Shown in pieces: positions 1 to 64,000 of a stretch of 64,000 nucleotides of DNA. Numbering within the stretch: the first letter of the stretch is position 1; each line of letters starts with the position of its first letter. The translations under genes and the position numbers were made by a program. The stretch lies in IMG/VR virus record IMGVR_UViG_3300020122_000089, positions 32,001 to 96,000 of that record; one strand, given 5' to 3'. This DNA comes from a virus. Under the pieces are notes generated by a model. The model was not told where the DNA came from, made no database searches, and saw only the letters and a program-made list of their open reading frames with translations.

Positions 1-3000
1 CGTCATCTGGCGTATCCGCCGACGTAAATCTCCTACCTTGTCGATCCCGTACAACGTGTTTTCCATCTTCTTGTGCGACATAAAATCCATCGGGTAATTC
101 TAGTGTTAATAGGGGTGTTCTATCAATCGGGAGTGATAGCGTTAGCTCCCTATGGTTTTCGCCGCCGGGGGTGGTCCATTGTGTAAACCGTGGCAACCCC
201 TCTTGCTTTTCTAATGATCCAGCGATCAATCTTGCGTCTCGTCGAATACGAAGGGGCATTTCATCCGCTGTAAGAAAATCTGAGTGAGGAGCGGCGCCTC
301 GCCTTACAAACACAACTGACGGATCAGCTCCAGGGACGACGTCCGTAATATATCCCGCCGCCTCTAGTCGCTGTCGGGCTGCGGCGTATTCTGGCGTACC
401 CTGTCCACCAAACTGCCTTTCTTGCAGCTCCACCCTATTCTTCGCAAGATAATCTAATACTTCTTGTTTTGTTACGGGTTCTTTTGCGGAGGATTTGCGC
501 TGGAGGAAATCATAAAGGCCAGTCCAATGCGCTTCATCGTTTGGGCGCTCTATTCCGCCTTCGCCTTTGACTATAAAACCACCGCTACGGAGAATACCTT
601 TTACCTGCTCGGCGGATGCTTTGTTTGGCATTCTTAATTTAACGGCGTTTTCAAGAGGGCTGTACCATTGCGGTGCTTCGTTGTGAAGTTTTGACCAAAC
701 ATCTTCTAGGTATGGACGCACTCTTTCCCCAAGGCGTTCTACCATATCCTTCGTCCATTCTTTGATATTATCTGCGGTGTATTTGCCGGCTTTGTAGGCG
801 TCCCAACCTGTGATTATGGCGGTGTCGTATAGGGCGTGGATTGGGTTTGCGCTTAATGTGTTACCGCTTAATCCTTGGCGCAATCTGTCGCGGGATTTTT
901 GCACGAATTCTGGCTCTTTCTCGGCGCCTTCCATTGACTGATCTATTGCTTCTTTCGCCGCCTTCTCGCCAATATATCCCTCAGCGTCATGAATATTTTT
1001 ATAGACTTGTGGAAAATGCTTTTGAAGTTCTGCATCTGATAAATCGGATAGTCTTGTCGCGTTTGGATTTACCCGTCTTACATCCGCCATTGTTGGATGT
1101 ACGTCTGAAAGAAGCCCTACATCGGGCCAGTCTATTTCTGGAACTTTTCCCATCGCCAAGCGGTCAGCACCTTTGATTCTAGTATTTCCTGTTTCGCCAA
1201 AAGGACTTTGTATTATACGTGTTTGCGCGTCAGGTGTCAAGACCATTAGCTTTTCACCACCGGGAAATCTTCCTACTACCGTATAATCAAGATTACGCCC
1301 ACCGCTTCTATATTGCACTATGGTGGAGGGCTGACGCCCGGTAGCGGCATCTATACCCCGTACAGTACCGGTCATTTGTACAGGGTCTTTGAACTCCATC
1401 CTCATCGCCTTAAAGGCGTCTAATCGCTGGCGTGCGTCAAGACCTGACTGTTGCATTTCCCTGTGAATATCTGGCACTTGTTCGGCGTTTATTTCGTCTA
1501 CTGCATTACGGTGAATGTTGTAGGTTTTTCCGGTTTGTGTATTTTGTACTTTGTACGCTTCGCCTTCTTGGCCAAGAACTTTTAATGGATTTCCGGTTCT
1601 GCGGTCGTATGCAGTACCAGTGGTTTCTTGACCATACTTCTTACGGAGGAATTCTCCTGCTTCTTGCGGGGTTGCGCTTTGTGGAATTACATTTTCCACT
1701 CGCTGCCCAGTGGTAGGTTTTTGAACCACCGGCGGCGGCACTCTTTTAGTAGGGGGCGTAACGCCTTTAGCAACACCTTGTTCTGTTGGTACATTTGCCG
1801 CACCTCGTTCGCCGTTCCAGGCCGTCATGCCATGTCGTATAAAATAAATACCGTTTTCGAGTGGCTTTTTATCGTCAAGGCTGATTCGTTCTAATCCCCA
1901 TTTTCCGTTCGCATCGGGTGCGAATTTCAACACTGTACCGGGAGGGTCGTCGCCTTTCGCTAACATGTGCGCTTCGTCAAAACGATTGTTGGTAACCCCC
2001 TTTTTCAGCCAAGCCTCTAGCATTTTCAAGTCGCGGTAGTGGGTGACAACGCCAACCTTTTGCGGATTATCTTCATAATCAGCCATCGCCTCGCGGAGGC
2101 CGCCTACAAAACGGTCACGGAAATTTCCAAAACTTTCACCTGGTTTTGTACTTGCTTCGCCACGCCCTTCGGCTGGAATTTGTGGGTTCTTAATCAAGCG
2201 GTGCATTTCGTCTAGGACGTCTTGAGTTGGCCTTCCTTCATGCTGACCTAAATACCAAGGATCGAAAGCATCGCGGCTGTCTAGCCTTTGTAGGTTTGGA
2301 TTTGACTCAGCTATTCCATCCTTGGTTTGACGGACGCGCTCCATCTGTTCATTGCCATACAGTACATCAAGACCGCCTTTTGCGGCTAGTTTTGCACCTA
2401 TTTCGCGGGCTTGCTGTACGCCTTCTGGCGCAAGTGGGATATTTGTAGAGCCACGGATTACATCAACGCCAGACTTCATTCCTGGCAGTTCACTCTGTCG
2501 CTTTTGATCTATTAGGCTAGGCAGTGCTTCGCGTCTTGCCGCCTCTAATTCTGGCGTCACCGCTGCGGGTTGGTATCCTTCTAGTCTTCTGTTGATTTCA
2601 TTTTGGACGTCAGTATCCATTCCTATTTTTGGCCTTCCCGCTGGTGGTAGTTTGGTTTCTTCCGGAACTGTCGGGGTACCGCCACGCTCCGTCGCCCCTA
2701 ACGCGGGCTTAGTATCAGAAGCAATGCTAGCAGCGTCGAATGGAATGTAGACCGTATGAGTTGTGTTGCCAAAGTCCGGCGAATCTCCGTCAGTAATGAA
2801 TCCGTCGTAACCTAGTTTGCGAAAGACCTCCCGGACATCGCGGTCGCCCAGTTGCTCAAAGAAATTATCATGCGGCTCGATGCCATGCTGCCCTAAGATG
2901 TCGTAGAAGTCGGGACCGCCATCCTCCGTTATCGTATAAGGGTTCCGCATTGTCACTTTCAGTTTCGTGACTTTCTCGCCGTATGCCTTAGCCGCCGAGC

Positions 3001-5389
3001 GTGAGTCCGTCAGGTACATGCCGTCACGGGCCTTAAACTCACCATCGGTTCCGTGATAAAGTGTCAGTTCTTTCCCCGAAGCGCGCACGGGCTCTGCGTT
3101 AGGTTGGACTGTAGGCGTCGTGCTCGATGGTTTTTCTGCGGACCTGCCTTCTTTCCAAAACCATTGATATCCACGTCTTGAGGTTGCAGGTGTTACTTTT
3201 GTCGTAGTGTTTGGGTTTGCCACTTCGTATCTTGCCGCTGCGGCTTCTGCGTTTTCTTTTGTGGAATATGGTACTGCGATTTCACGTCGCCACTCTGGTT
3301 TTTCTTTGTCAAGCCAACGTGGGTCGAATCTTTCAAGGCTGCCGTTTTCATGCCATGCTTCTACTATTCCATCTGGAAGGGCTTGTCTTACGTTAAGAGG
3401 TTCGCCGCTTCCTTTCAAATACATCTTGCCGGATGGTTCTTCTGTTAATGCTTTTGAGATTGGGTAGGTGTTCCCCGTCCGAGGATTTTTTACCACCCAA
3501 GCATTTCCTTGCTCACCCACACGGAGAAGTGGAAGCCCTAAGTCGCGATGATAAATTACATCTGCTGGCTTTGTCGTTGGAGGTGTAGCGGCTTCGGGCT
3601 GTACACCAACTTGCACTTTTAAGGATTCTGGTATTTGTACTCCTTCAGAACCTTTTCCAACCACGTCAAGATTTGGGCGTTTGTATCTTTCGGCTGAGTA
3701 TTTTCCTTTTGCGGGGCCTTCTGTTGGCGCTTCAAACGGGCCTCGCGCCATCTGCGCTAAAACTTCTGGCGGTGCAGGTGGAAGCCCTAGCCGTCGCTGC
3801 GCTTCGGCGAAGTCTTGCACCTCAGGCTTCGCGGCGCCACGTTCACGGGATATAAGCCCGGCCAACGGCAATAACCCCATTTGTACGGCGCCCGGTATTG
3901 CCGCCAAAGCCGCTTGGCCAGGTGTTGCGCCCTGCGTTGCGGCTTCAAGATACGGAGGCGCCGCACCTACACCCGCCATATACGGTGCTTGTACGCCTAT
4001 CGGTAGCTCACTGCCAGCATGTAGTGCGCCGCCTATTAGCGCGTTCATTGCGGCGGATTTTGCAGCTTCAGCAGGCCCACGGTGCGCTTGTTCTGCCGCG
4101 CCTAGCCCAGCGAATCCTAACGGACCACCTTCTGCCGCTAATAGATATTCTGGTAATTGAAATGCGCCTTGCGCTACGCCGCGGACAATTTGATGTCCGG
4201 GCCCTGGCGCTTGTTCTGCTTCTGCTTGAGCCTGTTCGGATAGTGTTTGCGCTAACGGGCTGACTGGCGGTCGTTGTAATAGCTGACTGGCGTTACCCGT
4301 AAGTGCCGGGACAACATAATGCGCGACGTTGCTGCCTAATTGAGCGAGACCTGCACCTGTCGATGTAGCGGTAGACTGAATATCACTGGCGAGTGGTGGT
4401 TGTTGTTTTGGCGTTGGAACAGAACGCTCGGCTTGCGCTACTTCTGGATTTAATAGCGGAGAGTTTCTTAGCTGTTCAAGTATTTTTGCGTTACGGGCGG
4501 ATAATGCAATGTTTAGCCTACCGTTTTGTTTTCCAATTTGTGCGGCTAACTGGTCGGGGGTTGCATCTAATTCAAACGGATCATATCCTTCATGCTCACC
4601 GGCGCCCCATTGGCGGGCTACTGGTACTTGCCAAGGTTCAAACCCTAGCCCCTGCGTGGCGTATAGCTGCGTCACTTGCGCCTTAAATTCTTCCGGAGTA
4701 ATTCGTTTTGCCTGATAGTCGGCTAGGATGCTGGAGGCGTCTATCGCGGTCGCCCCGCCTATTCTACGATAGGATTTTGGCGTTATCGGTTTTTCGGTAG
4801 GCGGGCCGGCGTTGATTGTGATTTCGCCCAGCTTTGGCAATAATCTCTTGACGTTGGCATCGCCAAACCTAGCAGGTATCCCTGTATCTGGCGCCGTACT
4901 AACCGAGCCTGTATTACTATACGCCTTAGAGCCTGCATATGGATTTGCTGGGGCGGCAGGTGTTGGTTCTTCATCATCTGCAAACTCTACGCCTTCTGGA
5001 AGTATGCCGGGTTGTGCCGTCTGGGATTGAAAACCCGGAATGGGTTCTAAATGCCAATGCGGGCCGGTGCTCCAAGATTCCTGCCCGGTTGATTTGATTG
5101 CTTTTAGCCCGTAGTTTGAGAGGTTTTGATCCATCCAAGAAAGATGCTCTGGCTGTAGGTTTTTCGTTCGCACATCGAACGCATCTCGCTTTGCAGGTGT
5201 GCGGTGCATTGGGTTGTTTGCTGTATCACCAGTAACATCAAGCGGACGTCCGAACTGAGACTGAAACGCCTGTTGGAATTTGTAGAAAGGCGTTTGTTCG
5301 CTGTCGTCGGCGAAGTCAACACCTTCTGGTAGGATTCCGGTCGGAGGTGGTGATGGCTGACTATTTGGTTGTTGCGGGTAGGAGGACAT
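1..5389 (-). CDS. Giant virion/ejection polyvalent protein (>1796 aa, 3' end outside window) with N-terminal M15-like peptidase motif and ART-PolyVal-like ADP-ribosyltransferase domain
   Basis: ATG at 5389 (MSSYPQQPNSQPSPPP). The same frame was spot-checked at 3019 and position 4, and the ORF track lists no stop-terminated ORF in it, consistent with being open to the edge. Motifs: HR..DAFDVR..GPHWHLE, LYHGT..GMYLTDS..AYG..RNP..LGYDG, HWTGLYDFL..VTKQEVLDYL, TPGGENHRELTLSLP. Confidence 0.8.
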   Translation of the reverse strand, partial: MSSYPQQPNSQPSPPPTGILPEGVDFADDSEQTPFYKFQQAFQSQFGRPLDVTGDTANNPMHRTPAKRDAFDVRTKNLQPEHLSWMDQNLSNYGLKAIKSTGQESWSTGPHWHLEPIPGFQSQTAQPGILPEGVEFADDEEPTPAAPANPYAGSKAYSNTGSVSTAPDTGIPARFGDANVKRLLPKLGEITINAGPPTEKPITPKSYRRIGGATAIDASSILADYQAKRITPEEFKAQVTQLYATQGLGFEPWQVPVARQWGAGEHEGYDPFELDATPDQLAAQIGKQNGRLNIALSARNAKILEQLRNSPLLNPEVAQAERSVPTPKQQPPLASDIQSTATSTGAGLAQLGSNVAHYVVPALTGNASQLLQRPPVSPLAQTLSEQAQAEAEQAPGPGHQIVRGVAQGAFQLPEYLLAAEGGPLGFAGLGAAEQAHRGPAEAAKSAAMNALIGGALHAGSELPIGVQAPYMAGVGAAPPYLEAATQGATPGQAALAAIPGAVQMGLLPLAGLISRERGAAKPEVQDFAEAQRRLGLPPAPPEVLAQMARGPFEAPTEGPAKGKYSAERYKRPNLDVVGKGSEGVQIPESLKVQVGVQPEAATPPTTKPADVIYHRDLGLPLLRVGEQGNAWVVKNPRTGNTYPISKALTEEPSGKMYLKGSGEPLNVRQALPDGIVEAWHENGSLERFDPRWLDKEKPEWRREIAVPYSTKENAEAAAARYEVANPNTTTKVTPATSRRGYQWFWKEGRSAEKPSSTTPTVQPNAEPVRASGKELTLYHGTDGEFKARDGMYLTDSRSAAKAYGEKVTKLKVTMRNPYTITEDGGPDFYDILGQHGIEPHDNFFEQLGDRDVREVFRKLGYDGFITDGDSPDFGNTTHTVYIPFDAASIASDTKPALGATERGGTPTVPEETKLPPAGRPKIGMDTDVQNEINRRLEGYQPAAVTPELEAARREALPSLIDQKRQSELPGMKSGVDVIRGSTNIPLAPEGVQQAREIGAKLAAKGGLDVLYGNEQMERVRQTKDGIAESNPNLQRLDSRDAFDPWYLGQHEGRPTQDVLDEMHRLIKNPQIPAEGRGEASTKPGESFGNFRDRFVGGLREAMADYEDNPQKVGVVTHYRDLKMLEAWLKKGVTNNRFDEAHMLAKGDDPPGTVLKFAPDANGKWGLERISLDDKKPLENGIYFIRHGMTAWNGERGAANVPTEQGVAKGVTPPTKRVPPPVVQKPTTGQRVENVIPQSATPQEAGEFLRKKYGQETTGTAYDRRTGNPLKVLGQEGEAYKVQNTQTGKTYNIHRNAVDEINAEQVPDIHREMQQSGLDARQRLDAFKAMRMEFKDPVQMTGTVRGIDAATGRQPSTIVQYRSGGRNLDYTVVGRFPGGEKLMVLTPDAQTRIIQSPFGETGNTRIKGADRLAMGKVPEIDWPDVGLLSDVHPTMADVRRVNPNATRLSDLSDAELQKHFPQVYKNIHDAEGYIGEKAAKEAIDQSMEGAEKEPEFVQKSRDRLRQGLSGNTLSANPIHALYDTAIITGWDAYKAGKYTADNIKEWTKDMVERLGERVRPYLEDVWSKLHNEAPQWYSPLENAVKLRMPNKASAEQVKGILRSGGFIVKGEGGIERPNDEAHWTGLYDFLQRKSSAKEPVTKQEVLDYLAKNRVELQERQFGGQGTPEYAAARQRLEAAGYITDVVPGADPSVVFVRRGAAPHSDFLTADEMPLRIRRDARLIAGSLEKQEGLPRFTQWTTPGGENHRELTLSLPIDRTPLLTLELPDGFYVAQEDGKHVVRDRQGRRFTSADTPDD

Positions 5390-5413
5390 TCGATTAAAAT
5401 GGCCGGTGTGGCG

Positions 5414-5977
5414 TTAGGCGCATTGTCTCTTTGTACGTTTTATCAACCGTAGTTTTGCAGGTGTAGGCTTCCATTGCGGCGCTGGCGGCGGCTGTTTGTT
5501 CTCTTTTTTCTTCTTTTTTAATCTGTTCTGTTTTCTACTTTGCTTCAACGCCAGCCAGTACGCGGTCTCGCCTGATTCGTTTCTCGCAATTGTTTTATGA
5601 TATTCAACAACAGCTCGCGTTATCGCCGCTTCAAATATCCACGCTGAATAGTCAGGCTTGTCAATAATCTTTTCGATTGGATATGATTTTACGTTACTAT
5701 TTTGCAGCCGTACTACAGAGAATCCAAGCGATTTCAAAAACTCCGTTCGCCGCTTATCGTATACCACCGCATCAGGCGTTGAGTGCTGCTTGCCGTCTAT
5801 TTCAACGATTAGCATTTTCTCGGGTAGTACGAAGTCTGCTATATAGAATCCTATGACGTGCTGGCAATGGAAATTCAACCTCGCCATAGTAAGTCTTTTT
5901 GCAAAACGCCTTTCGTATTTAGTCTGCTCGTAGCGCATCTCTTTTGCGCGTGAGTGCAGTTCGTCTAATTGTAACAT
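5414..5977 (-). CDS. DUF559 / Vsr-like PD-(D/E)XK endonuclease-domain protein
   Basis: QHVIGFYIADF..LIVEIDGKQH..YDKRRTEFLKSLGFSVVR matches the DUF559 pattern. Confidence 0.85.
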   Translation of the reverse strand: MLQLDELHSRAKEMRYEQTKYERRFAKRLTMARLNFHCQHVIGFYIADFVLPEKMLIVEIDGKQHSTPDAVVYDKRRTEFLKSLGFSVVRLQNSNVKSYPIEKIIDKPDYSAWIFEAAITRAVVEYHKTIARNESGETAYWLALKQSRKQNRLKKKKKENKQPPPAPQWKPTPAKLRLIKRTKRQCA

Positions 5978-6172
5978 GGCGGGAATCTTCCGGAAGATTT
6001 CATTCCTTGATTTTTGCTAGTAAGCCCTATGTGCGAATCCTAGTAAAATGAAGGATTGCGATTTTCGAGATTTCAATCGCCTATCTGTGCTTTACGTATT
6101 CATTACCATGTGGTATTTCATGGTATTAAGAATCGTATTTACTCCGGCGGCCGCGTGTTTCTACAGGTCCCT

Positions 6173-6201
6173 ATTGTAGCATGGTTTCCTGTTAAAGTCA
6201 A
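6173..6201 (-). promoter_or_regulatory. Sigma70-type promoter upstream of the DUF559 gene
   Basis: TTGACT-17 nt-TACAAT with TG extension on the minus strand. Confidence 0.55.
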
Positions 6202-6240
6202 GGTATTTTTTCTTACCGTTCTTCCGGAAGAAAATCCTCA

Positions 6241-7623
6241 CTACCGCCAATCTATATCATACGTACCGTCAGCTTTGCGGGCTTTTATCACTCCGGTTTT
6301 ACCGTCTTTAGATTTGACAGCACGCCCTATGTTTTGGTCGTGTAAATTTGCAGAACCTGACGCCTTCTGTCTTTGCGCTAACTTAGCCGCTCGCATCGTT
6401 GCTTTTTCTTGTTCTATTGCGGCTTCGTTTGCCTGCTGCTGTTCGGGAGGGGCAAATACCGATACTTTATGCTTTGCTCTCGCATCTTTGTCGATTTGCT
6501 TTTCTTCTGAATCAGTGAGGCGTTGCTCTGAAACGGCACGGTTGGCTGAGGCAATGCCTTCGCGACTCTTAATGCCAGCCTCAGAACGTGCGTTGCGACC
6601 TGCTTCTTTTGTCGCCTCTGAGGAGGTTACGCCCGTCTGTTTTACCTCACCAGTCTGGAGGTTTAGAACACCAACACCAAAGTTCTTATCCACGACCTGC
6701 TTAATCGCGCCTGGGAGGAATTTAGGATCAATGTTTTCGGCGTTAGGGATTCCAGCCTTCTCAGCCATCGCTATGAGCCCATCTGGATCACCGTTTAACG
6801 CGCCACTATTATACGCCTTGATGAAGTTTTCAAAAGGAACATTAGCGTACTTCTCACGAATACCTTGAAGTCGGGCCGAGGTAATGTCTTTATAGGTTTG
6901 CGCACGGTCTTGAGCGACACCTAAACGCCCAAATGCTAGAGCATTCATGTAATCGCGATTCAAAGCGGTAGGGCCTCGAAGGCCAGTCATTGGGTCGATC
7001 CCCGTAAGGCCTTCTAGCTCTTGAGCACGTTTTAGCTGTGCTTGTCTTTGCTGTTCTTCTATCTGAGATGCTTGGGCTAAAGCGGGAAGATGTGACCGGT
7101 AGAAAGCTCGGTTAACGGTGGAAGGATCTACGCCACCATAAATAGCACCACCGAGCCCACCCATGAGAAGGCCCTTTCCAATTCCAGCAAGATGAGCTTT
7201 TAACCCATGTACGTCAGGGGGTGTATAAGCGCTCGCCTGCGCAAAGCGTTGTTCGGCGGGGCCGGGTTGATATAAAGACCTAAGATTAGCGGCCTGCTTC
7301 ATGTATTCTTGCGGGATTGGTTCACCCTGCCCGCCTACAGTACCACCTTGCGCCATTGCGGCAAGAGCGTTCATTAACCCCATGCGGTTTGCCATTTGAG
7401 GATCGGGGCCTGTAATACCTGGGATTTGTTGCGCACCACCACCGCCGTTCATGTCATACCCTGATTGTTGCTGAGGCGCCGCCACTGAGGCGCCCATGCC
7501 GGGAGGTGGGCCTCCGTACTGAGAAGGATCTGAAAATAATGTCACCGGTGGTAGTTGCGCGCCGGCGAGACGGGCAGCACCGCCCCAAGGGTCGGCAGGA
7601 TCAGCGGTAGGATCGTATGGCAT
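6241..7623 (-). CDS. Putative internal virion/ejection protein
   Basis: 460 aa, G/Q/A-rich low-complexity helical protein with a GLLMGGLGG segment, between tail genes and the giant protein. Confidence 0.5.
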   Translation of the reverse strand: MPYDPTADPADPWGGAARLAGAQLPPVTLFSDPSQYGGPPPGMGASVAAPQQQSGYDMNGGGGAQQIPGITGPDPQMANRMGLMNALAAMAQGGTVGGQGEPIPQEYMKQAANLRSLYQPGPAEQRFAQASAYTPPDVHGLKAHLAGIGKGLLMGGLGGAIYGGVDPSTVNRAFYRSHLPALAQASQIEEQQRQAQLKRAQELEGLTGIDPMTGLRGPTALNRDYMNALAFGRLGVAQDRAQTYKDITSARLQGIREKYANVPFENFIKAYNSGALNGDPDGLIAMAEKAGIPNAENIDPKFLPGAIKQVVDKNFGVGVLNLQTGEVKQTGVTSSEATKEAGRNARSEAGIKSREGIASANRAVSEQRLTDSEEKQIDKDARAKHKVSVFAPPEQQQANEAAIEQEKATMRAAKLAQRQKASGSANLHDQNIGRAVKSKDGKTGVIKARKADGTYDIDWR

Positions 7624-7652
7624 TGCTTTATCCTATGAATCTTCCGGAAGAA

Positions 7653-8159
7653 TTAAGACGCCTTTGATAGATACGCTTCGAGATTGAAGATTTGTTTACA
7701 ATTTGAGCAGGCGATTAAATGCGCCTGCTTGTGAAATATCTTTGCTGACGTTACACCGCCATCTGTATCGTGATCTACGAAACCGCTGAGTACAAGCACC
7801 ATCCTAGCGGGCGATTGAAATGTCTCTTTACAAAACATACATTCATATTCATGTTCACGCATTGCATAAGCGCCCTCTTTTGCCGCGATTGCGTCTTTTA
7901 ACGACGCCGCATGTCCATCAGGGTCATTAGTATGATGCGCTGCTGCGTTTATAAGTTCAAGCTGATAATGCGCTGAGGCGATTGCTTTAGCCCTGCTATC
8001 GGTGAATACATAAGGATGATTTAATGATTGCTGTTGACGTTCTTCTGCTAATGCGGATTCAAATTCACGAAGAAGCTCAACGCCATCCTCTTCTTCTTTA
8101 TCATTTAGAATAGAGAGGATTTTGAATCTAAGATCGTTTGCGCGTTGCGTTATATCCAT
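7653..8159 (-). CDS. Hypothetical protein with C-terminal Zn ribbon
   Basis: 168 aa; CMFC and CSNC pairs; ATG directly follows the upstream TAA. Confidence 0.6.
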   Translation of the reverse strand: MDITQRANDLRFKILSILNDKEEEDGVELLREFESALAEERQQQSLNHPYVFTDSRAKAIASAHYQLELINAAAHHTNDPDGHAASLKDAIAAKEGAYAMREHEYECMFCKETFQSPARMVLVLSGFVDHDTDGGVTSAKIFHKQAHLIACSNCKQIFNLEAYLSKAS

Positions 8160-10757
8160 TTAGGTTCCAATGAATCCGCCTACGGCAGGAACGTCGCCAC
8201 CACCGCCACTGCCAAATTGCTGCTGCCCACCAATCCCACCGGTAGGGACTACGCTGAAAGGCTCTGATGCAACAGGATTTCCCGCTGTAATGCCTAAAGA
8301 ATTAGTGTTGCGCTCTTTTAGGTTCTTCCTTACAAACTGTACGGGGGTTTTACCCGTAACCTGCATCACCCTTGCGATTTGTAAGTATGGGCCTGCCGTG
8401 TTTATAGTAGTCGAAGTGCGGAAACAAAGATAAGTGTCCTTCGCCGTGAAGGCATCCGCTCTAATCATTGCCGTAGCTTCTACATAGAGAGGGGTGGTGG
8501 TGAATAGTGTACTTCCAAGCGAGATAATATCAGACTGCTGGACGGCAGCATGGACGGTTTGTACGGTCGCCGTTCCGCTAAGGTTTGGCGTTACTTCAAA
8601 CGACTGATCGTTTGTAATTGAAAGGACGGTGCGGACGTCATTGTTGATCGCCACCTCAGCGCCTACCCTTAGTTCGGAGGTTGCAAGACCTAATCCGTTG
8701 TGTGAATTAACGGTATGGAGGTTCGCGTTTATATCCCAAGTGTCTGTCAAATCAAAAAGACTCGCCAGTAATAGGTCGAGATTAGCGGTTAAGCTGCTAT
8801 TAGAGGATAAGAAGAAGGTCCAACTCTTGAAATCGCCTCTTACGATGTTGGTGAATAAATCCTGTATAATGTACGCCTTATTTGCGGCGGAATCATTTTG
8901 ACGCCAAAACGCTAAGTGGTTCGCTTGATCCCACCGGCCACGAGTGCTACCGGTTCCAATTCCAACAAATCCGCCCGTGGATATTCGCCACTGCTGCCAA
9001 TTGCCCATGGTGGTAGGGGTAGTGCCATCGTCGTTTGTAAAATCGCCATTCCATAGATCGTTGTCAAATGCCGTGTTAGGCGAATAATCAATCTGTCCAC
9101 TCAGGGCTGGTATCGCCACAGAGGCCGCGCTTGTAGTTTGACCAACTGAGTTAGTCAGTCGAAATTGGCATATAAGCTGGACGTCGCCAAACAGTTTCCT
9201 TAATCGTTTTAGCGAAATTGGAATGCTTACTATGGTACCACGATCCGTCACATCGTAAAATACTACACCTGCGGCGCTAGTTGGGTTATCCAACTAGTTT
9301 AGATTCAAGCTAGTAGTCGCTGCAAAATCCGAGATGTTTAACTCTACCAATTTAACAGAAGCGATATTCGTAGCGTTCGCCATTGGCAGCTTGCAATGTA
9401 ATTTGCCTCTTACAAAGAAAAACTTGGGCGCATCTGGAAGAACCGGCGCCGTTAAGTCCGCCGGTATATCGTCTGGTACGCCTGTCGAAAAAGAGGCTCG
9501 GGTAAATGTAAGCTGTAATCCACCTATCGCGGTAATTACCACCTGTAGATCGTAAGTCTGAGATGGCTTGAACCTTGCGCCATCTGCGATAACTATAGAT
9601 TGGGCACCTGCGACTACTAATTCATTATGTTTCAAGGTGGTTTTGTCTATAAAAAGAACATAAGCACCTACACTTTCAGAAGATAGCTTCCGGAAGACTT
9701 TGACATTTTTAGGCGCCACTGGCGTTGCAGGTTGCGTAAAATTTAAGGTTAACTTAGCCGCCTTTGAAGTGTAAGGAGGCGTTGTACTATCTATTGAAAG
9801 ACTTGGGCTAGTCAGTAGTGTAGGGTCAACTGAAAACCCTCCGGCTGAAAAAGTGCATCCACCGCCCGTACTTACGGATTTGTCATTTCCAATCCAGGTG
9901 ATGTTTGCGGTCCAGTTTATTTGATCGCCTGGAATGTATCCTGTCTGTGTGATGTCTACAAATCCTCGATTAACCTTAGTTGGGGAGTTTGGATCTACCT
10001 GTGTTAGCTCAACGCCATTCAAAACGTGTGTAATATGCTTTGCAACGAAACTACCTGATTTAGCCACTACCACGACGGTATCAGAATTTGAAGCACCCCA
10101 CGTTTGGGCATTACCAGATGCGTCGAGTGGTGCCCAAACCCTGTAAGTAACAATTGCTTTATAGTCTAGGTTTGGGTCTAATCCGTTTGCTGCAATTGCG
10201 CCTCCGACTATGCCACCCGTTATCCCTTGTATAAGTCCGCAGTTAGGATCCGATGGAACGCCAAACAGTGACCCTAACGAAAACGTAATGAGATAATCAG
10301 ATTCGTTTCTTGGTGAATCAGGAAAATCAATCGCAGGATTCTGTGTTCTCGCTCCATTTGAGTCTACAGAAACGAGCTTGATACAGCCATATTTCTTCCC
10401 TGCGTATAGCGGGATTGGAAAATCAAAGTCAAATACTGGCGGCGTCGGGGATGGTATTTCAATGTCGGCCGAGTTTATTCGCCATGTCACTGTGACGGGA
10501 CTACCGGTACCTGTATACTCTTCTAATACCACCTTGAGCTTATTAGTATTGAACGGAACTGCACATCTGAGAGTTACTATTACCCTGCCGTTTTTGCCAG
10601 GCTTTGTAGCCACAGGCCACGGGCCTATAGGCGTTAGGTCTGTAGGATTGCCCGCACCAGTAGTTCCTGTGCTTGAAGATTGCGCTGCAATTTGCTGGCG
10701 CAGGTCCTCAAGCATGTTCTGCGTCGTTGGATAATCTATGTCGCCGCCTATACCCAT
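8160..10757 (-). CDS. Tail/receptor-binding structural protein split by one in-frame TAG (ORFs 9294-10757 and 8160-9293)
   Basis: Both ORFs are beta-rich and G/S/T-rich, in the same frame, joined as CTA AAC TAG TTG GAT; no obvious RBS for the TTG start. Confidence 0.6.
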
Positions 10758-10764
10758 TTCCTAC

Positions 10765-10793
10765 TTGACCTTTTGACGTAAATATGTTATATT
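10765..10793 (+). promoter_or_regulatory. Sigma70-type promoter, leaderless transcript for the LAGLIDADG gene
   Basis: TTGACC-17-TATATT (TG-extended), ATG 8 nt downstream. Confidence 0.65.
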
Positions 10794-10801
10794 AAACACC
10801 G

Positions 10802-11704
10802 ATGACCAGAATACATACATTAAACGAGTCGCGTTTTGCACGGGTGGATTCTGAGGATGCGGCCTATTGGTTAGGCTTTATTGCCGCTGATGGATGCGTG
10901 ACCGACCAGGGTGATTTCGCCATACAGCTTGCCAGGCAGGATGAATGCCACCTCCATGATTTACGAGATTGGTTTGGCAGTACACACGCCATCAGTCGTA
11001 AAGAACTACCATACCCTTCTTCATCTTTTACATTTCGATCACGTATAATCGCTGATAATCTTGCCAGGTATGGGGTCACCCCTAGAAAATCCATAACCTT
11101 AAATTGGCCGTCAGAATTAAACCCCACCTTATATCGTCATTATATCCGTGGATATGTCGATGGCGGCGGAGGGTTATATTCCGGTAAGGCTCGATCAAAC
11201 CAATCAACCTTCCATTTTAGCGTCATCGCCACTAAAACATTTGCAGATAAGCTACAGTCGGTGCTGATGTCAGAGTGTCGATTAAAGAAAACTAAGCTAG
11301 GTAAAAGTAAGGCTGGAATGGTTATTGTTGAATACGGAGGATTCTTGCAAGTTAAGAGAATTTTTCATTATCTTTACGATGGCGCTACTGTTTATTTATT
11401 GCGTAAACGATTTCCGATTCAATTAGCATTAAGCATGCACGTAAGACCTTCTAGCCAACCAACCGACGAGCAGTATCAAAGGTGCGCAACATTGCCGCAT
11501 GATGAAATTTGCCAACTATATATCGATGGTGATAGCACTGTTGACCTTTCTCGTAAATATAATGTTTCCATTGGCGCTATAACAAGTATAGTAAGGAAAC
11601 ATGGGCTATTAAGATCAACCAAGGAGGGTACGAGACTATACTGGGTAAGAAAGGGTAGCGAAATTCTTCCGGAGGAAATCAAATCCGAACTGGATGTTCT
11701 ATGA
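10802..11704 (+). CDS. Free-standing double-motif LAGLIDADG homing endonuclease with C-terminal HTH
   Basis: YWLGFIAADG and HYIRGYVDGGG motifs; C-terminal LSRKYNVSIGAI HTH-like segment. Confidence 0.85.
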   Translation: MTRIHTLNESRFARVDSEDAAYWLGFIAADGCVTDQGDFAIQLARQDECHLHDLRDWFGSTHAISRKELPYPSSSFTFRSRIIADNLARYGVTPRKSITLNWPSELNPTLYRHYIRGYVDGGGGLYSGKARSNQSTFHFSVIATKTFADKLQSVLMSECRLKKTKLGKSKAGMVIVEYGGFLQVKRIFHYLYDGATVYLLRKRFPIQLALSMHVRPSSQPTDEQYQRCATLPHDEICQLYIDGDSTVDLSRKYNVSIGAITSIVRKHGLLRSTKEGTRLYWVRKGSEILPEEIKSELDVL

Positions 11705-13391
11705 ACAAACCCTCCGCACCCACAACCTGCTTGCCGCCAGCATCGCTACCGCTCATCCCTATTGCAAAACTATGAATTTCCTGGATATCTAAATGCTTGA
11801 ACTGGCCTGTTTGATTCGCACCTTGAGAAATGTTTGTTCCTTGCGCATTTGACGTTGAGAGATTAAGATCGCTATAGATATCGAGCCGGTGGGCAACGTC
11901 TGCAATCGACTCGGCGCCTATAAAGGTTTTTCCAAACGCGGCAAAATCACCTGCTTGAAATTGAGATACTAAACTCCAACCTGTACCGCCGCCTGTTTCG
12001 GGGGTGTAAAGATTACCTGCCGAGTCAGAGAACAAAGCCCTTCCGTTTACAGTATCAGTTACCGCTGTAACTATCGAGGCAGGCATGTCCATTGGGGTGT
12101 TCCATTGGGCGAGATAACGATTGTAGGAGATACCGATCGAGCCATTAACATAAAATACACTATCCGATGCGGGGTCGTAACATACCACCACGTTGCCAGC
12201 GGCATACCCGTTAGCAGCAAAAAATTGCATAACAGGGGCGGCGAAAGAGGTTGCTTCGTCGTTCGGGTCGCGATAAGAGCTGCCACCTAAACTGTATCTA
12301 TCTCTGACAGGGCCGCGAGTGCCAAGCCAGGCGTATATCTCACCTCCAACGGTGGCGATTTGATTTGCACTTACCACACCTGTGGTTGGCCAAATTGGGT
12401 AGACGTTTAATGGGCTAATAGTGCTCTGTGATGCTGATACAAGATTCACACTTGAAGCGGTACAAACAAGGACCCGACCTTCAACGCCACTTCCTTTTAC
12501 AGCAGTAATCGTTCCACCGCCGGGAATGAATAATACAAAACTTACGGGATAGGCTTCTGGCTTGTTTGGGTACGAGGGGGATAATCCAGCACCACCATAA
12601 CATCCTGCCGCTACTATGACAGAATTGATTGCAAAACAAAAACCACAGGTGGGCGGAACGCTGAAGGTCTGAGGAGCTAAATCGCCAAGCTGCGCGTCTA
12701 TCCATCCAGGGGTTGTGTCGTTTGGTACTTGAATCGTATATGGAAGAGTCGGAATAGTAGTGTCGTAAAGATGAAAGTAAGGACCGATAGAACCAAACCC
12801 GCGCTTTGTAGCGTAAATGCCTATCTTGTTTGCACCAGCAGGAAGGCCGGGAAGGGCTGTGATATTTATTCCATGATTAGTGACTGATATGACATTTGAA
12901 GGTGCGCTGACGCTCGATTCGCCACCTGTTAAGGACCTGATTCCAGTAACGGCAATTGAATAAGCACCATTGTTATGCCCGGCGACGCCACTATCGGCTA
13001 TTGTTGGCGCGCCTGGTGGTAAGAGGCCAGCAGCTACGGCCGAGCTTCCTGTGTAAATCGTTACCGATCCGCCTTGAACAGCGCCAAGCGTTACGCCGCC
13101 AACCCTTGCAAATCCAGAGCCAGCGAAGAAATAAATTCCATTGCCAAAAGCCTGTACTATACTTCCGCCACCGCTTAACCCTCCATAAGTAGAGGCGACA
13201 TTTAATAGCGGATTCACGCCACCTGAACTAGCAACGGACCCACCAAAGCCTTTCGAGGTAATTAGTAACCCTTTACCACGTACCCATAGATTTTTACCGG
13301 CCAATAGGGTATGTGGTACGCCAAAGATTGGCGCAGTAGAGGGCCAATAGCCGTTTTCAAAGAAAAATCTCGCGGGTATTCTATCGCTCAT
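11679..13391 (-). CDS. Putative tail nozzle / DNA-stabilisation protein
   Basis: 570 aa beta-rich protein downstream of the adaptor-like genes; function from position and composition. Confidence 0.5.
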   Translation of the reverse strand: MSDRIPARFFFENGYWPSTAPIFGVPHTLLAGKNLWVRGKGLLITSKGFGGSVASSGGVNPLLNVASTYGGLSGGGSIVQAFGNGIYFFAGSGFARVGGVTLGAVQGGSVTIYTGSSAVAAGLLPPGAPTIADSGVAGHNNGAYSIAVTGIRSLTGGESSVSAPSNVISVTNHGINITALPGLPAGANKIGIYATKRGFGSIGPYFHLYDTTIPTLPYTIQVPNDTTPGWIDAQLGDLAPQTFSVPPTCGFCFAINSVIVAAGCYGGAGLSPSYPNKPEAYPVSFVLFIPGGGTITAVKGSGVEGRVLVCTASSVNLVSASQSTISPLNVYPIWPTTGVVSANQIATVGGEIYAWLGTRGPVRDRYSLGGSSYRDPNDEATSFAAPVMQFFAANGYAAGNVVVCYDPASDSVFYVNGSIGISYNRYLAQWNTPMDMPASIVTAVTDTVNGRALFSDSAGNLYTPETGGGTGWSLVSQFQAGDFAAFGKTFIGAESIADVAHRLDIYSDLNLSTSNAQGTNISQGANQTGQFKHLDIQEIHSFAIGMSGSDAGGKQVVGAEGLFIEHPVRI

Positions 13392-13488
13392 TTTCTTCCG
13401 GAAGAATTATTTTCTTGACATCTGATCGGAATTAACATATAGTTAATAACGTAGACGATAGGAATCGTCAAAAGGGAGGGAAAGATCG

Positions 13489-13701
13489 ATGTCGTTCAAC
13501 ATTAAAGAAGAAATTGAAAAATTGCCGCTGTCGAAACAGCATGAATTACGTCACATCCTAGCGACCAATAGCTGGCCTGGATGGGACCTACTAAGACTTC
13601 TCGGAGAGGAATCAACATTGATGACCGTCGGTGAAGAATGGGTAGATGACGCTATGGGGTATTTTAATATTCCGCCTCATGGTACATCGTTTACGGGATA
13701 A
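13489..13701 (+). CDS. Small hypothetical protein with own promoter
   Basis: TTGACA(13415)-17-TATAGT promoter and GGGAGG RBS upstream. Confidence 0.6.
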   Translation: MSFNIKEEIEKLPLSKQHELRHILATNSWPGWDLLRLLGEESTLMTVGEEWVDDAMGYFNIPPHGTSFTG

Positions 13702-14274
13702 TCAAAATAGCTTAGGTCTGTCCATTGGGCGGCCGTTAACCTTTGCGGCCGTCCTTGCGTATTCAATCGCCATAGTGCTGGTTTGTACACCAGAATAAGC
13801 GGCATGGAGTTCGTCTATGTCACCTTCGATTGATTGAACATGGCCGCAAAGATGGCATCTGTTAGCCCAAACCATCCCCCCATGGCTACTAGAGTAGTGG
13901 CGGAATATCCTTTGATAATGCGGATGCTGCTTTAGATCGGGCTCTCTTTCGCCTGCTTCGATTGCCTTTCCATGTTGAACGTAGTCCGTGGTATCAACCA
14001 TGTGAACGCAATCACACCGCTCGCGATCGTCTATTTCTTCGCCGTCTTTTAATGATTGAATGAACTTTAGATTCTCAGGGTCAACTTCTATTACAAGGGC
14101 CTCATTCCAACGCCCCATCCTCATGAGTGCTTCTACAAGCTGGGCGCGGCTGCCTACCTCTTGGCGTTGCGAGACGATGAGAATCTTATCGTCGATAGTG
14201 AGAGACTCCATCTCCGCTAAACTGCGCGGTTCTTCTATCGGCATATATGGTATTTTTTCGCTTGCTTTTGGCAT
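13702..14274 (-). CDS. Hypothetical protein, Cys/His metal-binding motifs
   Basis: 190 aa; CDC and CHLCGH motifs. Confidence 0.6.
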   Translation of the reverse strand: MPKASEKIPYMPIEEPRSLAEMESLTIDDKILIVSQRQEVGSRAQLVEALMRMGRWNEALVIEVDPENLKFIQSLKDGEEIDDRERCDCVHMVDTTDYVQHGKAIEAGEREPDLKQHPHYQRIFRHYSSSHGGMVWANRCHLCGHVQSIEGDIDELHAAYSGVQTSTMAIEYARTAAKVNGRPMDRPKLF

Positions 14275-14300
14275 TTGGTTGTGCTATACTAGCTCGCGTT

Positions 14301-15239
14301 ATGGATAGAAAACTTATTATCGAGGCGATGGACGGTAAATTAGCCGCAATAGCTAAGTGCGAATCCGATCTTCGTGTAAGAGCTGAATTGCGCCAACCGG
14401 AATATCGCCAAGAGGTTCAACGTGAACAAATGATGCTTGAGGCTGGCGAAATATATCGCTGGACGCAAGAAACGATTGGCATAGCAAAGGCTTCGACAGT
14501 AACATTTCCATTAGACGCCAAATTCGACAGGTCTTGGCTTTATACCCCTGCCGGATGGTGGTGGCTTGGTAGGGATGCAAATCTCATCGTGCATTCACCC
14601 GACCCTGCACATAACGGCATGCGCCAGCGTGTTTGCGCTATTTCGTATGGGCTATTTGACGGCGGCGCTGCGGCATTTTTATCTGACCGATCCGCCATTA
14701 AAGATTCGCTCAATAGTAAGCCGCTCGTTCTACTCGGTGCATTTACCTATGACCACCTTGAGAAGCAGATCGGGCCAGTTCCTAGCTGGTACGGATTTTG
14801 GCCAGAAGGCGAAACACTAGAACAGACATTGAAGCGCGAGACTAGCACCCCTGATAAATATCGAATATGGAGTAAAAACGGCATTCAGATTCTACCATTT
14901 TTCGCCGCCGCGAGCCTTTGGCTTCAGCAAAAGATTGTCTCTTTGCAATCTGTCAAGTACGACGGTAAGGGCAATCCGCCACGGCGATTCAGACGTAAGG
15001 ATGCGAAATGGAGCGTTCAAATTATTAGATTGCGCCGGCGTGAAAATATCTCGCAGTCTACTAATTCTCATGGCGATATTGAATGGACGTGTCATTGGGT
15101 CGTTAAAGGCCATTGGCGAAATCAATTTTATCCATCCACAAACACTCATCATCCGATATGGATCGACCCTTACTTAAAAGGCGACGAGACAAAGCCATTA
15201 AAACTTCATCCTGATCGTGTTTACGTAGTACAAAGGTGA
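14301..15239 (+). CDS. Phage hypothetical protein with C-terminal WxVxGHWRNQ..WIxPY.KG motif
   Basis: Likely start ATG 14301, 10 nt after TTGCTT-17-TATACT (14262-14290); motif recalled from phage proteins of unknown function. Confidence 0.65.
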   Translation: MDRKLIIEAMDGKLAAIAKCESDLRVRAELRQPEYRQEVQREQMMLEAGEIYRWTQETIGIAKASTVTFPLDAKFDRSWLYTPAGWWWLGRDANLIVHSPDPAHNGMRQRVCAISYGLFDGGAAAFLSDRSAIKDSLNSKPLVLLGAFTYDHLEKQIGPVPSWYGFWPEGETLEQTLKRETSTPDKYRIWSKNGIQILPFFAAASLWLQQKIVSLQSVKYDGKGNPPRRFRRKDAKWSVQIIRLRRRENISQSTNSHGDIEWTCHWVVKGHWRNQFYPSTNTHHPIWIDPYLKGDETKPLKLHPDRVYVVQR

Positions 15240-15246
15240 AACCGCC

Positions 15247-15612
15247 ATGCCAATAGATTATGCCGCTATCGCAAAACGTCTTGATGAAAGAAAGAAGATT
15301 TACAATAAGCCGCATCCGTGGGAGGAAGGGTTTTCGATTGAATTGTATGCAATTGATTGGATGGAATACCGCATTCTAAAACTCAATAGAGAATCGGATG
15401 AATATGCTACGTGGTATGAATCCTATCGTGCCAATAATACAATGGGTAGATTCTTCCGAACGCATTGCGGCGTCTCTGCTATTGAATTACTCACAAAACT
15501 TCTTCATGGACAAATCACGCTACCGCACTCCGAACGCACGTTATGTCCTCGATGTAATCTAATCCGTGAACAAAGAAAGATGGCAAAGAATCTAAAGTGG
15601 AGTAAATCATGA
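15247..15612 (+). CDS. Hypothetical protein
   Basis: 121 aa, follows the previous gene closely; CPRC motif. Confidence 0.55.
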   Translation: MPIDYAAIAKRLDERKKIYNKPHPWEEGFSIELYAIDWMEYRILKLNRESDEYATWYESYRANNTMGRFFRTHCGVSAIELLTKLLHGQITLPHSERTLCPRCNLIREQRKMAKNLKWSKS

Positions 15613-15621
15613 TGCCGCTTG

Positions 15622-16236
15622 CTATTGCGATGGTGCGCCAGGTAATTGGGGCGCTGCATCTGCTGTTTCCGCTTGTCTAATTACTTCATTCAATGCGCCG
15701 CTTTCAAGTATAATCGCTGCGCCGATGTCCGCGATATTGTCAAATAATTCCCCGTCAAATACTGCGTCTGTCAAATCCGCCGGAACTTTTTGCCCTACCA
15801 ATTGAATTGAGGTTCCGGCAGGGATACTGCCTAGGTTATCACGGACAAAAAGATTTTGCTCAAAAAAGGTATAGTAGAGGTAGTCATTGTCGGGTATGGG
15901 CGGTGGGTTCATTAGGTCATGATACGTAGGTCTGAATTTAAGTCCAAATCGCACTCCGGTCATGGTAATACGGATGTGTTTTCTAGCCTTACGTGAGAGT
16001 AGTAAGGTAGGTGCTAGATTATGAACAGGCACCTGCCCTGCGTTTAAGGTTAAATCCCATTCGTTTTGAAGAAGTGGAAAGAGATAGTCATCCGCCGCAA
16101 CACGGTCGGCTAGTCTTTGTAGGGCGGTTGGGATAGTGGACTGTATAGAAACGCGCCACAGTTTGCCTTGAGGTTGTGGAAGGCCTTTCGCCAGCCTTAG
16201 CCACACTGTATCTACATATTGCTGTACGGTTGCCAT
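15622..16236 (-). CDS. Putative head-tail adaptor/connector protein
   Basis: 204 aa; helical N-terminus (MATVQQYVDTVWLRL), beta middle, helical end; in the structural operon. Confidence 0.45.
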   Translation of the reverse strand: MATVQQYVDTVWLRLAKGLPQPQGKLWRVSIQSTIPTALQRLADRVAADDYLFPLLQNEWDLTLNAGQVPVHNLAPTLLLSRKARKHIRITMTGVRFGLKFRPTYHDLMNPPPIPDNDYLYYTFFEQNLFVRDNLGSIPAGTSIQLVGQKVPADLTDAVFDGELFDNIADIGAAIILESGALNEVIRQAETADAAPQLPGAPSQ

Positions 16237-16254
16237 TTGTTTCTTCCGGGAGAA

Positions 16255-16965
16255 TTAAGCCGCCTGACCTGCCATTTTTGCGGCAATGTTCTCCCTTACC
16301 TGAGAAGGAATCGACCCTTCGCCACTTGCAATTGCGCTTAATCCTTGTTGGAACATTTGACCCCAACCACCCATTGGGCCTACATTTTCCCCTTCCACCG
16401 GAACGGCAAGTGACATAGCGCCACAAGTGACCACCCATCTGTATTCATCTGCCGCTTGACAGGCTGAGGCTTGTGTGAATGTTGGGGCGGTTACATTAAC
16501 ACTCACCGATCCGCCGCCGCTACGAGCGGCTATCAAGGCACCGTTGTGGAAGATGACCTTGCCGTCTGTCGCATAGTGGCAATCGAAGTCTAGCCCTAAT
16601 GGATTAGCCGAGACATGGGTTAATTCGTATTGTATCTCGGCAGGGTCCCATTCGATGCCTGGACGGTTGCCTGGCGCCGTCCCTCCTGTTACCACAAATA
16701 CGACACTCGCCATTGGGCCGGCCATTGCCAATAGGGTGCCGCCATGCGCAAGACCGGATTGGGTGGAGTAGTAGAGGGCCGATCTGCCATTATCCTTATT
16801 TCTAAAGGTGGCCGCGCAGACTATAGCGTCCGCGGTTAGGATTAGGTCGGTAACCTGATTGGTATTCCAACGGGGGTCCACCACCACACCCGAATATTGG
16901 CCAGGGGTGCCGGCATTTAAGAGCGTGATGCAATCCGCGAGGACCGTTGCCAGGCTTACAGCCAT
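16255..16965 (-). CDS. Putative head-tail adaptor/connector protein
   Basis: 236 aa with the same helix-beta-helix layout as its neighbours. Confidence 0.45.
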   Translation of the reverse strand: MAVSLATVLADCITLLNAGTPGQYSGVVVDPRWNTNQVTDLILTADAIVCAATFRNKDNGRSALYYSTQSGLAHGGTLLAMAGPMASVVFVVTGGTAPGNRPGIEWDPAEIQYELTHVSANPLGLDFDCHYATDGKVIFHNGALIAARSGGGSVSVNVTAPTFTQASACQAADEYRWVVTCGAMSLAVPVEGENVGPMGGWGQMFQQGLSAIASGEGSIPSQVRENIAAKMAGQAA

Positions 16966-17008
16966 TTGCTACTTGACTCCGTTTGGAAATAGTAGTATAA
17001 TATAGCCC

Positions 17009-17890
17009 ATGCGTAGATTTAACCGAATCAAAAAAGAGTGCCTACATGATAAAGAGCCGGACGGCGCGGTGCATATTCCACTTGGACATGGGCAATGTGC
17101 TATAGTTGACATGGAAGATTATCCGACATTGATAGCATACAACTGGATGGGTGGGCGATATGCGTATACAGTCATCGGCGGACGTAAAAACCCCCAAAAA
17201 ATTTACATGCATCAACTAATACTATCAACACCAAATGGGCGTCAGGTGGATCATAGAGACAGGAATCGGATGAATAATAGACGTATAAATCTAAGGCCAG
17301 CCACCGCATCCGAACAGGGACATAACAAGTCGGTTAGTAGTTCTAGTACAACGGGCTATAAAGGCGTGTCGCGCTCTGGCAATAATTTTTGTGCATATAT
17401 TAAGACAAACGGGCATCGAATCATTCTTGGCACATTTATTACCGCAGAGGGTGCTGCGTATATCTATGACGATGCGGCTAGGATTCATTTTGGAGAATTT
17501 GCAGCCTGTAACCTTCCTCCCGATCCTCAGAAGGTAATTCAGGCAAAGCTCAGACAATGCAAAAGAAGGGGCCACCCTCTCCATATCGGCGTATATCGTA
17601 GGGGCGATAAATGGGCGGCGCAGTTCAAAAAGGATGGCGCATGGATTCATTTAGGTCTATTCGCGACAGAGCAAGAGGCGTACCAAGTAACGGTGTTGGC
17701 TACTAACGGAGATTTCACCAAAAAGAAACCAGGTGAAGCGCAAAGAAAATTCACAGCCGAACAGATACTGGATATCAGGAAAATGCGTCGCGACAAGGTG
17801 CCTTATTCTACCATCGCCACGTATTTCTCTACTTGTATTGCTACGATTCAAAGTATAGTTTCGTATAGGTCCTATAAGGATATCCCCTAA
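17009..17890 (+). CDS. Free-standing HNH-AP2 homing endonuclease
   Basis: YMHQLI..VDHRDRNRMNNRRINLR (HNH), GYKGVS..LGTF..AAYIYDDAA..FGEFA (AP2), second AP2-like repeat; leaderless promoter TTGACT-17-TATAAT (16973-17001). Confidence 0.9.
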   Translation: MRRFNRIKKECLHDKEPDGAVHIPLGHGQCAIVDMEDYPTLIAYNWMGGRYAYTVIGGRKNPQKIYMHQLILSTPNGRQVDHRDRNRMNNRRINLRPATASEQGHNKSVSSSSTTGYKGVSRSGNNFCAYIKTNGHRIILGTFITAEGAAYIYDDAARIHFGEFAACNLPPDPQKVIQAKLRQCKRRGHPLHIGVYRRGDKWAAQFKKDGAWIHLGLFATEQEAYQVTVLATNGDFTKKKPGEAQRKFTAEQILDIRKMRRDKVPYSTIATYFSTCIATIQSIVSYRSYKDIP

Positions 17891-18031
17891 CCAGCTAATT
17901 TCCACCCCTCACAATTTTCATTGCAATCATCAGCCAGCCACAACCTACCGCATTGGCATTTGAATACGTGAACTGATTCGGGCGGTAGAATTCTCTTGCA
18001 AATGCACATCGTTGTATGTTATAATGCGGCA

Positions 18032-18568
18032 ATGCTTTGGTGTTTATCTAACCGTTGTGATATACTTGCCTTACCGTTAGCTGATCGCCATTACAATCGC
18101 CAAAAGATAGGATCGCCACAATTCGTTCCGCCGGGCAGATGTATTGTCCTGCTAACCCCTCAAGCGGACGCTCTCTGGGTATCATCTTGGCCGTTAAAGG
18201 AATTCACAAAACATGCATGGTCTGGCGCATGGATCAATACATTATTCCGTAATGAATCTGATATTTTATCAAGCATACTAATTCAAGGGGCGGTAGCCAT
18301 CACCCGTGGTATTTGGGGCGACCCACCCCGATTAGGTATGGTGACGTTCATTGATAAAACCAAGGTAAAGAAGAAACGCGATTGGGGTAGATGCTACCGT
18401 CGAGCTGGATTTATTCCAGCGCAATGCCCGATTCATTATCCAGGGGTGACACGCGACTGCGCCTCTTGTCGTCATGAAACGTCTATCAACCATCTTTTTG
18501 CAGTACAGATGTTGCCGACGGCGATGCCCGAACCTAAGTATTTCCCGTCGTTATTTGACTATCTTTAA
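18032..18568 (+). CDS. Putative Mom-like GNAT-fold DNA modification protein
   Basis: LADRHYNRQ..PPGR..FRNES..SS.LI..VTFID..GRCYRRAGF resembles the Mom/XF1762-type pattern; promoter TTGCAA-18-TATAAT, ATG 6 nt later. Confidence 0.45.
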   Translation: MLWCLSNRCDILALPLADRHYNRQKIGSPQFVPPGRCIVLLTPQADALWVSSWPLKEFTKHAWSGAWINTLFRNESDILSSILIQGAVAITRGIWGDPPRLGMVTFIDKTKVKKKRDWGRCYRRAGFIPAQCPIHYPGVTRDCASCRHETSINHLFAVQMLPTAMPEPKYFPSLFDYL

Positions 18569-19169
18569 CCTTTGCAACATTCGCTGGGACAAAGTAATCC
18601 GTGTGGCAATCTTTGCATTGATGAACGAATCCGCCTGTTTCGCCAAGGATTTGTTTGTGTGCGGCATCTTCTTGCATGCCGTATTTTTTCATTGTTGAAT
18701 CTAGGCGTTCTTTGTACTTCGGGTTGTCGATTGGAGGGTGCCACGGCCCGGCGTCAGCACCACACGAAGGGCATTTTCCAGGCCCGTCGGCGGCATGCAC
18801 CATATCGCCTTCGTATACTTCGCGGCCGTCTACGATTAAGAATCCGTCACCGCAAGGGATTTTCTCGATGTTTTCATCCTTTGACATATCTTCGGTGGGC
18901 TCTTCGCTTGCCGCCATAGCTTTTGGTTCTTCCGGAAGATTGACAAAAACGGTTAGGATATCTTTGCCGTCAAATTGAAGTGTGTATGATTCTTGCGGAT
19001 CGACAAGAATAGAGCCAGCAGCGCCAACCTCACCAACCCCAGTAATCTCTATCTTATTGACAGGGGCGGATAAATACCAAGTGAGGCGCACTTTATCGCC
19101 CTCTACCTTAGCGGTAAAGCAGCTGATGATACTAGGCGGTGGTGGTTGCTCTATGTTGTCATCTGGCAT
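18534..19169 (-). CDS. Hypothetical protein with Zn ribbon
   Basis: 211 aa; CPSCG and CKDC. Confidence 0.6.
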   Translation of the reverse strand: MPDDNIEQPPPPSIISCFTAKVEGDKVRLTWYLSAPVNKIEITGVGEVGAAGSILVDPQESYTLQFDGKDILTVFVNLPEEPKAMAASEEPTEDMSKDENIEKIPCGDGFLIVDGREVYEGDMVHAADGPGKCPSCGADAGPWHPPIDNPKYKERLDSTMKKYGMQEDAAHKQILGETGGFVHQCKDCHTDYFVPANVAKVKDSQITTGNT

Positions 19170-19939
19170 TAGTAGCCCCCGGGCCAGCCCCTTCCAATTC
19201 TACCTGCACGGCTTTCGCCAAATATCTTGCGCCGTTGAGGCGTCTCACGCCTGAAGCCGCTCCAGCGAGCTTCTTCAAAGAGCGGGGCCCATTGCTGCAC
19301 CTTCTTTTCTTGCGCCTGCGCTAGTAGTTTTTGCCGCTCGTTCAGCCCTTTATCTGGGTCTGCTAGAAATGCAAAAAGGTTTAATGCGCAGTCAGCTATT
19401 AGAAAGAAGTGCTGCTCCTCGATTGGGAATAATGATGTATCATCGAAGATAGGCGGTACGCTCGCCGATCCGGTAGAATATGTTACCATATATACACAGG
19501 ACTGGCTATGCGCGGGCGTCCATAGCATTTTCCATTGCCCATCTTCGTTGATTGGCGCAAAACAGGCTGCTACGTGAGGATGCGCCCATCCACCACCTAT
19601 AGGTAAATTGTCAGGCCCGCTCCAGTAAGAGGTCATTTGATCGACCCTAACGGCGTCTATCATTCTTGGAATGTGATATGGATTGTTAGGGTCGTATGTC
19701 TTTATCATTACCACTTCGGCGAAATCGCCTAGGGTGATATTTGTTTCAGCGGGCAGTCCTGCATTGACAGGCATTGGCCATCGTTTTACCGACCAGCTTT
19801 CATGTGTTAAACGTAGCTTCGTTCGGTAGAAGGCGGTAACACCCCAGGCCTCCATTAAGATTTGGTCGTCGCCTAACTCTTGCTCGGACGGGTAGCCTAA
19901 GGCTCGTCTGACTTCGCCAATGAAAACGGCCATTAGCAT
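19169..19939 (-). CDS. Putative head-tail adaptor protein
   Basis: 256 aa; IGEVRRALG N-terminus, P..H..LIAD.A motif near the C-terminus as in adaptor families. Confidence 0.5.
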   Translation of the reverse strand: MLMAVFIGEVRRALGYPSEQELGDDQILMEAWGVTAFYRTKLRLTHESWSVKRWPMPVNAGLPAETNITLGDFAEVVMIKTYDPNNPYHIPRMIDAVRVDQMTSYWSGPDNLPIGGGWAHPHVAACFAPINEDGQWKMLWTPAHSQSCVYMVTYSTGSASVPPIFDDTSLFPIEEQHFFLIADCALNLFAFLADPDKGLNERQKLLAQAQEKKVQQWAPLFEEARWSGFRRETPQRRKIFGESRAGRIGRGWPGGY

Positions 19940-19980
19940 TTTGCTTGACCCCTTAGAACAAATGTGCTATACTACGAAAC

Positions 19981-20373
19981 ATGGAATCTTCCGGAAGAAA
20001 GAATTTCATTGTTCAACATCCAAATGGCGACCTCACCCTCTGCGGGCCTGGTAGATCGAAAACCTTCAACATACCATCTAAAATCACTCAACAGTGAATA
20101 CAGTTCCCATGCCTCAGAAGAAGCATGCGGCACATCCTAGAACATGCTGAACCGTGCGAAGATGTACGGTATCAAGTAAAGATGGCGCTTTTGGTTGATG
20201 CCGCTCTTTTAGGGTGCGGCCAGCAAAACGATCCAGGTTGGCCGTACCTGCCTACTGAACCCATAGCATGCCTGCCAGTTTCAGATTTGTGGTTGAATGA
20301 AATCCTGGCATTGCCGCATATTGCTGAACGGATACAGAAATCTCATGACCCACTTACAGTGCCAGCCGATTAA
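19981..20373 (+). pseudogene. Hypothetical gene with internal in-frame TGA (20095-20097)
   Basis: Promoter TTGACC-17-TATACT (19945-19973), ATG 19981 in frame with ORF 20125-20373. Confidence 0.45.
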
Positions 20374-21908
20374 CCGCCAAGAATAGACTTCAACACCTGA
20401 TCCTTTGCACCTTTTGGATCAAGTCTAGCGGCTATCTTTTCTATGTCGGCTTCGTCTTCGGGGGATAGTTTTACGGGTGGAGCCATTGGCCCTACCGATT
20501 CGTCATCGTCTTCTTGATTTGATTCCGTCGCCAATGGCATCGCTTTGTCCATTTCAATTGCCGCTTGAACGCCAGGCGATGGCTCGACAAAGGCCGTTGG
20601 CGCGTAGGGCGCTGCTGACTCACCTACTGGGCGGAATTCATACCCGCAATGGCGACACTTGCGAGGCGGCCCTCCGTTGATTGTGTTGATCTCCTCTGCG
20701 CAATCTGGACATTGCATTTTTTGGATAGTCGAGGCGGTAGCCGCAGGCTGTCCATTTCCCGCATTCTTCGCCACAACTGTTTCGATGTACATCTTGATTT
20801 CTTCCGGAGAAAGACCGCCACGGGTGGTGGATTCAAGAGTACGGCTTAGTGCAGTACGTTCGGGTTTGCGACCTAATAGCCACGCGAGCTTGAAGTAGTA
20901 ACGGTCGTAATTGTCCGTATTGTTAGGATTGCGCATCCTATCTTCAATTGCGGCTATTCTTGTTTCGGCGATGATTCTGAATTGGTCATTGGCGGGTATC
21001 ATGTAATCCATTATTGCGCGGTGCCACGCATCGCGCAGGAACGGCCTTGCGTCAATCACCCTGCGATGTGATTCAAGCATGCGGCCAGTTTCAAGACGTT
21101 CTACTGCATCTTGAAGCCAGCGGAGGCGGATGGCGAGCATACCTACCGCCTCTATCTCATTTCGCATGTCGGCGGGTTTGTCGAGTTCTTTTACTCGCGA
21201 AGGTCGAATCATTTCATTCAACGTGCTGTATTCAACGTCTATCTTATCGAATGGTTCGATATGCGCTAGGATATGTGACGTGATAGCGCGGTCTGATCTG
21301 AGGGCTTGAAGCGTAGTCCCGGCGGGGATTGCAATTACGTGCAACCTTCCTATCTCTTTTTGTTCGATTGGATGGCTTATCACCACCTCTTTGTGCGGAA
21401 CGGCTTGGTCGAGCCTACCGGCTAATACGGATTCTTCAATAGCGCCAATCCTGAACACTTCGCCGGCGGGGATTCTTGAATACGCAGGCGAGTGAAGCAT
21501 TGGCTGTAACCCTTCTGCGTCAATGCCTGGAATGTAAACATAATACGGGCCGGGTTCGGCGGTATTGATATCCCGCACCGTGATGCGTGGTTGCATTTCG
21601 TTTGGCACCATCGCATCTTGCCCAAGATTGTCAAAAACACTCTTTTCAACTGTCGCGCTACTCATGGTTGGTCTCCTTAAACTCTTTTTCTTTCTTCCGG
21701 AAGAATTCTTTAGGGCCGCTCCGGTGATTTCGGCCATTTTATGACGGATGACTTCGTAGGTGTCTTTTGAGGTGTTTAATTCTGTTTCACCTGAAACGCT
21801 TGACGCCCATTCAAGAAGGATTAAAAGGTTTTCATCGTTGAAACTTTCATGCGGAGAGGTTTGACGTGCGTTAAACCAAACGTCGCGGAGGTATCTTTCC
21901 CATGCCAA
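20370..21908 (-). CDS. Hypothetical protein with Zn ribbon; probable main start at ATG 21665
   Basis: AAGGAGA RBS before ATG 21665 (MSSATV); CPDCAEEI..CRHCGYEF. Confidence 0.65.
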   Translation of the reverse strand: MAWERYLRDVWFNARQTSPHESFNDENLLILLEWASSVSGETELNTSKDTYEVIRHKMAEITGAALKNSSGRKKKSLRRPTMSSATVEKSVFDNLGQDAMVPNEMQPRITVRDINTAEPGPYYVYIPGIDAEGLQPMLHSPAYSRIPAGEVFRIGAIEESVLAGRLDQAVPHKEVVISHPIEQKEIGRLHVIAIPAGTTLQALRSDRAITSHILAHIEPFDKIDVEYSTLNEMIRPSRVKELDKPADMRNEIEAVGMLAIRLRWLQDAVERLETGRMLESHRRVIDARPFLRDAWHRAIMDYMIPANDQFRIIAETRIAAIEDRMRNPNNTDNYDRYYFKLAWLLGRKPERTALSRTLESTTRGGLSPEEIKMYIETVVAKNAGNGQPAATASTIQKMQCPDCAEEINTINGGPPRKCRHCGYEFRPVGESAAPYAPTAFVEPSPGVQAAIEMDKAMPLATESNQEDDDESVGPMAPPVKLSPEDEADIEKIAARLDPKGAKDQVLKSILGG

Positions 21909-21909
21909 G

Positions 21910-22857
21910 CTAATACACCTTTTGCCCTCCGCCTGCGGATGAGAATATCCAGGTAGATTTGCCTTTCCTGCTGGTGAATCTTTGCTTGTGCGTATTGAAG
22001 GCCGATCTGATGCGTAGCCGCATAGCTTCGCGCTCTTTTGCTTTTAATTCTTTATCGGTATCGGCTATGCGCATTAGATTCTTTCGCATCGCTTCTGGCG
22101 TAGGGGATTCTCGCCAATCATGTGTGTGAGTTTCTGCGTAGTTACGTCGCCAGAGTGCTTGTACGTATTCGAGGTCGAGGTCGGATGGTTCACGATACAG
22201 CCCAAAACATTTTCTTCTTTCTAGTTTTGCGCGTTCGCAACATAGATGTGAAACGTGCCTCCAAATGCCGTGAAAGCCAAGAAAGTAAAACCCCTCGCGT
22301 GGCATTGGACCCATGTCCGCCTCTTGCCCGGGGTGTCCAAACGTACCCATTACACGACGCCTCGCTTCATCCCATGGGCCTATGATTTCAGGCGGCGTGT
22401 ATTGACTTACCCACCAACGAGGAACGCCAATCTCTTGGTTGTATACCATTTGCGGATAAGGAAGCCCGTATTCTTCACCGTCAGGAAGCATCGCCTTTAA
22501 CTTACCGAATTCTTTTTTCAATGGGTAGGTTAAGGTTTTTACTGTTCTTCCGGAAGAATCACAGACGTCTACATGCCAGCCGATTTGCTCCTGAAGGATT
22601 ACCCTGTGTAGGTATTTCAACGCCCTTGTGAAGGGTGTCCATGTACAAATTGAACCCCATTCCAATCTAAGCATTGGCAGTCCATTTGGGGTTAATCCTG
22701 CAATGTTTATCAATTGGCGTTGAAACCAATCACACCCTTGAGGTGGATTAAAGTTTCTTGGCGGTGGCCATATATCGTAAGGATTCTCGGACATTTGAGA
22801 TGTACCGAGAACTAATGGCCTGTCTACGTCGATGAGGTATTTTTGTTCTGCGCTCAT
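21910..22857 (-). CDS. Hypothetical protein
   Basis: 315 aa ORF, ATGA overlap with upstream gene. Confidence 0.65.
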   Translation of the reverse strand: MSAEQKYLIDVDRPLVLGTSQMSENPYDIWPPPRNFNPPQGCDWFQRQLINIAGLTPNGLPMLRLEWGSICTWTPFTRALKYLHRVILQEQIGWHVDVCDSSGRTVKTLTYPLKKEFGKLKAMLPDGEEYGLPYPQMVYNQEIGVPRWWVSQYTPPEIIGPWDEARRRVMGTFGHPGQEADMGPMPREGFYFLGFHGIWRHVSHLCCERAKLERRKCFGLYREPSDLDLEYVQALWRRNYAETHTHDWRESPTPEAMRKNLMRIADTDKELKAKEREAMRLRIRSAFNTHKQRFTSRKGKSTWIFSSAGGGQKVY

Positions 22858-23504
22858 TTGATAAATGCCGTGTATGAAGGTGGGTAAGATATTGTCGATT
22901 GTGGAATTGAAGGGGCGACCCCTGCCGTCATCGGGCCATCAAAAGATACATCGATAGCGCATGGCGCTACGCCTTCGAGACGTTTATTCACCTCCATAAA
23001 CTGCTTTAATTTCTTCTTTGGGATTGATAAACAAAATCTGCCGTATTCAGTAGTTGGAAACTCGTGGTCATTCCAGCCTTGCATCCATCGTATGGTTCTA
23101 GTGCCAACACTCCAAAACCCAAAATATATCTTCCACGTTCCACGGTCGGTGGCGATACCAATAATAAAATCCTTGATGAAGAAGCTGATCTGGCAGCCCC
23201 ATTCGTACACGTCTCTATCACTAGAACGCTGAAGCCCTATGCCGTATTGCCAAACGGCGGCGTTGCCCTTGCCCCACCATAAGATTCGGTGCTTACTACC
23301 TTTTGCGTTCCGTACTGGACTTCCTTTACCTTCAATACGGAAGAATGGCCATGCGAGAGAAAACCCTAGCCAGTGCGTCTTAGAGGATACTAGAATACAG
23401 CCACCCCAGCCCCACGGATTATATCTAGGGCGCAGGAAATACATGCGGCGATAATACACGCCACCACTTTCGTCTGTTTTGAATTTCTTCCGGAAGAATT
23501 GCAT
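22854..23504 (-). CDS. Hypothetical aromatic-rich protein
   Basis: 216 aa ORF in operon. Confidence 0.55.
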   Translation of the reverse strand: MQFFRKKFKTDESGGVYYRRMYFLRPRYNPWGWGGCILVSSKTHWLGFSLAWPFFRIEGKGSPVRNAKGSKHRILWWGKGNAAVWQYGIGLQRSSDRDVYEWGCQISFFIKDFIIGIATDRGTWKIYFGFWSVGTRTIRWMQGWNDHEFPTTEYGRFCLSIPKKKLKQFMEVNKRLEGVAPCAIDVSFDGPMTAGVAPSIPQSTISYPPSYTAFIK

Positions 23505-23509
23505 TGTGG

Positions 23510-23971
23510 TTACTTTGTGATATTTTCCAGCATCTCACGCATGTGGTCTTTGAAACGGGATATGGAAGGGGTATTTTCAATCGGGATTTTACATCCAGGC
23601 CAAATTGGCATGATAGCACCTGGCGCTGCGTTTGCCAGCCCCGCTATGTTACACATCTTTTCATCCTGCGCCTGGTCTTGCATTTGCTGCCAGACGGCCG
23701 CCATTTCGCGCTGCTGTTTTCTGAATTCACGTTCTTTCCACTCTACTTCTGTCAGCCTTTCTTTTGGCATTTCACCCGCCAACCTTCGATTAACTTCGGC
23801 GGCCAGTTCATCTGAATAAAGCAGCGCGTTTAGAATTTCTCCTTCCGGAAGACCGGTTTGCTCGACAAGTTCGGATAACATTCGCCCTATCGCGGCGAAT
23901 GCCCTATTGCTTTCGGCGGGTTCTAAGACGCGCTCGCGCTCTTGAACGTCGGGTTGTGATTGGGTGTCCAT
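23510..23971 (-). CDS. Hypothetical protein
   Basis: 153 aa ORF in operon. Confidence 0.55.
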   Translation of the reverse strand: MDTQSQPDVQERERVLEPAESNRAFAAIGRMLSELVEQTGLPEGEILNALLYSDELAAEVNRRLAGEMPKERLTEVEWKEREFRKQQREMAAVWQQMQDQAQDEKMCNIAGLANAAPGAIMPIWPGCKIPIENTPSISRFKDHMREMLENITK

Positions 23972-23972
23972 T

Positions 23973-24395
23973 TCAGACTATTATCACCTCGCCTGGCTTA
24001 CCCATCTTCTTTGCTTCTTTTACGGTCCAGCACCCACCACTCTTCACATGTTCATTCGTACCGCAATGGTAGCAGAGCTTGAATCGCATACCGTCGTAAT
24101 TTGGCGGTAGCTCTTTAACGGTAATACAAACAACCTTGTCGCTGTTTTGGGCTATCTTGAGATTGCGCTGTTTGTATCCACCTTCCCAGGATCGGCGCGC
24201 GGGAGGAAATTCCTCATATTCAAGCCCTAAAGATTTTGCCTCTTCTACGGCCCAAATATCAATGCCACCTAAGTGACATGCGCCACTGACTACTATATCG
24301 CCATGGCTGAGTAATGAACGAATAGTCTGGCGGGCTTTTGCTTCTGTGTCGGATGTGAACTTTGCAGCTTCGCTGCCAACGATTCCAATTCGCAT
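23973..24395 (-). CDS. SLOG (YspA/DprA-like) family nucleotide-binding protein
   Basis: MRIGIVGS..VVSGAC..GIDIWA..A..FPP..GYKQRNLKIAQNSD. Confidence 0.75.
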   Translation of the reverse strand: MRIGIVGSEAAKFTSDTEAKARQTIRSLLSHGDIVVSGACHLGGIDIWAVEEAKSLGLEYEEFPPARRSWEGGYKQRNLKIAQNSDKVVCITVKELPPNYDGMRFKLCYHCGTNEHVKSGGCWTVKEAKKMGKPGEVIIV

Positions 24396-24481
24396 GATTG
24401 CATTATGCAAGGGCCGTTACCTTATGTGCTATTTCATAAGAACCGTCTGGCTATTCACCGCGATGACGGCCAGCCCTTGTT

Positions 24482-25210
24482 CTAGGGGCTCGATTTTCCA
24501 CACTCTTTCGCTATGCGTTTGACGAATAAGATATCAGCCTTTCGCGTTTCTTCTGCATCGGCGGCACGGCGAGCTTCTTGCGCTTCTTTTTCTTTATCTT
24601 CGGCTATCGCCTTTAATCGTTCTAGGTGCGTCTTACCGGCGTATTTATCTGGGGGTGGATACGTCCATGTCGTGCCGCTGCCACTAAACGTGATTACGCC
24701 CGTTAGGCCGCCTAGGTCGACGTAGTCCGGTATCTGCCTCGCCGCCTTTTGAATGGCTAAAAGGAGATTTTCCCGTGTGCACTCGATATCATTGCCAGTC
24801 TTGGCGGTGGTGGCCTTAGTTGCCGCCTCGCAGCAATCGTTGAATTCTTTAGTACCGGGCACACCACCGCACCCACATAGCCATTGAGTCTGAGTGGGCG
24901 GAAGCGTGAACGCAACCACCCTTCCGGTCATGCGTGATGGCTCTTGGATGTGTAGCACATGTAGCGCTTCATCTCGCCGACGCACCATATTAGCCCACGT
25001 ATTCTCGCGATTGAATTTCCTCCACTCTAAAACATCACCAATCTCAGGATGGGTGATGCCTTCACATTCAAGCGCCTTAGCCTCCCAAAGCATCGCTGCA
25101 CGTTCCCATTTGCTTGTAGCGTCTTGCCATGCGGATACGGATTGCGCATTGGCGGCGGTATGGATTAACGATATCGCAACCGTTAAGAATAAGAGGATTC
25201 GTAATTTCAT
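24482..25210 (-). CDS. Secreted hypothetical protein
   Basis: Signal peptide MKLRILLFLTVAISLIHTAANA; leaderless promoter TTGACA-17-TAATAT (25218-25246). Confidence 0.6.
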   Translation of the reverse strand: MKLRILLFLTVAISLIHTAANAQSVSAWQDATSKWERAAMLWEAKALECEGITHPEIGDVLEWRKFNRENTWANMVRRRDEALHVLHIQEPSRMTGRVVAFTLPPTQTQWLCGCGGVPGTKEFNDCCEAATKATTAKTGNDIECTRENLLLAIQKAARQIPDYVDLGGLTGVITFSGSGTTWTYPPPDKYAGKTHLERLKAIAEDKEKEAQEARRAADAEETRKADILFVKRIAKECGKSSP

Positions 25211-25268
25211 GCAGAACATATTAACACACTATTTAGCATTTGTCAAGAGAAATCTTCCGGAAGAAAGT

Positions 25269-26279
25269 TCACTTAACACCAATTCCTATTAGGATTGCTA
25301 CGCTTTGCGCGTCAATATCGGGGTGGTAATTATCTTCAAATGTCATCCGGATAGCTTCGCACATTGCTTGGTGTTTTTTTGGTGATGTTTCAGTGATTAT
25401 TTGCGCCGCTTCTTCGGTTGAATGATTGTCTAGGTCGATACAGGTTTCACCATCACGCCAAAACACCCCCGATCGCTGTCCTTCGTAGTATCGGGCATGG
25501 CCTATTAGCGGCCTTCCTATTGCAGCCCATGAATGAATACAGTGGCCGAAACCGTCGCCGGTTGGTTTGTCATGATAAGCCCAAGATGAACGCGCCATCT
25601 TTTCTGCGATTGAGGCCACCGGAGTTAAAAACCCATCAGGGCATTTATGGCCGTAGGATTTGAATTCGTAGCTTGGTAATAATTTTGACAGTTCGGCGAA
25701 AGGTTCATAGGATTCTGGAATTTGCGGGAGTAGATTAACAAAAGATGTAATCCTTTTCGATGCTTTTGGCGTACGGAAACGAAATATCGAAAGGCTATCA
25801 AATTCTTGTGAAATATGAACGTATTTGCCTTCCAATCGTCTGCTGGTGCTATCGAGTATCAACGGGCTGAGTTCGTGATTGATTCCCTGCCCTGCATTGC
25901 CGAGATGGTAAAGATATTTTGCGCCAATTTCTTGTGCGAAATTGTGAAAACCTTGCTGGTTTTCTTGAACTGATGCTAGTATAAAATCAAGCGACATTGT
26001 GCGGGCGCGTTCTAGGGTAACGCCATATATTGGGTGTTCTGGATGGCATTGATCGAATGTAATAAATAGCCCGGGTTCAACCTCTCGATATTTAGCGTCG
26101 ATATTAAGGTATTGCCTAGCAAGTCGGTCGTCGCCAAAGCATTCGCCAAACCTCCATATTCCTGCCGTCCACCATTCAAGTCCTAGTGGGGTATAAAGTT
26201 CGCATCCTAATCTGTCTTCAAATAGGCGCTGGAGGGAATAGTATAAATCTGAGTGATGTCGGTCGGCTAGGATGCGCAT
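25269..26279 (-). CDS. Glycosyltransferase (GT-B-like)
   Basis: MRIL start; GDGFGHCIHSWAAIGRPLI variant of the GT4 donor-binding motif. Confidence 0.65.
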   Translation of the reverse strand: MRILADRHHSDLYYSLQRLFEDRLGCELYTPLGLEWWTAGIWRFGECFGDDRLARQYLNIDAKYREVEPGLFITFDQCHPEHPIYGVTLERARTMSLDFILASVQENQQGFHNFAQEIGAKYLYHLGNAGQGINHELSPLILDSTSRRLEGKYVHISQEFDSLSIFRFRTPKASKRITSFVNLLPQIPESYEPFAELSKLLPSYEFKSYGHKCPDGFLTPVASIAEKMARSSWAYHDKPTGDGFGHCIHSWAAIGRPLIGHARYYEGQRSGVFWRDGETCIDLDNHSTEEAAQIITETSPKKHQAMCEAIRMTFEDNYHPDIDAQSVAILIGIGVK

Positions 26280-26285
26280 TTTAAC

Positions 26286-26864
26286 CTACCAGCAAGAAGG
26301 AGGGGTGGAACACCACCTCCTATGACGCCCCTTATTAGCCCGGCTGATCTTACGTCTTTCTTCTTCGGTGTGTCTCCGTCTCGTTCCGGCGACTGATAAC
26401 TTCCTTCGCCACTCCTCAGAAAACGGTTCGCGAATCCTACCACGTAGAGATTTGGCAATCTTGGCGGCATGTTCCGGCGTTAAGCGCCTGCCGGTATTAC
26501 ATAAACGATTCAGGTGTCGGGCCACGTCGGAGACGCCCTGACCGCCCGTCGTAGTGTTAGTTAATCGTAAGCCCTCTGATTTTAATTTTTTAATCCATCG
26601 CTTTTCCGCCCCGTCCGGATCGGCGACGTTACTTTCTAGTATAATCAGTCCTGGCGGCGATGAAAGTGACCGAATCCAACGGGCCCGATAGGTATCATCG
26701 GCACGCCTCACCGTGATATGTGATCTATACCGTTTTTCCGGTTCGATAGACTGGCCTACGTATCTTATCTCACCCGTTTCCGGGTCGGTTAGTCCATATA
26801 TCGAACTTCGTTTCGTTTCTATTGATTCTAACCTGCGGAGAATTGCAAGATAGTCAATCGCCAT
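26286..26864 (-). CDS. GIY-YIG homing endonuclease with NUMOD3 repeats
   Basis: IYGLTDP..IRYVGQS..R..H; E..WI..LTN..GG; HTEEERRKISRANKG. Confidence 0.85.
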   Translation of the reverse strand: MAIDYLAILRRLESIETKRSSIYGLTDPETGEIRYVGQSIEPEKRYRSHITVRRADDTYRARWIRSLSSPPGLIILESNVADPDGAEKRWIKKLKSEGLRLTNTTTGGQGVSDVARHLNRLCNTGRRLTPEHAAKIAKSLRGRIREPFSEEWRRKLSVAGTRRRHTEEERRKISRANKGRHRRWCSTPPSCW

Positions 26865-26885
26865 TTATTACACCGTATAGCCTAC

Positions 26886-27890
26886 CTAGCCTAAAAACGC
26901 CTTCCACTCTTTTGCTATCTTTTCCTTTCCAAAAAGCTCAATAGCAATCCTGCGCTGTGCTTGAGATTGCCAATAGGCAGTTTCTTTACTCGATAATAGG
27001 CTTGACAGGATATTTCTTGCCTTTTTAGGATCGTCAGACCAGTATTGCGTAATTTGATGTCCTTCAAATAGGTCGGGACCGTAAGGAAATACCTGCATCC
27101 AGGAAGGGCCTATAGATACCACCGGAATACCCGTCATCATCGCTTCGATTAGCCCTAGCGTATAACTGGCGGGCTGTGTCCCGCAATATAAGTACGCCCT
27201 GTTACATCGAAGCGATTGCTTCATGTCGTCAAAGGACATTTCGCCTTTTCCACGGATAGATTCAGAGCCAGGCCCAATGGCTACGGCGTCTAATCCTTCG
27301 GTTGCTTCATCCCAGAAACTCCAGTTCGTATATGGCTCTCTCTGAAAAAGATTTTGAGTAATATTTATGACGGCGGGGATTTGGCCGGTCCAACCTTTCC
27401 ATTCTTCTGGGTCTTTATAAAATCTAATCCTGGCATCAGACCCAGCATATCCCGGAATGTTTACCTCCTTTGGCGAATATCTGACAATTTGAAGACCCTC
27501 TTTTCTAAGTGGCGCCATCATCCTTTCATTGCTTTCTACTGACTGCCCGACCGTTCTCCATATCACCCGCTTGTGTTTAATCCTGCTCCATTGGGGAAAA
27601 ATCCAAGCGTGTTCGTAGTGATGGCATATAATCGTGTCGCACCAGTCAAGTATGTCATCTGGTATGTACTGTTTTGCTGCTGCGATATTATCCTGCGTAT
27701 TTAACCCATCAACTATAGCCTGTAATTCTGGATGGTGTTTGACATCTGGTAATGCCGGGCGTTTTGGGTCGTGCGGGTGTGCGGGGTTGATGTATCCGCC
27801 AAGGCTAAAGCAATCATACCCAAGTTCGGATAAGAGTTTTAATTGGTCAAATTCCTCCACACTATGAGCAAGGAGCAGTAGTATGTTCAT
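26886..27890 (-). CDS. Glycosyltransferase family 4-like
   Basis: YTLGLIEAMMTGIPVVS; C-terminal ELFG..IA..W. Confidence 0.8.
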   Translation of the reverse strand: MNILLLLAHSVEEFDQLKLLSELGYDCFSLGGYINPAHPHDPKRPALPDVKHHPELQAIVDGLNTQDNIAAAKQYIPDDILDWCDTIICHHYEHAWIFPQWSRIKHKRVIWRTVGQSVESNERMMAPLRKEGLQIVRYSPKEVNIPGYAGSDARIRFYKDPEEWKGWTGQIPAVINITQNLFQREPYTNWSFWDEATEGLDAVAIGPGSESIRGKGEMSFDDMKQSLRCNRAYLYCGTQPASYTLGLIEAMMTGIPVVSIGPSWMQVFPYGPDLFEGHQITQYWSDDPKKARNILSSLLSSKETAYWQSQAQRRIAIELFGKEKIAKEWKAFLG

Positions 27891-27910
27891 AATTCTTTCC
27901 GGAAGAATTT

Positions 27911-28636
27911 CTATCGCTTCACAGCCTTAAAGCCGCCGGGCCCTTCTGGCGGACCTTCAAATGTTAAGACGTGCGTTTTATCTAAAAGCCAATATAGTTC
28001 GGTTTGTGTTTTACCATTGCAGGGGTGCCATTCGCCTACGATTATTGGAACCTCTACTGCCGACGTGTCTTCTAATGCTGACCACTCGCAACCTTCGCAG
28101 TCCATTTTTAGAAAGCCGATCTCGCCATACGACCTAACGATTTCAGAAATAGAAATGCAAGGAACTTCTTCTTCTTCAAATGCTACGCCGGTAGCGCCGG
28201 CGCCGGTGACTAAAGAGGCGTTGCCAATAAACGCATGGTGGTTAGCGTTTTCTGAGCCTTGATATCGCCAGCGGATTTTTGTAGAATCAACATCAGGGCC
28301 TGCAACGCCTACTGGAAGTACCATTACTTGCTGCGTTAGATTGTTTTCTTGAATGTTCAATCTTAGTAAGGTGACATTTTCGGGGACTGGTTCTATACAT
28401 AGCACTATAAGGTCTGGATTATCCATCGCCATTGCAATGCCAACAGAGCCAATGTGCGATCCTATATCCACCGCTAACCCTGATTGCGGGGCGTTTTCTT
28501 TTAAGTGATATTCATCTGCCGCCATTGAGGATTGAATTGTATTCCAATCGTTTGTTTCGAGACGGTAGTGCATGTGCGCGATGTTGCCATGCGGGGTTAT
28601 AAAATCCTGTATTGCTTGTTCGTAGTGAATTCGCAT
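27911..28636 (-). CDS. FkbM-family SAM methyltransferase
   Basis: VDIGSHIG, IEPVPEN, FLKMDCEGCEW, IVGEWH. Confidence 0.9.
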   Translation of the reverse strand: MRIHYEQAIQDFITPHGNIAHMHYRLETNDWNTIQSSMAADEYHLKENAPQSGLAVDIGSHIGSVGIAMAMDNPDLIVLCIEPVPENVTLLRLNIQENNLTQQVMVLPVGVAGPDVDSTKIRWRYQGSENANHHAFIGNASLVTGAGATGVAFEEEEVPCISISEIVRSYGEIGFLKMDCEGCEWSALEDTSAVEVPIIVGEWHPCNGKTQTELYWLLDKTHVLTFEGPPEGPGGFKAVKR

Positions 28637-29853
28637 CAGATTACCGCTGCTCCGCTTATTTCAGTTGAATCTACTTCTAAGAATGGCTCGGCGTGAAATT
28701 CTCTCGCGCTGTTAATATCCACTTCCACTTCTTCTAGGAACGGACGCCAGTATTTATCTCTCACTACCTGCCAAGAGAGTTCTTGTTTTACAGTTTCAGC
28801 AGCTTGCAGTCCTTGTTCTGCGTATAAATCTTGATTGAGATAAATCTCTTTAATTGCTCGCGTAATTGCCGGTATAGAGGGAATTGCTTGCCAGCAGGCA
28901 TTCATATTCCAGAATCTTTGTACGCTTGGTACTTTAATTCCAGCAAAAAGGTATTCTGGGCTTGCAGAGAAATCATGAACGATAACGGGCGTTCCGCATG
29001 CCTGTGCCTCCGCTTGGCAAAGGCCAAATCCTTCGCCATATGACGCCCCTAGTAAAACATCGGCGGCACTGTACATCATCGCCATGCGGTCATCGGATAA
29101 TCCCATCGCTATGTCGTAGTCTGGCGTGTTGCAGGTGCAATCACCTAACCCGAGATTGCGGACTAAATCGTTTAAGTCAAGGCCGCCATCATTTGTAGTG
29201 GGGGTTAATGCGGTATGTAATAGCAAATCTGAATCGGGATATTCTTTGTGGAATGCGGCAAATGCTGCCATTTGTTCTGGAAATGCTTTCCTTGAAGGAT
29301 AGTAGAAGTTTGCTGCCGCTATCAAGCAAATGAATTTATCCTCGCGAATTCCTAATTCCTTACGGGCCGCTTTTTTGTCTCTGGGGTAATAAATATCTGT
29401 ATTAATCGCATGTGGAATGTAGATGCTAGGGATGCCAGACTTCCGCATTTCGCGTTTACCAAATTGCGACATTGCTACAACATGTTTCGCTTCTTTCAGT
29501 ATCCTTACCAATCGAGGAGGTGTCGGTATTGAATCTACCGGACTATAAGTGATCCAAGGAACACTGAACAGTCTTGGGAAGTCGCGGCTAAGCGTCCAAA
29601 CATCGTGGAACGAGATTAAGCAGTCGGCCCTAGTAACCTTTACGTGCTCGCCAACTATATCATGACCCCAACTATCACGAAATGTTGGGAGGTATTCAAC
29701 ATCGTCAATCCTAGCCGGGCCGCCTTTATACCCCCAATGCGGCATGAAAAATACCTCATGCCCTAAATCCTTAAAGGCACGGATAAGGAAGCGGGACTGA
29801 GTGCCGTATCCAGAGTTCACAAAATGGGCCACGGAGGACAAAAGGATTCGCAT
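28636..29853 (-). CDS. Glycosyltransferase family 4
   Basis: SGYG, IPHAI, RK, YSAADV..S.GEGFGLCQAEAQACGTPVI. Confidence 0.9.
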   Translation of the reverse strand: MRILLSSVAHFVNSGYGTQSRFLIRAFKDLGHEVFFMPHWGYKGGPARIDDVEYLPTFRDSWGHDIVGEHVKVTRADCLISFHDVWTLSRDFPRLFSVPWITYSPVDSIPTPPRLVRILKEAKHVVAMSQFGKREMRKSGIPSIYIPHAINTDIYYPRDKKAARKELGIREDKFICLIAAANFYYPSRKAFPEQMAAFAAFHKEYPDSDLLLHTALTPTTNDGGLDLNDLVRNLGLGDCTCNTPDYDIAMGLSDDRMAMMYSAADVLLGASYGEGFGLCQAEAQACGTPVIVHDFSASPEYLFAGIKVPSVQRFWNMNACWQAIPSIPAITRAIKEIYLNQDLYAEQGLQAAETVKQELSWQVVRDKYWRPFLEEVEVDINSAREFHAEPFLEVDSTEISGAAVI

Positions 29854-29979
29854 TTTAATTTCTTCCGGAAGATTTCTTTCTTTCGACGTGTCGCAATATC
29901 AAGTATACGATAAAAGCCCCTACCGCAGCGCAAATCACCGCTGCGCTGAATATTTCAAGCATGTCTCGAAACGGATGGT

Positions 29980-30672
29980 TCATCGCGGCATATTACGAAA
30001 GCTACGCACCGGATCGAATCCGTGCTGCGCAATACGGTATTTATCAGGAACTGTACCTGGATCGCCCTGTCGCGCCAATTGATTGCCTAGGTACATTGCA
30101 ATTTCCTGAAAGGCGGTGTAGGGTTCAACCATTTTATAGAACTGGAAGTCTTTCAGGCAATCGTTTGGTATAAGGTTCAGGTATCGAGATTCATCTCTGG
30201 TAATAGTTAATACCGGAACGCCGAGTTCGATAAACAGAGGATGTATTTCTATCGGTGGATTATTTAGAAAATCTTCGCGACGTTTGCGATTCCAGTTAAG
30301 CCCGCGTTGACGACCTAGCCGTCCGATAAGTCTGCGCTCTCGTTTTAATTCATCGCGATAGCTCGGAGATGATTCCCTCAGCCCGTCTACGTTATAGACG
30401 CTAATCGGGTTTTTCTGCTCGCCTATAGATATGCGAATACAGGGATACAACCTGCCGCAAAATCCTACTATTACACGCTCGTTCATTTCTTTAAATTTAT
30501 CATTTGAAGTCCATCCCCATCGTGAAATTTGCTCAGTAAGTTTTCGCGGTGGTTTATTTTTTAGGCGCTCATAATCTACGGTGAAACTACGGCGGTTATA
30601 ATGTAGCTTTGGATCCAATCCAAAACCCATAGCGCCGTCATAGTAATCCTTTTTACCGCCGTGAATTTTCAT
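29980..30672 (-). CDS. Hypothetical phage protein
   Basis: 230 aa; KDYYD start and PYTAFQEI..IAQHGFD..SFR end. Confidence 0.65.
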   Translation of the reverse strand: MKIHGGKKDYYDGAMGFGLDPKLHYNRRSFTVDYERLKNKPPRKLTEQISRWGWTSNDKFKEMNERVIVGFCGRLYPCIRISIGEQKNPISVYNVDGLRESSPSYRDELKRERRLIGRLGRQRGLNWNRKRREDFLNNPPIEIHPLFIELGVPVLTITRDESRYLNLIPNDCLKDFQFYKMVEPYTAFQEIAMYLGNQLARQGDPGTVPDKYRIAQHGFDPVRSFRNMPR

Positions 30673-31533
30673 TTATTCTTCCGGAAGAAACATATCCAAC
30701 AACGAGTGTTTGGGTTTTATCAGCGACACTGGATGAATAGCGATAGGTGGTATATCCATCTGCTCAATATCACAATCTGAATGGTTGCCATTACCGGAGG
30801 ATAAATCAAGCACTTCTTGATTCATTCTATTGGCGGCGATTTCACAATAGCGCTCTTCGATTTCGATGCCAATGGCATGGAATCCCAAATTCTTAGCAGC
30901 TCGAAGAGTAGTACCGGATCCAAGGAACGGATCAAGGACAATACCGTCAGGCGGCATGGAAAGTGATAGCAGATGGGTAAATAAAGATAAAGGCTTTTGA
31001 GTTGGGTGGTCTAACTTGCCGGGCTGGCCATGGCGGTAACTATCAGCCTTAAAATAATTTGGGCACGTCCCGGGACGTAAATTATTCCAGGATTTACCGG
31101 TTTTATACGCAAACACGCAAAGCTCCACACCAGAATCAAATCCAGCATGCGGTGCTGCTGGGACTGGTACGGCCTTAACCAGGACAAATGGCCTGGTCTT
31201 CCAACCTTCCCCTTCTAGCGTTGAGACAATGTCACCGAATTGTCGATGTCCGCACCAAGCGTAAATTGTATTGCTACATAAACGTGAGGCTAGTAAGATC
31301 GACCCAACTGCGCGGGCGGTACTGGCGCCCCAGTCGCTATCGTCGTTGAAAAAATCAAGTGAACGTTTCCCTTTACCCGGTTGGCGCACATGGGTGGCGC
31401 TGTTACCTAGACTAATCGAGTAAGGCGGGTCGGTTAATACTAGATCGACGGGTTCTAGCCGTGGGAGGATTTCCCTACAATCGCCGTGGTAGATTGTAAT
31501 TCCACCATGTTCATAGTAGGGCGTCAACGGCAT
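30673..31533 (-). CDS. DNA N6-adenine/N4-cytosine methyltransferase (beta class)
   Basis: LTDPPY, HPTQKP, LDPFLGSGTT, GIEIEERYC; leaderless promoter TTGCAA-17-TATACT (31541-31569). Confidence 0.92.
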   Translation of the reverse strand: MPLTPYYEHGGITIYHGDCREILPRLEPVDLVLTDPPYSISLGNSATHVRQPGKGKRSLDFFNDDSDWGASTARAVGSILLASRLCSNTIYAWCGHRQFGDIVSTLEGEGWKTRPFVLVKAVPVPAAPHAGFDSGVELCVFAYKTGKSWNNLRPGTCPNYFKADSYRHGQPGKLDHPTQKPLSLFTHLLSLSMPPDGIVLDPFLGSGTTLRAAKNLGFHAIGIEIEERYCEIAANRMNQEVLDLSSGNGNHSDCDIEQMDIPPIAIHPVSLIKPKHSLLDMFLPEE

Positions 31534-31643
31534 GATAAGAAGTATAACACAAATCAAAAACATTTGCAAGTGTTATTTTTGCGGCCGACCGCCCCTTCCT
31601 CCGTTTCTTCCGGAAGAAGGGGCAAATCGGGTTAGTTCGGTGA

Positions 31644-31919
31644 TTAGTATCGCCCTTCAAGTCGGATGCGATACAGTGTAGCGGTGCGGACGCCCGGACT
31701 AAGTTGCAGAATCAGCTTGTTACCACTGATCTGATACGTAGTAGGCGCCGATCCGTTATATGACTCAACATCGAAGTCATCGATCTTCGTGATATAACGG
31801 GCCGTTATAGTGCCTGGACCGGAGTCGGTCGCAAGCGCTGTTGCGGTCCACCGCTCTATCTTCTTGGTGCCCGCGTAATCGGGAGCCAAGGTGTCGACCA
31901 ATGTCGGTGTAAACGCCAT
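31644..31919 (-). CDS. Small structural protein (possible capsid decoration)
   Basis: 91 aa, AAGGAGG RBS, immediately downstream of the capsid stop. Confidence 0.5.
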   Translation of the reverse strand: MAFTPTLVDTLAPDYAGTKKIERWTATALATDSGPGTITARYITKIDDFDVESYNGSAPTTYQISGNKLILQLSPGVRTATLYRIRLEGRY

Positions 31920-31946
31920 GATATGGCTCCTCCTTCTTTTTCCAGA

Positions 31947-34900
31947 TTACGCGAATGCTACGGCCGGTCCTGGCAGGTTTGTAATGTCGGAATTACTAAT
32001 GAGCCAGTGGCAGCCGAAGCGGGTAGCCCCGCCTTGTGTTAGCTTATGGTTCGATTTTCCATAAGAGCAGACTATCGCATCGCCTATTTTAGGCGCCTCT
32101 TCGTTTAGTCGTTCACGCTGATTATCTTGCGCCCTGTTTGGGTTCTCACCATTCAAGTCTATTAGAAGAGGTTTTCGCATATCATTATCTCTAACAATAT
32201 GGCCCCATCGGTGGAGGTCGTACTTACAGCCAAGGAACCCTATCCACTGATCGTAATAAGTCCCCCCGCTGGTGTACTGCCTGACCTGAAGCGTATCACG
32301 CGCATACGCCCCGAACTTCATTCATCTGTAATCTCCGGTTTTCACCGGAGTGTCGGACTATATTATCGGCTGTAAACATTACAGTCGCCGGGCGCTCTAG
32401 CTGGTAAATTAAAGGGACTAAACCCTTCCAGTAGTCTCTACACCTTCCGAGGGTGTACCCTCGACTTGGCTCGGTATTACCATACTATTTATTTCGTTTA
32501 GGCTTCACCGAATTCACCCGGTTAATTTCCCCTAGCATCACTGCTAGGTGAGCCAATTGTTAGTTTAGCTCGTACACATTGATTTCCGCCGGATTCACAC
32601 CGTACGTCCTGTCCGGGTCAATCGCGACATGGGTTTCCCAGGTAATGCCTTCTCCAAATTTCACGTCAGTGAACGTTTTGTTACTTCCCTTTCGGGAGGG
32701 TATATCATTTCTGTATACCTCTGTATGTTTCCATACAGCCCAGACTATCTCATATTCTCACTTGACAATGGCGCCTGTTTCATGTTATAATGTTTGGCAT
32801 TATGCCACAAAAATTCGGACGCTTAACTGTTCTGGGTAGGTCTTACAACAATCCATCTAAATTTCAATTCGCCAGATGGACCTGTTTATGCGATTGCGGA
32901 AACATCGTAGAGCCACTTGCAATTCATGTGCGATCTGGAAACACCCAATCCTGCGGATGCTTGCAGCGCGAAGCTGCGAGCAGACAGGGTAAGGCGAATG
33001 CTACGCATGGACTGTCGGGTACGCCTGAGGCCTACATCTACTATGCAATGCTTCAAAGGTGTTTTAACCCGGAGCATCCTAGCTATCAAAACTATGGCGG
33101 CCGTGGTATTACGGTATGTGAAAGATGGATTGGTGCTGAAGGATTGGCCAACTTTCTCGCCGATCTCGGGCCGCGCCCTAGTTCTGATTTGACACTCGAA
33201 CGCAAGAATAACGATGGAAACTACGATCCCGATAATTGTAAATGGGATACACGCGATAATCAGAATCGCAATTATCGTCGCAACCGATTTCTTACCTTTA
33301 ATGAAAAGACGCAGTGTATCGCCGATTGGGCCAGCGAAACAGGTCTCTCTCATGATACAATTAGCTATCGGTTGGCTCATGGATGGTCCGTCGAAAAGAC
33401 TCTAACTACACCTACCAAAAACAGTCTCAAGTAAGAACCGGGGCGTTATTAGGCTCTTATTGGATTGACTCCTCAAGCCTTAGTCGTTGCACCTGCCCGC
33501 CTACTTTTACGTCATTCGGCGAGATTGGCTCAGGATTTCCATGTCTCAAATTAACGAGATTTAGGATTCCCTGAATTAACCCCGTTTGCTTACAGATGTT
33601 ACCACCTGTAGGGACTTCTTTACAGAAATCCATTCTTAGCGATCCACCGCCCCCGTCAAAACGTTGCAAATTATATCCGTTCGTTGCTGTTATCCGGCCT
33701 ACGCCGAAACTGGTCATTTCTGCCAGTTTCTTGCGGTTATTTTTCCCGCAAGACCAGAACATTGCATCATCCTTATAGGATGTCGCCTCATTTGTTCGTT
33801 CACGCTGATTTCTTCCGGAAGAAACCTTGCGCCTCGTTGGCATTTCAGCCTCCGGGTCGATTACAGGCGATTTGCATCCCCGTATCACTACAGGACGGTC
33901 CAGGATTCCAGACATGTAGGCAGCTTTTTGGGTCGGGGAGGAAAGGATCAAAGTGTTACCTGGGTTGTCGGTCCGATACCTGAGGCTAAAGTGCACCTCT
34001 ACGAGCAATGCTACCTGCAATCTCTGTTGAGATGCATTTAGAACAATGCTCTTTAGGTATGGACGGTTGGATCTGAGTTGACCTTGGATTTCCCCCTTAT
34101 GTGTTAGCTTACGATTTTTCTTTTCGTAAGAACAGACTATCGCATCATCCTGACGTGCATACAGGACGCCTTCTCGTTTAGTCGTTCACGGTAGATTCTT
34201 CCGGAAGAATTATCCTTCCGCCCTATCAGCATTGCAGCTTTTAAGTCGATCAGAGAAGGTTTTCTATTCATCGTCACCGATGAATGCACCCGAGATTGAG
34301 TGTCATTGTTTACAAGATCGGTCACAATCTGTTACCTCTTCCTTGTGGAAGCGGGCGAGTCGTTTCCGCTCACCTCTGCATGTTACCATGCAGTTCAGAC
34401 TATATCTTTCTGAGTTTTCTTGATAAGCATTCTTAGCGCCTCCGTATCCGGAAAACCCTTCTTGATTAGGTAATGAATCGCCGCCGCTTTTACGTTCAAT
34501 GTTTCAGCCCAAGCGGTGATACATTGCGTAACGTCATCGAGTGTTATCATGTGATTACGCCGCGTATTACGCATCTGCTCTTTCTTGGTTGCCCACTTCA
34601 CATTCCCTGGTTCGTAATTGCCGTTGTTGTCAATGCGCTCAAGAGAATGTTCTGGTGATGGCCTTTCACCTACATCGGCGATCCAGTTTTCAAAGCCGTG
34701 CTCGCCAATCCACCTATCGGCAACCTTTATGCCACGTCCACCGTAATTTGGATAAGAAATCCCCGATTTTCTACGGCAGCGTGTAAGCATGGCGCAGTAC
34801 AATTCATACTCCACCGTATGCGAACGTCCATGCGTTCGGTTACCTGCCGCGGCGGCTTCCCGCTGTTTCTGTCCTTTATTGCGCTCTATTAATTCCTCTG

Positions 34901-37652
34901 TGCGTAAACAGCCGCAAGATTTAGTGACGCGATCATAGAGGCGCCTGGGCCGTGCAAGGATTTCGTTACCGCAATCACACTTACAAACATATCGAGTACG
35001 TACGTACCGTCCGATGGCAACCTGAACCCTCCGTATGACTGTCAGGCGGCCTACCCTGGGCGGAATTGGAAGCGCTGGATACATGCTTACTCAAACCTCA
35101 GACCGGGCATTGGCACGGGGTTATTAGTTTAGCCTCTTCACCCGTTAGTCGTTGAACGTTCCTGCCTACTGCTAAGCTATTCGGCAGGCTTCGCTGCTGA
35201 TTGTCCTTTGAAAGGAGTTCCCAGCAATTAACCCGGTTTATCCTGGGCTGTTGATTCAACCCATGTGGAGCCTTTAGCGCCGACCCCTCATAAGTGAGGT
35301 AATCATTCGCCGTAGTCCCCGTTGGCACTGTGTCGCACGTGATGACGCTCGTTGAGCGGTTGTTACCACCTGGGTCAACAACCACTCCGGTTGTAGGAGC
35401 GCCACGCGCTACGTTTGTAGTACCGTTTACGAAGTGAATACGTGCTCCGTCTTTTACTTTGAAGGAGCCGAACGTGCCGCCGTCTGCTACGGTTACGGCG
35501 CAGGTTACTGTACCGTTAGCACCTGTAGTAGCACTCTTGACTACCGCTATTGCACCGTTCTTAGAACCTGCAATTTGGAAGTCCAAAGTCTTCTTGGAGG
35601 CTTCGGTTTGGAGGAGGTAGAGGTCGCTGATTTTGTCAATCAGTGCATCGCCTCCGATGTTGTCGAACACGTCCCCCGAAATAAGGAACGCGGTTGCGTA
35701 TCTTGCTGGAAAAATCCGCATGTCATTACGGTCCTCCAACGGTTCAATTTCCGTTGGCCCGGGCCATCGCATCGTCTTGAACAGACGCCTCTCCGTTTGG
35801 TCTCTCACGCTACTAGATTCTTCCGGAAGAATTAGTTTGCGCCCCGTTCCCGTTTCAGGGTCCGAGTCTATTAGGGGTGGTTTACATAATCCACGTCGCC
35901 GTAGATTGAGTCCAATGTTTGAACTGCGGATTATCGGCAACTGGCATTGCTCCGCCTTCAGTGAAGTCGGTCTTGTTACTAGCTCTTTTTGTAAAGAGCC
36001 GGACGGGTCATTTCTGCCCATCTCTGCATTTTTCAATGCAGCCCGGACTATATCATAAACTTTACCTTGATTTTCCTCAAGAAATGTGCTATAATGACGC
36101 ACATGTATAAAGCGAAAAGCCTTGTCGGCCAAAGATTCGGACGTCTCATCGTTGTTGCGTTCTCGCATAGAAACGACAAGAAGAGGTCGAACCATTGGCT
36201 CTGTCAATGTGATTGTGGTGGGACGGCTACGCCATCCTCTTACGCCTTGAATTCTGGTCATACCCAATCCTGCGGATGTTATCACGCAGATTGCGCACGT
36301 GCTCAAGGTCATAAAAGTCGCAAACATGGAATGTCTAGGACGGCTGAATACTACGCTTGGAATTCCATGAAGGGTCGCGTTCTTTTTTCTCATCATCCTG
36401 GATATCCGGATTATGGCGGTCGAGGTATCACTATCTGCGACCGCTGGCTTGATCCGGAGCATGGGTTTGAGAATTTTTTGGAGGATATGGGGCCACGGCC
36501 TCATGATCAACTCTCTGTAGAACGCATGAATAACCACGGTAATTACGAGCCAGGAAATTGCAAGTGGGGAACGGATACTGAACAGGCTCGAAATAAGCGC
36601 AGTAATCATCCTCTGACTTTTAACAACAAAACCCAGCCTATGTCCGCCTGGGCGGAGGAAACTGGATTGCCATATCACATTATCAGCCATCGTATTCGTG
36701 CTGGCTGGAGTGTCGAACGGGCGCTGACTGAACCTATCAATCAATCGTATTCCCGTCGAAAAAGGTAAAGCCCTGGGGCGCTGTTTGGCGTTACTAAGAT
36801 TAGCTCTTTCGGCCATAGTCTCTGGACCTTCCTACCTACTTTTATGCTATTCGGTAGGCTTGGCTGCTGATTACCATATCTCGCGGTTGAGATTTAGGCT
36901 TCCAGCAATTCACCCCATTCATGTTAGATGTCACCATCTAACAGCCCATTGTGCATAGGAGTCGGATGCCGGCGGGCGGTCGTAGAAAGGAATTCTGTAA
37001 CCCCGTTGATTGACCTGTATGGCCTTCCCTTTATGGAAGCGGTTGTACAATTTTTGTTGCGTTCCTTAGAACGGATGGATATTTTCATTCCACCTCTTAC
37101 GGTTCAGATTTCCGCAAGATCGGACTGTTGCATAACCTAACAAATCAGGCCCCTCTTCGCTCAGTCTCTCACGGTAAAGATTTTTCTCTTTTTCCGCCTC
37201 GTTACCATGTTGCAGGTTTCGAGTCAATAAGAAGAGGTTTTCATCTATCGTTTTCACGGTAAATGCCCCGTATTTTGATGCCCAGGGTTTGGCTCTCTTC
37301 GAACTGTTTTTCAATCTCGGGATTGACAGCAGTCCTCACTACGGCTTCAAATTGGCTAAAAACAAGCTCCCGGTTTCTGGCGATTTTTCTTTTTCGCCAG
37401 CCCAGACTGTCGCATCACCCTTTTGGGCGCCTTCTCGCTCAGTCGTTTACGCCGCTCGGATTCATACCGCTCGTATAACGTTGGTCTCGTTAATTCGGAT
37501 TCAACAATCCGTCCTAACTGTTTCCAAAGTTTATCTGCCAATACTTCATCCTGCTTGCGCATTGTTCCCGTTTCAGGATTCAACTCAATCAGAGAAGGTT
37601 GTTTTCCAAAGGAGGCTGTATCGCTACAGGGCTGGCCGAGCTTTTCAGCCAT
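31947..37652 (-). CDS. Major capsid protein, 11 exons: 37652-37647, 37369-37284, 37048-36957, 35967-35922, 35728-35259, 34324-34299, 34095-33910, 33681-33628, 32673-32567, 32322-32215, 32031-31947 (421 aa)
   Basis: Exons total 1266 nt and read without a stop: MAELVFSQFEAVVRTAVNPEIEKQFEESQTLYNRF..GYRIPFYDRPPASDSYFTEGGAMP..KAPHGLTDLVNNDTGEIQG..SPTQKAAYMSNGYNLQRF..GFLGCKYDLGATRFGCHWLISN..AFA*. Lies downstream of scaffold and portal; RIP..EG and GL..LV motifs are HK97-fold-like. Confidence 0.85.
32032..32214 (-). mobile_element. Group I intron 10 (183 nt)
   Basis: P1 CCU/GGG; P3 CCUCUUC/GAAGAGG; AACGACUA / GAUAGUC; ends CACAAGG. Confidence 0.87.
32323..32566 (-). mobile_element. Group I intron 9 (IA-like, 244 nt, no ORF)
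   Basis: P1 GAGCU|AA..UUGGCUC; P3 CCGGGUG/CGCCCGG; AGAGACUA / AUAUAGUCC; ends CAGAUG. Confidence 0.9.
32674..33627 (-). mobile_element. Group I intron 8 (IA-like, 954 nt) with antisense HNH ORF in P8
   Basis: P1 GGAU|UUCU..AGAAGUCC; AAUUCAGGGAA..AAUCCUGAG; CAACGACUA / GAUAGUCU; ends AACAAAACG. Confidence 0.9.
32802..33434 (+). CDS. Intron-encoded HNH-type homing endonuclease (antisense to intron 8)
   Basis: CLCDCG..SCGC..YGGRGI..LERKNNDGNYDPDNCKW..QNRN; promoter TTGACA-18-TATAAT (32762-32791). Confidence 0.85.
   Translation: MPQKFGRLTVLGRSYNNPSKFQFARWTCLCDCGNIVEPLAIHVRSGNTQSCGCLQREAASRQGKANATHGLSGTPEAYIYYAMLQRCFNPEHPSYQNYGGRGITVCERWIGAEGLANFLADLGPRPSSDLTLERKNNDGNYDPDNCKWDTRDNQNRNYRRNRFLTFNEKTQCIADWASETGLSHDTISYRLAHGWSVEKTLTTPTKNSLK
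33682..33909 (-). mobile_element. Group I intron 7 (228 nt)
   Basis: P1 GUCU/GGAC; P3 UCGCCU/AGGCGA; compensated P7 GAACA/UGUUC; ends AGCAACG. Confidence 0.85.
34096..34298 (-). mobile_element. Group I intron 6 (203 nt)
   Basis: P1 CACU/GGUG; P3 CCUUCUC/GAGAAGG; AACGACUA / GAUAGUC; ends CAUAAG. Confidence 0.87.
34325..35258 (-). mobile_element. Group I intron 5 (IA-like, 934 nt) with sense HNH ORF in P8
   Basis: P1 UGGGU|UG..CAGCCCA; AAUUGCUGGGAA..AAUCAGCAG; CAACGACUA / AUAUAGUCU; ends AACAGAUUG. Confidence 0.9.
34395..35084 (-). CDS. Intron-encoded HNH-type homing endonuclease (sense, intron 5)
   Basis: CKCDCG..SCGC..YGGRGI..SLERIDNNGNYEPGNVKW..QMRN; the C-terminal codons overlap the P7 3' strand. 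Confidence 0.85.
   Translation of the reverse strand: MYPALPIPPRVGRLTVIRRVQVAIGRYVRTRYVCKCDCGNEILARPRRLYDRVTKSCGCLRTEELIERNKGQKQREAAAAGNRTHGRSHTVEYELYCAMLTRCRRKSGISYPNYGGRGIKVADRWIGEHGFENWIADVGERPSPEHSLERIDNNGNYEPGNVKWATKKEQMRNTRRNHMITLDDVTQCITAWAETLNVKAAAIHYLIKKGFPDTEALRMLIKKTQKDIV
35729..35921 (-). mobile_element. Group I intron 4 (193 nt, imperfect P3/P7)
   Basis: P1 AGUU|CAA..UUGGACU; P10 CAUUG/UAAUG; P7 GACCA/UGGCC with one mismatch; ends GACCG. Confidence 0.8.
35968..36956 (-). mobile_element. Group I intron 3 (IA-like, 989 nt) with antisense HNH ORF in P8
   Basis: AAUUGCUGGAA..AAUCAGCAG, CAGAGACUA / AUAUAGUCC, P3 GGGGUG/CGCCCC, extra helix between P7 and P3, ends AAGACCG. Confidence 0.9.
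36103..36768 (+). CDS. Intron-encoded HNH-type homing endonuclease (antisense to intron 3)
   Basis: CQCDCG..SCGC..HG..YGGRGI..DMGPRP..SVER..GNYEPGNCKW..QARN; promoter TTGATT-17-TATAAT (36067-36095), ATG 7 nt later. Confidence 0.85.
   Translation: MYKAKSLVGQRFGRLIVVAFSHRNDKKRSNHWLCQCDCGGTATPSSYALNSGHTQSCGCYHADCARAQGHKSRKHGMSRTAEYYAWNSMKGRVLFSHHPGYPDYGGRGITICDRWLDPEHGFENFLEDMGPRPHDQLSVERMNNHGNYEPGNCKWGTDTEQARNKRSNHPLTFNNKTQPMSAWAEETGLPYHIISHRIRAGWSVERALTEPINQSYSRRKR
37049..37283 (-). mobile_element. Group I intron 2 (235 nt; boundaries ambiguous by 1 nt)
   Basis: P1 CCCU/GGGG; P3 CCUCUUC/GAAGAGG; P7 GAGACUG/CAGUCC; end GCAACAAAAAUU(G). Confidence 0.82.
37370..37646 (-). mobile_element. Group I intron 1 (277 nt, no ORF), after codon 2
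   Basis: P1 UGGCU|GA..UCGGCCA with U-G; P10 AAGCUC/GAGCUU; P3 CCUUCUC/GAGAAGG; P7 GACUG/CAGUC; ends in G. Confidence 0.88.
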
Positions 37653-37787
37653 ACCGTAATCCCCCTTTCTTTCCTAATCCTTGCCTACGCTTTTCTTCCG
37701 GAAGAACCGGAATACTCGGCGCGTTACTCATGCTCTTGATTACGGTGACGATTCCGTGGTACGTCAAACATTTCTTTTTGTTTCCGC

Positions 37788-37876
37788 TTCAATCCATTTG
37801 GCCGGAGGCGAGTCGGCGGTACGCCTTTTTTGGATTGAAACTGAGGGGTGCGGATGGCGAATCCGCGAGTACGCCT
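37788..37876 (-). promoter_or_regulatory. Tandem H-type pseudoknot motif in the capsid gene leader
   Basis: AGGCGUACUCGCGGAUUCGCCAUCCGC and AGGCGUACCGCCGACUCGCCUCCGGC; the second is enclosed by UUCAAUCCA/UGGAUUGAA. Confidence 0.5.
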
Positions 37877-37912
37877 ATTAGTGATCTTTATAGGATCATG
37901 GAATAAGGCGAT

Positions 37913-38152
37913 TTAATATCGTTGTAGAATTTCAGTATCGCGCCATATTGGTTTTACCAAGAAGAATGCCGCCCTTAAATTCTTTCTCCTTTTAATGACG
38001 TAGGGGGTGGTATGTGTCAATAGCCGCCAAATCGCTCTAATATGACGTATAACCGGAAGCCTCTTCCATGGTGGCTGTCTGTATAGACGTCCTGCGGCAA
38101 AAAGCGAATCTAGGTATGCCTGTCCTTTTGGCGTAAGAGATATTTTCTCCAT
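37913..38152 (-). CDS. Small hypothetical protein
   Basis: 79 aa ORF. Confidence 0.5.
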   Translation of the reverse strand: MEKISLTPKGQAYLDSLFAAGRLYRQPPWKRLPVIRHIRAIWRLLTHTTPYVIKRRKNLRAAFFLVKPIWRDTEILQRY

Positions 38153-38158
38153 GGCGAT

Positions 38159-38359
38159 TTAATAAAACCCGCATCTTGCACCGCGGTCACGGTCCTTCCC
38201 ACTAATAAGATCCTCAACGGTAGATTGTCGCTGAATCGTCACGTTGACGTTCACATTGTTGCGGGCGATGTCTGTAATTGCCTGAGCAAGTATTTTGGCA
38301 TCGCGATCACTATTCCACTCCTGACTAATAATCGTAATTGTTTTTGTAGGTGTCTCCAT
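38159..38359 (-). CDS. Small hypothetical protein
   Basis: 66 aa ORF preceded by a palindrome copy. Confidence 0.5.
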   Translation of the reverse strand: METPTKTITIISQEWNSDRDAKILAQAITDIARNNVNVNVTIQRQSTVEDLISGKDRDRGARCGFY

Positions 38360-38389
38360 ATTGAACGCCTATTCTTCCGGAAGATTTAA

Positions 38390-38628
38390 TTCCTTGAATC
38401 CGCACCGGCCAGAACGTATACGTTTTACTAGCGATCACTCGACCTATCGTCCATTTTCAAACCCGGCGATCAGCCCGAGCGCGATAGGCATCACGTCCCG
38501 TTTATACCTTGTCGGCCGCCGGAAATTCAAAAGGAAGGCTAACTATCCCGTCTTCGGGCTGCCGGTACAGCGTGACGGGCTCTCCTTCTGAATAGCCATA
38601 ACACTCACGGCGGTGCGGATTCAAGGAA
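38390..38628 (-). ncRNA. Candidate structured ncRNA closed by a perfect 18-bp stem
   Basis: TTCCTTGAATCCGCACCG (38390-38407) and its reverse complement (38611-38628); internal helices AUUCAGAAGGA/UCCUUUUGAAU and CCUAUCG/CGAUAGG. Confidence 0.55.
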
Positions 38629-38639
38629 CAGTGACGTTA

Positions 38640-38789
38640 GCACGGGGTCGGTCGCTACTCCGACCTAACCCCTGGGATTACGCTCGCTTCATCCAAAGGT
38701 ATCTAATACCCTCGCGGGCTACATTTCTCACTCAACAACTTGCGATCATTGTAGAGTGGACGTGTCTTGCATTCCCACGCCGCCCGTGC
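38640..38789 (-). ncRNA. Candidate tRNA-like RNA (150 nt)
   Basis: 7-bp GCACGGG/CCCGUGC stem stacked on a 5-bp GUCGG/CCGAC arm, D-like arm GGCGUG/CACGUC, long insert in place of the anticodon arm. Confidence 0.5.
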
Positions 38790-38815
38790 CGTACGCCTCA
38801 CCTTCAATGGCAATA

Positions 38816-38844
38816 ATAATAACACATTCCGGGTTGTTTGTCAA
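38816..38844 (-). promoter_or_regulatory. Sigma70-type promoter reading into the ncRNA locus and capsid gene
   Basis: TTGACA-17-TATTAT with TG extension; palindrome copy 6 nt upstream of -35. Confidence 0.7.
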
Positions 38845-38870
38845 GTGTTTTCTTCCGGAAGATTTTCGCA

Positions 38871-40370
38871 CTAACCCGGAAGCCCTAACCCTGCTTGCTT
38901 CAATCTTGCCCTTACGGCGGCGCGAGTGCCTTCGATGTCGCCGGGCTGCGTTTGTGCTGGTTTTGGTGCACCGGAAGGAGGGTTCGACCCGCCAGGAATC
39001 TCTACCCTCTTTCTTGTGTTATCGGATTTTTGTTTTGCTTCACGCGCCTTAGCTACGATTGGGCCAAATAGTTCTTTCGCCTCTTCAGCCATTGCGTTTG
39101 CGCGAAGGGTAGAGATGACCGCCATAGCGTCAAGTCCCCGCTGTTCATACTTTTGGCGGTTCTCAATAGTCGAAGCCGTTGCGGCTTGCTTGAGCCATTT
39201 CTTTGCGGTGGCCTTCGCGGTCTGAAAGTTTGGGTCGCTTGCCAATCTTTCTTTCGTCAGCGTCTTGAGGCGATCAGCGAGCCCGGGTCTGTCTTTTGGA
39301 ACCGAAGATTGATACGTTTCTTTCAAGTCTTTGTCTAACGCATCTGCAAGGTATTGCTCGACCCTTGATTCGGCACGGCGCTCTGCTTCTTCTGCGGATT
39401 GCCCTTGAATTTTTTCTTGCCCGCCACGGAGATTTTCAATCTCTTTTCTAAGTGCTTCTGTTTCACGGCGGCGCGTGTCAAGCTCTTGCTGGATGCGGGA
39501 CTGTTGAAGAAGGGCCCGTTGCTGTTCATCTCTGATGCCATCAATAGTGCGAACATGTACAGGGTCGCTGAGATCAAGTTGAAGCCTTTGGGCGATTTGC
39601 TGTGGCGTTTCTACACCCTGCGGCCCTTGCTGCGGCGGTTGCTGATTGAGTGGCATAGCACTCGTTCCGCCATTTATGCGCGAGTAGATCGCTTGCATGA
39701 TGTCGGGACTTTTCGCAACTACGTTGATGATGTTGTACATCGTCTCGCCATCGGTACCCGCAACCCGTTTGGACATGAAATCCCAAACTTGATTTAGTTG
39801 CTCGAACTGAAAGCGCCCTTCGTCGGTATTAAGATCAAGGGGTTGACCTTCTAACGCTTTTATCCTGCCTGCAATCTCGGGCCAGAATTGCGCCTCCATG
39901 ACCGTGTCAACCAAAGCGTCGTGATATTCTGGCTCTTCGGTGGCCATCTTCGCCAACCCCTCGGCGGGCTTGAAATCCTCAAACGGAACGTCGGTTGAAA
40001 GATAGACACCACGACCCTGAGAGGATCGGGTAGTCTCTAGCTCCTGCTTGAAAGCATCACGTTCGCGTACGGCTTCGTCGCGTTCGTATTTGCGCTTTTC
40101 ATACGCAGAGCGAAACTCTGTTAATCCTTCAGATTTTGAAAGATCGAGCTTAGAGATTTCTTCGTCGGATAAAGGTTGTCCGGATTGGCGCTGCCCTTCA
40201 TCTGTTGCGGGCGGTGTTTCTTGCTGACCGTCTGTTCCTGCCGCCACTGAAGCGGATGGCGCACTGCGATCCGCTTGTGGTGGTGGCTGATTACCCGACG
40301 CCGGCGGCGGACTGCTTTCACCACCCCCTAAGCCAAGATCGATTTCAGATTCTACAAATGATCCGTCCAT
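38871..40370 (-). CDS. Putative capsid scaffolding protein
   Basis: 499 aa; acidic P/Q-rich N-terminus, long coiled coils, basic C-terminal helix; AGGAGG RBS; upstream of capsid. Confidence 0.65.
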   Translation of the reverse strand: MDGSFVESEIDLGLGGGESSPPPASGNQPPPQADRSAPSASVAAGTDGQQETPPATDEGQRQSGQPLSDEEISKLDLSKSEGLTEFRSAYEKRKYERDEAVRERDAFKQELETTRSSQGRGVYLSTDVPFEDFKPAEGLAKMATEEPEYHDALVDTVMEAQFWPEIAGRIKALEGQPLDLNTDEGRFQFEQLNQVWDFMSKRVAGTDGETMYNIINVVAKSPDIMQAIYSRINGGTSAMPLNQQPPQQGPQGVETPQQIAQRLQLDLSDPVHVRTIDGIRDEQQRALLQQSRIQQELDTRRRETEALRKEIENLRGGQEKIQGQSAEEAERRAESRVEQYLADALDKDLKETYQSSVPKDRPGLADRLKTLTKERLASDPNFQTAKATAKKWLKQAATASTIENRQKYEQRGLDAMAVISTLRANAMAEEAKELFGPIVAKAREAKQKSDNTRKRVEIPGGSNPPSGAPKPAQTQPGDIEGTRAAVRARLKQAGLGLPG

Positions 40371-40420
40371 GATGTTGAATTACCCCTCCTTTTTCGTTTC
40401 TTCCGGAAGAAAAACTACCA

Positions 40421-40909
40421 CTACTTACCCAGCACAGCCTGCATTGCCGCGCTCTGCTTCTTGACGTAATCCGCTAGTTCTCGCTCTGTCTTTGGTGCAT
40501 TCGGGCTTGCTGCCGGAGCCGAGCTATAGAATGCCTCGACTGTGCTGATGGTCGCATTCAGAATTATCCCTGCCGTGCCTAGCTGTGGGACATTGGCGAA
40601 GTCGCCTACTATCGGCGTGACCGTGTTGGCAAACTTCCTCACCGCCTCAAACTTATCGACCTTAGTCTTCGCTATATTGAAGTCGCTTTCGAGCACGCCG
40701 AACGCATCAAGTAGTTTGTTGGTATCTGCGGTATAGGCGTCGCGTTGAGCCGGAGTGATCTTATGCTGATCCACTAGTATTTGGATGACCGGAGTGAACG
40801 CGGTGATAGCGGACTTGAGTGGCGCGATTGGTATTCCGCACGCCACGGTAAACACGCTCATAGTCCAGATCAGGGTGGCGAGTGATGCAGCGGTTAGTTT
40901 ACGAGTCAT
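40421..40909 (-). CDS. Putative lipoprotein
   Basis: Basic N-terminus, hydrophobic core, TVA-C lipobox; AAGGAG RBS. Confidence 0.6.
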   Translation of the reverse strand: MTRKLTAASLATLIWTMSVFTVACGIPIAPLKSAITAFTPVIQILVDQHKITPAQRDAYTADTNKLLDAFGVLESDFNIAKTKVDKFEAVRKFANTVTPIVGDFANVPQLGTAGIILNATISTVEAFYSSAPAASPNAPKTERELADYVKKQSAAMQAVLGK

Positions 40910-41502
40910 TTTGGTTCTCCTTTTGAGTTAGCAGGGTTCTGGTCCAATATAATCAACAACGTCAATCTTACCCTCGAACGATTTGATATCATCGTTGAAG
41001 TCGCGCTTTAGCTGATGATTGAATCCAGCTAGAGACTCGGCAAAGCGATTGACACCTTCTATGTTGTCTTCATTTACAACAAAATGGATTGCTACCTTGA
41101 TCTCTTTCAGCTTCACCTTGGTTCTCCTTTTCGTTGGGACACTATGGAATAGTCAACGTAAACGGCAGCGACATTGCTCCATCTGGGTTCCGACAGATCA
41201 GCACATGAGCGCCCGGCGCAAGATCGAGATGCTTAGCACTGCGAAATGAATCATCAAACGGTTGCGCCGGCGTCATCTCGATATCCATTCCATCTAGTGT
41301 AAACCTCGCGATATACGGTGCATTCGTTGTGTAGGCGACGATCCTCTGTTTGTTACGCCGATAGTGAGTCTCAGGGTCGATGACTGGTCCGCCGGTCCCC
41401 AGGCAGCCTCGCGCATCGCAGACTAACACGAATCACACACAGAGGAAAGTGTGATTGATTGGCCGTAGTATAGCACAGATTGCGAGAGAAGCGGTGAACT
41501 AC

Positions 41503-41838
41503 TCACTGACCACTGACGCGTTGTTGCAGCAACACCATTCGCTGATCATGTGCCGCAGCCAGCTCAATCGCTATTGCCTGTCCTGTTAGCCCAAACGCGG
41601 CAGCATCAAGATAGTCATGCGCTCCGGTCGGAATAGTAGCGATGTTGGCCTCAGTCCACTGATCCCGCCAGTCTTTAGGCACAGGCACAAAGTCGTTGGA
41701 CATTTCTTTGTGATCCTGTCCAACAGTGTCAATGTAGAAAATGATCCCTTCATTTACAGTGCCGTCGATGTCGTAGCGAGGCGCTACGATCTCTCCAGTT
41801 GCACTGCCGATACTCGTGAAACATGTGAATTGTCCCAT
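41503..41838 (-). CDS. Hypothetical protein
   Basis: 111 aa, AAGGAG RBS. Confidence 0.55.
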   Translation of the reverse strand: MGQFTCFTSIGSATGEIVAPRYDIDGTVNEGIIFYIDTVGQDHKEMSNDFVPVPKDWRDQWTEANIATIPTGAHDYLDAAAFGLTGQAIAIELAAAHDQRMVLLQQRVSGQ

Positions 41839-41993
41839 TAGTTCTCCTTTAGCTTTTTGCCCGATGAACCGTCTTACAGTGCATTAGCACTTGAAAGAAG
41901 CTGCCAAACCGCAGGCCGTAGAATGAGCACTTTCGCGGGTCTCGGCTCTGCTTCCATGGCCAATGGTTTGGATTAAACTTCTTGAACACGGTG

Positions 41994-42197
41994 TTACGTA
42001 CTTGAACCTATCGTCAAATCTGTCTTTGCCGTGATGCGTCCGATGACCGTCAGAATCGCGCCGCAGGCGAGGATCAGATTATCTGCAAGTCCGTCAGCGT
42101 CTATGCCGCTGAATACCTTTGGAAACGCCTTAGCTGCGATCATAATCACGACGCCCCAAAGCGTCTTACTGAGCAGGAAGTTTTTGGTTTGCTCCAT
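41994..42197 (-). CDS. Putative holin-like 2-TM protein
   Basis: SKTLWG..GAILTVIGRITAK, 67 aa, AGGAGG RBS. Confidence 0.55.
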   Translation of the reverse strand: MEQTKNFLLSKTLWGVVIMIAAKAFPKVFSGIDADGLADNLILACGAILTVIGRITAKTDLTIGSST

Positions 42198-42497
42198 TCT
42201 GTCCTCCTAATCGTAATACTCGCGATGTCGCGGCGGCTCGCCCCCTCCAACGACTATCTAGTGCATAGCCAACACACCAGCCGCGACAGGTGCTACTAGT
42301 CCGAACAGCCAAACCGGCGTGATGATTATCGTGACGATCATCGTTGTCCTTAATCGCGGCAACGCCCGGATTACTCACGCATTAACCGACGTCCGAGGTC
42401 TTTCCAGTAGCGTGACAGCCGTGCCGCGAAGATCATGCCCGCCCGCCGCAGGCTTAGAATCGCTTATGATCGGGTGAGCAGCGGGACGGGCACACTG

Positions 42498-42956
42498 TTA
42501 AGCATTCTCCGCCAACGTAATCGACACGCTCGCAGCCGCGCCGCTGATAACCTCAACGTCGGCGGTACCGGTAAGCGGCGGTGTCACATCGTTATCGGCA
42601 AACTGCACCTGAGCGGTCCCAAGCGGACCGACCGGCGCAATGACCGCACTCATTCCGTTAGCGGAAGGCGTGACAGTAAGGATCTTCGGATCGCTCGATC
42701 CCCAAGTCGCCGCCTTCACGGTGGTTGGATTCCCCTTGCTGTCCTTTGCTGACAACGTCGCTGTCGCCGTCTTATCATCGTGTAGCTGAAATGCCATGAT
42801 CTCTCCTCTGATCGTCACGCCATCAAGCGTGAGAGTTGAAATGAAAATGCGCGGCTGTTGGTCGCTTCCCCGAACAAGCACAAGCAGTTCGTCTATCTTG
42901 CGCTCGATTCGCCTGAGACGGTGCCCGTCTTCCATCGTTGCGGCCCCCCCCCGCAT
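42498..42956 (-). CDS. Ig-like domain protein
   Basis: DSKGNP..TWGSSDPKILTV..GTAQV resembles Big-2-like domains. Confidence 0.55.
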   Translation of the reverse strand: MRGGAATMEDGHRLRRIERKIDELLVLVRGSDQQPRIFISTLTLDGVTIRGEIMAFQLHDDKTATATLSAKDSKGNPTTVKAATWGSSDPKILTVTPSANGMSAVIAPVGPLGTAQVQFADNDVTPPLTGTADVEVISGAAASVSITLAENA

Positions 42957-42980
42957 TGTATCAAGGTTTTGCGTGTCTGG

Positions 42981-43139
42981 CTACCGCAAAAGCGTGATCA
43001 TCTTGCTAAGCTGCAATAAGAAGGCCAACAGTCCCATCGCGTAAGCAATTCGACCGATCTCCGCAAACTTCGGATTTGTGCTCAAGGCATAAACCAAGAG
43101 CCCGATCACCGATACTAGCAGTGCTAGGTAAATCTCCAT
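42981..43139 (-). CDS. Small 2-TM membrane protein (52 aa, below ORF-track cutoff)
   Basis: MEIYLALLVSVIGLLVYALSTNPKFAEIGRIAYAMGLLAFLLQ; GGAGG RBS. Confidence 0.55.
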   Translation of the reverse strand: MEIYLALLVSVIGLLVYALSTNPKFAEIGRIAYAMGLLAFLLQLSKMITLLR

Positions 43140-43469
43140 TACTCTGCCTCCGCTTTACTCGGTCCACAAAATCTCGCCCGACTCAATCCCGTATCCAAGA
43201 ACGACGCTGAAACTTTAGCCCCTGGACTGAGTCGGGCAAAGTGTTACGGCACGACCTTGTCAGTGACCATCTTCTCCATTGCTTCGGTCACTTCCTGCAA
43301 GGTGTCGCGAAAAGGAACGTAGGCTGCTTTCAGTTTTGCGTCGAGGTCTTTACATTGGCCGAGTAGGTCGTGCCTCTCAACCTGTGCGCCCGCATGTACG
43401 GCCGCCTTAAACATTCCTTCCAGCACAAAGTTCTTGATAATGATGTCGTCAACTATCCCCGGCAAATCT

Positions 43470-43943
43470 CTACCTCCGCTTTTTACTATCGTCTATCCGA
43501 CTGACATTGCCCTCGGTATCAACAAGCCAACCATACGCAGCCATGTTGTTGCGCAGCTTTTCATTCCAAGTTTTCAAATAGGTTAGCTCACTGTTGATTC
43601 GTTTGTTGTCTTCTAGGAGCGTACTGACCGCTTGGCTTGTATCGCGCTCCGTGCCGCGTGTCCACCAAACAATGTTGAAAGCGAGCGGCGTAAAAGCAAT
43701 AAGTAGTGCCGCGATGATCGTGTTTCGTTGGGTCTTTCCGTTGCCGTTCGGAGTTGCCTCCTTCTTGATGAGCATCGTTACGCCAAGCATCAGTGCGTGT
43801 GTGGCCTCGCGCATCTCCGCTTCTTCGGCTTTCGTCATTGATTGCTCGTAGCTTACGTCACTATCCAGTACCGGCTTGAGTTTTCCTGTATTGACCTTCG
43901 GCTGCGGGAATCCAAATACTTCACCTGTCGCAGCGTTTCCCAT
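43470..43943 (-). CDS. Membrane protein with coiled coil
   Basis: One TM segment followed by a heptad region. Confidence 0.55.
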   Translation of the reverse strand: MGNAATGEVFGFPQPKVNTGKLKPVLDSDVSYEQSMTKAEEAEMREATHALMLGVTMLIKKEATPNGNGKTQRNTIIAALLIAFTPLAFNIVWWTRGTERDTSQAVSTLLEDNKRINSELTYLKTWNEKLRNNMAAYGWLVDTEGNVSRIDDSKKRR

Positions 43944-44016
43944 AAATCTCTCCCCAACCCAGAGGGAACATCGGTCTCACTTCCCCGGCGCAAGAGTTCG
44001 GCCTGTAGGTCTATGC

Positions 44017-44793
44017 CTACTTAGAAAGTGGCCCACACACTATGGTCTGTGAGCTTCCACTTACCTCGCTGGCAGTGTTCTCAAACTTGATCTTGATGTT
44101 GTGCGGCGCGCTGTTTCGGAATTGTGGCTCAAGTGGAATCGAGAATCCGTGGTCGCCGTTGTCGGGAAAGTTCCAGCTTTGAAACCAGTCGGCCACGTCC
44201 TGTCTATGCAGTCGTGCAACGACGGTATCAACTAGAACGTCATCGTAGTACACGCCTACGGTAATTGGAATCGACGGACGACTCATATCAGCAGCCCATC
44301 CACGGAATGCTTGGCACTCAATCTTATCGACATTGCCAGCGTAAACTGGCGCGGCAGGTGGCGGGCTGCAATCTACGGTCTGTCCACCAAAGATGATCAT
44401 CGACCCGTGTGCGATGACCACTGATATCATCGCGAAGCCATGATCTACCGAGATCCGTGTGTCGCCCTCAACCGAATGAAAGAACAAAACTAAGGGCTCT
44501 ACTGACTCAACCGTTGCTTTCCCGCTGACTTCTGTATGACCTACTGCGTCAATAACAAAGTCACCGGCACTGTCAAAGCGAGCGGAGTTGTGAGCGGAGT
44601 CAGTCACACAAACGAAGCCCGACTGTTGCGCGAATTTGAACGGAGAAGCGTCGCGAGGAAGTATAAGGCCAAGACGAGTCCAGTCCGTGTCTACCCAATC
44701 CGTCGTTGGCGGATGTTGTGTAGGGCTCTGCGCGAGGGCCATCGAAGCCCACAGCGCGAGAATCGGTAACGCAAAGCCGATTGATCTTTTCAT
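44017..44793 (-). CDS. Secreted protein with C-terminal beta domain
   Basis: Signal peptide; GNVD..GWAAD..R.DVA..HGF motif. Confidence 0.6.
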   Translation of the reverse strand: MKRSIGFALPILALWASMALAQSPTQHPPTTDWVDTDWTRLGLILPRDASPFKFAQQSGFVCVTDSAHNSARFDSAGDFVIDAVGHTEVSGKATVESVEPLVLFFHSVEGDTRISVDHGFAMISVVIAHGSMIIFGGQTVDCSPPPAAPVYAGNVDKIECQAFRGWAADMSRPSIPITVGVYYDDVLVDTVVARLHRQDVADWFQSWNFPDNGDHGFSIPLEPQFRNSAPHNIKIKFENTASEVSGSSQTIVCGPLSK

Positions 44794-45069
44794 TTGGTCT
44801 CCTTCTTCCTTTTACGTTCTTCCTCAACGGTCTCGATTGAATTAAATACATCGCAGTATCCGGAGAGAAGATGATGCTTGAGACCGATTCCATCAAAGTC
44901 GGGCTCACTACAAAACGGACAGGTATAGACGCTGAAATCGCTCATTGTGGTACTTTCATCGTTGGATCGATCTTAATCATATTGGCATACACCGCCGCAA
45001 TCTCAGCTAGTTGCTCATTGCTCTGAGCTGCTGCGAGTTGCCGTAGAAGAGCTCGAAGTGTCCAGTGCA

Positions 45070-45507
45070 TTAGTGCCCTTTCGCAAGTGAGATTAAGAAC
45101 ATAATTATCGCTGCCAGTATAGCACCGGCAATCGCTCCAAGCACGGTATCACGACCCTTGTTTTGACTACGTGACTCACGCAGCCCCTGTAACTCCTTCT
45201 TGATATCCTCGAACTTCTCATCGGTTCGCTGAAACTGAGCCTGCGCTTCCGTGCGCGGAATCATCTGCTTGTACTGGTCGTCCATCTTGCGGGTGAGGTC
45301 GTTGTGTGTTGCATTGTACTGTTTCTGTCCCTCTTCCTGCTTGATGATCGCTTCTTTGCTTGACGCAAATGCCGCCTCTACCGCTCGCTGTCTTGATTCG
45401 TCGCGTTCTTTGTAGCGATCGTGGCGCTCGTTGACCAACTCTTTCAGCGCTTCAAGTTTGATGTCCAACTCGCGAGGACTGGAAACATGATCTGTTGAGT
45501 TGGGCAT
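45070..45507 (-). CDS. Coiled-coil protein with C-terminal TM anchor
   Basis: 145 aa; helical with a terminal hydrophobic segment. Confidence 0.6.
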   Translation of the reverse strand: MPNSTDHVSSPRELDIKLEALKELVNERHDRYKERDESRQRAVEAAFASSKEAIIKQEEGQKQYNATHNDLTRKMDDQYKQMIPRTEAQAQFQRTDEKFEDIKKELQGLRESRSQNKGRDTVLGAIAGAILAAIIMFLISLAKGH

Positions 45508-45670
45508 TCCGTAACGCTACCTCACAACTGCTAGTCCGCGCATCGGGCACCTGCACGGCCGCTCATAGCGATTGTCATTCTTGCACGAGCCGCCGCTGTC
45601 GGTGTGGTCTTCATGATTGCCGACCCTACAAGCTGAGCATAGTTGATTCGGGTCGACCTGGCGCTTTGGT

Positions 45671-45949
45671 TCAGGCTCGCTCATAGGTCAGCTCGAAGAT
45701 ATCAGGCTTGCAAGGATAGAACTCGCCTTTAACACCTTTGATAATCCAGTCGCCGGGAGAGGCAACCATTAGACCTTCACTGGTGCCTATGTCCACGTAC
45801 CGACCTTTCACCCAACCTGCCGCTGCGTCTTTTGTTTGCATTAAGAACGCCTGTACCTCGCGGGCATTCTCTCCTGTCCATCGAATCGCCTCAATCACTA
45901 CGGGCTTCTTTCTAAACCTCTCAGGCTCGCTCATCTTCCCTCCACCCAC
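45671..45949 (-). CDS. PGDYG-like small phage protein
   Basis: FRKKPVVIEA..ASPGDWIIKGVKGEFYPCKPDIFELTYE. Confidence 0.75.
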   Translation of the reverse strand: MGGGKMSEPERFRKKPVVIEAIRWTGENAREVQAFLMQTKDAAAGWVKGRYVDIGTSEGLMVASPGDWIIKGVKGEFYPCKPDIFELTYERA

Positions 45950-47414
45950 ACCGTTCCAACAAACGCGAGCATGGTGAAAGCGCCCAGAACAACCGCCAGC
46001 ACGATGAGGGCGATCGCAGCTTTTCGCCCTCGTTCATCGCTCATTTTGAACCCATCACGAGATATTTCTTGATGCCAGGATGTACTACCGATGCCGCTGA
46101 GCGCGTCTCTATGGCGGTCACGTCCTCTGCTGTATCGACGCAGATTTTTATGACTATAACACCGCCAAACAGAACCCGTAACCGATCTTTCCAATCAAGT
46201 ACAACATCGACCTCTGTTGAGACGCCGTAAGATAACTGCTTGTTCTTCCATGGCCAATCAGGATAGCCAGAAAAGATCGTGAAGCGGATCAGGCGATTAA
46301 GCCAGCTTCGTTGCTTTAGAGGCGCGGTCATGTTTATTGATTCCATATCATTCTCCCCCTCTCCGTTCATTCTTCACCCGCCACGTTAACACGAACAGGA
46401 TGGCAAGTACTAGAATTAAGAAGGCGACTAATGCAGCCAATTCTATCCTCGCTCCAGCTGAGCACGGAATGCGTCAAGCGCTTGAAGAAACGATCTATGA
46501 AAGCGAATCTCTGGAGATTCGTAAGAGGGTAACATGTCGTCCATCCGATACGCGCCTATCGTTTCATAGATCGTACCTAGTCGCGAATAAATATCCCGAC
46601 CAATGCTGTCTAATCCATCCGGTATCGGTGCTGCCATTTTCAATTACCTCCGCTTCAATACTTTTAGATCGTACAAGTCAATCTCATCACAGAAGCTACA
46701 TGTCCCATCAAGATGGATGACTGCCCTTTTCTCGCTGTTGATATAGTCTATCACACCGCGCCTGCCGTCCGGTAACAGCACCCGCTGTCCTTCGTGCCAG
46801 CCACGATGACAGGCGGAGAAGAGGCAGATAAGGATGAGTAATGTGAGTTTCATACGGTTATGAAACTTTCCCTTGCCATGTCTAATGCTTCCTCCCAGGA
46901 AAAGCCCATAAAGCCCTGATAGGGGCCCGGTATCTTAGGGCATGCACCGACATAATAGCGTACACGCTTGCCGTGATCGTCGGACTCGGTGAAAGAATCC
47001 TCGCCGAAGAGCTTGATTGTTTCGACTTCCGCTTCTTCCGGTGTCATCATCATTCTATCCTCGTTTCGGAATCTCCAACTCTTCCAGCCTCACTAGGTAG
47101 AACTCGCCGCCCTGTTCGCAGTGGTAGATCAGTGCCCCGTTATGGGTACGTTGTAATCGAAGCGTCAGATGTCGATGGTTGCCCTGATCGTCTTCGTTCT
47201 CGCTCTCATCTTCAAGCGGCTCGCTCATTTGGTAGCCTCTCTAAGCTCTCTAAGCACGCTTCGGCAAGCAGTATGCACTCAGCCTGCTCATAGCTCTTCG
47301 CCTGCTGCCAGACTCGCGTGTCTTGTTCACCCGACCACGCGTCGGCATTTCTGGCAAGCTGCATGTGATGCCAGATTTGTTGGGCGAGGGAGGCGACGAT
47401 ATCGTTGCGGGGCA

Positions 47415-48458
47415 TCACTTCACCAGCCCTCGATTGTGAAAAATCCCAAACAGCCCGTAGCCAATTGGCCCGAGCTTGAACCATCGAATGATCTTTCGCT
47501 TCTCAGGGTATTTGTACTGCAAGTAATCTGTAGTTCCAATCAGCGCAAAGCTGATCGTAGTCCTCGCGTTTGTCGATGGAATAGGGATTGTTTCGTAGCA
47601 TGTTGGGCAATGTTTCAACGCATATGTCGTTGAGAGTCTATCCCCTATCGCGGCTGCGGCCCAGGCTGCGTCGAAGGTGAAGTCGAGTGGCGTGTACCAG
47701 CGTTCTTTTCCTGTTGCGCCAGTTGATAACCACAGCCTTGGCATTGAAAAGCGAGGCGGACGTATAGCGATCGACTGTTCACCCTCCCGAGAGCTTACTG
47801 AGAAGTCGTGTCCATTGGAGCAGGTGAACGTGCAAGTTGTCCAATTCGGATCGCTGTGATGATATACGCCCTTTTCATCGTAGTAGTCGTAAGTCGCCAT
47901 CAATGTACAGGTGCATCCGAGTCCGCTTGGATAAACCTTGCTCTCTTTTCCCTGCTTGACACAAACCGGACAGCGATGATCCCAACCTATTTGAGTGGCA
48001 GCTACTGTTAGCTTGCTTCCTGACGTAGTAGCACCCAAACAGCAGTCGTTAAATTCTTTTGTGCCCGACAGCCCGCCACGGCCGCAAATCATCGGCGATG
48101 TCAGAGTCTTGCTTGGTGTAGACTCTTGCCCGTAGGCGAGAAGGGGAAGGGCGAGAAGTAGCAACAGGGTAGGTAGAGCCTTTGACCTTAGAATACGGTC
48201 AATCTCTGCGGCGATTAGCGCTCCCGCTATAACAAGAGACCGCACAGCGTCATCACCGTGTTTGGCAATCAATCCCCGGGCATCACCCTCCGCGTCGCCA
48301 TCATATTCGGCGCGGCAATTTGGTGTACCCCGCCCGAGTGGATCACAAACGGTGGCATCGGTCCCGTGGACAGCAAGCGCAGCCTCAATATCGGCCCAAT
48401 CTAGCGGCTTGGAAAGCTCAGTTCCCATTGGCGACAGTTCGATTGAATGTCCGCTCAT
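47415..48458 (-). CDS. Chimeric hypothetical membrane protein
   Basis: N-terminal LVIAGALIAAEIDR domain, internal signal-like segment, Cys-rich middle, hydrophobic C-terminus. Confidence 0.6.
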   Translation of the reverse strand: MSGHSIELSPMGTELSKPLDWADIEAALAVHGTDATVCDPLGRGTPNCRAEYDGDAEGDARGLIAKHGDDAVRSLVIAGALIAAEIDRILRSKALPTLLLLLALPLLAYGQESTPSKTLTSPMICGRGGLSGTKEFNDCCLGATTSGSKLTVAATQIGWDHRCPVCVKQGKESKVYPSGLGCTCTLMATYDYYDEKGVYHHSDPNWTTCTFTCSNGHDFSVSSREGEQSIAIRPPRFSMPRLWLSTGATGKERWYTPLDFTFDAAWAAAAIGDRLSTTYALKHCPTCYETIPIPSTNARTTISFALIGTTDYLQYKYPEKRKIIRWFKLGPIGYGLFGIFHNRGLVK

Positions 48459-49663
48459 TTGCCAACCTCCCCGCGCGAGAGGCAGTAGGCGGTAAGAATC
48501 TGCGCGATTGCCGGATCAAACATCGCAATAAGCATTTCTCGACTTTTTCCCGGCAAGAGTCCGTTGACGTTGAGCACTTCCGCACATTTCTCAGCCGATA
48601 GATTCGCGGGGTCTACGGCTGTCGGCGATTGAGCAAGGACTCTCCTGACGTGGTCCTTCGCGGCATCTACGGCGATCATTCGATGAGTATAGGGCGGTAT
48701 CTCGAATCCACCTTCATCAAGGGCGTTGGTTATGTCGCTCACAACGCCAGCGGCGGCTATCGACGGTTGGGCGCGGCGTTCACCCGCAGCATACGCCTCA
48801 AGCATGTGTCGATAATCATGATCGCTGTCGATTCTGTGAATCTCGGCATATTCGGCGAACCACCTGTTGAATTGGATTACCACCCGGGCGGTTTCTGGCA
48901 ACTCAGGCTTTGCATCTTCGGCGGCTTGCCCGCCCTGAATATCGAAATGCTTACGTACTTCGTTCGCGACCTCGGCCACAAGATTAGCAGTTCGGGTATA
49001 GCAACAGGCAATAGCCGGATCGTTAATCGCCCTCACCTGCCAAGGCCCAACGGGATCGGTTGGCGGCGCTGAACCTATCAGGGCTCCGACATGCTGTGAA
49101 CACGAATAGGTAACGCCCATATCGGGTCGGCGCTCGCCTTCGTCGAATATCTCAAAATCGGCTTGAGCAGTGCAGGCTTGCTCGCTGGCTGCTTGAGTAG
49201 GGGCCAACGGCTCAACGATAGGATTTTCCCACTCCCAAGTTCGGCCCGAGCCGTCAGGACATAGTGCCGCTTTGTTATCGTGACGACCGTGAACTTGACC
49301 ACAGTGAGTGCACGTTACCTCTCGCTCGATTTGCGGATCTGAGATTGGCGCTGAGATAGACTTTGGCTCACGGCTCTGTTTATGCCAAGGATCGGAACAG
49401 TTAAACGACCTCGGAGGATATCCGTGACAGGTAGGGCACCACTTAGTAGGTTGCTCTACGGCTTGTTGCGTTGTAGCCAGAGCTACACGAAGAACTTCTT
49501 CAACATAAGAACAGGTTGGGGCTTCCCCGTTTCCGCCAATCGAACTGCGCAGTTCATGTCGTACGTCTTCGATGCTGTGACCGGCTTTAAGCATCTCCAG
49601 TGCGGCGCTGAGAAAATGCATCTGTGGTTCTTGCTTCTGAATTTCCGATGCGGTAGGATTCAT
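48455..49663 (-). CDS. Mosaic hypothetical protein with Cys motifs
   Basis: 402 aa; CPTC, CTHC; GAAGG RBS. Confidence 0.6.
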   Translation of the reverse strand: MNPTASEIQKQEPQMHFLSAALEMLKAGHSIEDVRHELRSSIGGNGEAPTCSYVEEVLRVALATTQQAVEQPTKWCPTCHGYPPRSFNCSDPWHKQSREPKSISAPISDPQIEREVTCTHCGQVHGRHDNKAALCPDGSGRTWEWENPIVEPLAPTQAASEQACTAQADFEIFDEGERRPDMGVTYSCSQHVGALIGSAPPTDPVGPWQVRAINDPAIACCYTRTANLVAEVANEVRKHFDIQGGQAAEDAKPELPETARVVIQFNRWFAEYAEIHRIDSDHDYRHMLEAYAAGERRAQPSIAAAGVVSDITNALDEGGFEIPPYTHRMIAVDAAKDHVRRVLAQSPTAVDPANLSAEKCAEVLNVNGLLPGKSREMLIAMFDPAIAQILTAYCLSRGEVGK

Positions 49664-49788
49664 TTGCTCACCATCCTTCTTTCATGAGACTTTGGTGGGT
49701 TTCAGCAGGGGCGGCTAGTTTCGACCGGTCGCCTTGTGCTGTCTCTGGGCTCATTGTAACACCTCGCTCCCGCATTGCAAGCTGAATC

Positions 49789-50001
49789 CTACGGCAATAT
49801 CTCATTGCAGTTCGAAATCGTGATACACCCGCTTGAATCAGCGTACAGGCTGATGTAGACGGTTTGGCCTGCCGAGTTTGTGTAGGACGTTACAACATGT
49901 TCATTTGGCTGATAGCTGCAGTCCGAACAGGTTGAGCTATCACACGCACCGATGAACAGAATTGAGAGAGCGAGTACGAGAATTAAGATTGATCGTTTCA
50001 T
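49789..50001 (-). CDS. Small Cys-rich lipoprotein
   Basis: MKRSILILVLALSILFIGA-C lipobox; TAATG overlap with upstream gene. Confidence 0.55.
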   Translation of the reverse strand: MKRSILILVLALSILFIGACDSSTCSDCSYQPNEHVVTSYTNSAGQTVYISLYADSSGCITISNCNEILP

Positions 50002-50333
50002 TAGTGCCTCCAATTCTTGAACGCTACTCCAATATGAACCCCGCCAACAACGTAACGTAGGATGTTCATTGCTCGCGGATGATTCTTCTGAAAGAACAGC
50101 GTCGTGCCGTAGCCCGCTGCGTTTAATCCGAAGTACAAACCACCATTGACCTGTCCGTTACTGCGGATGAATGGGTTGCCCTCCGTTCGCTTATAGCTTG
50201 AAGCGTAGTCAGCGGACACGCTGCCCCAAAACACAACGCTTGACGATTTGAAATTCCAGTCCCAAGTTGACTTGACGGGCTGTTGAGCAAAACAGGAACA
50301 GCAAAGTACGAGAATTACTAGCATCGTCTTCAT
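50001..50333 (-). CDS. Secreted/membrane protein with D..S..EGNP motif
   Basis: Signal peptide plus hydrophobic helices. Confidence 0.55.
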   Translation of the reverse strand: MKTMLVILVLCCSCFAQQPVKSTWDWNFKSSSVVFWGSVSADYASSYKRTEGNPFIRSNGQVNGGLYFGLNAAGYGTTLFFQKNHPRAMNILRYVVGGVHIGVAFKNWRH

Positions 50334-50341
50334 AAAAATCC

Positions 50342-52831
50342 TTACTTCGCGGGAACAATCGACATTGGCTTAGGCTGTGTCAGTGTCTGAATATCGCGGT
50401 GAAACTGCTCCGTTTCGGCCTGTTGCATCTTTATGGTCTTTAGTTCTCTTAGTTCTTGGACCTCACGGCGGAGCTGTTCAATCTCCATTTGCTGATCTTG
50501 AATCGCACGGATCAACAGCGCTGGCATTTTGATATAATCAACGCTGTGCAGTTCGCCTCTTCGGTCTCGGATCGCAAGCCGCTCGTCAACCCGTGCCACT
50601 TCTTCTGCGATCAATCCAACCTGTCTTGACCCGCCTGTTTTGTAGTTGAACGCGACGGGCCGCAGTCTCATCACTTCATCAAGACCGTTTGTTAAAGGCT
50701 CGATGTGATCTTTGAATTTTAAGGCCGAGACGATACATGCTGCGTTGTCGTTGACTAGCTCGCCATTCGAGGCGACGCACATATAGGTAGTTCCTGAGCC
50801 AGAAGTAGAAAGGCCATCCATCCATACTCTCTTACGGATCGCTGCCCCACCTGCAACTTGTAGGGCTCCGGTTGTTGTGGACGTGGAGTCAGTTGTACTA
50901 GTTACAATAATGTTATTAAGTTTTAGATCGCCAGCAAAGCTACCTTGGGAACCTGTGCCGATTCCAACCAGGCCCGCAGAGATTCGCCCGATTCCAGTAT
51001 CTTGACCTCCAGCAGCCTCCCAACTATTAGTATTCGCCCACACAAGTGACATATTTTGTGCAAGTCCAAACCGATTTCCTCCTGTATATATTTCAAAGAC
51101 TGACCCCGTTCCCTCTACATAAAAGTCAAATACAGTTCCCGTCCGACGATACCAGCCCTGAGTCTCTCCGGCGAACTTGAATCCTTCTACTGCCCCATTA
51201 GCTATAACAAGCTGTCCGGCGATAGAAAGGTTTCCACTTGAATCTAGTGTGGTAGTAGCAGATGGGGTTTGTAGAGTTGTTGTGCCGCCGCCTGTCACAA
51301 GAGCAGTCGAAGTTAAACTACCCGCGCCAACAACCGTAACTGTTCCGCTTCCACCTCCCGCTGCTGCCCACTTCACCCCATTTGTACTTGCTGCATCTGC
51401 GGTCAACACTTGACCATCACTACCCACCGCAAGTTTATTCAGGCTTGCTCCACCCGGAGCGGTCAGCAAGTCACCTTTCGTATAGGCGGTCTGACCTGTC
51501 CCGCCGACCGCCACTGTAACTGTATTCAACGCCGCTGCAAGAATCTTTCCCGCTGCATCGGTGTGGGTAGTAGGGCCAGAGCCGACTTTCAATACTCCCG
51601 CAACAAGTAGATTAGTTGCTCCGGCATCAGATGTAGAGCCTATACTCACGCCACCGCTATCGTTTATCCTCGCCGCTTCCGTCCCTCCATTGTTCCCGAC
51701 CGTGAATTTGATGAGGTCGGTTGTGCCAACACCGGAGGTCGAGCGAATCTCAGCCGAAGCCCCAACTGCTGTGCCGCCTATGACCGATGGGGTGGTGACA
51801 GAACTTGGGGTAATCGCTCCAAGGGTGACGGTCAGGGATGGGGTTGCGCCTCCGCTTGAAATGCCACTGACTCCATTTGCTGTAGTGATTCCGATAGTCT
51901 TAACAAACGTGCTTGAAAGTGAGCCGTCAGCAATTCCACTTACAGTCAACACCCCCGCACTTGACAGCGAGAACGTCGCACCTGATCCGCTCAAGCCCAC
52001 TGGCGCGTAGGCTGTTCCTCCGGCATTACCAGCAAGGATTTGGCCGGCCGATGGCGCGGTGTTGGGAACGATGCTGGCTTTCGTTTGAGCGTCGTTAGTG
52101 ACTGCGCTCAACCCGACATCGGTCTTCGAGGGTGTCGAGTAAACGAACACGCCCGCTCCATCGTTGTGCAACCAACCAGCGCCGTTCGCCAGTGCTGCGA
52201 TAGTCGTGAGGTTTGTGTTAAGTGGCTGTGCATCTGTGATTCCATACCCACTCAGTGTCGTTGGCTTGCTCGCGATATTTGCGAAGATGTAACCGGTGCC
52301 CGCTGCAAGGTTGCCCGATGCAATCGTGCCGAGGATTGGCGCTGTGAACGTCTGTTGTCCACCCCATGAATGCGCCGTCGAAAACACATCCGCGTTGAGC
52401 ATTGCAGAGGTAACTTTAGTCGCGCCTATGGCGGTGGTTTTTCCGCCTGACGTACTAACATCGCCGGTTAAATCGCCTACGGCGGTTGCTTGACTGCCGG
52501 CGCCGAAAACAAGCTGGTTTAACGTAAGGGACGCCGCGGAGGTGACGCAGGTAGCGCAGGCAATGGTTCCTGTAGTTGTAATTACACCGCCGGTTATTGG
52601 AGAGGTGGTTGAAATGCTGGTTACAGTTCCCGACCCACCGCCACCTGCCACGGTGACCACACCACCTGTAATGGTGAGTGATCCGTCTGCGAATACAAGA
52701 TTGGTGGCGTTTGTTCTTCCAACCCCTGTAGTTGCTTCGCGTATTGTCAGCGGTGGATGGCTTTGCGCCTTTACCGTCCTACTACAAGCTATTGTAAGCA
52801 TGAAGGCGAGAATGAAAAGGATTTTTTTCAT
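50342..52831 (-). CDS. Tail-fibre-like protein with C-terminal peptidase S74 chaperone and N-terminal signal peptide
   Basis: G/T/A-rich repeats (GTVTSI, KPTTLSGYGITDA, GGTGQT, GSDGQVLTAD); SALKFKDHI..LRPVAFNY..GLIAEEV..VDY..LIRAIQ. Confidence 0.85.
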   Translation of the reverse strand: MKKILFILAFMLTIACSRTVKAQSHPPLTIREATTGVGRTNATNLVFADGSLTITGGVVTVAGGGGSGTVTSISTTSPITGGVITTTGTIACATCVTSAASLTLNQLVFGAGSQATAVGDLTGDVSTSGGKTTAIGATKVTSAMLNADVFSTAHSWGGQQTFTAPILGTIASGNLAAGTGYIFANIASKPTTLSGYGITDAQPLNTNLTTIAALANGAGWLHNDGAGVFVYSTPSKTDVGLSAVTNDAQTKASIVPNTAPSAGQILAGNAGGTAYAPVGLSGSGATFSLSSAGVLTVSGIADGSLSSTFVKTIGITTANGVSGISSGGATPSLTVTLGAITPSSVTTPSVIGGTAVGASAEIRSTSGVGTTDLIKFTVGNNGGTEAARINDSGGVSIGSTSDAGATNLLVAGVLKVGSGPTTHTDAAGKILAAALNTVTVAVGGTGQTAYTKGDLLTAPGGASLNKLAVGSDGQVLTADAASTNGVKWAAAGGGSGTVTVVGAGSLTSTALVTGGGTTTLQTPSATTTLDSSGNLSIAGQLVIANGAVEGFKFAGETQGWYRRTGTVFDFYVEGTGSVFEIYTGGNRFGLAQNMSLVWANTNSWEAAGGQDTGIGRISAGLVGIGTGSQGSFAGDLKLNNIIVTSTTDSTSTTTGALQVAGGAAIRKRVWMDGLSTSGSGTTYMCVASNGELVNDNAACIVSALKFKDHIEPLTNGLDEVMRLRPVAFNYKTGGSRQVGLIAEEVARVDERLAIRDRRGELHSVDYIKMPALLIRAIQDQQMEIEQLRREVQELRELKTIKMQQAETEQFHRDIQTLTQPKPMSIVPAK

Positions 52832-52858
52832 TTCTTTTTCTTCCGGAAGAAACTCAGG

Positions 52859-53344
52859 CTACTGGCCAAACATTCTCTTGATACGCACAGTCACCAATGG
52901 CGAGCCACCGCCACTAAATGTCGTGGTTACGCGAGCACGGATGTATCCTAACGGGCCGGGATATGTAAAGAATTGCTTTGAAGGGGCAGTGGCGAAACTC
53001 GTTCCTACGGTTTCTTTATCAAGCTGCGCCCAAGTACCAGAATATCCACTCACAGCAGAATGCTCTAAAACAACAACACCGGCAGTTGTGCCGGTTGAGA
53101 TTTCATATTCTACTGCTACTTGAGTACCGCCACCTAATTGGACTTCAGTACCGGTTCCTATAGCGGCGCTGAGTTCGGTGATCCACTGTGAATCTACGTT
53201 AGCGGCAGGTGGGTTGGAAATAGAAATAGCCGGAGGGTTAGCGCTGCCGTAGCTGGGGCGCGTAATTGTAAAATCGCCTATACCCCATCCCGCAAGAAAC
53301 GCTAGGATGCTAATAGTTATTACCCTTACTAATGTTTTCGCCAT
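52859..53344 (-). CDS. Beta-sandwich protein with N-terminal TM/signal
   Basis: 161 aa; hydrophobic N-terminus, YIRARVTT near the C-terminus. Confidence 0.55.
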   Translation of the reverse strand: MAKTLVRVITISILAFLAGWGIGDFTITRPSYGSANPPAISISNPPAANVDSQWITELSAAIGTGTEVQLGGGTQVAVEYEISTGTTAGVVVLEHSAVSGYSGTWAQLDKETVGTSFATAPSKQFFTYPGPLGYIRARVTTTFSGGGSPLVTVRIKRMFGQ

Positions 53345-53754
53345 TACTTATTCCCTCCTTGCGCCGCCTCTTGAGGCGTCTTTGCTCTGTAAGCACCTTT
53401 TGTCCAATCGAACACAAAATCCTTTGGCACGTTAGATAAGTATCTTGTATTTGTTTCAGTAGCAATCCAAGCATTTTGCTTTGCGGCGGCGTTTGTTTCA
53501 AATGTTCTTACAACACGCACGTCGCAATCTTCTTTGCCGGTAAATAAGCGTTTTGCTTCATTCAACGCTTCGCTTGAAGCTATTGCATCAGAGTAAATCT
53601 GACGCATTTGCTGAAGCGTGTTTGGGTCTACCGAGATGTCGCTAGTTGGTGGTTTTGCTTTGTCGTCGGCGTGTATTGCATCGTACATGCATAAACAACA
53701 GAATAGTATCATTACTCCAATTATCATGCTTAGTGCGCTTTGTGTTATTTTCAT
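53344..53754 (-). CDS. Hypothetical protein with signal peptide
   Basis: 136 aa, overlapping start/stop with both neighbours. Confidence 0.55.
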   Translation of the reverse strand: MKITQSALSMIIGVMILFCCLCMYDAIHADDKAKPPTSDISVDPNTLQQMRQIYSDAIASSEALNEAKRLFTGKEDCDVRVVRTFETNAAAKQNAWIATETNTRYLSNVPKDFVFDWTKGAYRAKTPQEAAQGGNK

Positions 53755-54221
53755 ACCCTCACCTGTCCTAATCCTAACCTTTCTCTTACGCCGCGGTGGG
53801 CGGCCGGATCACGGGTGTCGTTGCTTACATTGTTCGCTGGGATTGCCACGTTGAGATTTGATATCAAAGCGAACCCCTGCCCTGATTCGCATTTGACACG
53901 TATTTCATCTTGAGGAATTGAATTTGTAACAATAATCTCGGATACGCGGTCTAGTGGGTTGACTATAAAGCTATTTTTTGTGTCTAGCTGCTCTCTTGTG
54001 AACTTCATTAGTTGACATCTCAGTATCGCGTCTCTGTGTGGTGTTAAAATCAGCACCAGCCTTTCATCGCCTACTATCGCTTGCATTTCGTTGATTACGC
54101 GATGAAGAAGGTATAGTGTAATTTCAGCGAAGCAAGCATCCATCTTATAAAGGGTAAGAATCTCTGCGGCCGACCCAATAGGATATTCCAGTCTGTCGTA
54201 CTGTTGTTTTGTTGCTGACAT
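53751..54221 (-). CDS. Hypothetical protein
   Basis: 156 aa; palindrome just upstream of ATG. Confidence 0.55.
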   Translation of the reverse strand: MSATKQQYDRLEYPIGSAAEILTLYKMDACFAEITLYLLHRVINEMQAIVGDERLVLILTPHRDAILRCQLMKFTREQLDTKNSFIVNPLDRVSEIIVTNSIPQDEIRVKCESGQGFALISNLNVAIPANNVSNDTRDPAAHRGVRERLGLGQVRV

Positions 54222-54242
54222 ATTCTTCCGGAAGAATTAAAA

Positions 54243-56999
54243 TTACATTGCGGCCCGTTGAGGAATCCCCGGTAAAGGTGGTACCTGAGGATATCCAGAA
54301 GCCAATGCGTTGTGCATACCCGCTTGCGACTGGCCTGGATGTTCGAGTGTTGGAGGTTTTAACGCCGCGTCAATTGCGCCTTTAGTGATTGTCTCGGCTA
54401 ATCGGTGTTTGTGTTGCTGCGCTTCTCTATCTTTGTCTAACAGGTGCTCAAATGCGCTGTCTCGCATTGTATTGTCTACAGGAGGTGGCTGTATGTTCAC
54501 GGCCGGAGCGGGTGTAGCCATTGCTTTTGCATGATCGGCGAGACCTTTAGCGCCAATCTCGTTTAAGCGTCCTTCCTGTCTGGTTTTTTCAAGGGCTATA
54601 TCGCCTTGAGTCTTACTACTAGCCTTCACACCCTCCATCGCTTGAGCTAGTTGTATCTGATGCTGTTCGTCTTGTTGCTGCTGCTGTTGTACGATTTGAC
54701 GATATTGCATCCACTGACTTCTAATTGCCGAGACGGCGATTGGGTCGGCCGCTTTAGATTCATCCCCTCGCAGCCACGCTTTCATCTCGGTTTCATAAGA
54801 TTGTGCGTCGTCGAGGTCTGAATCTACAGGGTGCATGCTTGATAGGATCTGCCCTGCGAGTTGTGCAATGTTGTTTTCGTCTGTTATCCCCATCGTAGAC
54901 CGTTGTAGATGCCATTCTGCTATCTGTTTTGCTTCACCTACCGAGGTACATAATTGCTCTATGCGGATTTTAGCATTGCGACTTTCAATACTAAAATCAC
55001 CCATTGGCATATCCCCTAGCCCATAAAGGGTGGCAATAAATTGTTTCGCTTCTGGCGGTGTCTGCGGATTTACAAATAACTGCCCAAACACAGACCACAT
55101 ATTCTGTAATGCAGCTTGCTTTTCTTCGCGAGGATGCGGTATCCAACTCCCAGGGCGTGGGTAGACATGAAAATCGCCCTCCATGTCGGCGCCGTTTAGA
55201 GATACCCATTCGGCGGTGCCGGTGTCGCCCCTGAGCGGCACCGGAACGTCCTCGGTAACATTCTCGCGAAACATTTCTATCCACTGCTCTACCGCACGAG
55301 CCTGTCCAAAAGCGAGTGGCATGAGTTTTGGCCCTTGCAAGCCCATCGCTTTAGCATTCATTATCATCATGCCACGGGCGGTGTCAGTGCCACCCATTTC
55401 CATCGCGTTTGGATCGCCCGTTGTATTTGGGCTTACTACTTGGGCCATTACTTGCATTTCGCCCGACATCGTGTTTGGGTATGCTGCAAGGCCCGGGTCG
55501 GACGGGGGATATTGCCCTTGATAAATTAGCTCTTGAACAGGAGGTGCGCCAAATGGAAGTTCTGTTATACCTGCTGGGCTTCCATCGTAATCAGCGGCAG
55601 ATAGTGGGGCTTTTATAATAGTTGGCATTCCGCCAGCGCGCGCCATATAATAAAGATATTGAAGACTGCGAGCTTTTATCATCTCCATTTGTGGCTCGCA
55701 CATGTCTGATAGCGTGGTCCTTCCGTCTGTTTTGTGCGGAACATAAACGTAAGGAACGTAAACCCAATGCCTCCGGAAGTCTTCTTCGTAATGATCTACC
55801 CAATCCGACCCTAGTCGAGTCATGCGAAGGCCTTTTGGGAATACCTCACCAAGCCTAGTATAGGCAGGGACCGTGGTTTCTTCTTGCCCTACAAATACTA
55901 TATCTTGATTAAATTCTATGTGCGAGTATTTTGAAGGGCGGAACCACCAGTCTTCTGCTACTGTACGATCACCTGTAGCATCCGCCGAGCCTGCCGCCAC
56001 TAAACTGGCTGGCGTCATTCCGGTAGGGCGTCGGGCTAATTCTTCCGATCTTATTCCGGCATCGTCCATGCCGGCGCCTTTTTTAGAAGAGCCAGGCTCC
56101 CACCAGGGCATTATTTCAGCCGCCGCATCACTGTCCACTAACCTCTTCCAACGAAGCCATTCACCACTCATGTAATGAGCGGCGGTGCGGTCGCCTTTCA
56201 TTTGTAGCGGGCTTACGCATCTAAGGGAGGGAAATCCTGCGTCCTGTTTTTCATATCCAATTATTTCTTGAATAGAAGTTTCTGGGCCATGAAAGAATTG
56301 CTGACGTTGACTTCCGCAGTCGGGGCATTTCCTGCCGTAGCCGGTATCTATTAACCTAGCAAGAGGGCCCATGCCGCCACACTCGCACATAAAAGAGGTC
56401 TGAGCGGACGTTTGTTTCCACGATTCTTCGTAGATTGGGTGTTCAATCCAAAGCCTACCGGCATCGTAAGACCATTGTGAGTACCACCAAACACCACTGT
56501 AAAGCTGACGTGTTTTTTCTGACTCGAGGCGAAATTCCTCCGTCAGCAGTTCTTGTTCATTGTAATCGGCTAGTCTTTGTGCTGCCGACGCAGATTCAGC
56601 GGTTTTAGAATCTCTTCCTGCGGGGTCTATGATAATGTCGGGGGTTGCTTCTAATGCTGCTGCTACTGATAGGTCGGTGAAGTAGGCGTACCAATTGTGA
56701 GGGTAAAATGGGTCTTCTGATGAATGCGGTAAATCTCTGACAGAATCATCGTACTCAGAGAACCGCCAAAAGTATTCGCCTTCGTAATACTTTTGGTTCC
56801 TAACACCCTCTCTATATTTAATTCTGTCAAAGCTCTTTTCAGTGTCTTCTAGTTTTGAAGCTAGAGAATCAAAATACTTGTCCCAATCGTCTTCTATCAC
56901 CCTAGGATCGCGGCGCTGCGCACGTTCGCGGGATTGAGGCGTAGCGCCACTTCCTGGCGGGCGATTCGGGCGGGAAATGTCTAAGACGGAGGTTGACAT
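54243..56999 (-). CDS. Portal protein (P22-like size), with Zn-ribbon insertion
   Basis: 918 aa; NQKYYEG near the N-terminus, DMCEPQ..S helix, GTDTARG..I motif, Q-rich C-terminal coiled coil; CEC..CPDCGS insert; upstream of scaffold and capsid. Confidence 0.75.
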   Translation of the reverse strand: MSTSVLDISRPNRPPGSGATPQSRERAQRRDPRVIEDDWDKYFDSLASKLEDTEKSFDRIKYREGVRNQKYYEGEYFWRFSEYDDSVRDLPHSSEDPFYPHNWYAYFTDLSVAAALEATPDIIIDPAGRDSKTAESASAAQRLADYNEQELLTEEFRLESEKTRQLYSGVWWYSQWSYDAGRLWIEHPIYEESWKQTSAQTSFMCECGGMGPLARLIDTGYGRKCPDCGSQRQQFFHGPETSIQEIIGYEKQDAGFPSLRCVSPLQMKGDRTAAHYMSGEWLRWKRLVDSDAAAEIMPWWEPGSSKKGAGMDDAGIRSEELARRPTGMTPASLVAAGSADATGDRTVAEDWWFRPSKYSHIEFNQDIVFVGQEETTVPAYTRLGEVFPKGLRMTRLGSDWVDHYEEDFRRHWVYVPYVYVPHKTDGRTTLSDMCEPQMEMIKARSLQYLYYMARAGGMPTIIKAPLSAADYDGSPAGITELPFGAPPVQELIYQGQYPPSDPGLAAYPNTMSGEMQVMAQVVSPNTTGDPNAMEMGGTDTARGMMIMNAKAMGLQGPKLMPLAFGQARAVEQWIEMFRENVTEDVPVPLRGDTGTAEWVSLNGADMEGDFHVYPRPGSWIPHPREEKQAALQNMWSVFGQLFVNPQTPPEAKQFIATLYGLGDMPMGDFSIESRNAKIRIEQLCTSVGEAKQIAEWHLQRSTMGITDENNIAQLAGQILSSMHPVDSDLDDAQSYETEMKAWLRGDESKAADPIAVSAIRSQWMQYRQIVQQQQQQDEQHQIQLAQAMEGVKASSKTQGDIALEKTRQEGRLNEIGAKGLADHAKAMATPAPAVNIQPPPVDNTMRDSAFEHLLDKDREAQQHKHRLAETITKGAIDAALKPPTLEHPGQSQAGMHNALASGYPQVPPLPGIPQRAAM

Positions 57000-57207
57000 T
57001 TTATAGATGTGGTGCTTCCGGAAGAAATCTAAACGGAGTGTCTATCGGCCTGGTCATCGGGTAGATTTTCATTTCAATAGCGCACTCCGCCGGTGCTTCA
57101 TCTTGCGTTAGTCCGCACCAATAACAACGCTGGCCTATCTTGCATACCGTCGCTTCTGGCGTGACAATATGTTCAACGCAATCTGTAAACCAACAGTGTT
57201 GCATCGA

Positions 57208-57510
57208 TTACAATTCAATGCGCTGCAATAGATCGCGCTGCATTTGAACCAATTGGCCTAGCATGTTCGATTTATCGTTGAGCGTGTCGGCAATAGCGAC
57301 TAGCACCTCCGCAGGTCTGGCTTTTTCGTTTGAAAGTGTCGGCGTTGGAGGTCTGGTAACGGCGGTCAACCGCCCTTCTATTTGATGCTGGAGGTTTAAT
57401 GCCTCTTCTACAAGAGCGCAAACACGGTCAAGGTGAACACTCGCCTGTCCGCGGTCTCTTTCTTGTGCGTGCCCTGCCGTTGTGTTCGCGTATTTTGCGT
57501 CTTCGTACAT
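57208..57510 (-). CDS. Hypothetical coiled-coil protein
   Basis: 100 aa, AGGAG RBS. Confidence 0.55.
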   Translation of the reverse strand: MYEDAKYANTTAGHAQERDRGQASVHLDRVCALVEEALNLQHQIEGRLTAVTRPPTPTLSNEKARPAEVLVAIADTLNDKSNMLGQLVQMQRDLLQRIEL

Positions 57511-57513
57511 CTG

Positions 57514-57978
57514 TCATTCTCCTTTTGGTATTGAATTATCCCAACCATCCTCAATAGCCGCTTCTCGTATCACTGAAAATGCTACGTTACGACAAAGTGC
57601 ATCGAGGTCAATAAAGTCGTAGTCTGGTTTTGGCGTATCGTATCGAGAAACAAATACCATTGTATGATTGCCAATCTTTGGGCAGTTCCAGTCCATTATA
57701 ACCGAGATACCTTCAATCGCAGCGCGTAACTGATTACGTAATACCCGTCCGTCGGTTTGTAACATTTCATTCGCATCGAATGAAGGTCTTAATTCGTCGC
57801 GTAATAGGATAATCGCTTCGCTTAGATTGTCTGGTACGGTGTATGGGCTTTGTCTGATAGCACAAGCGGCAAAATACCCTAACACCATTTTCAATGTAAC
57901 CCAGGCCGGCCTTTCTGTCTCGGCGAGGGCTCGGTTAGTTAGTTCGGCGTATTGATCTTCTTTGTATGCAACGGACAT
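57514..57978 (-). CDS. Hypothetical protein
   Basis: 154 aa ORF in operon. Confidence 0.55.
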   Translation of the reverse strand: MSVAYKEDQYAELTNRALAETERPAWVTLKMVLGYFAACAIRQSPYTVPDNLSEAIILLRDELRPSFDANEMLQTDGRVLRNQLRAAIEGISVIMDWNCPKIGNHTMVFVSRYDTPKPDYDFIDLDALCRNVAFSVIREAAIEDGWDNSIPKGE

Positions 57979-58186
57979 GGCGTTTTTCTTTCCTCAATCT
58001 TTTTTCTCTATTTACACGGATCCGTCCAATGCCAGGATCGGTGCGCGGCGTGCCTGTTAGGGACGCTAGATCGTCAAGCATGGCGTCTAATTGCAGTATA
58101 CGTCCTTCGATAGCGTCTTGCCTAGACACCTGTACGGCCAGCTCCTCTTCGGCGGCGGTCAATGCGTCTTCGTATACCTTACTCAC

Positions 58187-58777
58187 TCACATAACCTCAA
58201 CGCCCATTCCTATATCCAAACTCCGCTCAAGTTCAGCGTCTTTTGCTAATAGGGCGTTAAATCTCTTGAGAACTTCTTTGTCTTTTTGCCTTGGGGAAGC
58301 GGCTAGGTCGTCAATACGTTCGAGGACGTCTTTATCGCCTCGCTGCATTGCTTCAAGTAGCCTGTCGGCTTCGGTGTCGAGTTCTATTGAACGGGCGCTG
58401 ACGATGCGGTTCACCTGAGTCGCGCTACCTGGTGCCGATCTTTGAGTTGTAGGGACTGGCGTCCCCGACGCAGGAAGCATCCCTTGCCTTAGTAGTACAG
58501 AATCAGAAAGCGATCCGTATCTGTCACGCCACCAATTCAACTCTTCGTTTTGCCTCTGTAAGAGTTGATCCTTTTCCGCGATCCTTGTCTCTAAATCACG
58601 GGTGTTGCCAACAAGTAATCCTAAAAGGCGAGAGGTTGATTGACGTGCGACCCAAGCGGCAAATATGTGCAGTGGTGACTTGGTGCGCGTTTCTTGCCTC
58701 TCGCCTTCTTGTGGCCGCTGAAGCTCTGGACCCGTGATTGCGCCCTCAGCGGATTCTTTGCTGTTGGTTTCTTCCAT
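58187..58777 (-). CDS. Hypothetical coiled-coil protein
   Basis: 196 aa; palindrome upstream of ATG. Confidence 0.55.
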   Translation of the reverse strand: MEETNSKESAEGAITGPELQRPQEGERQETRTKSPLHIFAAWVARQSTSRLLGLLVGNTRDLETRIAEKDQLLQRQNEELNWWRDRYGSLSDSVLLRQGMLPASGTPVPTTQRSAPGSATQVNRIVSARSIELDTEADRLLEAMQRGDKDVLERIDDLAASPRQKDKEVLKRFNALLAKDAELERSLDIGMGVEVM

Positions 58778-58815
58778 TTCGATTCTTCCGGAAGAATAAC
58801 CTTCCTGTTGGCCGT

Positions 58816-59157
58816 CTACGCTGTCTGCGTATTCATTTCAGTGGCGGTAAGGGCAGCGCCAGTGCCAGCGCCAGTATCGAAGGTTAATAGGAACGTTCTT
58901 AGCCCTGACACGCTTCCGGCGGCTGCTACACCTGCGTCAGTGATAGCGCCAATCGCTTGCAAGCGGTCAATGCGCTTCTGATACATTTCATAGAAGCGAC
59001 GGGATGTTTCGTAACCGCTGAAAGTAATAGCGCGCAGACCGGCAACGGTTGTAAGCGCTGCAACTACGGCGTCAGTCAATGTACCAAGCGCGACCTGTAG
59101 GTTCACGGCATGCAAACCGTGCCGTAGAAATCCTTGCTGTACTTCATAAATTGCCAT
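58816..59157 (-). CDS. Hypothetical, possibly structural protein
   Basis: 113 aa A/T/G-rich, AGGAGG RBS. Confidence 0.55.
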   Translation of the reverse strand: MAIYEVQQGFLRHGLHAVNLQVALGTLTDAVVAALTTVAGLRAITFSGYETSRRFYEMYQKRIDRLQAIGAITDAGVAAAGSVSGLRTFLLTFDTGAGTGAALTATEMNTQTA

Positions 59158-59363
59158 GATTGATTCCTCCTGCCACCTTTTCGGCGGCGGTTATTGAAGC
59201 TGCCGCCTGAACGGCATCTATGATTGCTTTACCTGCGAGTTCGCCGGCTAGAAGTTTACTAATTATTAAAGCACCGGCTTCGTCGTAGGTGTTTACTGTC
59301 ACCTGCTGCGGGTTTTGTTCGATTAAGATTTGATGGGTAAGCATGAATTATCTTCCGGAAGAA

Positions 59364-60254
59364 TTAACCCGCCAATTCTTCTTGCTGTTCGCGGATTTGT
59401 TGAGTACGCGCTGAGATATGCGCATATGACGGCGCCGGCTTTGCGTTGTCGTGTAATGCTTTTGCCGTCTTTTCACCCATGCACTGCCCGCATACAGCGT
59501 AAGGACTGCGACCCATTGGCCCGTGACATTTCGAGCATTCTTTTTGTTGTTCTTTTACTCGCTCGCGGTAGGATTTTAGTTCGTCATGCTTTTGACGTCC
59601 TTGCTCGGCTTTCTGTTGAACTATTTTTTTAATTTGTTCAATGCGAGGCTTTGCGGCTTCAACTTCTGCATCGGCAAGGATGACCGATTCTTTGTTCTTA
59701 GTGTCAGGGAAATTCTTAGAACGGATAACCTCAATCTGCTTGTCGGCGTCTTTTAGCGATTTGTCTATGCTGATTGAATCATCGGGCGGCGTTGCTTGTT
59801 TCAAGTCGGCGCGACGACAAAGGCCGCGATGCTTTTTCTTGCCACACTTGTTGCAAATTCTTGGCTCATCATCACGTATTACGCTCGCGCGGCATTTTGA
59901 GTTCTTGCATCTATAGCGCCCGCCTTCTTCGATGCGCATTTCACTTTGACACTTAGGACGTATCTTCGATGCAACGGATTCAGGATCGGCTTTCTCTAAG
60001 AATTTCTCGAACGTGTTGTGCGCTACCTGTATAGCGTTGAAGGGGTTTGATTGTTTCGACTTCACGGTTGGCGTTTGCCGCGAAGCGTTGTTTTCTACGT
60101 CAACGGCAATCAAATGCTCTAGGGCTTCAATACCCCTCCGTAGCGCTTCATCTTCGGCGGAAAGCGAGCGTATTTCGGCTTCTACGTCAGCTAGAGTGGC
60201 GCGCATTTCATCAAGGGTATCTTGAAAGCGGTGTTTTTGCGCTGTGGCTTTCAT
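59364..60254 (-). CDS. Hypothetical protein, coiled coil plus Cys clusters
   Basis: 296 aa; several CxxC pairs. Confidence 0.6.
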   Translation of the reverse strand: MKATAQKHRFQDTLDEMRATLADVEAEIRSLSAEDEALRRGIEALEHLIAVDVENNASRQTPTVKSKQSNPFNAIQVAHNTFEKFLEKADPESVASKIRPKCQSEMRIEEGGRYRCKNSKCRASVIRDDEPRICNKCGKKKHRGLCRRADLKQATPPDDSISIDKSLKDADKQIEVIRSKNFPDTKNKESVILADAEVEAAKPRIEQIKKIVQQKAEQGRQKHDELKSYRERVKEQQKECSKCHGPMGRSPYAVCGQCMGEKTAKALHDNAKPAPSYAHISARTQQIREQQEELAG

Positions 60255-60263
60255 GCTAAATCT

Positions 60264-60725
60264 TTACGCCCTACCAAAAGGAGCGGGCCTGCGCATATGC
60301 TCCCTAACCCGACGCCCTTGGTCAACAACCTTTTTTAGCTCTGGGCGTTCGTGTTCAGGTCTAGTTTTCAAGTATCTCGACGCAGCTTCGGTCATTGGTG
60401 AATGCGTGGCAGAGTAGCCACAAGAAGGACACTTGCCGCCTTCCATTTTAGCGCCACATTCGGGGCAAGTACCGGTGTCGGTTGCCGCAGGCTGTGGAGG
60501 TCCGCCTTGCGCTGACACCTGATCCGACGGGCCACCTGGCGCGCCAGCCGCAGCGCCCTGGGCCAATTGTGCGGCGTCATTGTCAGAATCGCCAGGGGCA
60601 AATTTTGTTCAGCATGAAGGACAGACCACCATGGCATCATTGTCGCCATCATGGTCGGGGTCTGATACGCCAGCACCGCCCTGCGGCATTGCGGCTGCTA
60701 TATTTGAAGCGTTTAACATTGACAT
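60264..60725 (-). pseudogene. Zn-knuckle protein with in-frame TGA (60609-60611)
   Basis: ATG 60725 with AGGAG RBS and TAATG overlap; reads VVCPSC*TKFAP in frame into ORF 60264-60566. Confidence 0.6.
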
Positions 60726-61292
60726 TATTCCTCTCCTTGATCGGTATAAAACGGGATGCGAATACCGCGTGAATAGATTATCTCGCCGCTGCTTAATCGG
60801 TCATATATCTTTTGCTCGCGGCTAAACCTCTCTGAAGGTGTCTCCATATAGCGCATTGCGAATTTTGCTATATCCTCTAATGAATCACTTTCCGGTGCTG
60901 ATAAAGAGCGCTGGTGTAATATATCGCGCTCTAATTCGGCTAAGTGCTCGCCGCACGGCTCGTATTCATTACATTCGCAGGGCATAAATTTCTTCCGGAA
61001 GATTCAAAATAGAGCATGTACAACTTTAAGGGGTGTCAAGGGGGATGGATTTGCATAGCCATCTTCGTATTTGAATACGTGGATGCGTTCACGGTTTTTA
61101 GAGTATGTCATTAAGTGCAATAACTGGCTATACTCTCGTCGTTTTGTAATCTCAGTCGCGGCGCGTGAGGCGGTGATAGCGGTGCAGTCTAACGCTTTGT
61201 AGCCTTCGTCCTTCCATCGTTGAATATGCTCTGGCAATTCTATAGCGGTTATGTTTTCTACTGTAAACATGCGCATTGTTTCTTCCGGAAGA

Positions 61293-61499
61293 TTACTTAT
61301 GAAATCCGCCTAATGTCTTAGCAAGATTAGCCCGCTGTGCGGTCTTTTTGCCATATCTACCAGCGCGAGCGGCGGCGAGCTTTGAGGTGGGAATTTTCTC
61401 GCCCTGCGGTACGCCTAAATCCCTGTGTAGTTGTCCGGGTTTTCGGATAGCTTTCCCGATCCATCTCTTTGAGTAGTTCGAGCCGTTATACTTTGCCAT
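61293..61499 (-). CDS. Small basic phage protein
   Basis: WIGKAIRKPGQLHRDLGVPQGEKIP..KL..A..RANLAKTL, a pattern recalled from phage head-gene regions. Confidence 0.7.
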   Translation of the reverse strand: MAKYNGSNYSKRWIGKAIRKPGQLHRDLGVPQGEKIPTSKLAAARAGRYGKKTAQRANLAKTLGGFHK

Positions 61500-62187
61500 T
61501 TTGCTCTCCGGTTTGAAAGAGTTCTTGACAATGCACTACCCAACGGCCGTTAGGTAACACTGCGTAGCGGGCTAGTCTATCGTCAAGCATGCGGAAGGTT
61601 TTGTCGAGTGATATTATCTGATAGGGCCGCTCTGTGGTGACTGGAAACCGCCCACTCTCGCTAAAATAGAAGGCGCTTGGATTATCATCTCTTTTGTGGT
61701 AAACAAACCTATTACCACTCGATTTGATTACGGGAATCGCATAGCTGCATTCCGCCATTTCATCTTGATACGATAGAAAGCAGAATCGGACAACGGATTC
61801 GGAAATGGATTTGTCAAAGGATCGTATCATTTCAGGGGTTGCAACGCCAATGCGGCCGTCAGCGGTACCGAGAAGTTCTTTTCGATATGAAACATAATCC
61901 TCAAGATGGTCGCCATCGAGTAGTGTTAGTGGAAGGCTGTCTTTCCAAACATACATATCTTGCTGATTGCCATTTCTTCCTGATATCAGCATTGCTACAG
62001 GCTGTTCGCCTTCAAGATATCTCGAAACAATGTATACGCGACAGTCCGGAGAATGATGCCTCGAAATATCACCCTCTAACATAGGCGCTTGAGCAAGGTA
62101 TTTCTTTTGAAACCATTGATCGCAGCAGTAGCCTGGAATCTCAAATACGGCGGCTTGTGTTTCTTCCGGAAGTATTGCTGCGCTCAT
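61486..62187 (-). CDS. Hypothetical protein
   Basis: 233 aa ORF. Confidence 0.6.
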   Translation of the reverse strand: MSAAILPEETQAAVFEIPGYCCDQWFQKKYLAQAPMLEGDISRHHSPDCRVYIVSRYLEGEQPVAMLISGRNGNQQDMYVWKDSLPLTLLDGDHLEDYVSYRKELLGTADGRIGVATPEMIRSFDKSISESVVRFCFLSYQDEMAECSYAIPVIKSSGNRFVYHKRDDNPSAFYFSESGRFPVTTERPYQIISLDKTFRMLDDRLARYAVLPNGRWVVHCQELFQTGEQNGKV

Positions 62188-62368
62188 TTTAGACCTTGCT
62201 TCTTTTCGTAATGCTTAATGGTTCGAGGGGCATAATCGGGGAGGTTTTTAGGTGACTGCCCCTCGTGTATTCGGCGGCCTTTGAACGGGATAATCCTTTC
62301 GGGGCGGGGATGCTTCCCGACTGGATCGCTTTCATGTAGCCAAATTGGGCTTTACTCACGCTTGGCAT
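62184..62368 (-). pseudogene. Small MPSVSKAQ-type phage protein with apparent 1-nt deletion
   Basis: GGAGG RBS; MPSVSKAQFGYMKA..KAAEYT then GQSPKNLP in the -1 frame, ending with an ATGA overlap. Confidence 0.5.
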
Positions 62369-62370
62369 AA

Positions 62371-63153
62371 CTATTCCTCCGAAAGAAATGAACGCCCGGC
62401 ACCCGCATACCGCTTGAGACTATTCATATCTATGTCATATGCGCGGTCGCTAGAACGTAATCTTTTCCAATCCGGCGGCTCCTGTTTCGACCATTGTCGA
62501 ATTGTCGATGTGCGGAACCTTACATTCGTAACATGCGACGAAGCCCTAATCCCGTCCCTGCATAACACTTTCAACTTTTCTAGTTGGTATTGCATGCCGG
62601 GCTGTAACCCTTCAAATTCATAATCAACACGCCCGCCGTTCATTGTAGGGATGGGTGTTTCTATTTCCGATCGGATGATCTGATTATCAATACCGCGCAA
62701 CACCGTCCTTAACCTCTCCGTGCCGGCAGGAATCCAGGCGGACAGCGTGGCGGCTACATTACGATGTGTGTCAAATCTTTCGGCGATCTTAAAAGGCGTC
62801 AGCGGCTTCGGAAGTGGCAGACTGTTTATGCTTGAAGCGTCAAGCGCCACCATAGCCCTAAACGACTGCGCTGCTTTTTGAAGTTCGCGGGCTAGTTCAG
62901 TAGACGCAAGCCAAGCACCTTCTTCGGCGTAATAGATCGCTTTCATGTCTAGGTCAAGAGGTACTTCCCATTCCATACCAGACGGTAAAGTACCTTTGAC
63001 CACTAAGCGTGGCGCGCCTAACCCATCAACAATGTCAGGTCCGTATTGCGTGTTCAGCCTAGCATCATGAACTTCGTTAGGCATCATCGCCTGTAATGAA
63101 GCCGAAGCTACAGATTCAAGATTTGCGGCCATATCTATAGCACTCATTGCCAA
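62371..63153 (-). CDS. Hypothetical protein, possible Fn3-like segment
   Basis: 260 aa; FEGLQPGMQY. Confidence 0.55.
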   Translation of the reverse strand: MAMSAIDMAANLESVASASLQAMMPNEVHDARLNTQYGPDIVDGLGAPRLVVKGTLPSGMEWEVPLDLDMKAIYYAEEGAWLASTELARELQKAAQSFRAMVALDASSINSLPLPKPLTPFKIAERFDTHRNVAATLSAWIPAGTERLRTVLRGIDNQIIRSEIETPIPTMNGGRVDYEFEGLQPGMQYQLEKLKVLCRDGIRASSHVTNVRFRTSTIRQWSKQEPPDWKRLRSSDRAYDIDMNSLKRYAGAGRSFLSEE

Positions 63154-63278
63154 TACCTGTCGCCTTGAATTTTTGAGGTGTCAATTCGGAGCATGAAGGA
63201 TAGAAGCCAAAATACAAAAACAACACCAATTGTCAGGACGATTAAGATTCCGATAGATAACAGGATTGCAGCGAGCAT

Positions 63279-63635
63279 CTAATACATCCTCATAGGGGAA
63301 TAAGGCGAAACGCCACGGAAGTTGGCGTATGGTTCTGGCGAGTTTGCGCCCGCCGTTGGAAAGCCTATCGGCCTTTCAGGTGAAGGCGCTGCAAGTGGTG
63401 GTAGTGCTTTGCCGCCTAAGTCTGGCGCTTGCTGGCTGAAAGATTGATTCGGTTGCTGTCCGTAAGGCTGTATTGACATCGTATCAGGTGTTGCACTGGC
63501 TAGTGGCTTTGCACCGCCAAGAGGATTCGCGTACATACCCTGCCCGTTACCTGCGCCGCCGCCAAAAGACATTCCGCCTTGCGAGAAGTCTGGCTGGCCG
63601 TATGCTTGCTGATTGTATTGGAAAGGGGATCCCAT
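63279..63635 (-). CDS. Low-complexity G/P/Q-rich hypothetical protein
   Basis: 118 aa ORF. Confidence 0.5.
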   Translation of the reverse strand: MGSPFQYNQQAYGQPDFSQGGMSFGGGAGNGQGMYANPLGGAKPLASATPDTMSIQPYGQQPNQSFSQQAPDLGGKALPPLAAPSPERPIGFPTAGANSPEPYANFRGVSPYSPMRMY

Positions 63636-63959
63636 TTCTTTACTAATCCGCCACTATCGCTGTTGCTTTCGATAGCTGATTGAGAATTGCTGTGGTGAGT
63701 TTCATCCTTCCAGATGCTTCTAAAAATACGCACGCGGTCTCATGTGAAACCCTAGCGCCACACTTACATCGAAAAAAACATTGAACCGCATCATCTACCC
63801 AATCGTGAAGGTGTTGCATTTCCTATTTCCTCCGGAAGATTTTTCATTGTCTCCTTACGTACCACGTATTCTAGTACGATTAACGTAAGTGGGTATTTTA
63901 GAGGCGCGCAACACTCTCGGAAATTTTATCCGAGAAGATTTCACGGCTCGATTATGATG

Positions 63960-63988
63960 ATTATAGCATAATACGGGGATGTTGTCAA
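63960..63988 (-). promoter_or_regulatory. Consensus sigma70-type promoter
   Basis: TTGACA-17-TATAAT with TG extension. Confidence 0.7.
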
Positions 63989-64000
63989 GTGTTATTTTCA

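Follow-up and report, generated by a model that had tools for sequence, protein, structure and literature searches.

A palindrome with fixed arms and a lineage-dependent centre punctuates cistron boundaries in a 104-kb soil phage and its relatives

The window analysed here is a 64,000-nt stretch (positions 32,001 to 96,000) of the virus record IMGVR_UViG_3300020122_000089, and the phage genome (G000) comprises 104,058 bp; coordinates follow window numbering unless marked as genome. The window contains 26 exact copies of the palindrome TCTTCCGGAAGA, in agreement with the number and positions given in the initial annotation, and the whole genome contains 51, while 100 dinucleotide-preserving shuffles gave none. 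Near-matches, which that annotation had put at about 10, amount to seven copies with one mismatch and seven with two, so that matches at ≤2 mismatches in the window total 40 versus 2.4 expected. All seven one-mismatch copies retain CCGG; one, TCCTCCGGAAGA at 63828..63839, lies ~120 nt downstream of a strong minus-strand promoter at genome 95988, and the others are at 9686, 11665, 16242, 23841, 57014, and 62162. Genome-wide, the scan yielded 51 exact, 11 one-mismatch, and 10 two-mismatch copies.

The copies concentrate at gene boundaries. Using ORFs of at least 60 aa, 32 of the 51 copy centres fall within 25 nt of an ORF boundary, compared with 9.5% of random positions (P ~1e-20). The usual arrangement is a stop codon, 0–10 nt, the motif, 1–8 nt, and an ATG; alternatively, the motif is followed by AAGGAG and then the ATG. 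Altogether, 21–23 of the 51 copies end 1–10 nt ahead of an ATG opening a long ORF, and four lie in codons 2–8. The 11 minus-strand ATGs previously listed beside a copy are all ORF starts. The copy at 7640..7651 sits 1 nt past a stop codon (7653) and 16 nt ahead of ATG 7623, with AGGA in between, and that at 52839..52850 sits 8 nt past a stop and 7 nt ahead of ATG 52831, which opens an 829-aa tail-fibre-like gene. The copies at 59351..59362 and 60991..61002 each follow a stop by 1 nt and precede ATGs 59344 and 60985 by 6 and 5 nt, whereas the copy at 61281..61292 comes directly after a stop, 4 nt ahead of ATG 61276. At 54224..54235, the motif is 7 nt past the portal stop and 2 nt ahead of ATG 54221, and at this junction the relatives G001 and L114 also carry their own lineage's motif. 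Further copies precede ATG 58777 by 6 nt (58784..58795), ATG 29853 by 7 nt (29861..29872; 405 aa), ATG 13391 by 2 nt (13394..13405; 570 aa), and ATG 30672 by 4 nt (30677..30688, overlapping the final codons of the upstream ORF). The leader copy at 5986..5997 is 8 nt upstream of ATG 5977 (187-aa gene) and ~170–180 nt downstream of the promoter at 6201, and the copy at 38373..38384 is 13 nt ahead of ATG 38359 (66-aa ORF), with the promoter at 38844 lying ~425 nt upstream of it. An intergenic copy at 31606..31617 lies 26 nt past a stop and 3 nt ahead of GGAGG, and that at 40399..40410 lies 10 nt past a stop and 7 nt ahead of AAGGAGG (ATG 40370). The region of the intron-split capsid gene includes three homologous non-coding elements of ~350 nt, and each has a copy at the corresponding place in the alignment (33811..33822, 34197..34208, and 35819..35830); 37694..37705 is likewise in the capsid-gene/intron region.

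Some copies had been placed in coding sequence, and these are present. Where copies overlap genes they stay within ~5 codons of the gene ends, as at 23486..23497, which covers codons 3–6 of a 216-aa gene (ATG 23504; MQFFRKN); a truly internal copy is found at 22546..22557, 300 nt from the start of a 315-aa gene. Several apparently internal copies probably mark true starts, judging by ortholog lengths. The copy at 18928..18939 lies within a called 211-aa ORF, 10 nt 5′ of an in-ORF ATG that is probably the true start and would fit the 108 aa of the G001 ortholog. For a 512-aa ORF, the true start is probably the one in AAGGAG-N7-ATG, a sequence lying 14 nt downstream of the copy at 21693..21704.

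Some other sites accompany strong sigma70-type promoters, either 6–18 nt 5′ of the −35 box or in the leader directly past the promoter. The four cases named in the initial annotation hold, at 18, 9, 6, and 6 nt: 6220..6231 (9 nt past the stop of a 460-aa gene) precedes TTGACT-17-TACAAT (−35 at 6201, minus strand), 13394..13405 precedes the plus-strand promoter TTGACA-17-TATAGT at 13415, 25253..25264 (4 nt past the stop of a 336-aa gene) precedes TTGACA-17-TAATAT (−35 at 25246, minus strand), and 38851..38862 (8 nt past the stop of a 499-aa gene) precedes TTGACA-17-TATTAT (38844, minus strand). Across three genomes, 10 copies lie 6–28 nt 5′ of a strong-promoter −35 box, at 6, 6, 9, 12, 18, 18, 18, 19, 25, and 28 nt with no helical phasing. 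About seven copies have a stop codon on one side and the −35 box of the following promoter on the other, and one lies between convergent stop codons at genome 5678. Five of 10 strong promoters have an exact or one-mismatch copy within 200 nt downstream, versus ~11% expected from density, and several sit between two copies 180–480 bp apart. In a divergent region, the copy at 19987..19998 is 7 nt into the plus-strand transcript of the leaderless-type promoter TTGACC-17-TATACT (19945). The short plus-strand islands with their own leaderless-type promoters have no copies of their own in the transcribed stretch.

Could the motif itself be a promoter, used by a phage-modified or phage-specific transcription machinery to make leaderless or very-short-leader late transcripts? 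Copies are highly conserved and stand directly 5′ of many genes, and with a 2–6 nt gap the motif centre would be 6–10 nt from the ATG, resembling the −10 boxes of the leaderless-type sigma70 promoters here, which lie 7–8 nt ahead of the ATG. The motif is also missing from one 12.4-kb minus-strand stretch of small genes (40411..52838; GC 52%), many of which have strong AAGGAG Shine–Dalgarno sites, though this gap alone is not significant (P = 0.08). A promoter is, however, not expected to be palindromic, because firing would go both ways, and the GC-rich CCGG centre melts poorly. Copies also occur in first codons, between stops and real promoters, and where genes converge, and neither sigma region 4 (Sigma70_r4, six-frame searches of G000 and G001) nor an RNA polymerase family (ORF census) was found. 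We consider this the least probable explanation of those weighed here.

The position of the motif before start codons raises the question of a role in translation. An RNA hairpin hiding a GGAAG ribosome-binding sequence had been proposed, yet this reading fails because the structure is weak, at −0.5 to −2.3 kcal/mol, and relatives do not keep the GG, having AAAAG in place of GGAAG; moreover, some copies are followed by a normal AAGGAG. More generally, the motif could act in the RNA of the initiation region, as a small hairpin immediately ahead of the start codon. A phage protein might bind it to repress or activate translation, in the manner of T4 RegA or MS2 coat protein, or an endoribonuclease might cleave it and so trim polycistronic RNA to units whose leaders are very short. 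The copies next to ATGs and in early codons are in line with this, as are the motif-to-ATG spacing in G001 (mostly exactly 2 nt), the orientation of asymmetric copies described below, and a host that evidently translates leaderless-type mRNAs. Nevertheless, the ~7 copies upstream of promoters or between convergent stops fall outside initiation regions, a hairpin loop has no need of a palindromic centre, the hairpin is barely stable, and no RNA-binding or RNase family was recognised in the ORF census, making such an element unlikely. As ~60% of motif-less genes also have no strong Shine–Dalgarno site, a replacement of that site by the motif would not be specific.

Scanning the relatives showed that the arms TTCTT-N4-AAGAA are kept and the centre differs. 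The centre is CCGG in G000, TTAA in G001 (a complete 104-kb relative with 25 copies), and the asymmetric CCAG in the G002/L114 lineage. The whole 12–16-mer, centre included, is a perfect palindrome in the first two of the three lineages, and the inner half-site positions vary (TCTTCC, TCTTCT, and TCTTTT). In G002/L114, 13 of 15 asymmetric copies have CCAG on the sense strand (binomial P ~0.01), against a background CTGG:CCAG ratio of only ~1.1–1.3, and symmetric centres are under-represented (4 versus 15 asymmetric). The palindrome is a lineage-specific cis-signal, TTCTT-N4-AAGAA, that punctuates cistron boundaries. Individual sites turn over, with 3 of 10 testable G000 boundary sites shared with G001, and a G000-specific promoter segment lies between two copies (38220/37986, genome numbering) where G001 has a single one.

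Such turnover, together with copies that are uniform within and different between genomes, would also be compatible with a recombination linker or self-propagating micro-repeat, whose effects on expression are secondary: identical boundaries would promote cassette exchange via the phage ERF/YqaJ/RecA/RusA genes, and gene conversion would keep the copies uniform. T4-type PeSL cassettes are reportedly a precedent. In the Cluster O mycobacteriophages, indels fall between palindrome copies (PMC4351075). Yet a stretch of 12–16 bp offers little length for homologous recombination, 51 perfect copies are unlikely to be maintained by second-order selection, and both the orientation bias and the pattern of fixed arms and changing centre are left unexplained, so we regard this origin as improbable.

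Most probably, a phage protein uses the array as its docking signal. The earlier idea of a binding array holds in so far as the sites form a selected, probably protein-read array, its specific readings apart. Dozens of near-identical 13-bp stoperators, read by the temperate-phage immunity repressor (L5 gp71), occupy short intergenic gaps genome-wide in Cluster A mycobacteriophages; these asymmetric sites face the direction of transcription and evolve together with the protein that reads them. Our sites share their number, uniformity, and intergenic position and, in the asymmetric lineage, their orientation, but searches of G000 gave no repressor, HTH_3, or integrase, and a classical immunity stoperator array is not supported. 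In G001, which also gave no integrase or repressor family, the one HTH_3 match is weak (E = 0.0026, under the family cut-off), and the protein concerned resembles a terminase small subunit. The KorB OB (plasmid RK2) and ParB-parS systems also spread identical palindromes across one replicon, both within genes and close to promoters. Here, however, ParB_N and HTH_17 were absent from six-frame searches of G000 and G001, and the proposed parS-type partition site is not supported, given the ParB_N result. Cluster K start-associated sequences are a conserved 13-bp motif a few bases 5′ of some start codons; they are asymmetric and include the ribosome-binding site, whereas our motif is palindromic, also occurs past stops and before promoters, and has an RBS-like GG that is not conserved in relatives.

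The mycobacteriophage iterated-site analogy was apt, and the closest published case is the 17-bp palindrome of Cluster O (Corndog), 5′-TGTTCGGNNNCCGAACA, with >30 invariant inverted-repeat copies over a ~70-kb genome. Most occupy short intergenic gaps or gene 5′ ends and a minority are internal; few lie near SigA promoters, host genomes have none, and the authors suggest a dimeric binder (PMC4351075). The likeness lies in the many invariant inverted repeats at gaps and gene 5′ ends, few of them near promoters. In contrast, the 3-bp Cluster O spacer varies within a genome with no orientation rule, while here the 4-bp centre is fixed per genome, lineage-variable, and oriented in the asymmetric lineage; the sequence and the phages are unrelated, and a NusG-like gene is not reported there (PMC4351075).

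By the same logic as the Cluster O proposal, our motif could be a two-fold symmetric dsDNA operator for a small dimeric phage protein, e.g. a ribbon–helix–helix protein that escapes recognition through its shortness or divergence, or for a host protein. Once occupied, copies would serve as roadblocks or insulators, or as operators beside promoters, much as stoperators and KorB OB sites do, with pairs possibly looping. The perfect palindromy in G000 and G001, the fixed arms with a changing inner half-site, the 10 copies upstream of −35 boxes, the promoters bracketed by copy pairs, and the spacing in G001, which is more regular than random (CV 0.57, P = 0.003), all point this way. The tiny intergenic gaps are the sole non-coding space for a 12-mer, which would explain its closeness to start codons, and since ~70% of ORFs are unannotated, the reader could be hidden. 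On the other hand, none of the DNA-binding families searched for was found in G000 or G001 apart from the sub-threshold HTH_3 match in G001, motif-to-−35 distances show no helical phasing, coding copies hug gene ends instead of spreading over tolerant protein regions, and the oriented asymmetric copies of G002/L114, unpredicted by a symmetric dimer, challenge the assumption of such a reader. We regard operators as possible, ranking just below the reading developed next and nearly as likely.

The initial annotation held that the cognate protein was not identifiable; outside the window, however, there is a candidate. No ParB_N, HTH_3, or HTH_17 domain was found in G000. Genome 102447-102971 encodes an RfaH-like NusG paralog, the sole recognisable transcription factor, found in all three lineages with one NusG-family gene per complete genome and a truncated homolog at the end of the G002 fragment. 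Pfam searches of 114 ORFs and PHROGs searches of 74 small ORFs gave no alternative reader. In NCBIfam, the factor matches RfaH best, along its entire length, although the score is far below the RfaH equivalog cut-offs. An AlphaFold model (pLDDT 91) has NGN and KOW domains, with NusG and RfaH–ops complexes as top structural matches; the modelled KOW is a beta-barrel, not the autoinhibited alpha-hairpin that ties Escherichia coli RfaH to ops. The gene is the first behind a strong promoter at genome 103227 heading the 97-kb leftward gene array. Its 220-nt leader contains a motif copy in G000, whereas the G001 leader has none. Another copy, 10 nt ahead of the stop codon (LLPEE in G000), is retained in G002 and, in two reading frames, in relatives (LPEE in P0017, P0020, and P0021; SSGR in P0019), and four relatives known from protein searches only have factor homologs whose C-terminal residues spell the motif. 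Retention in two frames suggests selection on the DNA, which we count for an RfaH-like reading. Between G000 and G001, the factor (27% identity) has diverged far faster than the portal (58%), and this divergence accompanies the change of motif centre from CCGG to TTAA. A tblastn search with both factors against 50,697 GenBank phage records gave no matches.

RfaH recognises the 12-nt ops as a small non-template-strand hairpin in leaders, its target genes have no Shine–Dalgarno sites, and NusG paralogs serve very long operons, often being encoded beside them (PMC7819879). We tentatively place first the possibility that the motif copies are ops-like loading or pause sites for the NusG paralog, whose role as reader we infer. 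Also in its favour are the orientation of the asymmetric G002/L114 copies, the frequency of copies within 200 nt downstream of strong promoters, and the plus-strand islands without copies. Host RNA polymerase would transcribe the 97-kb leftward array and a shorter rightward one, and at each copy the 12-nt element would form a small hairpin on the sense strand, whether in non-template bubble DNA (RfaH/ops style) or in nascent RNA (LoaP/leader-hairpin style). The factor would load or re-load onto polymerase there, keeping it pause- and Rho-resistant over stop–start junctions where ribosomes drop off, and its KOW domain may aid ribosome loading at Shine–Dalgarno-less start codons 1–8 nt past the motif.

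The resemblance to RfaH/ops (and to LoaP, UpxY, and TaA; PMC7819879) comprises a NusG paralog nearest RfaH, a sequence-specific 12-nt element capable of a sense-strand hairpin, copies in leaders after promoters, common Shine–Dalgarno-less targets, very long co-directional arrays, and a factor gene adjoining its presumed target. It differs in that the motif is unrelated to GGCGGTAGnnTG and fully palindromic, and the factor is phage-encoded. Several points count against the ops-like reading: ops-type sites normally occur about once per operon, compared with 51 here; full palindromy is unneeded for a hairpin loop and agrees better with a dsDNA reader of two-fold symmetry; a 5-bp stem with a 4-nt loop takes up more non-template strand than a normal bubble exposes; as RNA, the hairpin by itself is barely stable; and the ~7 copies between a stop and a −35 have no obvious use as loading sites. 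The copy-less G001 leader, the beta-barrel KOW, the sub-cut-off RfaH score, and the unspecific Shine–Dalgarno argument weigh on the same side.

In summary, dozens of identical palindromes mark gene boundaries in a 104-kb soil phage and its relatives, with centre letters that depend on the lineage. This signal may co-evolve with a phage-encoded reader, for which the NusG paralog is the favoured candidate.

The array of the 12-nt palindrome TCTTCCGGAAGA at gene junctions, reported in the initial annotation, proved to be real. The window, which spans bases 32001–96000 of the virus record, contains 26 exact copies, compared with none in 100 shuffles, as well as seven copies with one mismatch and seven with two, where chance alone would give 2.4 matches within two mismatches. 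Across the whole phage genome (G000; 104,058 bp, GC 49%), we counted 51 exact copies, together with 11 that differ at one position and 10 that differ at two. The CCGG centre is intact in 7/7 one-mismatch copies of the window, and no TCTT-N4-AAGA copy in G000 has a centre one step away from CCGG, indicating that the centre in this genome is constrained at least as much as the arms. Like inverted repeats of the Cluster O type, the motif is present in more than 30 copies with invariant arms, mostly in intergenic sequence or at gene 5' ends. The 51 copies are not spaced more evenly than random positions (CV 1.05). Gene-boundary arrays of iterated short motifs are found in phages as Cluster O palindromes, Cluster K start-associated sequences and Cluster A stoperators. 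To our knowledge, short palindromes repeated in this way are on record for several phage groups, e.g. Cluster O mycobacteriophages, and still lack a functional explanation. The motif itself was not found in a phage context in the literature.

Placement relative to genes was assessed with crude ORF calls made in this analysis. Nearly all G000 genes are on the minus strand, with a leftward array of 97 kb running from ~103.1 kb down to 5.7 kb and a rightward array of 6.5 kb that starts at ~103.3 kb and continues over the ends of the record. When ORFs of 60 aa or longer are considered, 32 of the 51 copies have their centre no more than 25 nt from an ORF boundary, a position shared by 9.5% of random positions (P ~1e-20). 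In the sense of the neighbouring genes, the commonest layout is a stop codon, 0–10 nt, the motif, 1–8 nt and ATG; alternatively, the motif is followed after 0–17 nt by AAGGAG and after another 6–10 nt by ATG. Four copies fall within codons 2–8 of a gene. About seven others have a stop codon on one side and, 6–18 nt away on the other, a strong sigma70-type -35 box; the copy at genome position 5678 is flanked by two convergent stop codons. Half of the strong promoters (5/10) have an exact or one-mismatch copy in the leader, within 200 nt downstream. No motif was found in the transcribed stretch of the short plus-strand islands, whose own promoters lie 7–8 nt before the ATG. A motif-free block of 12.4 kb (window 40411–52838, GC 52%) holds small genes, many of them with strong AAGGAG sites, and this gap is by itself not significant (P = 0.08).

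Several other features of the genome were recorded. Strong sigma70-type promoters on the plus strand (window 10765–10804, 16973–17011 and 19945–19983) have -10 boxes that end 7–8 nt before the ATG, an arrangement that implies leaderless transcripts in the host. The gene for the major capsid protein is fragmented (window 31947–37652, minus strand), its four ORF fragments being 70–84% identical to parts of a single 470-aa ORF in G001, a complete relative genome. Rfam calls four group I introns in this region (window 32333–32576, 32721–33637, 34376–35306 and 36024–36969); three more homologous elements of ~350 nt, not called by Rfam, carry the motif at the same aligned column. A giant minus-strand ORF of 2887 aa (window 2–5389; the whole ORF spans genome 28726–37389) has histidine-phosphatase and weak ART-PolyVal domains, and its G001 counterpart is 5243 aa long. 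One of the 40 ORFs in window 45070–63819 and in L003 (a piece of the same genome) 5998–13714 matches anti-Thoeris Tad5 (PF25190, E = 3.7e-24). Both record ends (genome 1–340 and 103800–104058) consist of a 15-nt tandem array of ACTTGCGCGGCTCGG, which reads as a pentapeptide-repeat ORF (Pfam PF00805), and IMG/VR classes the record under direct terminal repeats. A tRNA scan found none.

Named relatives were not detected by megablast of 8 kb or by tblastn of the portal against 50,697 GenBank phages. Metagenomes contain 14 portal homologs, and an alignment of portal homologs used as the query against metagenome and viral collections led to four loci. No related loci came from the single portal sequence, P0010, P0015 or the alignment of RfaH-like proteins as the query, nor from the portal alignment against genome contigs. 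The resulting comparison of motif centres covers three lineages. The complete relative G001 (104,444 bp, portal 58% identical to that of G000) has no copy of TCTTCCGGAAGA and 25 copies of TCTTTTAAAAGA, with the centre TTAA. These are placed at gene boundaries as in G000, mostly as TCTTTTAAAAGA-AA-ATG or directly abutting AAGGAG, and are more evenly spaced than random (CV 0.57, P = 0.003). The motif of L115, a fragment of a relative, is of the same TTAA type. Two other fragments, G002 and L114, come from one metagenome and each hold half of a portal that is 66% identical to that of G000. On the same arms they carry CCAG/CTGG in 15 copies, CCGG in three and CTAG in one, i.e. 15 asymmetric versus 4 symmetric centres. 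Using true minus-strand genes identified by homology to set the sense strand, we found CCAG on this strand in 13 of the 15 asymmetric copies (P ~0.01), against a background CTGG:CCAG ratio of only ~1.1–1.3 on that strand. The occurrence of the same arms with different centres across relatives shows that the element is TTCTT-N4-AAGAA with a lineage-specific centre, and the asymmetric, transcription-oriented sites of one lineage give a hint of a strand-specific reader.

Conservation of sites at orthologous junctions is only suggestive. G000 and G001 have sites in common at 3 of 10 testable boundaries, versus 4/52 (P = 0.076). At the junction that follows the portal gene, G000, G001 and L114 all have their local form of the motif. 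As just 3/10 testable boundaries are common to the two genomes, motif sites turn over. The copy located 10 nt before the stop codon of the RfaH-like gene described below persists in several relatives, where the protein tail reads either LPEE or SSGR, and also in G002; its retention in two reading frames shows that selection acts on DNA or RNA, not on protein.

We considered whether the motif could act as a known type of RNA signal. Its RNA hairpin has a dG of -0.5 to -2.3 kcal/mol, the sequence 3' of it in the sense direction is an A-run rather than a T-run or U-run, and terminator-like matches in the window are near the shuffle expectation. With no stable GC-rich stem, no U-tract and chance-level terminator counts, an intrinsic (Rho-independent) terminator was rejected, and the weak hairpin and A-run argue equally against a passive occluding structure. 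The proposal that an RNA hairpin hides a GGAAG ribosome-binding site thus fails on folding energy and flanks. Nor does the motif itself serve as a Shine–Dalgarno sequence, since GGAAG becomes AAAAG in G001 and a canonical AAGGAG lies downstream of some copies.

Of the known DNA sites that the initial annotation offered as analogies, neither was supported as the identity of the motif. A parS-type site (or KorB-OB) is disfavoured because six-frame searches of both G000 and G001 gave no match to ParB_N (CTPase; PF02195) at E ≤ 0.1, and a Cluster A stoperator/immunity system by the lack of an HTH immunity repressor or integrase in G000 (Pfam, PHROGs, HTH_3, HTH_17). Cluster A stoperators are asymmetric and transcription-oriented; the motif is palindromic in G000 and G001 but asymmetric and oriented in G002 and L114. 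HTH_17 and Sigma70_r4 gave no match in G000 or G001; HTH_3 gave none in G000 and one sub-threshold match in G001, in a protein resembling a terminase small subunit. Integrase, repressor and RNA polymerase families are missing among 114 ORFs searched with Pfam and 74 small ORFs searched with PHROGs. This 222-aa protein with its weak HTH (Sf6_terminase, HTH_Tnp_1_2) was not taken as the reader. At the start of the rightward array, the first gene gave a weak match to the RAMA domain (E = 3.7e-5, below cut-off) and has no G001 ortholog. No generic repeat or host source emerged: among the matches listed, the 14-mer (searched in viral contigs) and the 16-mer (searched in genome contigs) were single-copy and taxonomically scattered, and no contig with more than one copy of the motif was present among the bacterial and viral matches listed. 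G000 encodes a C5 cytosine DNA methylase (PF00145, E = 1.5e-49; genome 100647–101453, minus strand), a DUF559/Vsr-like nuclease and three N6_N4 methylases. The C5 methylase is absent from G001 and occurs only in the genome with the CCGG motif centre, and the centre might track this enzyme.

A symmetric dsDNA operator array bound by a dimeric protein is the reading given for the Cluster O palindrome, the closest published case (PMC4351075). Such an array would account for both the symmetry of the motif and the promoter-flanking copies, yet it does not explain why sites in the G002 lineage are oriented and mostly asymmetric, and it comes with no candidate protein. We regard it as nearly as likely as the reading proposed below.

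The sole transcription factor in the ORF census of G000 is a NusG-family protein of 174 aa (genome 102447–102971, minus strand). PF02357 scores above cut-off in this protein and in its G001 ortholog, encoded on the minus strand at 98724–99293; a truncated ortholog is found at the end of G002, and further relatives have homologs, one of which shares a 31-kb contig with a portal homolog. Using tblastn, the G000 and G001 proteins gave no match in 50,697 GenBank phage records. The best family match of the factor is RfaH, over its full length. In the RfaH equivalog test (TIGR01955 / NF006534) it scored 37 and 50 bits, far below the cut-off of 144.5; it is a specialised NusG paralog and not RfaH proper. 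Its AlphaFold model (pLDDT 91) has NGN and beta-barrel KOW domains, and the top Foldseek matches of this model are NusG and RfaH, RfaH–ops complexes included. The autoinhibited alpha-helical KOW, which ties recruitment to the DNA element, is not seen in the model, and AlphaFold with a NusG-rich alignment may miss a fold switch. The factor gene is the first behind a strong promoter heading the leftward array, and motif copies lie 18 nt upstream of this promoter, in the 220-nt leader and in the last codons of the gene. Between G000 and G001 the factor is 27% identical and the portal 58%. The following gene (90 aa; genome 102173–102445, L003:12173–12445, minus strand) overlaps the stop codon of the factor gene (TAATG) and encodes zinc-ribbon-like CxxC pairs; it is 56% identical in G002 and has no BLAST match in G001.

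RfaH reads the 12-nt ops, a small non-template-strand hairpin of the paused complex in operon leaders, and it binds ribosomal protein S10 through its KOW domain; operons served by NusG paralogs are very long, and the paralog gene often lies next to its operon (PMC7819879). The 12-nt length of the phage motif, the leader copies at 5/10 strong promoters and the 13:2 orientation of the asymmetric lineage would fit an element of this kind, but there are 51 copies, many of them outside leaders. The ops consensus GGCGGTAGnnTG does not match TCTTCCGGAAGA.

We tentatively propose that the motif may be read by the RfaH-like factor of the phage. In its favour are the 12-nt length, the hairpin potential, the fact that copies occur in leaders and where cistrons begin, the orientation of sites in the asymmetric lineage, the pairing of a fast-diverging factor with a changing centre, the position of the factor at the array head and the lack of another recognisable reader. 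Against it stand the number of copies, the location of some of them upstream of promoters and the modelled beta-barrel KOW. In addition, the centre is perfectly palindromic in two lineages, a feature that a symmetric dsDNA reader would need but a loop would not. Taken to its full extent, reading by the RfaH-like factor would mean that soil phages of one clade, with genomes of ~100 kb, carry a gene for an RfaH-like NusG paralog of their own, and that the recruitment signal of this factor, a hairpin-forming 12-mer with a centre setting lineage specificity, has spread to most cistron boundaries. The motif would then form a genome-wide 'punctuation' code, tying each gene to processive antitermination and perhaps also to the loading of ribosomes at starts that lack an SD. 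We regard this complete scheme as less likely than not. Most of the remaining probability is shared by three other readings: an operator or processing site at the RNA level, a promoter of leaderless transcripts and a linker for recombination.

The new features are that the centre changes with the lineage on arms that stay conserved, that sites in one lineage follow an orientation rule, and that the motif occurs together with an RfaH-like factor encoded by the phage itself. The question becomes testable with a natural specificity series (the same arms with centres CCGG, CCAG and TTAA in related genomes), with an oriented asymmetric lineage that hints at the strand, and with a named candidate reader that is clade-conserved and heads a gene array of 97 kb. 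Should the RfaH-like factor prove not to be the reader, the array would still define a DNA site of some other phage protein, which could be fished with a 14–16-bp probe. If the scheme based on the RfaH-like factor is true, no NusG-paralog/ops-like system encoded by a phage, and no explanation for an iterated phage palindrome, would have preceded it. The link, if it holds, would extend NusG-paralog biology to phages and show how a virus without its own RNA polymerase carries the host RNA polymerase through ~100 genes.

Follow-up and report, generated by a model that had tools for sequence, protein, structure and literature searches.

A putative HK97-fold major capsid gene of an uncultured phage interrupted by ten predicted group I introns

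Introduction

The window analyzed here is a 64,000-nt stretch (positions 32,001 to 96,000) of the viral record IMGVR_UViG_3300020122_000089. It contains a gene on the minus strand, at 37652-31947, which spans 5706 nt and belongs to the complete 104-kb genome of an uncultured phage, obtained with its terminal repeats by metagenome assembly. The earlier note on this DNA read the locus as a major capsid gene split by ten group I introns. The number of group I introns in a phage gene is usually one to three. The locus raises the question of whether a gene divided in this way can still give rise to a capsid protein, and why so many introns would have gathered in it.

Results and Discussion

Organization of the gene

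The gene consists of 11 exons and 10 introns. They are listed below together with the leader in the order of transcription, with the size and the supporting evidence.

37653..37706, minus strand: 5′ leader, with the palindrome UUCUUCCGGAAGAA at 37693-37706 and the Shine-Dalgarno sequence GGGGGA 7 nt before the AUG
37647..37652, minus strand: exon 1, 6 nt coding, AUGGCU (Met-Ala)
37370..37646, minus strand: intron 1, 277 nt, small HEG-less family; R1 core 82 bits
37283..37369, minus strand: exon 2, 87 nt; tblastn to intronless homologues and splice map
37048..37282, minus strand: intron 2, 235 nt as drawn, small family; R1 core 81 bits; junction non-canonical
36957..37047, minus strand: exon 3, 91 nt; tblastn and splice map
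35968..36956, minus strand: intron 3, 989 nt, IA-like, antisense HNH gene in L8; RF00028 91.3 bits
35922..35967, minus strand: exon 4, 46 nt; tblastn and splice map
35729..35921, minus strand: intron 4, 193 nt, small family; R1 core 84 bits; covariation
35259..35728, minus strand: exon 5, 470 nt, longest of all exons; 76% identity with P0005 across 157 aa
34325..35258, minus strand: intron 5, 934 nt, IA-like, sense HNH gene in L8; RF00028 66.1 bits
34299..34324, minus strand: exon 6, 26 nt; DLVNNDT block and splice map
34096..34298, minus strand: intron 6, 203 nt, small family; R1 core 86 bits; covariation
33910..34095, minus strand: exon 7, 186 nt; tblastn and splice map
33682..33909, minus strand: intron 7, 228 nt, small family, extra P9 hairpins; R1 core 90 bits; covariation
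33628..33681, minus strand: exon 8, 54 nt; tblastn and splice map
32674..33627, minus strand: intron 8, 954 nt, IA-like, antisense HNH gene in L8; RF00028 74.2 bits
32567..32673, minus strand: exon 9, 107 nt; tblastn and splice map
32323..32566, minus strand: intron 9, 244 nt, IA-like, without ORF; RF00028 67.0 bits
32215..32322, minus strand: exon 10, 108 nt; tblastn and splice map
32032..32214, minus strand: intron 10, 183 nt, the smallest intron, small family; R1 core 95 bits; covariation
31947..32031, minus strand: exon 11, 85 nt including the TAA stop; tblastn and splice map

Joining of the exons results in 1266 nt, which encode 421 aa and a stop codon, and the recomputed splice map contains no internal stops. 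The introns account for 4440 of the 5706 nt, which corresponds to about one intron per 127 nt of capsid coding sequence. This recount reproduced the arithmetic of the earlier note exactly. The group I signals of the whole 104-kb genome are confined to the capsid gene. No standard start codon is found in frame upstream of exon 2 in the ORF listing, and exon 1 joined to exon 2 encodes MAELVFSQF, which matches all homologues. The palindrome of the leader occurs genome-wide, as revealed by a palindrome census. The introns 7 and 10 are open in frame over 76 and 61 codons, and the respective read-through ORFs are located at 33457-34185 and 31947-32321.

Identity of the spliced product

The spliced product shares 70-73% identity with intronless homologues (tblastn, splice map). 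It is colinear with them across every junction, a check that the earlier note had proposed. The fold was assessed on a model of the homologue P0010, which is 73% identical to the spliced product, and not on the spliced product itself. The AF2 model of P0010 (pLDDT 81, pTM 0.76) gave 230 PDB matches at E<=0.001 in Foldseek. The best of these are 7f38, 6j3q, and HK97 1ohg, and among the matches listed all are capsids or encapsulins; the closest structural matches are the capsids of the cyanophages A-1(L) and Mic1. The A2 profile matches 7f38 at E 1.5e-7 and 6j3q at 1.1e-5, and the major head protein family phrog_14242 is matched over the full length at E 1e-7. With Pfam capsid families, the profile of the capsid protein scored below the threshold, and the single exons had no match in Pfam and PHROGs. 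No second capsid gene was found in the complete genome. The model of P0010, the profile match to 7f38, and the PHROG match agree with the HK97-fold capsid claimed in the earlier note, and the split gene is accordingly annotated here as a predicted HK97-fold major capsid gene and the only capsid gene of the genome. The sole trace in the search for a second capsid gene was a short ORF outside the window, which is weakly N-arm-like.

The capsid exons were compared with those of the relative L002, which gave pS 0.756, pN 0.095, and pN/pS 0.125. The capsid exons are under strong purifying selection.

Two families of introns

Judged by their sequences, the ten introns fall into two families, small and IA-like. 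The search with the Rfam model RF00028 (gathering threshold 50 bits), which the earlier note had suggested, upheld the group I assignment for four of the ten introns at 66-91 bits, namely intron 3 (91.3), intron 8 (74.2), intron 9 (67.0), and intron 5 (66.1). The six small introns (1, 2, 4, 6, 7, and 10), with lengths of 183-277 nt, fall below the threshold, the best being intron 6 with 16.8 bits. The full RF00028 model could be aligned to each of the four larger introns; the alignment of intron 9 is full length, with the P1 helix GAGCU/GGCUC. Additional hairpins P7.1/P7.2, located between P7 and P3′, are a feature of the phage-type subgroup IA. At this position in the Rfam alignment, all four carry an insert of 33-35 nt, which may correspond to such hairpins and is absent from the small family.

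The small introns were scored with a 78-position R1 core covariance model. They have in common an R/S-type catalytic core and the P2-P9 helices with the P3/P7 pseudoknot. In the alignment of the six introns (A3), 95.5% of the cells are paired and compensatory changes are found at 28 of the 41 pairs. None of 500 shuffles reaches the observed pairing, and the slid controls give 33-44%. When five independent copies from relatives were added (n=11), the core was 99.4% paired, with compensatory changes at 13 of 16 pairs. The group I membership of the six small introns is based on this structural evidence, since they score below the RF00028 threshold; they are predicted to fold as complete group I ribozymes. 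The RF00028 scores, the splice map, and the covariation agree with ten group I introns where the earlier note had placed them. Intron 1 carries an insert of about 100 nt in L6. A palindrome hairpin is found in L6 of introns 4, 6, and 7, and the same palindrome marks many gene starts of the phage. The tree of the 11 small introns, built with the guide region masked, is a star in which the GUU| group does not cluster. A single guide lineage hopping between sites is therefore without phylogenetic support.

HNH genes within the introns

The introns 3, 5, and 8 contain HNH genes, two of which are preceded by promoter-like sites.

36067..36768, plus strand: predicted HNH homing-endonuclease gene, antisense to intron 3; phrog_374 E 3e-65; conserved Met at about 36103 (alignment A5)
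34395..35084, minus strand: predicted HNH homing-endonuclease gene of intron 5, same strand; phrog_374 E 6e-54
32790..33434, plus strand: predicted HNH homing-endonuclease gene, antisense to intron 8; phrog_374 E 3e-61
36067..36095, plus strand: sigma-70-like promoter of the intron 3 HNH gene, TTGATT-17-TG-TATAAT, 10/12, extended -10
32762..32791, plus strand: sigma-70-like promoter of the intron 8 HNH gene, TTGACA-18-TG-TATAAT, 12/12, extended -10

The three ORFs match phrog_374/3377 at E 1e-45 to 1e-65, and the Pfam search of these ORFs matched no family. According to the RF00028 alignment, all three genes are located in the P8 loop. They are likely to encode homing endonucleases, the activity being predicted from the matches. 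The promoter-like site at 36067-36095 is one of the two best in the 6.5-kb region. The two antisense genes possess their own putative host-type promoters and could therefore be expressed apart from the late capsid transcription. The nucleus-forming jumbo phage PhiPA3 has a single intron within a gene for RNA polymerase, and gp210 is the endonuclease of this intron (PMC11620839). By analogy, gp210 may serve as a model for the role of the three HNH genes.

Splice sites and the proposed splicing pathway

Nine of the ten introns allow the placement exon-U | intron...G; the exception is intron 2. Over three genomes, the U|...G placement is possible for 18 of 19 introns (chance P ~5e-12). In each intron, a guide at about nt 4-17 pairs with the exon end, which was established for introns 5 and 6 by sequence reading. 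The exon U forms a U.G pair with a guide G in nine of the ten introns, and in intron 2 the U.G pair is located one base upstream of the in-frame junction. The P1 U-G pairs and the nine clean terminal Gs described in the earlier note were thus recovered by the junction analysis in nine of the ten cases. In intron 1, P1 and P10 form 11 contiguous bp across UGGCU|GAGCUU, which is reached by 2 of 2000 shuffles. The P1 and P10 helices of intron 4 comprise 4 and 5 bp, respectively.

We infer from these features that all ten introns are spliced. Transcription of the locus would give a pre-mRNA of about 5.7 kb, in which each ribozyme would line up its own splice sites through the guide near its 5′ end, which would form P1, with the U.G pair at the cut, and P10. 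The introns would be released in a guanosine-initiated two-step reaction finishing at the terminal G, and the ligated 1266-nt mRNA would be translated into the 421-aa capsid protein. Intron 1 is inserted behind codon 2 and has the UG of the start codon within its P1, so that no correct protein start would be available until this intron is removed. As a counterpoint, the capsid protein is the most abundant one of the virion, and any loss of efficiency in its production would be compounded over ten successive splicing events.

Intron turnover and spread

We consider it probable, at roughly 0.87, that the locus is a single HK97-fold capsid gene colonized by two families of self-splicing group I introns, ten in all, and that it is a hotspot of selfish elements. 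The relatives provide what is new here. In L002, the capsid protein of which is 91% identical, eight introns are present, the removal of which would leave the same 421 aa. Only one site is common to L002 and the ten-intron phage, that of intron 9, with L002_i7 at the same codon. L005 adds a further intron site, and the capsid genes of L001 and L003 are intronless; L003, L005, and L001 stem from Hainich groundwater and soil samples. P0144 keeps the order intron 2-exon 3-intron 3-exon 4-intron 4, the intron sites in P0144 as well as in P0002, P0003, P0006, and P0013 being rough positions from protein-homology breaks. The intron hotspot suggested in the earlier note is supported and extended by the eight introns of L002 with their one common site.

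Regarding the route of spread, we infer that the introns are selfish mobile elements gathered in this hotspot, the HNH endonucleases of which would cut alleles without introns in co-infecting relatives. Seven of the introns have no ORF (the six compact ones and intron 9). They are located 26-186 nt from an HNH-bearing intron or from an ORF-less intron adjoining one, and they are most likely kept and spread by co-conversion during the repair of HNH cuts. Guide-directed reverse splicing would be a possible additional route. The look-alike words xxGUU| (GAC guide) and AACCCU| (GGGG guide) are filled in one phage and empty in a relative. The insertion sites show no enrichment for conserved residues (0.402 vs 0.389, P ~0.3); insertion away from conserved residues is atypical of classic homing targets. 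No reverse transcriptase gene was found in the phage genome. It is regarded as doubtful that the compact ORF-less introns multiply by guide-directed reverse splicing into the abundant late capsid mRNA followed by copying into DNA. If true, the long postulated RNA route of group I intron transposition could for the first time be tested directly in a viral, protein-coding system.

The same relatives bear on the proposal that the introns have been co-opted as a splicing gate or timer on capsid synthesis, acting through GTP/Mg2+ sensing or a delay by intron 1; the earlier note had spoken of a late-gene checkpoint. The location of intron 1 behind codon 2, with part of the start codon in its P1, fits such a function, as does the gene-start palindrome in L6 of three small introns. 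However, the same protein is encoded by the intronless genes of L001 and L003 and with a different set of introns in L002, and thus no particular intron is needed. Furthermore, presence/absence polymorphism together with endonuclease genes is a signature of selfish elements. A regulatory role of the introns is therefore unlikely.

Intron 2 and the integrity of the gene

Prediction of the intron 2 boundaries was less straightforward. Three equivalent placements exist, and none has both the exon U and the intron G. The guide UACGGGG pairs with CCCU+GUA. Imposing both splice rules on this intron shifts the frame by one base and leads to a stop after about 60 codons (sequence reading). The alternative 3′ splice site TAAGG|, which is in frame and adds 5 aa, was rejected because no homologue has an insertion there; the unrelated residues of P0144 at the same spot also disfavor it.

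The non-canonical junction of intron 2 in all three placements could mean that the gene is defective, or that at least one intron, intron 2 foremost, is splicing-dead, with a genome that is non-viable or dependent on a helper for its capsid. Two mismatches in P3 of intron 4, read from alignment A3, and the origin of the sequence from a metagenome assembly without an isolate point in the same direction. On the other hand, the exons are all intact and under strong purifying selection, the ten catalytic cores score equally well, and P0144 has the same order of introns and exons around intron 2. Moreover, no other capsid gene is present in this complete genome with its terminal repeats. A defective gene is thus considered quite improbable. 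Although the introns form two families of repeats in a record that was assembled from a metagenome, a chimeric or repeat-expanded assembly is very hard to reconcile with intron copies that are only about 65-70% identical to one another and too diverged to confuse an assembler, with exons that each occur once, in order and in frame, with the same kind of architecture in the independent assembly of L002, and with the many database fragments that end at exon boundaries.

Comparison with known systems

The statement of the earlier note that no comparable case is known was too strong, since four introns have been published for a capsid gene of the crAss-like Zeta group, and the published Jug phages are riddled with introns. 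The Zeta-group gene consists of five fragments separated by four intervening segments, three of which have intron-type domains (Yutin et al. 2021, PMC7886860). Up to 14 introns are distributed over many genes of these genomes, and the authors leave open whether they are adaptive or a "rampage" of mobile elements (PMC7886860). In both systems, several group I introns, some of them with endonuclease domains, interrupt the capsid gene of an uncultured genome. In contrast to the Zeta group, the ten introns found here all lie within a single coding sequence of 1.27 kb, the rest of the genome being free of them, and the ribozymes were checked by covariation, whereas there they were inferred from protein domains. 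The lineage appears unrelated to the crAss-like phages because exon 5 and a full-length homologue, searched against cultured phages, gave no match. The scan of bacterial genomes for relatives found none.

The Jug phages carry compact (~206 nt) ORF-less group I introns in essential genes alongside HNH endonucleases, and metatranscriptome reads confirmed the splicing of 37 out of 76 introns (PMC12880540). Their genomes of 360-400 kb contain about 18.5 introns, with genes in two or three fragments (PMC12880540). The compact ORF-less introns, the HNH endonucleases, and the essential nature of the affected genes are similar to our case. Here, however, the introns are packed in one gene of a 104-kb genome, and splicing is deduced from the sequence.

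The gene orf142 of the Staphylococcus phage Twort reportedly contains three group I introns, as described by Landthaler and Shub in 1999. The capsid gene of Cluster J mycobacteriophages carries an intron as well (PMC3706429). These phages also have self-splicing introns in late or structural genes, with several related ones in one gene, but there one to three introns were validated experimentally, compared with ten predicted ones here.

The cox1 gene of Agaricus bisporus has near 19 introns. Fungal mitochondrial cox1 genes are in general crowded with group I introns (review PMC8393795). As in the capsid gene, the introns collect in a single conserved gene that serves as a sink, the many insertion sites vary between relatives, endonuclease-bearing and ORF-less introns are mixed, and ectopic spread to look-alike sites occurs. 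Unlike the phage, organelle genomes have maturases, nuclear splicing factors, and no packaging limit; here a virus needs very high capsid expression within one infection cycle.

Conclusions

The ten-intron capsid gene is an extreme case of a known phenomenon, of which the published precedents are smaller. A denser group I intron load in a phage gene was not found in the published literature, where the extremes found are four introns in the crAss-like capsid gene and, for a whole genome, 14-18. Every transcript depends on the activity of all ten ribozymes, with exons down to 6 and 26 nt, and this load sets a new bound on viral tolerance. The six compact introns escape Rfam, and such split genes therefore enter public protein databases wrongly annotated as fragments or as chimeric ORFs. 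Endonuclease genes that lie antisense in the P8 loops and have promoters of their own suggest how the expression of the endonucleases could be uncoupled from late transcription. The phages with ten and eight introns and their intronless siblings represent natural donor and recipient alleles for studies of homing, co-conversion, and reverse splicing.

Exon map of the capsid gene

The virus record of 104,058 bp is complete, with direct terminal repeats, and the window covers its bases 32001-96000. The largest clean exon of the interrupted capsid gene, which lies on the minus strand of the window, served as query in a protein search that retrieved the intronless homologues P0005, P0008, P0010 and P0012 (415-420 aa). 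In a tblastn search these homologues matched eleven colinear blocks in the window. The exact exon map was obtained by sliding every junction within its sequence redundancy.

Exons of the capsid gene (window coordinates, minus strand; tblastn blocks and junction sliding), each with the intron that follows it
37652-37647, minus: exon 1; intron 1, 277 nt, site after aa 2.0
37369-37283, minus: exon 2; intron 2, 235 nt, site after aa 31.0
37047-36957, minus: exon 3; intron 3, 989 nt, site after aa 61.33
35967-35922, minus: exon 4; intron 4, 193 nt, site after aa 76.67
35728-35259, minus: exon 5; intron 5, 934 nt, site after aa 233.33
34324-34299, minus: exon 6; intron 6, 203 nt, site after aa 242.0
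34095-33910, minus: exon 7; intron 7, 228 nt, site after aa 304.0
33681-33628, minus: exon 8; intron 8, 954 nt, site after aa 322.0
32673-32567, minus: exon 9; intron 9, 244 nt, site after aa 357.67
32322-32215, minus: exon 10; intron 10, 183 nt, site after aa 393.67
32031-31947, minus: exon 11

The joined exons comprise 1266 nt and encode 421 aa and a stop, with no internal stop codon; the ten introns account for 4440 of the 5706 nt of the locus. These are the numbers of the earlier note, reproduced by the exact map. The joined product shares 70-73% identity with the intronless homologues and shows no gap at any junction, so the expected colinearity holds at each of them. The observation of the capsid gene is confirmed, and its main interpretation, a capsid gene with ten group I introns whose splicing is predicted, is supported.

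The lengths of introns 7 (33682-33909) and 10 (32032-32214) are multiples of three, and both are free of in-frame stops, so that a capsid protein translated from unspliced RNA would gain a 76-aa or 61-aa insertion and not be truncated. Intron 1 is also open over its entire length but shifts the frame.

Capsid identity and gene neighbourhood

Single exons gave no match in Pfam or PHROG searches. Searched at full length, the homologues give an end-to-end match to PHROG 14242 'major head protein' (E 1e-7) and score below the threshold of the Pfam capsid families. A 55-sequence profile matches the solved capsid proteins of cyanophage A-1(L) (7f38, E 1.5e-7) and Mic1 (6j3q). The AlphaFold model of the homologue P0010, built with the same alignment, is confident (pLDDT 81, pTM 0.76), and its top Foldseek matches listed are all HK97-fold capsids or encapsulins; 7f38 and 6j3q rank first, and HK97 itself is among them. 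Together, the PHROG, profile and structure matches bear out the proposed HK97 fold. No second capsid gene was found in the genome; all strong matches of the family profile are exons of this locus.

The neighbouring genes, a DNA methylase, a glycosyltransferase and otherwise unannotated ORFs, provide little context. The annotated genes downstream of the capsid gene are:
30673-31569, minus: N6/N4 DNA methylase
28636-29853, minus: glycosyltransferase
27911-28636, minus: methyltransferase
These three are unusual company for a capsid gene. An unassigned 91-aa ORF lies between them and the capsid gene. The 499-aa ORF upstream gave no family match. Outside the window, an ORF of about 51 aa (MSDLNFKDIEVGLSKAINPIIKQQFERDQKIYD...; locus L008, G000:C1:99905-100060, minus) is 39% identical to capsid residues 1-33, and the similarity stops close to the site of intron 2. 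This ORF may encode a small N-arm-like protein or be left over from recombination.

Two groups of group I introns

Four group I introns were detected above the curated Rfam threshold (36969-36024, 35306-34376, 33637-32721 and 32576-32333). For these larger introns, 3, 5, 8 and 9, the alignment spans the full Rfam model, and an insert of 33-35 nt sits between P7 and P3', where subgroup IA has P7.1/7.2. The P8 loop of introns 3, 5 and 8 is filled by an ORF of about 700 nt, which encodes an HNH endonuclease by profile (phrog_374, E 1e-54 to 1e-65). The three ORFs are mutually 39-48% identical, and two of them run antisense to their intron. Within the 6.5-kb region, the two top-scoring sigma-70-like sites (12/12 and 10/12, each with an extended -10) end at 32791 and 36095, just ahead of the conserved starts of both antisense HNH genes; the remaining matches, at 9/12, are at background level.

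The six small intervening sequences (introns 1, 2, 4, 6, 7 and 10) form one repeat family missed by Rfam; a more permissive scan added only a weak match at 34267-34115. They can be read on the group I plan, with a guide sequence, P2 capped by a GNRA loop, P3, P4, P5, P6, P8 and P9, and with P7 formed by two segments, the R-like CGUGA.CGACUAAAC and the S-like GAUGCGAUAGUC. The structure was written explicitly on their MAFFT alignment, with P3/P7 as a pseudoknot. In this alignment 95.5% of cells are paired, and 28 of the 41 pairs change on both sides. None of 500 shuffles reached the observed pairing, and sliding the partners reduced it to 33-44%. The structure was derived from the same sequences, which somewhat inflates the pairing; such inflation does not explain 28 compensatory pairs, where the slid controls reached no more than 7. 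R1, a covariance model of the 3' core built from the small introns, matches exactly these six in the 104-kb genome and finds five copies in relatives, none of which was used to build it. Over all eleven copies the core is 99.4% paired, with 13 of 16 pairs compensatory. The Rfam matches and the covariation of the small family thus substantiate the group I assignment of all ten introns. Neither Rfam nor R1 revealed an intron elsewhere in the genome; all ten are in the capsid gene.

The perfect palindrome TTCTTCCGGAAGAA occurs at 29 sites (at most one mismatch; 0.04 expected) between window positions 6219 and 62174, for example at 29860, 31605, 37693 and 40398, mostly 6-40 nt upstream of where a minus-strand gene begins. 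In introns 4, 6 and 7 the L6 loop is occupied by the same hairpin (sites 35818, 34196 and 33810). The palindrome is a genome-wide phage signal that these three introns share.

Predicted splice sites and start codon

For each intron, all placements yielding the same spliced sequence were listed. A placement with exon-terminal U and intron-terminal G is available for 9 of the 10 window introns, in line with the nine clean G ends of the earlier note, and for 8/8 introns in the relative L002 and 1/1 in L005 (chance probability over all three about 5e-12). Guides are located at intron nt 4-17.

In intron 1, P1 and P10 form 11 contiguous pairs across UGGCU|GAGCUU, which leaves only AUGGCU as exon 1. 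This exon is preceded by a good Shine-Dalgarno sequence, and two bases of its start codon lie within P1. No usable in-frame start was found in exon 2. Every homologue has the N-terminus MAE/MSE-LVFSQF.

The only exception to the rule in the window is intron 2. Its presumed in-frame join, ACC-CUG-UAC, needs either exon-G with terminal intron-G or exon-U with intron-terminal U. Applying both canonical rules would give an mRNA one base shorter and shifted in frame; as read from the sequence, the new frame meets a stop some 60 codons later. Under either placement, CCCU+GUA of the ligated exons pairs with the guide UACGGGG. P0144, the read-through ORF of a relative, has the same order of intron 2, exon 3, intron 3, exon 4 and intron 4 and an Arg codon ahead of exon 3, which is compatible with a canonical intron 2 end there.

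Intron sites in relatives and proposed routes of spread

The capsid gene is uninterrupted in the relatives L001 (104,444-bp genome) and L003. In L002, four Rfam introns and four R1 matches were found, and the exact map again gives 1266 nt and 421 aa, with eight introns and a protein 91% identical to that of the window. Its introns follow aa 8.67, 24.67, 75.0, 97.67, 243.0, 306.33, 357.67 and 379.33; only 357.67 is shared with the window. With the single intron of L005 (after aa 17), 18 distinct sites are known in this 421-codon gene. Database fragments of the family break at many further positions, which suggests further sites, though some of the breaks may be contig ends. Between the window and L002 genes, pS is 0.756 (synonymous sites saturated) and pN is 0.095, indicating that both split genes are maintained as coding sequence.

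One L002 intron contains an antisense HNH gene and another a different endonuclease type. The latter is a sense ORF (6819-7637, plus) with HTH and resolvase/endonuclease-like similarity (phrog_9019, phrog_945), inside the 1137-nt small-family intron after aa 75. The same ribozyme family thus hosts unrelated endonuclease cassettes.

The three endonuclease-bearing introns of the window are spaced along the gene. By exon lengths, every ORF-less intron lies 26-186 nt from one of them or from an ORF-less intron adjoining one. We infer from this spacing that co-conversion during repair is the simplest route to joint inheritance, by which ORF-less introns would be passed on with their endonuclease-bearing neighbours. 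The target words suggest a second route, reverse splicing. Of the eleven small introns, five are inserted after GUU and have a GAC guide, whereas GU precedes only 6% of coding-sequence U positions (raw P 5e-4; about 0.01 allowing for post-hoc word choice), and, between the window and L002, CAGUU words that hold an intron in one phage are vacant in the other. However, the small-intron tree, computed with a masked guide region, has an unresolved star shape and no clustering of the GUU group, the genome contains no reverse transcriptase, and according to the review literature such mobility of group I introns lacks direct experimental support. Reverse splicing is therefore put forward as a hypothesis only. 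Insertion sites showed no enrichment at conserved residues.

Comparison with known systems

Phage capsid genes with introns have been described, for instance in Cluster J mycobacteriophages (PMC3706429). In the crAss-like Zeta group the capsid gene comprises five pieces, and up to 14 introns as well as 3 inteins in a genome were termed an 'unprecedented' density (PMC7886860). Jug phages, with genomes of 360-400 kb, have about 18.5 small introns each; their split genes are in two or three pieces, and metatranscriptomes confirmed 37 of 76 introns (PMC12880540). These two groups are the densest published phage cases found. The window phage, whose ten introns all lie in a single gene, exceeds both. 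To our knowledge, only organelle genes, fungal cox1 being one, are crowded to a similar degree. The capsid gene is thus an extreme form of a known kind and not a new kind.

In public protein collections, the chimeric 'proteins' P0001-P0004, P0006 and P0144 read through exon and intron or along the HNH antisense strand; a 572-aa ORF at window 35098-36816 (minus) is an example. Intron-split capsid genes are currently mis-called in these collections.

Follow-up and report, generated by a model that had tools for sequence, protein, structure and literature searches.

A dispersed phage palindrome lies at the P6a tip of three group I introns in a major-head-protein gene

Introduction

Cluster O mycobacteriophages carry more than 30 copies per genome of a 17-bp repeat, TGTTCGGNNNCCGAACA (PMC4351075). 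The palindrome described here resembles that repeat in being invariant, dyad-symmetric, dispersed and located mostly at gene boundaries. However, PMC4351075 reports no repeat in introns or ribozymes, whereas three of the copies studied here lie within putative catalytic RNAs. Closer in this respect are the short palindromic repeats in organelle introns of Volvox carteri mitochondrial and plastid DNA (PMC2670323) and the repetitive hairpin-forming elements of mitochondrial rRNA genes (PMC2800124). Like these, the phage palindrome is a genome-wide hairpin repeat found both in intergenic DNA and in non-ORF intron or variable RNA parts, apparently leaving function undisturbed. In the organelles the repeats vary in sequence, are frequently arranged in tandem and are viewed as selfish filler. 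The phage palindrome, by contrast, is an invariant 14-mer whose other copies are tied to gene starts and promoters; each of the introns concerned has a single copy, placed at the tip of a defined helix, and the centre of the motif varies with the lineage. Vioque reportedly described in 1997 STRR repeats within helix P12 of cyanobacterial RNase P RNA. There too a dispersed genomic repeat sits at a helix tip that the ribozyme can do without, although ribozyme and repeat type differ and the genome is cellular.

In group I introns a contact between J6/6a and P3 is a recurrent tertiary interaction, and the P6 loop of the T4 td intron is the classical ORF insertion site (PMC2219692, PMC3073962). The td case is similar to ours in that the P6/P6a loop of a phage intron is an accepted landing site, regulatory hairpin included (PMC3073962), but our introns lack an ORF, and their hairpin is one of many copies of a motif dispersed through the genome instead of being specific to the intron. 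An engineered graft is also known: the crystal construct of the Azoarcus group I intron bears a U1A-binding loop (Adams et al. 2004, as cited in PMC2219692). There a hairpin was reportedly placed on a loop at the periphery of a small group I intron with folding kept; that graft was artificial and protein-binding, whereas the one reported here is natural and consists of the phage's own motif.

Results

The window, which is the whole stretch of 64,000 nt that was analysed, derives from an uncultured phage of 104 kb. It contains an intron-crowded structural gene:

31947..37652, minus strand: major-head-protein gene, 11 exons and 10 group I introns (tblastn with uninterrupted homologues)

The homologues used for tblastn were P0005, P0009, P0012 and P0013 (415-420 aa), and P0013 matches phrog_14242 'major head protein' with an E value of 5.5e-6. 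Intron bounds were taken from these alignments together with the rule that U stands at position -1 and G at the intron terminus. The transcription unit measures 5.7 kb and is 78% intron, which amounts to 4.4 kb of untranslated intron RNA. In L012 and L014 the head gene is uninterrupted. Among GenBank phages neither megablast with the region nor tblastn with the head protein gave a match, a metagenome scan returned one intron-less relative and a 1.2-kb fragment and nothing more, and a PDB profile search with the head protein found no match. The Rfam model RF00028 detected introns 3, 5, 8 and 9 and no others of the ten, the six small introns giving no match even at E<=1. RF00028 is one model and not the definition of group I introns, and introns 4, 6 and 7 have the structural features regardless.

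By pattern scan we found a small intron family at no fewer than 118 IMG/VR loci. A covariance model, R1, was built from 42 introns of other phages only, and without P7, as P3 and P7 cross. R1 finds introns 10, 2, 6, 4 and 7 at 97-69 bits, and within the genome it does so in the head gene only. The small introns and their relevant parts are:

35729..35921, minus strand: intron 4 (I4), small-family group I, 193 nt (R1 76.8 bits, E 2.8e-15)
35807..35842, minus strand: P6/P6a of I4, GCGC-AA-ACUAA-motif-UCUAGUA-GCGU (hand count and R1 alignment)
35818..35831, no strand: palindrome copy in I4 (exact match)
34096..34298, minus strand: intron 6 (I6), small-family group I, 203 nt (R1 88.2 bits)
34188..34221, minus strand: P6/P6a of I6, GCGG-AA-GGAUAA-motif-UCUA-CCGU (hand count and R1 alignment)
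34196..34209, no strand: palindrome copy in I6 (exact match)
33682..33909, minus strand: intron 7 (I7), small-family group I, 228 nt (R1 68.7 bits)
33802..33832, minus strand: P6/P6a of I7, GCGC-AA-GGU-motif-AUCA-GCGU, 8-bp hairpin with CCGG loop (hand count and R1 alignment)
33810..33823, no strand: palindrome copy in I7 (exact match)
32032..32214, minus strand: intron 10 (I10), motif-less paralogue used as comparator, 183 nt (R1 96.8 bits)
32132-32115, minus strand: P6 of I10, GCGC-AAGAUAAUCA-GCGU, 10-nt loop
37048..37282, minus strand: intron 2 (I2), motif-less, P6a AAAGA-GAAAAA-UCUUU (R1 91.4 bits)
37370..37646, minus strand: intron 1 (I1), motif-less, with an insert of about 100 nt in P6 (R1 in two pieces, 25.6 and 23.7 bits)

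Judged from sequence and alignment, I4, I6 and I7 are ORF-less group I introns, for which self-splicing is predicted. Their removal leaves an open frame that is colinear with the intron-less homologues (P0012 and P0013, and the genes of L012 and L014). The 5' exon of I4 ends in ...CAGUU and the intron in ...GACCG, and joining restores Q-F-N-D as in the homologues; the junctions of I6 (...GACACU/GGGGAA) and I7 (...AUGUCU/AACGGA) restore D-T-G-E and M-S-N-G. All three introns terminate in G, and by eye the exon ends ...AGUU, ...CACU and ...GUCU can form P1-type pairings with intron GACU, GGUG and GGAC, with U.G at the junction. P7 carries two compensatory changes in I7 (GAACA/UGUUC) and one A.C mismatch in I4.

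In each of the three RNAs the order is P4 3' strand, P6 5' strand (GCGC or GCGG), the AA of J6/6a, flank, motif, flank, P6 3' strand (GCGU or CCGU), J6/7 and P7, the P6 coordinates having been counted by hand. According to the R1 alignment the motif is an insertion in the terminal loop of P6a just beyond the conserved J6/6a AA, giving P6 loops of 23-28 nt. The first-pass annotation had placed copies in P6 of these same introns, and this placement is confirmed; its positions 35819, 34197 and 33811 are the starts of a 12-nt core. It had also called the core sequences different, which holds in so far as the cores are 63-67% identical, against 14/14 positions of the motif in each of the three, but I4, I6 and I7 all belong to one family. 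The hairpin of the motif is predicted to form in I4 (pair probabilities 0.73-1.0, unconstrained fold) and in I7 (0.55-0.75), while in the predicted minimum-free-energy fold of I6 an alternative pairing, CGGAAGGA with UUCUUCCG, beats it.

The palindrome itself is the 14-mer TTCTTCCGGAAGAA, with 30 exact copies in the genome. At up to one mismatch the window holds 29 copies against 0.04 expected, and chance occurrence was rejected on this ground. Of 55 genomic copies, 28 have an ATG-ORF starting 0-25 nt downstream of them; 11 are expected, and the maximum in 200 random sets was 19. The head gene has an ordinary gene-junction copy, and an analogous copy precedes the head-gene ATG in the related phage L013:

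37693..37706, no strand: palindrome copy of the ordinary gene-junction type, 42 nt upstream of the head-gene ATG

Elsewhere in the genome there are stretches of 12.4 and 7.7 kb that contain no copy. A strict spacing rule was rejected because gaps reach 12.4 kb, and the proposed selection for motif density finds no support. Among the gene-junction palindromes the copies in I4, I6 and I7 are atypical by position: on both strands no ATG-ORF of at least 50 aa starts within 25 nt of them. They are nevertheless exact over 14 nt, including the lineage-specific CG centre, and by eye no target duplication was seen around them.

An alignment of outside introns only, A3, describes the site that received the motif. 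In A3 97.9% of cells are paired, compared with 38-44% in slid controls, and compensatory changes occur at 21 of 28 pairs. The P6 helix is 100% paired, with such changes at 6/6 pairs; the crossing helices 1 (P3) and 5 (P7) of the pseudoknot are 98% and 100% paired and include the covarying pairs 94-147 and 100-142. In the family P6 is a helix of 4 bp, after which come the invariant AA of J6/6a and a short hairpin, P6a, that usually has a GNRA cap; no part of the ribozyme varies more in length than P6a. The usual P6 loop, present in 71/121 family members, is an 11- or 13-nt AAGC(C)-GNRA-(G)GCA, and the span between the P6 strands varies from 10 to 45 nt among ORF-less members. With the motif lying past the invariant AA, the earlier view of a structurally tolerant site is borne out.

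The motif is absent from P6 of all 107 outside family members, and TTCTTYYRRAAGAA has no match in 975 kb of outside loci. From these two results together it follows that the motif is a secondary, lineage-specific acquisition, in agreement with the first-pass proposal that it arrived after the introns. The motif as a conserved part of the intron family was accordingly rejected, and among the same 107 members no intron of a motif-free genome carries this P6 sequence. Scanning IMG/VR for the motif together with the P6 3' strand recovered L013 only, besides the coding false positives L143 and L144. The remaining introns of the head gene, three small and all four large, have no copy of the motif. 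The loop of I6 equals that of I10, GAUAA^UC, with the 14-mer inserted at the caret; I2 groups with introns of other phages on the tree.

Related phages carry versions of their own. L013 has a TTCTTC-CA/TG-GAAGAA variant genome-wide, and the CA/TG centre is found in 18/18 copies of its contig, among them the P6a copies of introns c and d and the P9.2 copy of intron h; outside these 18, intron e has a degenerate TTTTTCCAGAAGAA in P9.2. The L012 genome contains 25 copies of TTCTTTTAAAAGAA. The present phage has the CG centre only, and its relatives have CA/TG or TTTTAAAA versions only. The P6a backbone of L013 is also different, AAGCAGG...CCGUGCA, a backbone that is GNRA-tipped in outside members. 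Orthologues of I6 at the same codon are visible in the read-through proteins P0003 and P0006. In P0006 the motif peptide SSGR stands at the same place, which upholds the suggested long co-residence of motif and intron, and in P0003 a different insert of 78 nt is found and the motif is absent. The translation of the orthologous d intron shows FFQK (CA) in L013, but FFRK (CG) in P0006. All evidence from P0002, P0003 and P0006 consists of read-through translations, not DNA, and the peptides LPEE and SSGR each fit more than one centre variant. Because the introns of related phages hold their own versions, the palindrome seems to have entered the introns secondarily and to evolve with the genome.

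Of the three copies, which were first suggested to have been added independently, only that of I7 looks like a separate event. I4 and I6 have 21 identical nucleotides in common (TAGA, motif, TTA), an intergenic copy (genome position 5677) agrees with I6 over 23 nt, and the pairs among I4, I6 and 5677 are within the best four of 870 copy pairs. I7 has no flank in common with other copies and a different insertion register, which sets its copy apart from those of I4/I6. On a tree of 105 core columns, which is poorly resolved, I4, I7, I10 and L013 a, c and d form one unresolved clade, with I6 outside it and I2 and I1 elsewhere. By AU tests, motif-bearing introns are not rejected as one clade (p=0.19, the value for I4, I6 and I7, and p=0.20). 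The P6 copies known as DNA (I4, I6, I7, L013 c and d) all lie in the same structural element (5/5). If gains were independent and any loop could be hit, the odds of this would be roughly 1 in 600; hence P6a would be a preferred site, or else the copies go back to a common ancestor.

Discussion

We consider it probable, at roughly 60%, that the P6a tip of these introns was replaced by the phage's own palindrome through secondary, repeated entry, with the copies kept uniform and catalysis left untouched. The P6a tip would have been exchanged in this lineage for the 14-nt gene-junction palindrome, which as RNA would merely lengthen P6a by a 5-bp stem with a CCGG loop and 1-3 flanking pairs, so that the catalytic core would be unaffected. 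Entry most likely occurred by copying of a patch of about 21-23 nt from other genomic copies, although we know of no mechanism by which patches of 14-23 nt are inserted without flanking homology. This counts against the explanation, as do the shared location of the five P6 copies and the AU results. There would have been at least two gains in this genome, I7 apart from I4/I6, and several more in the phage group, where P6a on another backbone and P9.2 were probably affected. As the intron copies are letter-perfect and match the lineage variant, we infer that the same force acts on them as on the other approximately 50 copies. This force could be a phage-encoded factor that recognises the motif, in DNA or in RNA, or it could be ongoing conversion among the copies. 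We think that the motif has no role in catalysis and is a tolerated, possibly useful, extra site within the 5.7-kb transcription unit.

A single ancestral gain in P6a, spread by transposition or duplication within the head gene and followed by loss from I10, L013 a and L016, seems unlikely, although several observations fit it: every motif-bearing small intron uses the same structural site, the clade with I4, I7, I10 and L013 a, c and d leaves motif-bearer monophyly standing, I4 and I6 share their 21 nt, and the motif was kept in the P0006 orthologues of I6 and d. However, one gain would have to accommodate loop backbones that differ between L013 c/d (AAGCAGG...CCGUGCA) and I6, I7 and I10 (GAU/AUC), the deviating register and flanks of I7, and the position of I6 outside the clade with I2 and I1 elsewhere. 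It also leaves the P9.2 copies in another intron type unexplained, and a perfect motif within cores that are about 35% diverged is difficult to reconcile with it. It might also be imagined that a start-associated motif was left behind as a P6a cap when a homing-endonuclease ORF in the P6 loop was deleted; such genes would often occupy this loop in the family and would depend on the motif for their expression. The preference of the palindrome for positions just upstream of ATG-ORFs (28/55 against 11) would agree with such a relic, as would the long non-motif P6 inserts of I1 and the P0003 I6 orthologue and the many outside members that appear to have coding-looking sequence, not a P3-P6 core, upstream of P7. 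The T4 td P6 loop indeed holds the I-TevI ORF and an RBS-sequestering hairpin (PMC3073962). Yet in this phage group the intron ORFs are situated in P8 or P9 and not in P6, with no copy of the motif ahead of any of them, while beside the motif in I4, I6 and I7, with loops of just 23-28 nt, no ORF remnant is found. We consider this origin very improbable.

Equally little credence is given to a direct functional role, in which a phage protein on the P6a or P9.2 hairpin would control folding and splicing, or the motif as DNA would reload a NusG/RfaH-like factor. The perfect intron copies with their lineage-specific variant would be expected under this explanation, a NusG-NGN protein is encoded in the genome at 102717-102971 (44.9 bits), and in I6 the 5' arm of the motif can pair with the P6 5' strand (the alternative pairing mentioned above), which would break P6 unless the hairpin were stabilised. 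But the motif-less introns of the gene, three of six small and all four large, must splice too, the P0003 orthologue of I6 lacks the motif, the I4 and I7 hairpins are predicted to form unaided, and stretches of 12.4 kb elsewhere do without it. A related speculation, which we regard as distinctly improbable, is that the P6a and P9.2 hairpins are docking sites for a hypothetical phage reader shared with the approximately 50 gene-junction copies, making maturation of the head mRNA dependent on the phage programme. If this were true, the reader might protect P6 from a competing structure like the one predicted for I6. Alternatively it might act on the DNA, reloading a NusG/RfaH-like factor and thereby carrying transcription through 4.4 kb of untranslated intron RNA. 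We would then be dealing with a natural protein-tagged ribozyme, and introns within the gene of a phage structural protein would serve regulation.

Replacement of the P6a tip by the palindrome, our preferred explanation, joins two oddities of this phage group, the intron-crowded head gene and the lineage-specific iterated palindrome, and it would mean that the same evolutionary force acts on the palindrome inside ribozymes as at gene junctions. The intron copies might serve as a natural control for the role of the palindrome, being transcribed, in a defined RNA fold and with no adjacent gene start; a reader of RNA hairpins and a reader of duplex DNA give differing predictions at these copies. 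P6a, and P9.2 as well, may be considered naturally tolerant grafting sites of the small intron family. The analysis has also uncovered that family as a widespread group of small group I introns in environmental phages, often with several introns per gene.

The head gene and its small introns

The virus record carries direct terminal repeats and measures 104,058 bp, with the window covering bases 32001-96000. The major-head-protein gene is encoded on the minus strand, where it follows a 499-aa ORF. Its exons match uninterrupted metagenome proteins of 415-420 aa (P0005, P0009, P0012 and P0013), and P0013 in turn matches PHROG 14242 'major head protein' (E 5.5e-6). The Rfam model RF00028 finds four of the ten introns (I3, I5, I8 and I9); the small introns I1, I2, I4, I6, I7 and I10 (183-277 nt) are invisible to it, even at E<=1. 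Ends of the small introns were placed so that the exons stay colinear with the homologues, the 5' splice site comes after a U and the intron finishes with G.

Features of the head gene (window positions)
~37651-31947, minus strand: head gene, ATG to stop, with ten introns
35921-35729, minus strand: intron I4 (colinearity, U/terminal-G rule)
34298-34096, minus strand: intron I6 (same rule)
33909-33682, minus strand: intron I7 (same rule)
35818-35831: exact motif copy in I4
34196-34209: exact motif copy in I6
33810-33823: exact motif copy in I7

An HNH-type ORF (phrog_374) is present in each of three large introns; those of introns 3 and 8 (36067-36768 and 32790-33434, both plus) lie on the strand opposite to intron and head gene, and that of intron 5 (34395-35084) on the sense strand. 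At intron 2 (ends 37282-37283 and 37048) the frame T-L-Y-N and the terminal G force 5' splicing after G (ACCCUG/GGC) rather than after U as is usual; the predicted P1 has its U.G pair one base further upstream, where splicing would shift the frame.

The six small introns are mutually alignable. To avoid circularity their family was sought outside this genome with a pattern of P7, J7/3 and J8/7-P7', which at least 118 IMG/VR loci match. The family is widespread in environmental phages, often with 2-3 introns per 1-3 kb; its traits (L017-L134) are a core of ~117 nt, a GCGG-AA-GNRA hairpin at P6 and a J8/7 of GAUGCGAUAGUC. We took 42 clean members, all of them from other phages, into a MAFFT alignment and assigned P3, P4, P5, P6, P6a, P7 and P8. 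In this alignment 97.9% of cells are paired, versus 38-44% with slid partners; 21 of 28 pairs changed on both sides, and in P6/P6a every one of the six pairs covaries and is 100% paired. The crossing of P3 and P7, common to all group I introns, is present. The covariance model R1, built only from these 42 introns, scores I10 at 96.8, I2 at 91.4, I6 at 88.2, I4 at 76.8 and I7 at 68.7 bits, and matches I1 in two pieces because of an insert of ~100 nt. Across the whole genome it matches in the head gene only; it also matches four introns in the related locus L013 and one in L016. Intron 4 (35729-35921), second-lowest after I7 among the five found whole, contains an A.C mismatch in P7 (GACCA/UGGCC) besides two non-standard P3 pairs, and may be a weakened ribozyme.

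The palindrome at the tip of P6

The palindrome TTCTTCCGGAAGAA has 29 copies at <=1 mismatch in the window against 0.04 expected; the whole genome holds 30 exact copies and 55 at <=1 mismatch. The first-pass annotation had placed it at the tip of P6 in introns 4, 6 and 7, and this is borne out: all three copies are exact, and all three appear as P6a-loop insertions in alignments to the outside-only model R1.

P6 of the three introns on the RNA
I4: GCGC-AA-ACUAA-(motif)-UCUAGUA-GCGU
I6 (34188-34221): GCGG-AA-GGAUAA-(motif)-UCUA-CCGU
I7: GCGC-AA-GGU-(motif)-AUCA-GCGU

The AA after the 5' strand of P6 is invariant throughout the family and corresponds to J6/6a, for which a recurrent contact with P3 is known from group I introns (PMC2219692); all parts distal to the AA are peripheral. 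In unconstrained folding the motif forms its own hairpin in I4 (probability 0.73-1.0) and in I7 (0.55-0.75). In I6 the winner is a competing pairing, in which the 5' arm of the motif binds CGGAAGGA, the 5' strand of P6 plus J6/6a. This pairing of CGGAAGGA with UUCUUCCG of the motif beats native P6/P6a in the MFE fold, and the family-conserved GCGGAAG, spanning the same two elements, is similar to the motif arm CCGGAAGA. The predicted pairing could be a misfolding trap, a switch, or microhomology that aided insertion.

Outside members carry something else at this position. Of 121 aligned members, 71 have 11 or 13 nt between the P6 strands (AAGC-GNRA-GCA or AAGCC-GNRA-GGCA); a second class has 20-22 nt (AAGCAGG-stem-GNRA-stem-CCGGGCA), and the tail of the spacing reaches 45 nt. 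None of 107 outside members has the palindrome in P6, TTCTTYYRRAAGAA does not occur within 975 kb of their loci, and an IMG/VR scan for the motif followed by the 3' strand of P6 returned only L013 and two coding false positives. The refuting observation named in the first-pass annotation, the same P6 sequence in unrelated introns of motif-less genomes, was thus not made, and in P6 the motif is a lineage-specific feature.

P6a is the most length-variable region of the family, in agreement with the earlier description of P6 as a structurally tolerant site. That all small-intron copies lie there is best explained if a 14-nt hairpin is without cost in P6a and in no other loop. In this lineage P6a takes up inserts generally: intron 1 holds an insert of ~100 nt without the motif at the same position (37420-37530), and the I6 orthologue in the read-through protein P0003 a 78-nt insert.

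A common 3' module also ends small and large introns of this phage group: first a hairpin whose loop reads CAGAAAUGA or CGGAAACGA, next a variable hairpin, and last (G)AGUAACA...G. It is in the variable hairpin that L013, P0002 and P0003 have motif copies, and the variable hairpins of I5 (CUUCC-ACAA-GGAAG) and I3 (CUCUUU-ACAA-AAAGAG) look like relatives of the motif arms.

3' modules
Window: 35968-36023, 34323-34375, 33682-33730, 32674-32720
L013: 6040-6109, 7640-7688, 9330-9391

Motif variants in related phages

One version of the palindrome is fixed per lineage, always with a pyrimidine-purine centre: CG here, CA/TG in L013 and TTTTAAAA in L012, with no mixed states. L013, a 29-kb IMG/VR contig whose head gene has about eight introns at differing codon positions, holds 18 copies of TTCTTC-CA/TG-GAAGAA (CA:TG 11:7 on the plus strand) and no CG copy; the motif stands upstream of plus-strand genes in both orientations. 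The 104-kb genome L012 has an uninterrupted head gene and 25 copies of TTCTTTTAAAAGAA. CA/TG copies number 0 of 55 in this genome. The absence of mixed centres (0/18 and 0/55) speaks for a centre fixed by selection within each lineage, with intron copies conforming; the change from CG to CA/TG would be the expected product of C-to-T change at the central CpG.

Small introns c and d of L013 have the CA variant in their P6a loop, on a class-2 backbone (AAGCAGG...CCGUGCA) where outside members have a GNRA tip; introns h and e (degenerate in e) have it in 'P9.2', the final 3' hairpin. Three further phages are represented by read-through proteins, judged from translations only. The I6 orthologue of P0006, at the same codon and in the same frame, reads SSGR where P6 lies, and P0006 has FFRK (CGG) in an intron whose L013 orthologue, d, has FFQK (CAG); the I6 orthologue of P0003 lacks the motif, its insert being a different one, and another intron shows LPEE and SSGR in its P9.2 in P0002 and P0003. 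Intron sites in the L013 head gene (5873-10568) are unlike those here, one lying 5 nt upstream of the intron 4 site; intron positions turn over fast between close relatives with 85-90% identical exons.

Origin of the intron copies

We consider it best supported, with a probability of about 0.6, that the genome's own palindrome was captured secondarily and repeatedly at the P6a tip, that it would be neutral for catalysis, and that the intron copies would be kept uniform by the same agent as all copies, whether this is a reader protein or copy-to-copy conversion. Short palindromic repeats fill intergenic DNA and non-ORF parts of group I introns in Volvox organelles (PMC2670323), hairpin repeats occupy stretches of mitochondrial rRNA that are dispensable (PMC2800124), and Cluster O mycobacteriophages have an invariant dyad repeat dispersed in the genome (PMC4351075). 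What is new is the combination of one invariant, start-associated phage motif, present once per intron, in a defined helix tip of several ribozymes, together with lineage-specific variants that the intron copies track.

A single ancestral gain that then spread by intron multiplication appears unlikely to us. The tree, poorly resolved, places I4, I7, I10, L013 a, c and d and L016 in one unresolved clade (support 83), with I6 adjoining and I2 and I1 elsewhere; AU tests reject neither one clade of I4, I6 and I7 (p=0.19) nor one of all five P6 carriers (p=0.20). The flanks are more telling on the number of entries. TAGA+motif+TTA (21 nt) is common to I4 and I6, and 23 nt are common to I6 and an intergenic copy at genome position 5677, both pairs being among the best four of 870 copy pairs. 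I7 has no flank in common with other copies, and in its GAU/AUC loop the motif is inserted in another register: the loop is GAUAAUC in I10, GAUAA^UC plus the 14-mer in I6 and GGU^AUC plus the 14-mer in I7. Independent addition to introns of different core sequence, as proposed earlier, therefore holds in part: the cores are only 63-67% identical over 105 conserved columns, no nearer to each other than to introns of unrelated phages, while the motif is identical at 14/14, and I7 stands apart; the 21 nt shared by I4 and I6 suggest an entry in common for these two, and the AU result is compatible with one clade of all three. In our reading of the sequences, at least two entries probably occurred in this genome, one common to or copied between I4 and I6, with one or more further entries in the L013/P0006 lineage, on the class-2 backbone, and one or more in P9.2.

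Outside the introns the motif is tied to gene starts: at 28 of 55 copies an ATG-ORF of >=50 aa begins 0-25 nt downstream, mostly 1-6 nt, versus 11 at random positions (maximum 19 in 200 sets), and the GGAAGAA arm is placed as a ribosome-binding site would be. The intron copies might then be relics, the start signal of a lost ORF in the P6 loop. T4 td has an ORF in that loop (PMC3073962), resembling many outside members, in which coding-looking sequence, apparently not the P3-P6 core, lies upstream of P7. No ORF start lies near the three intron copies, and we hold this origin to be improbable. We give equally little credence to a real gate on splicing or transcription, for which the competing pairing in I6 and a NusG-NGN protein encoded in the genome (44.9 bits) are the relevant observations. 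Six copies, found by eye, lie 5-20 nt upstream of TTGACA and are read in the direction of the hexamer, which hints at a possible DNA-level promoter role besides the start-codon association. Selection for motif density, also suggested in the first-pass annotation, is not supported because motif-free gaps of 12.4 and 7.7 kb occur elsewhere.

Copies adjoining TTGACA
Genome: 1359, 45393, 57252, 70850, 96006, 103245
Window: -30641, 13393, 25252, 38850, 64006, 71245
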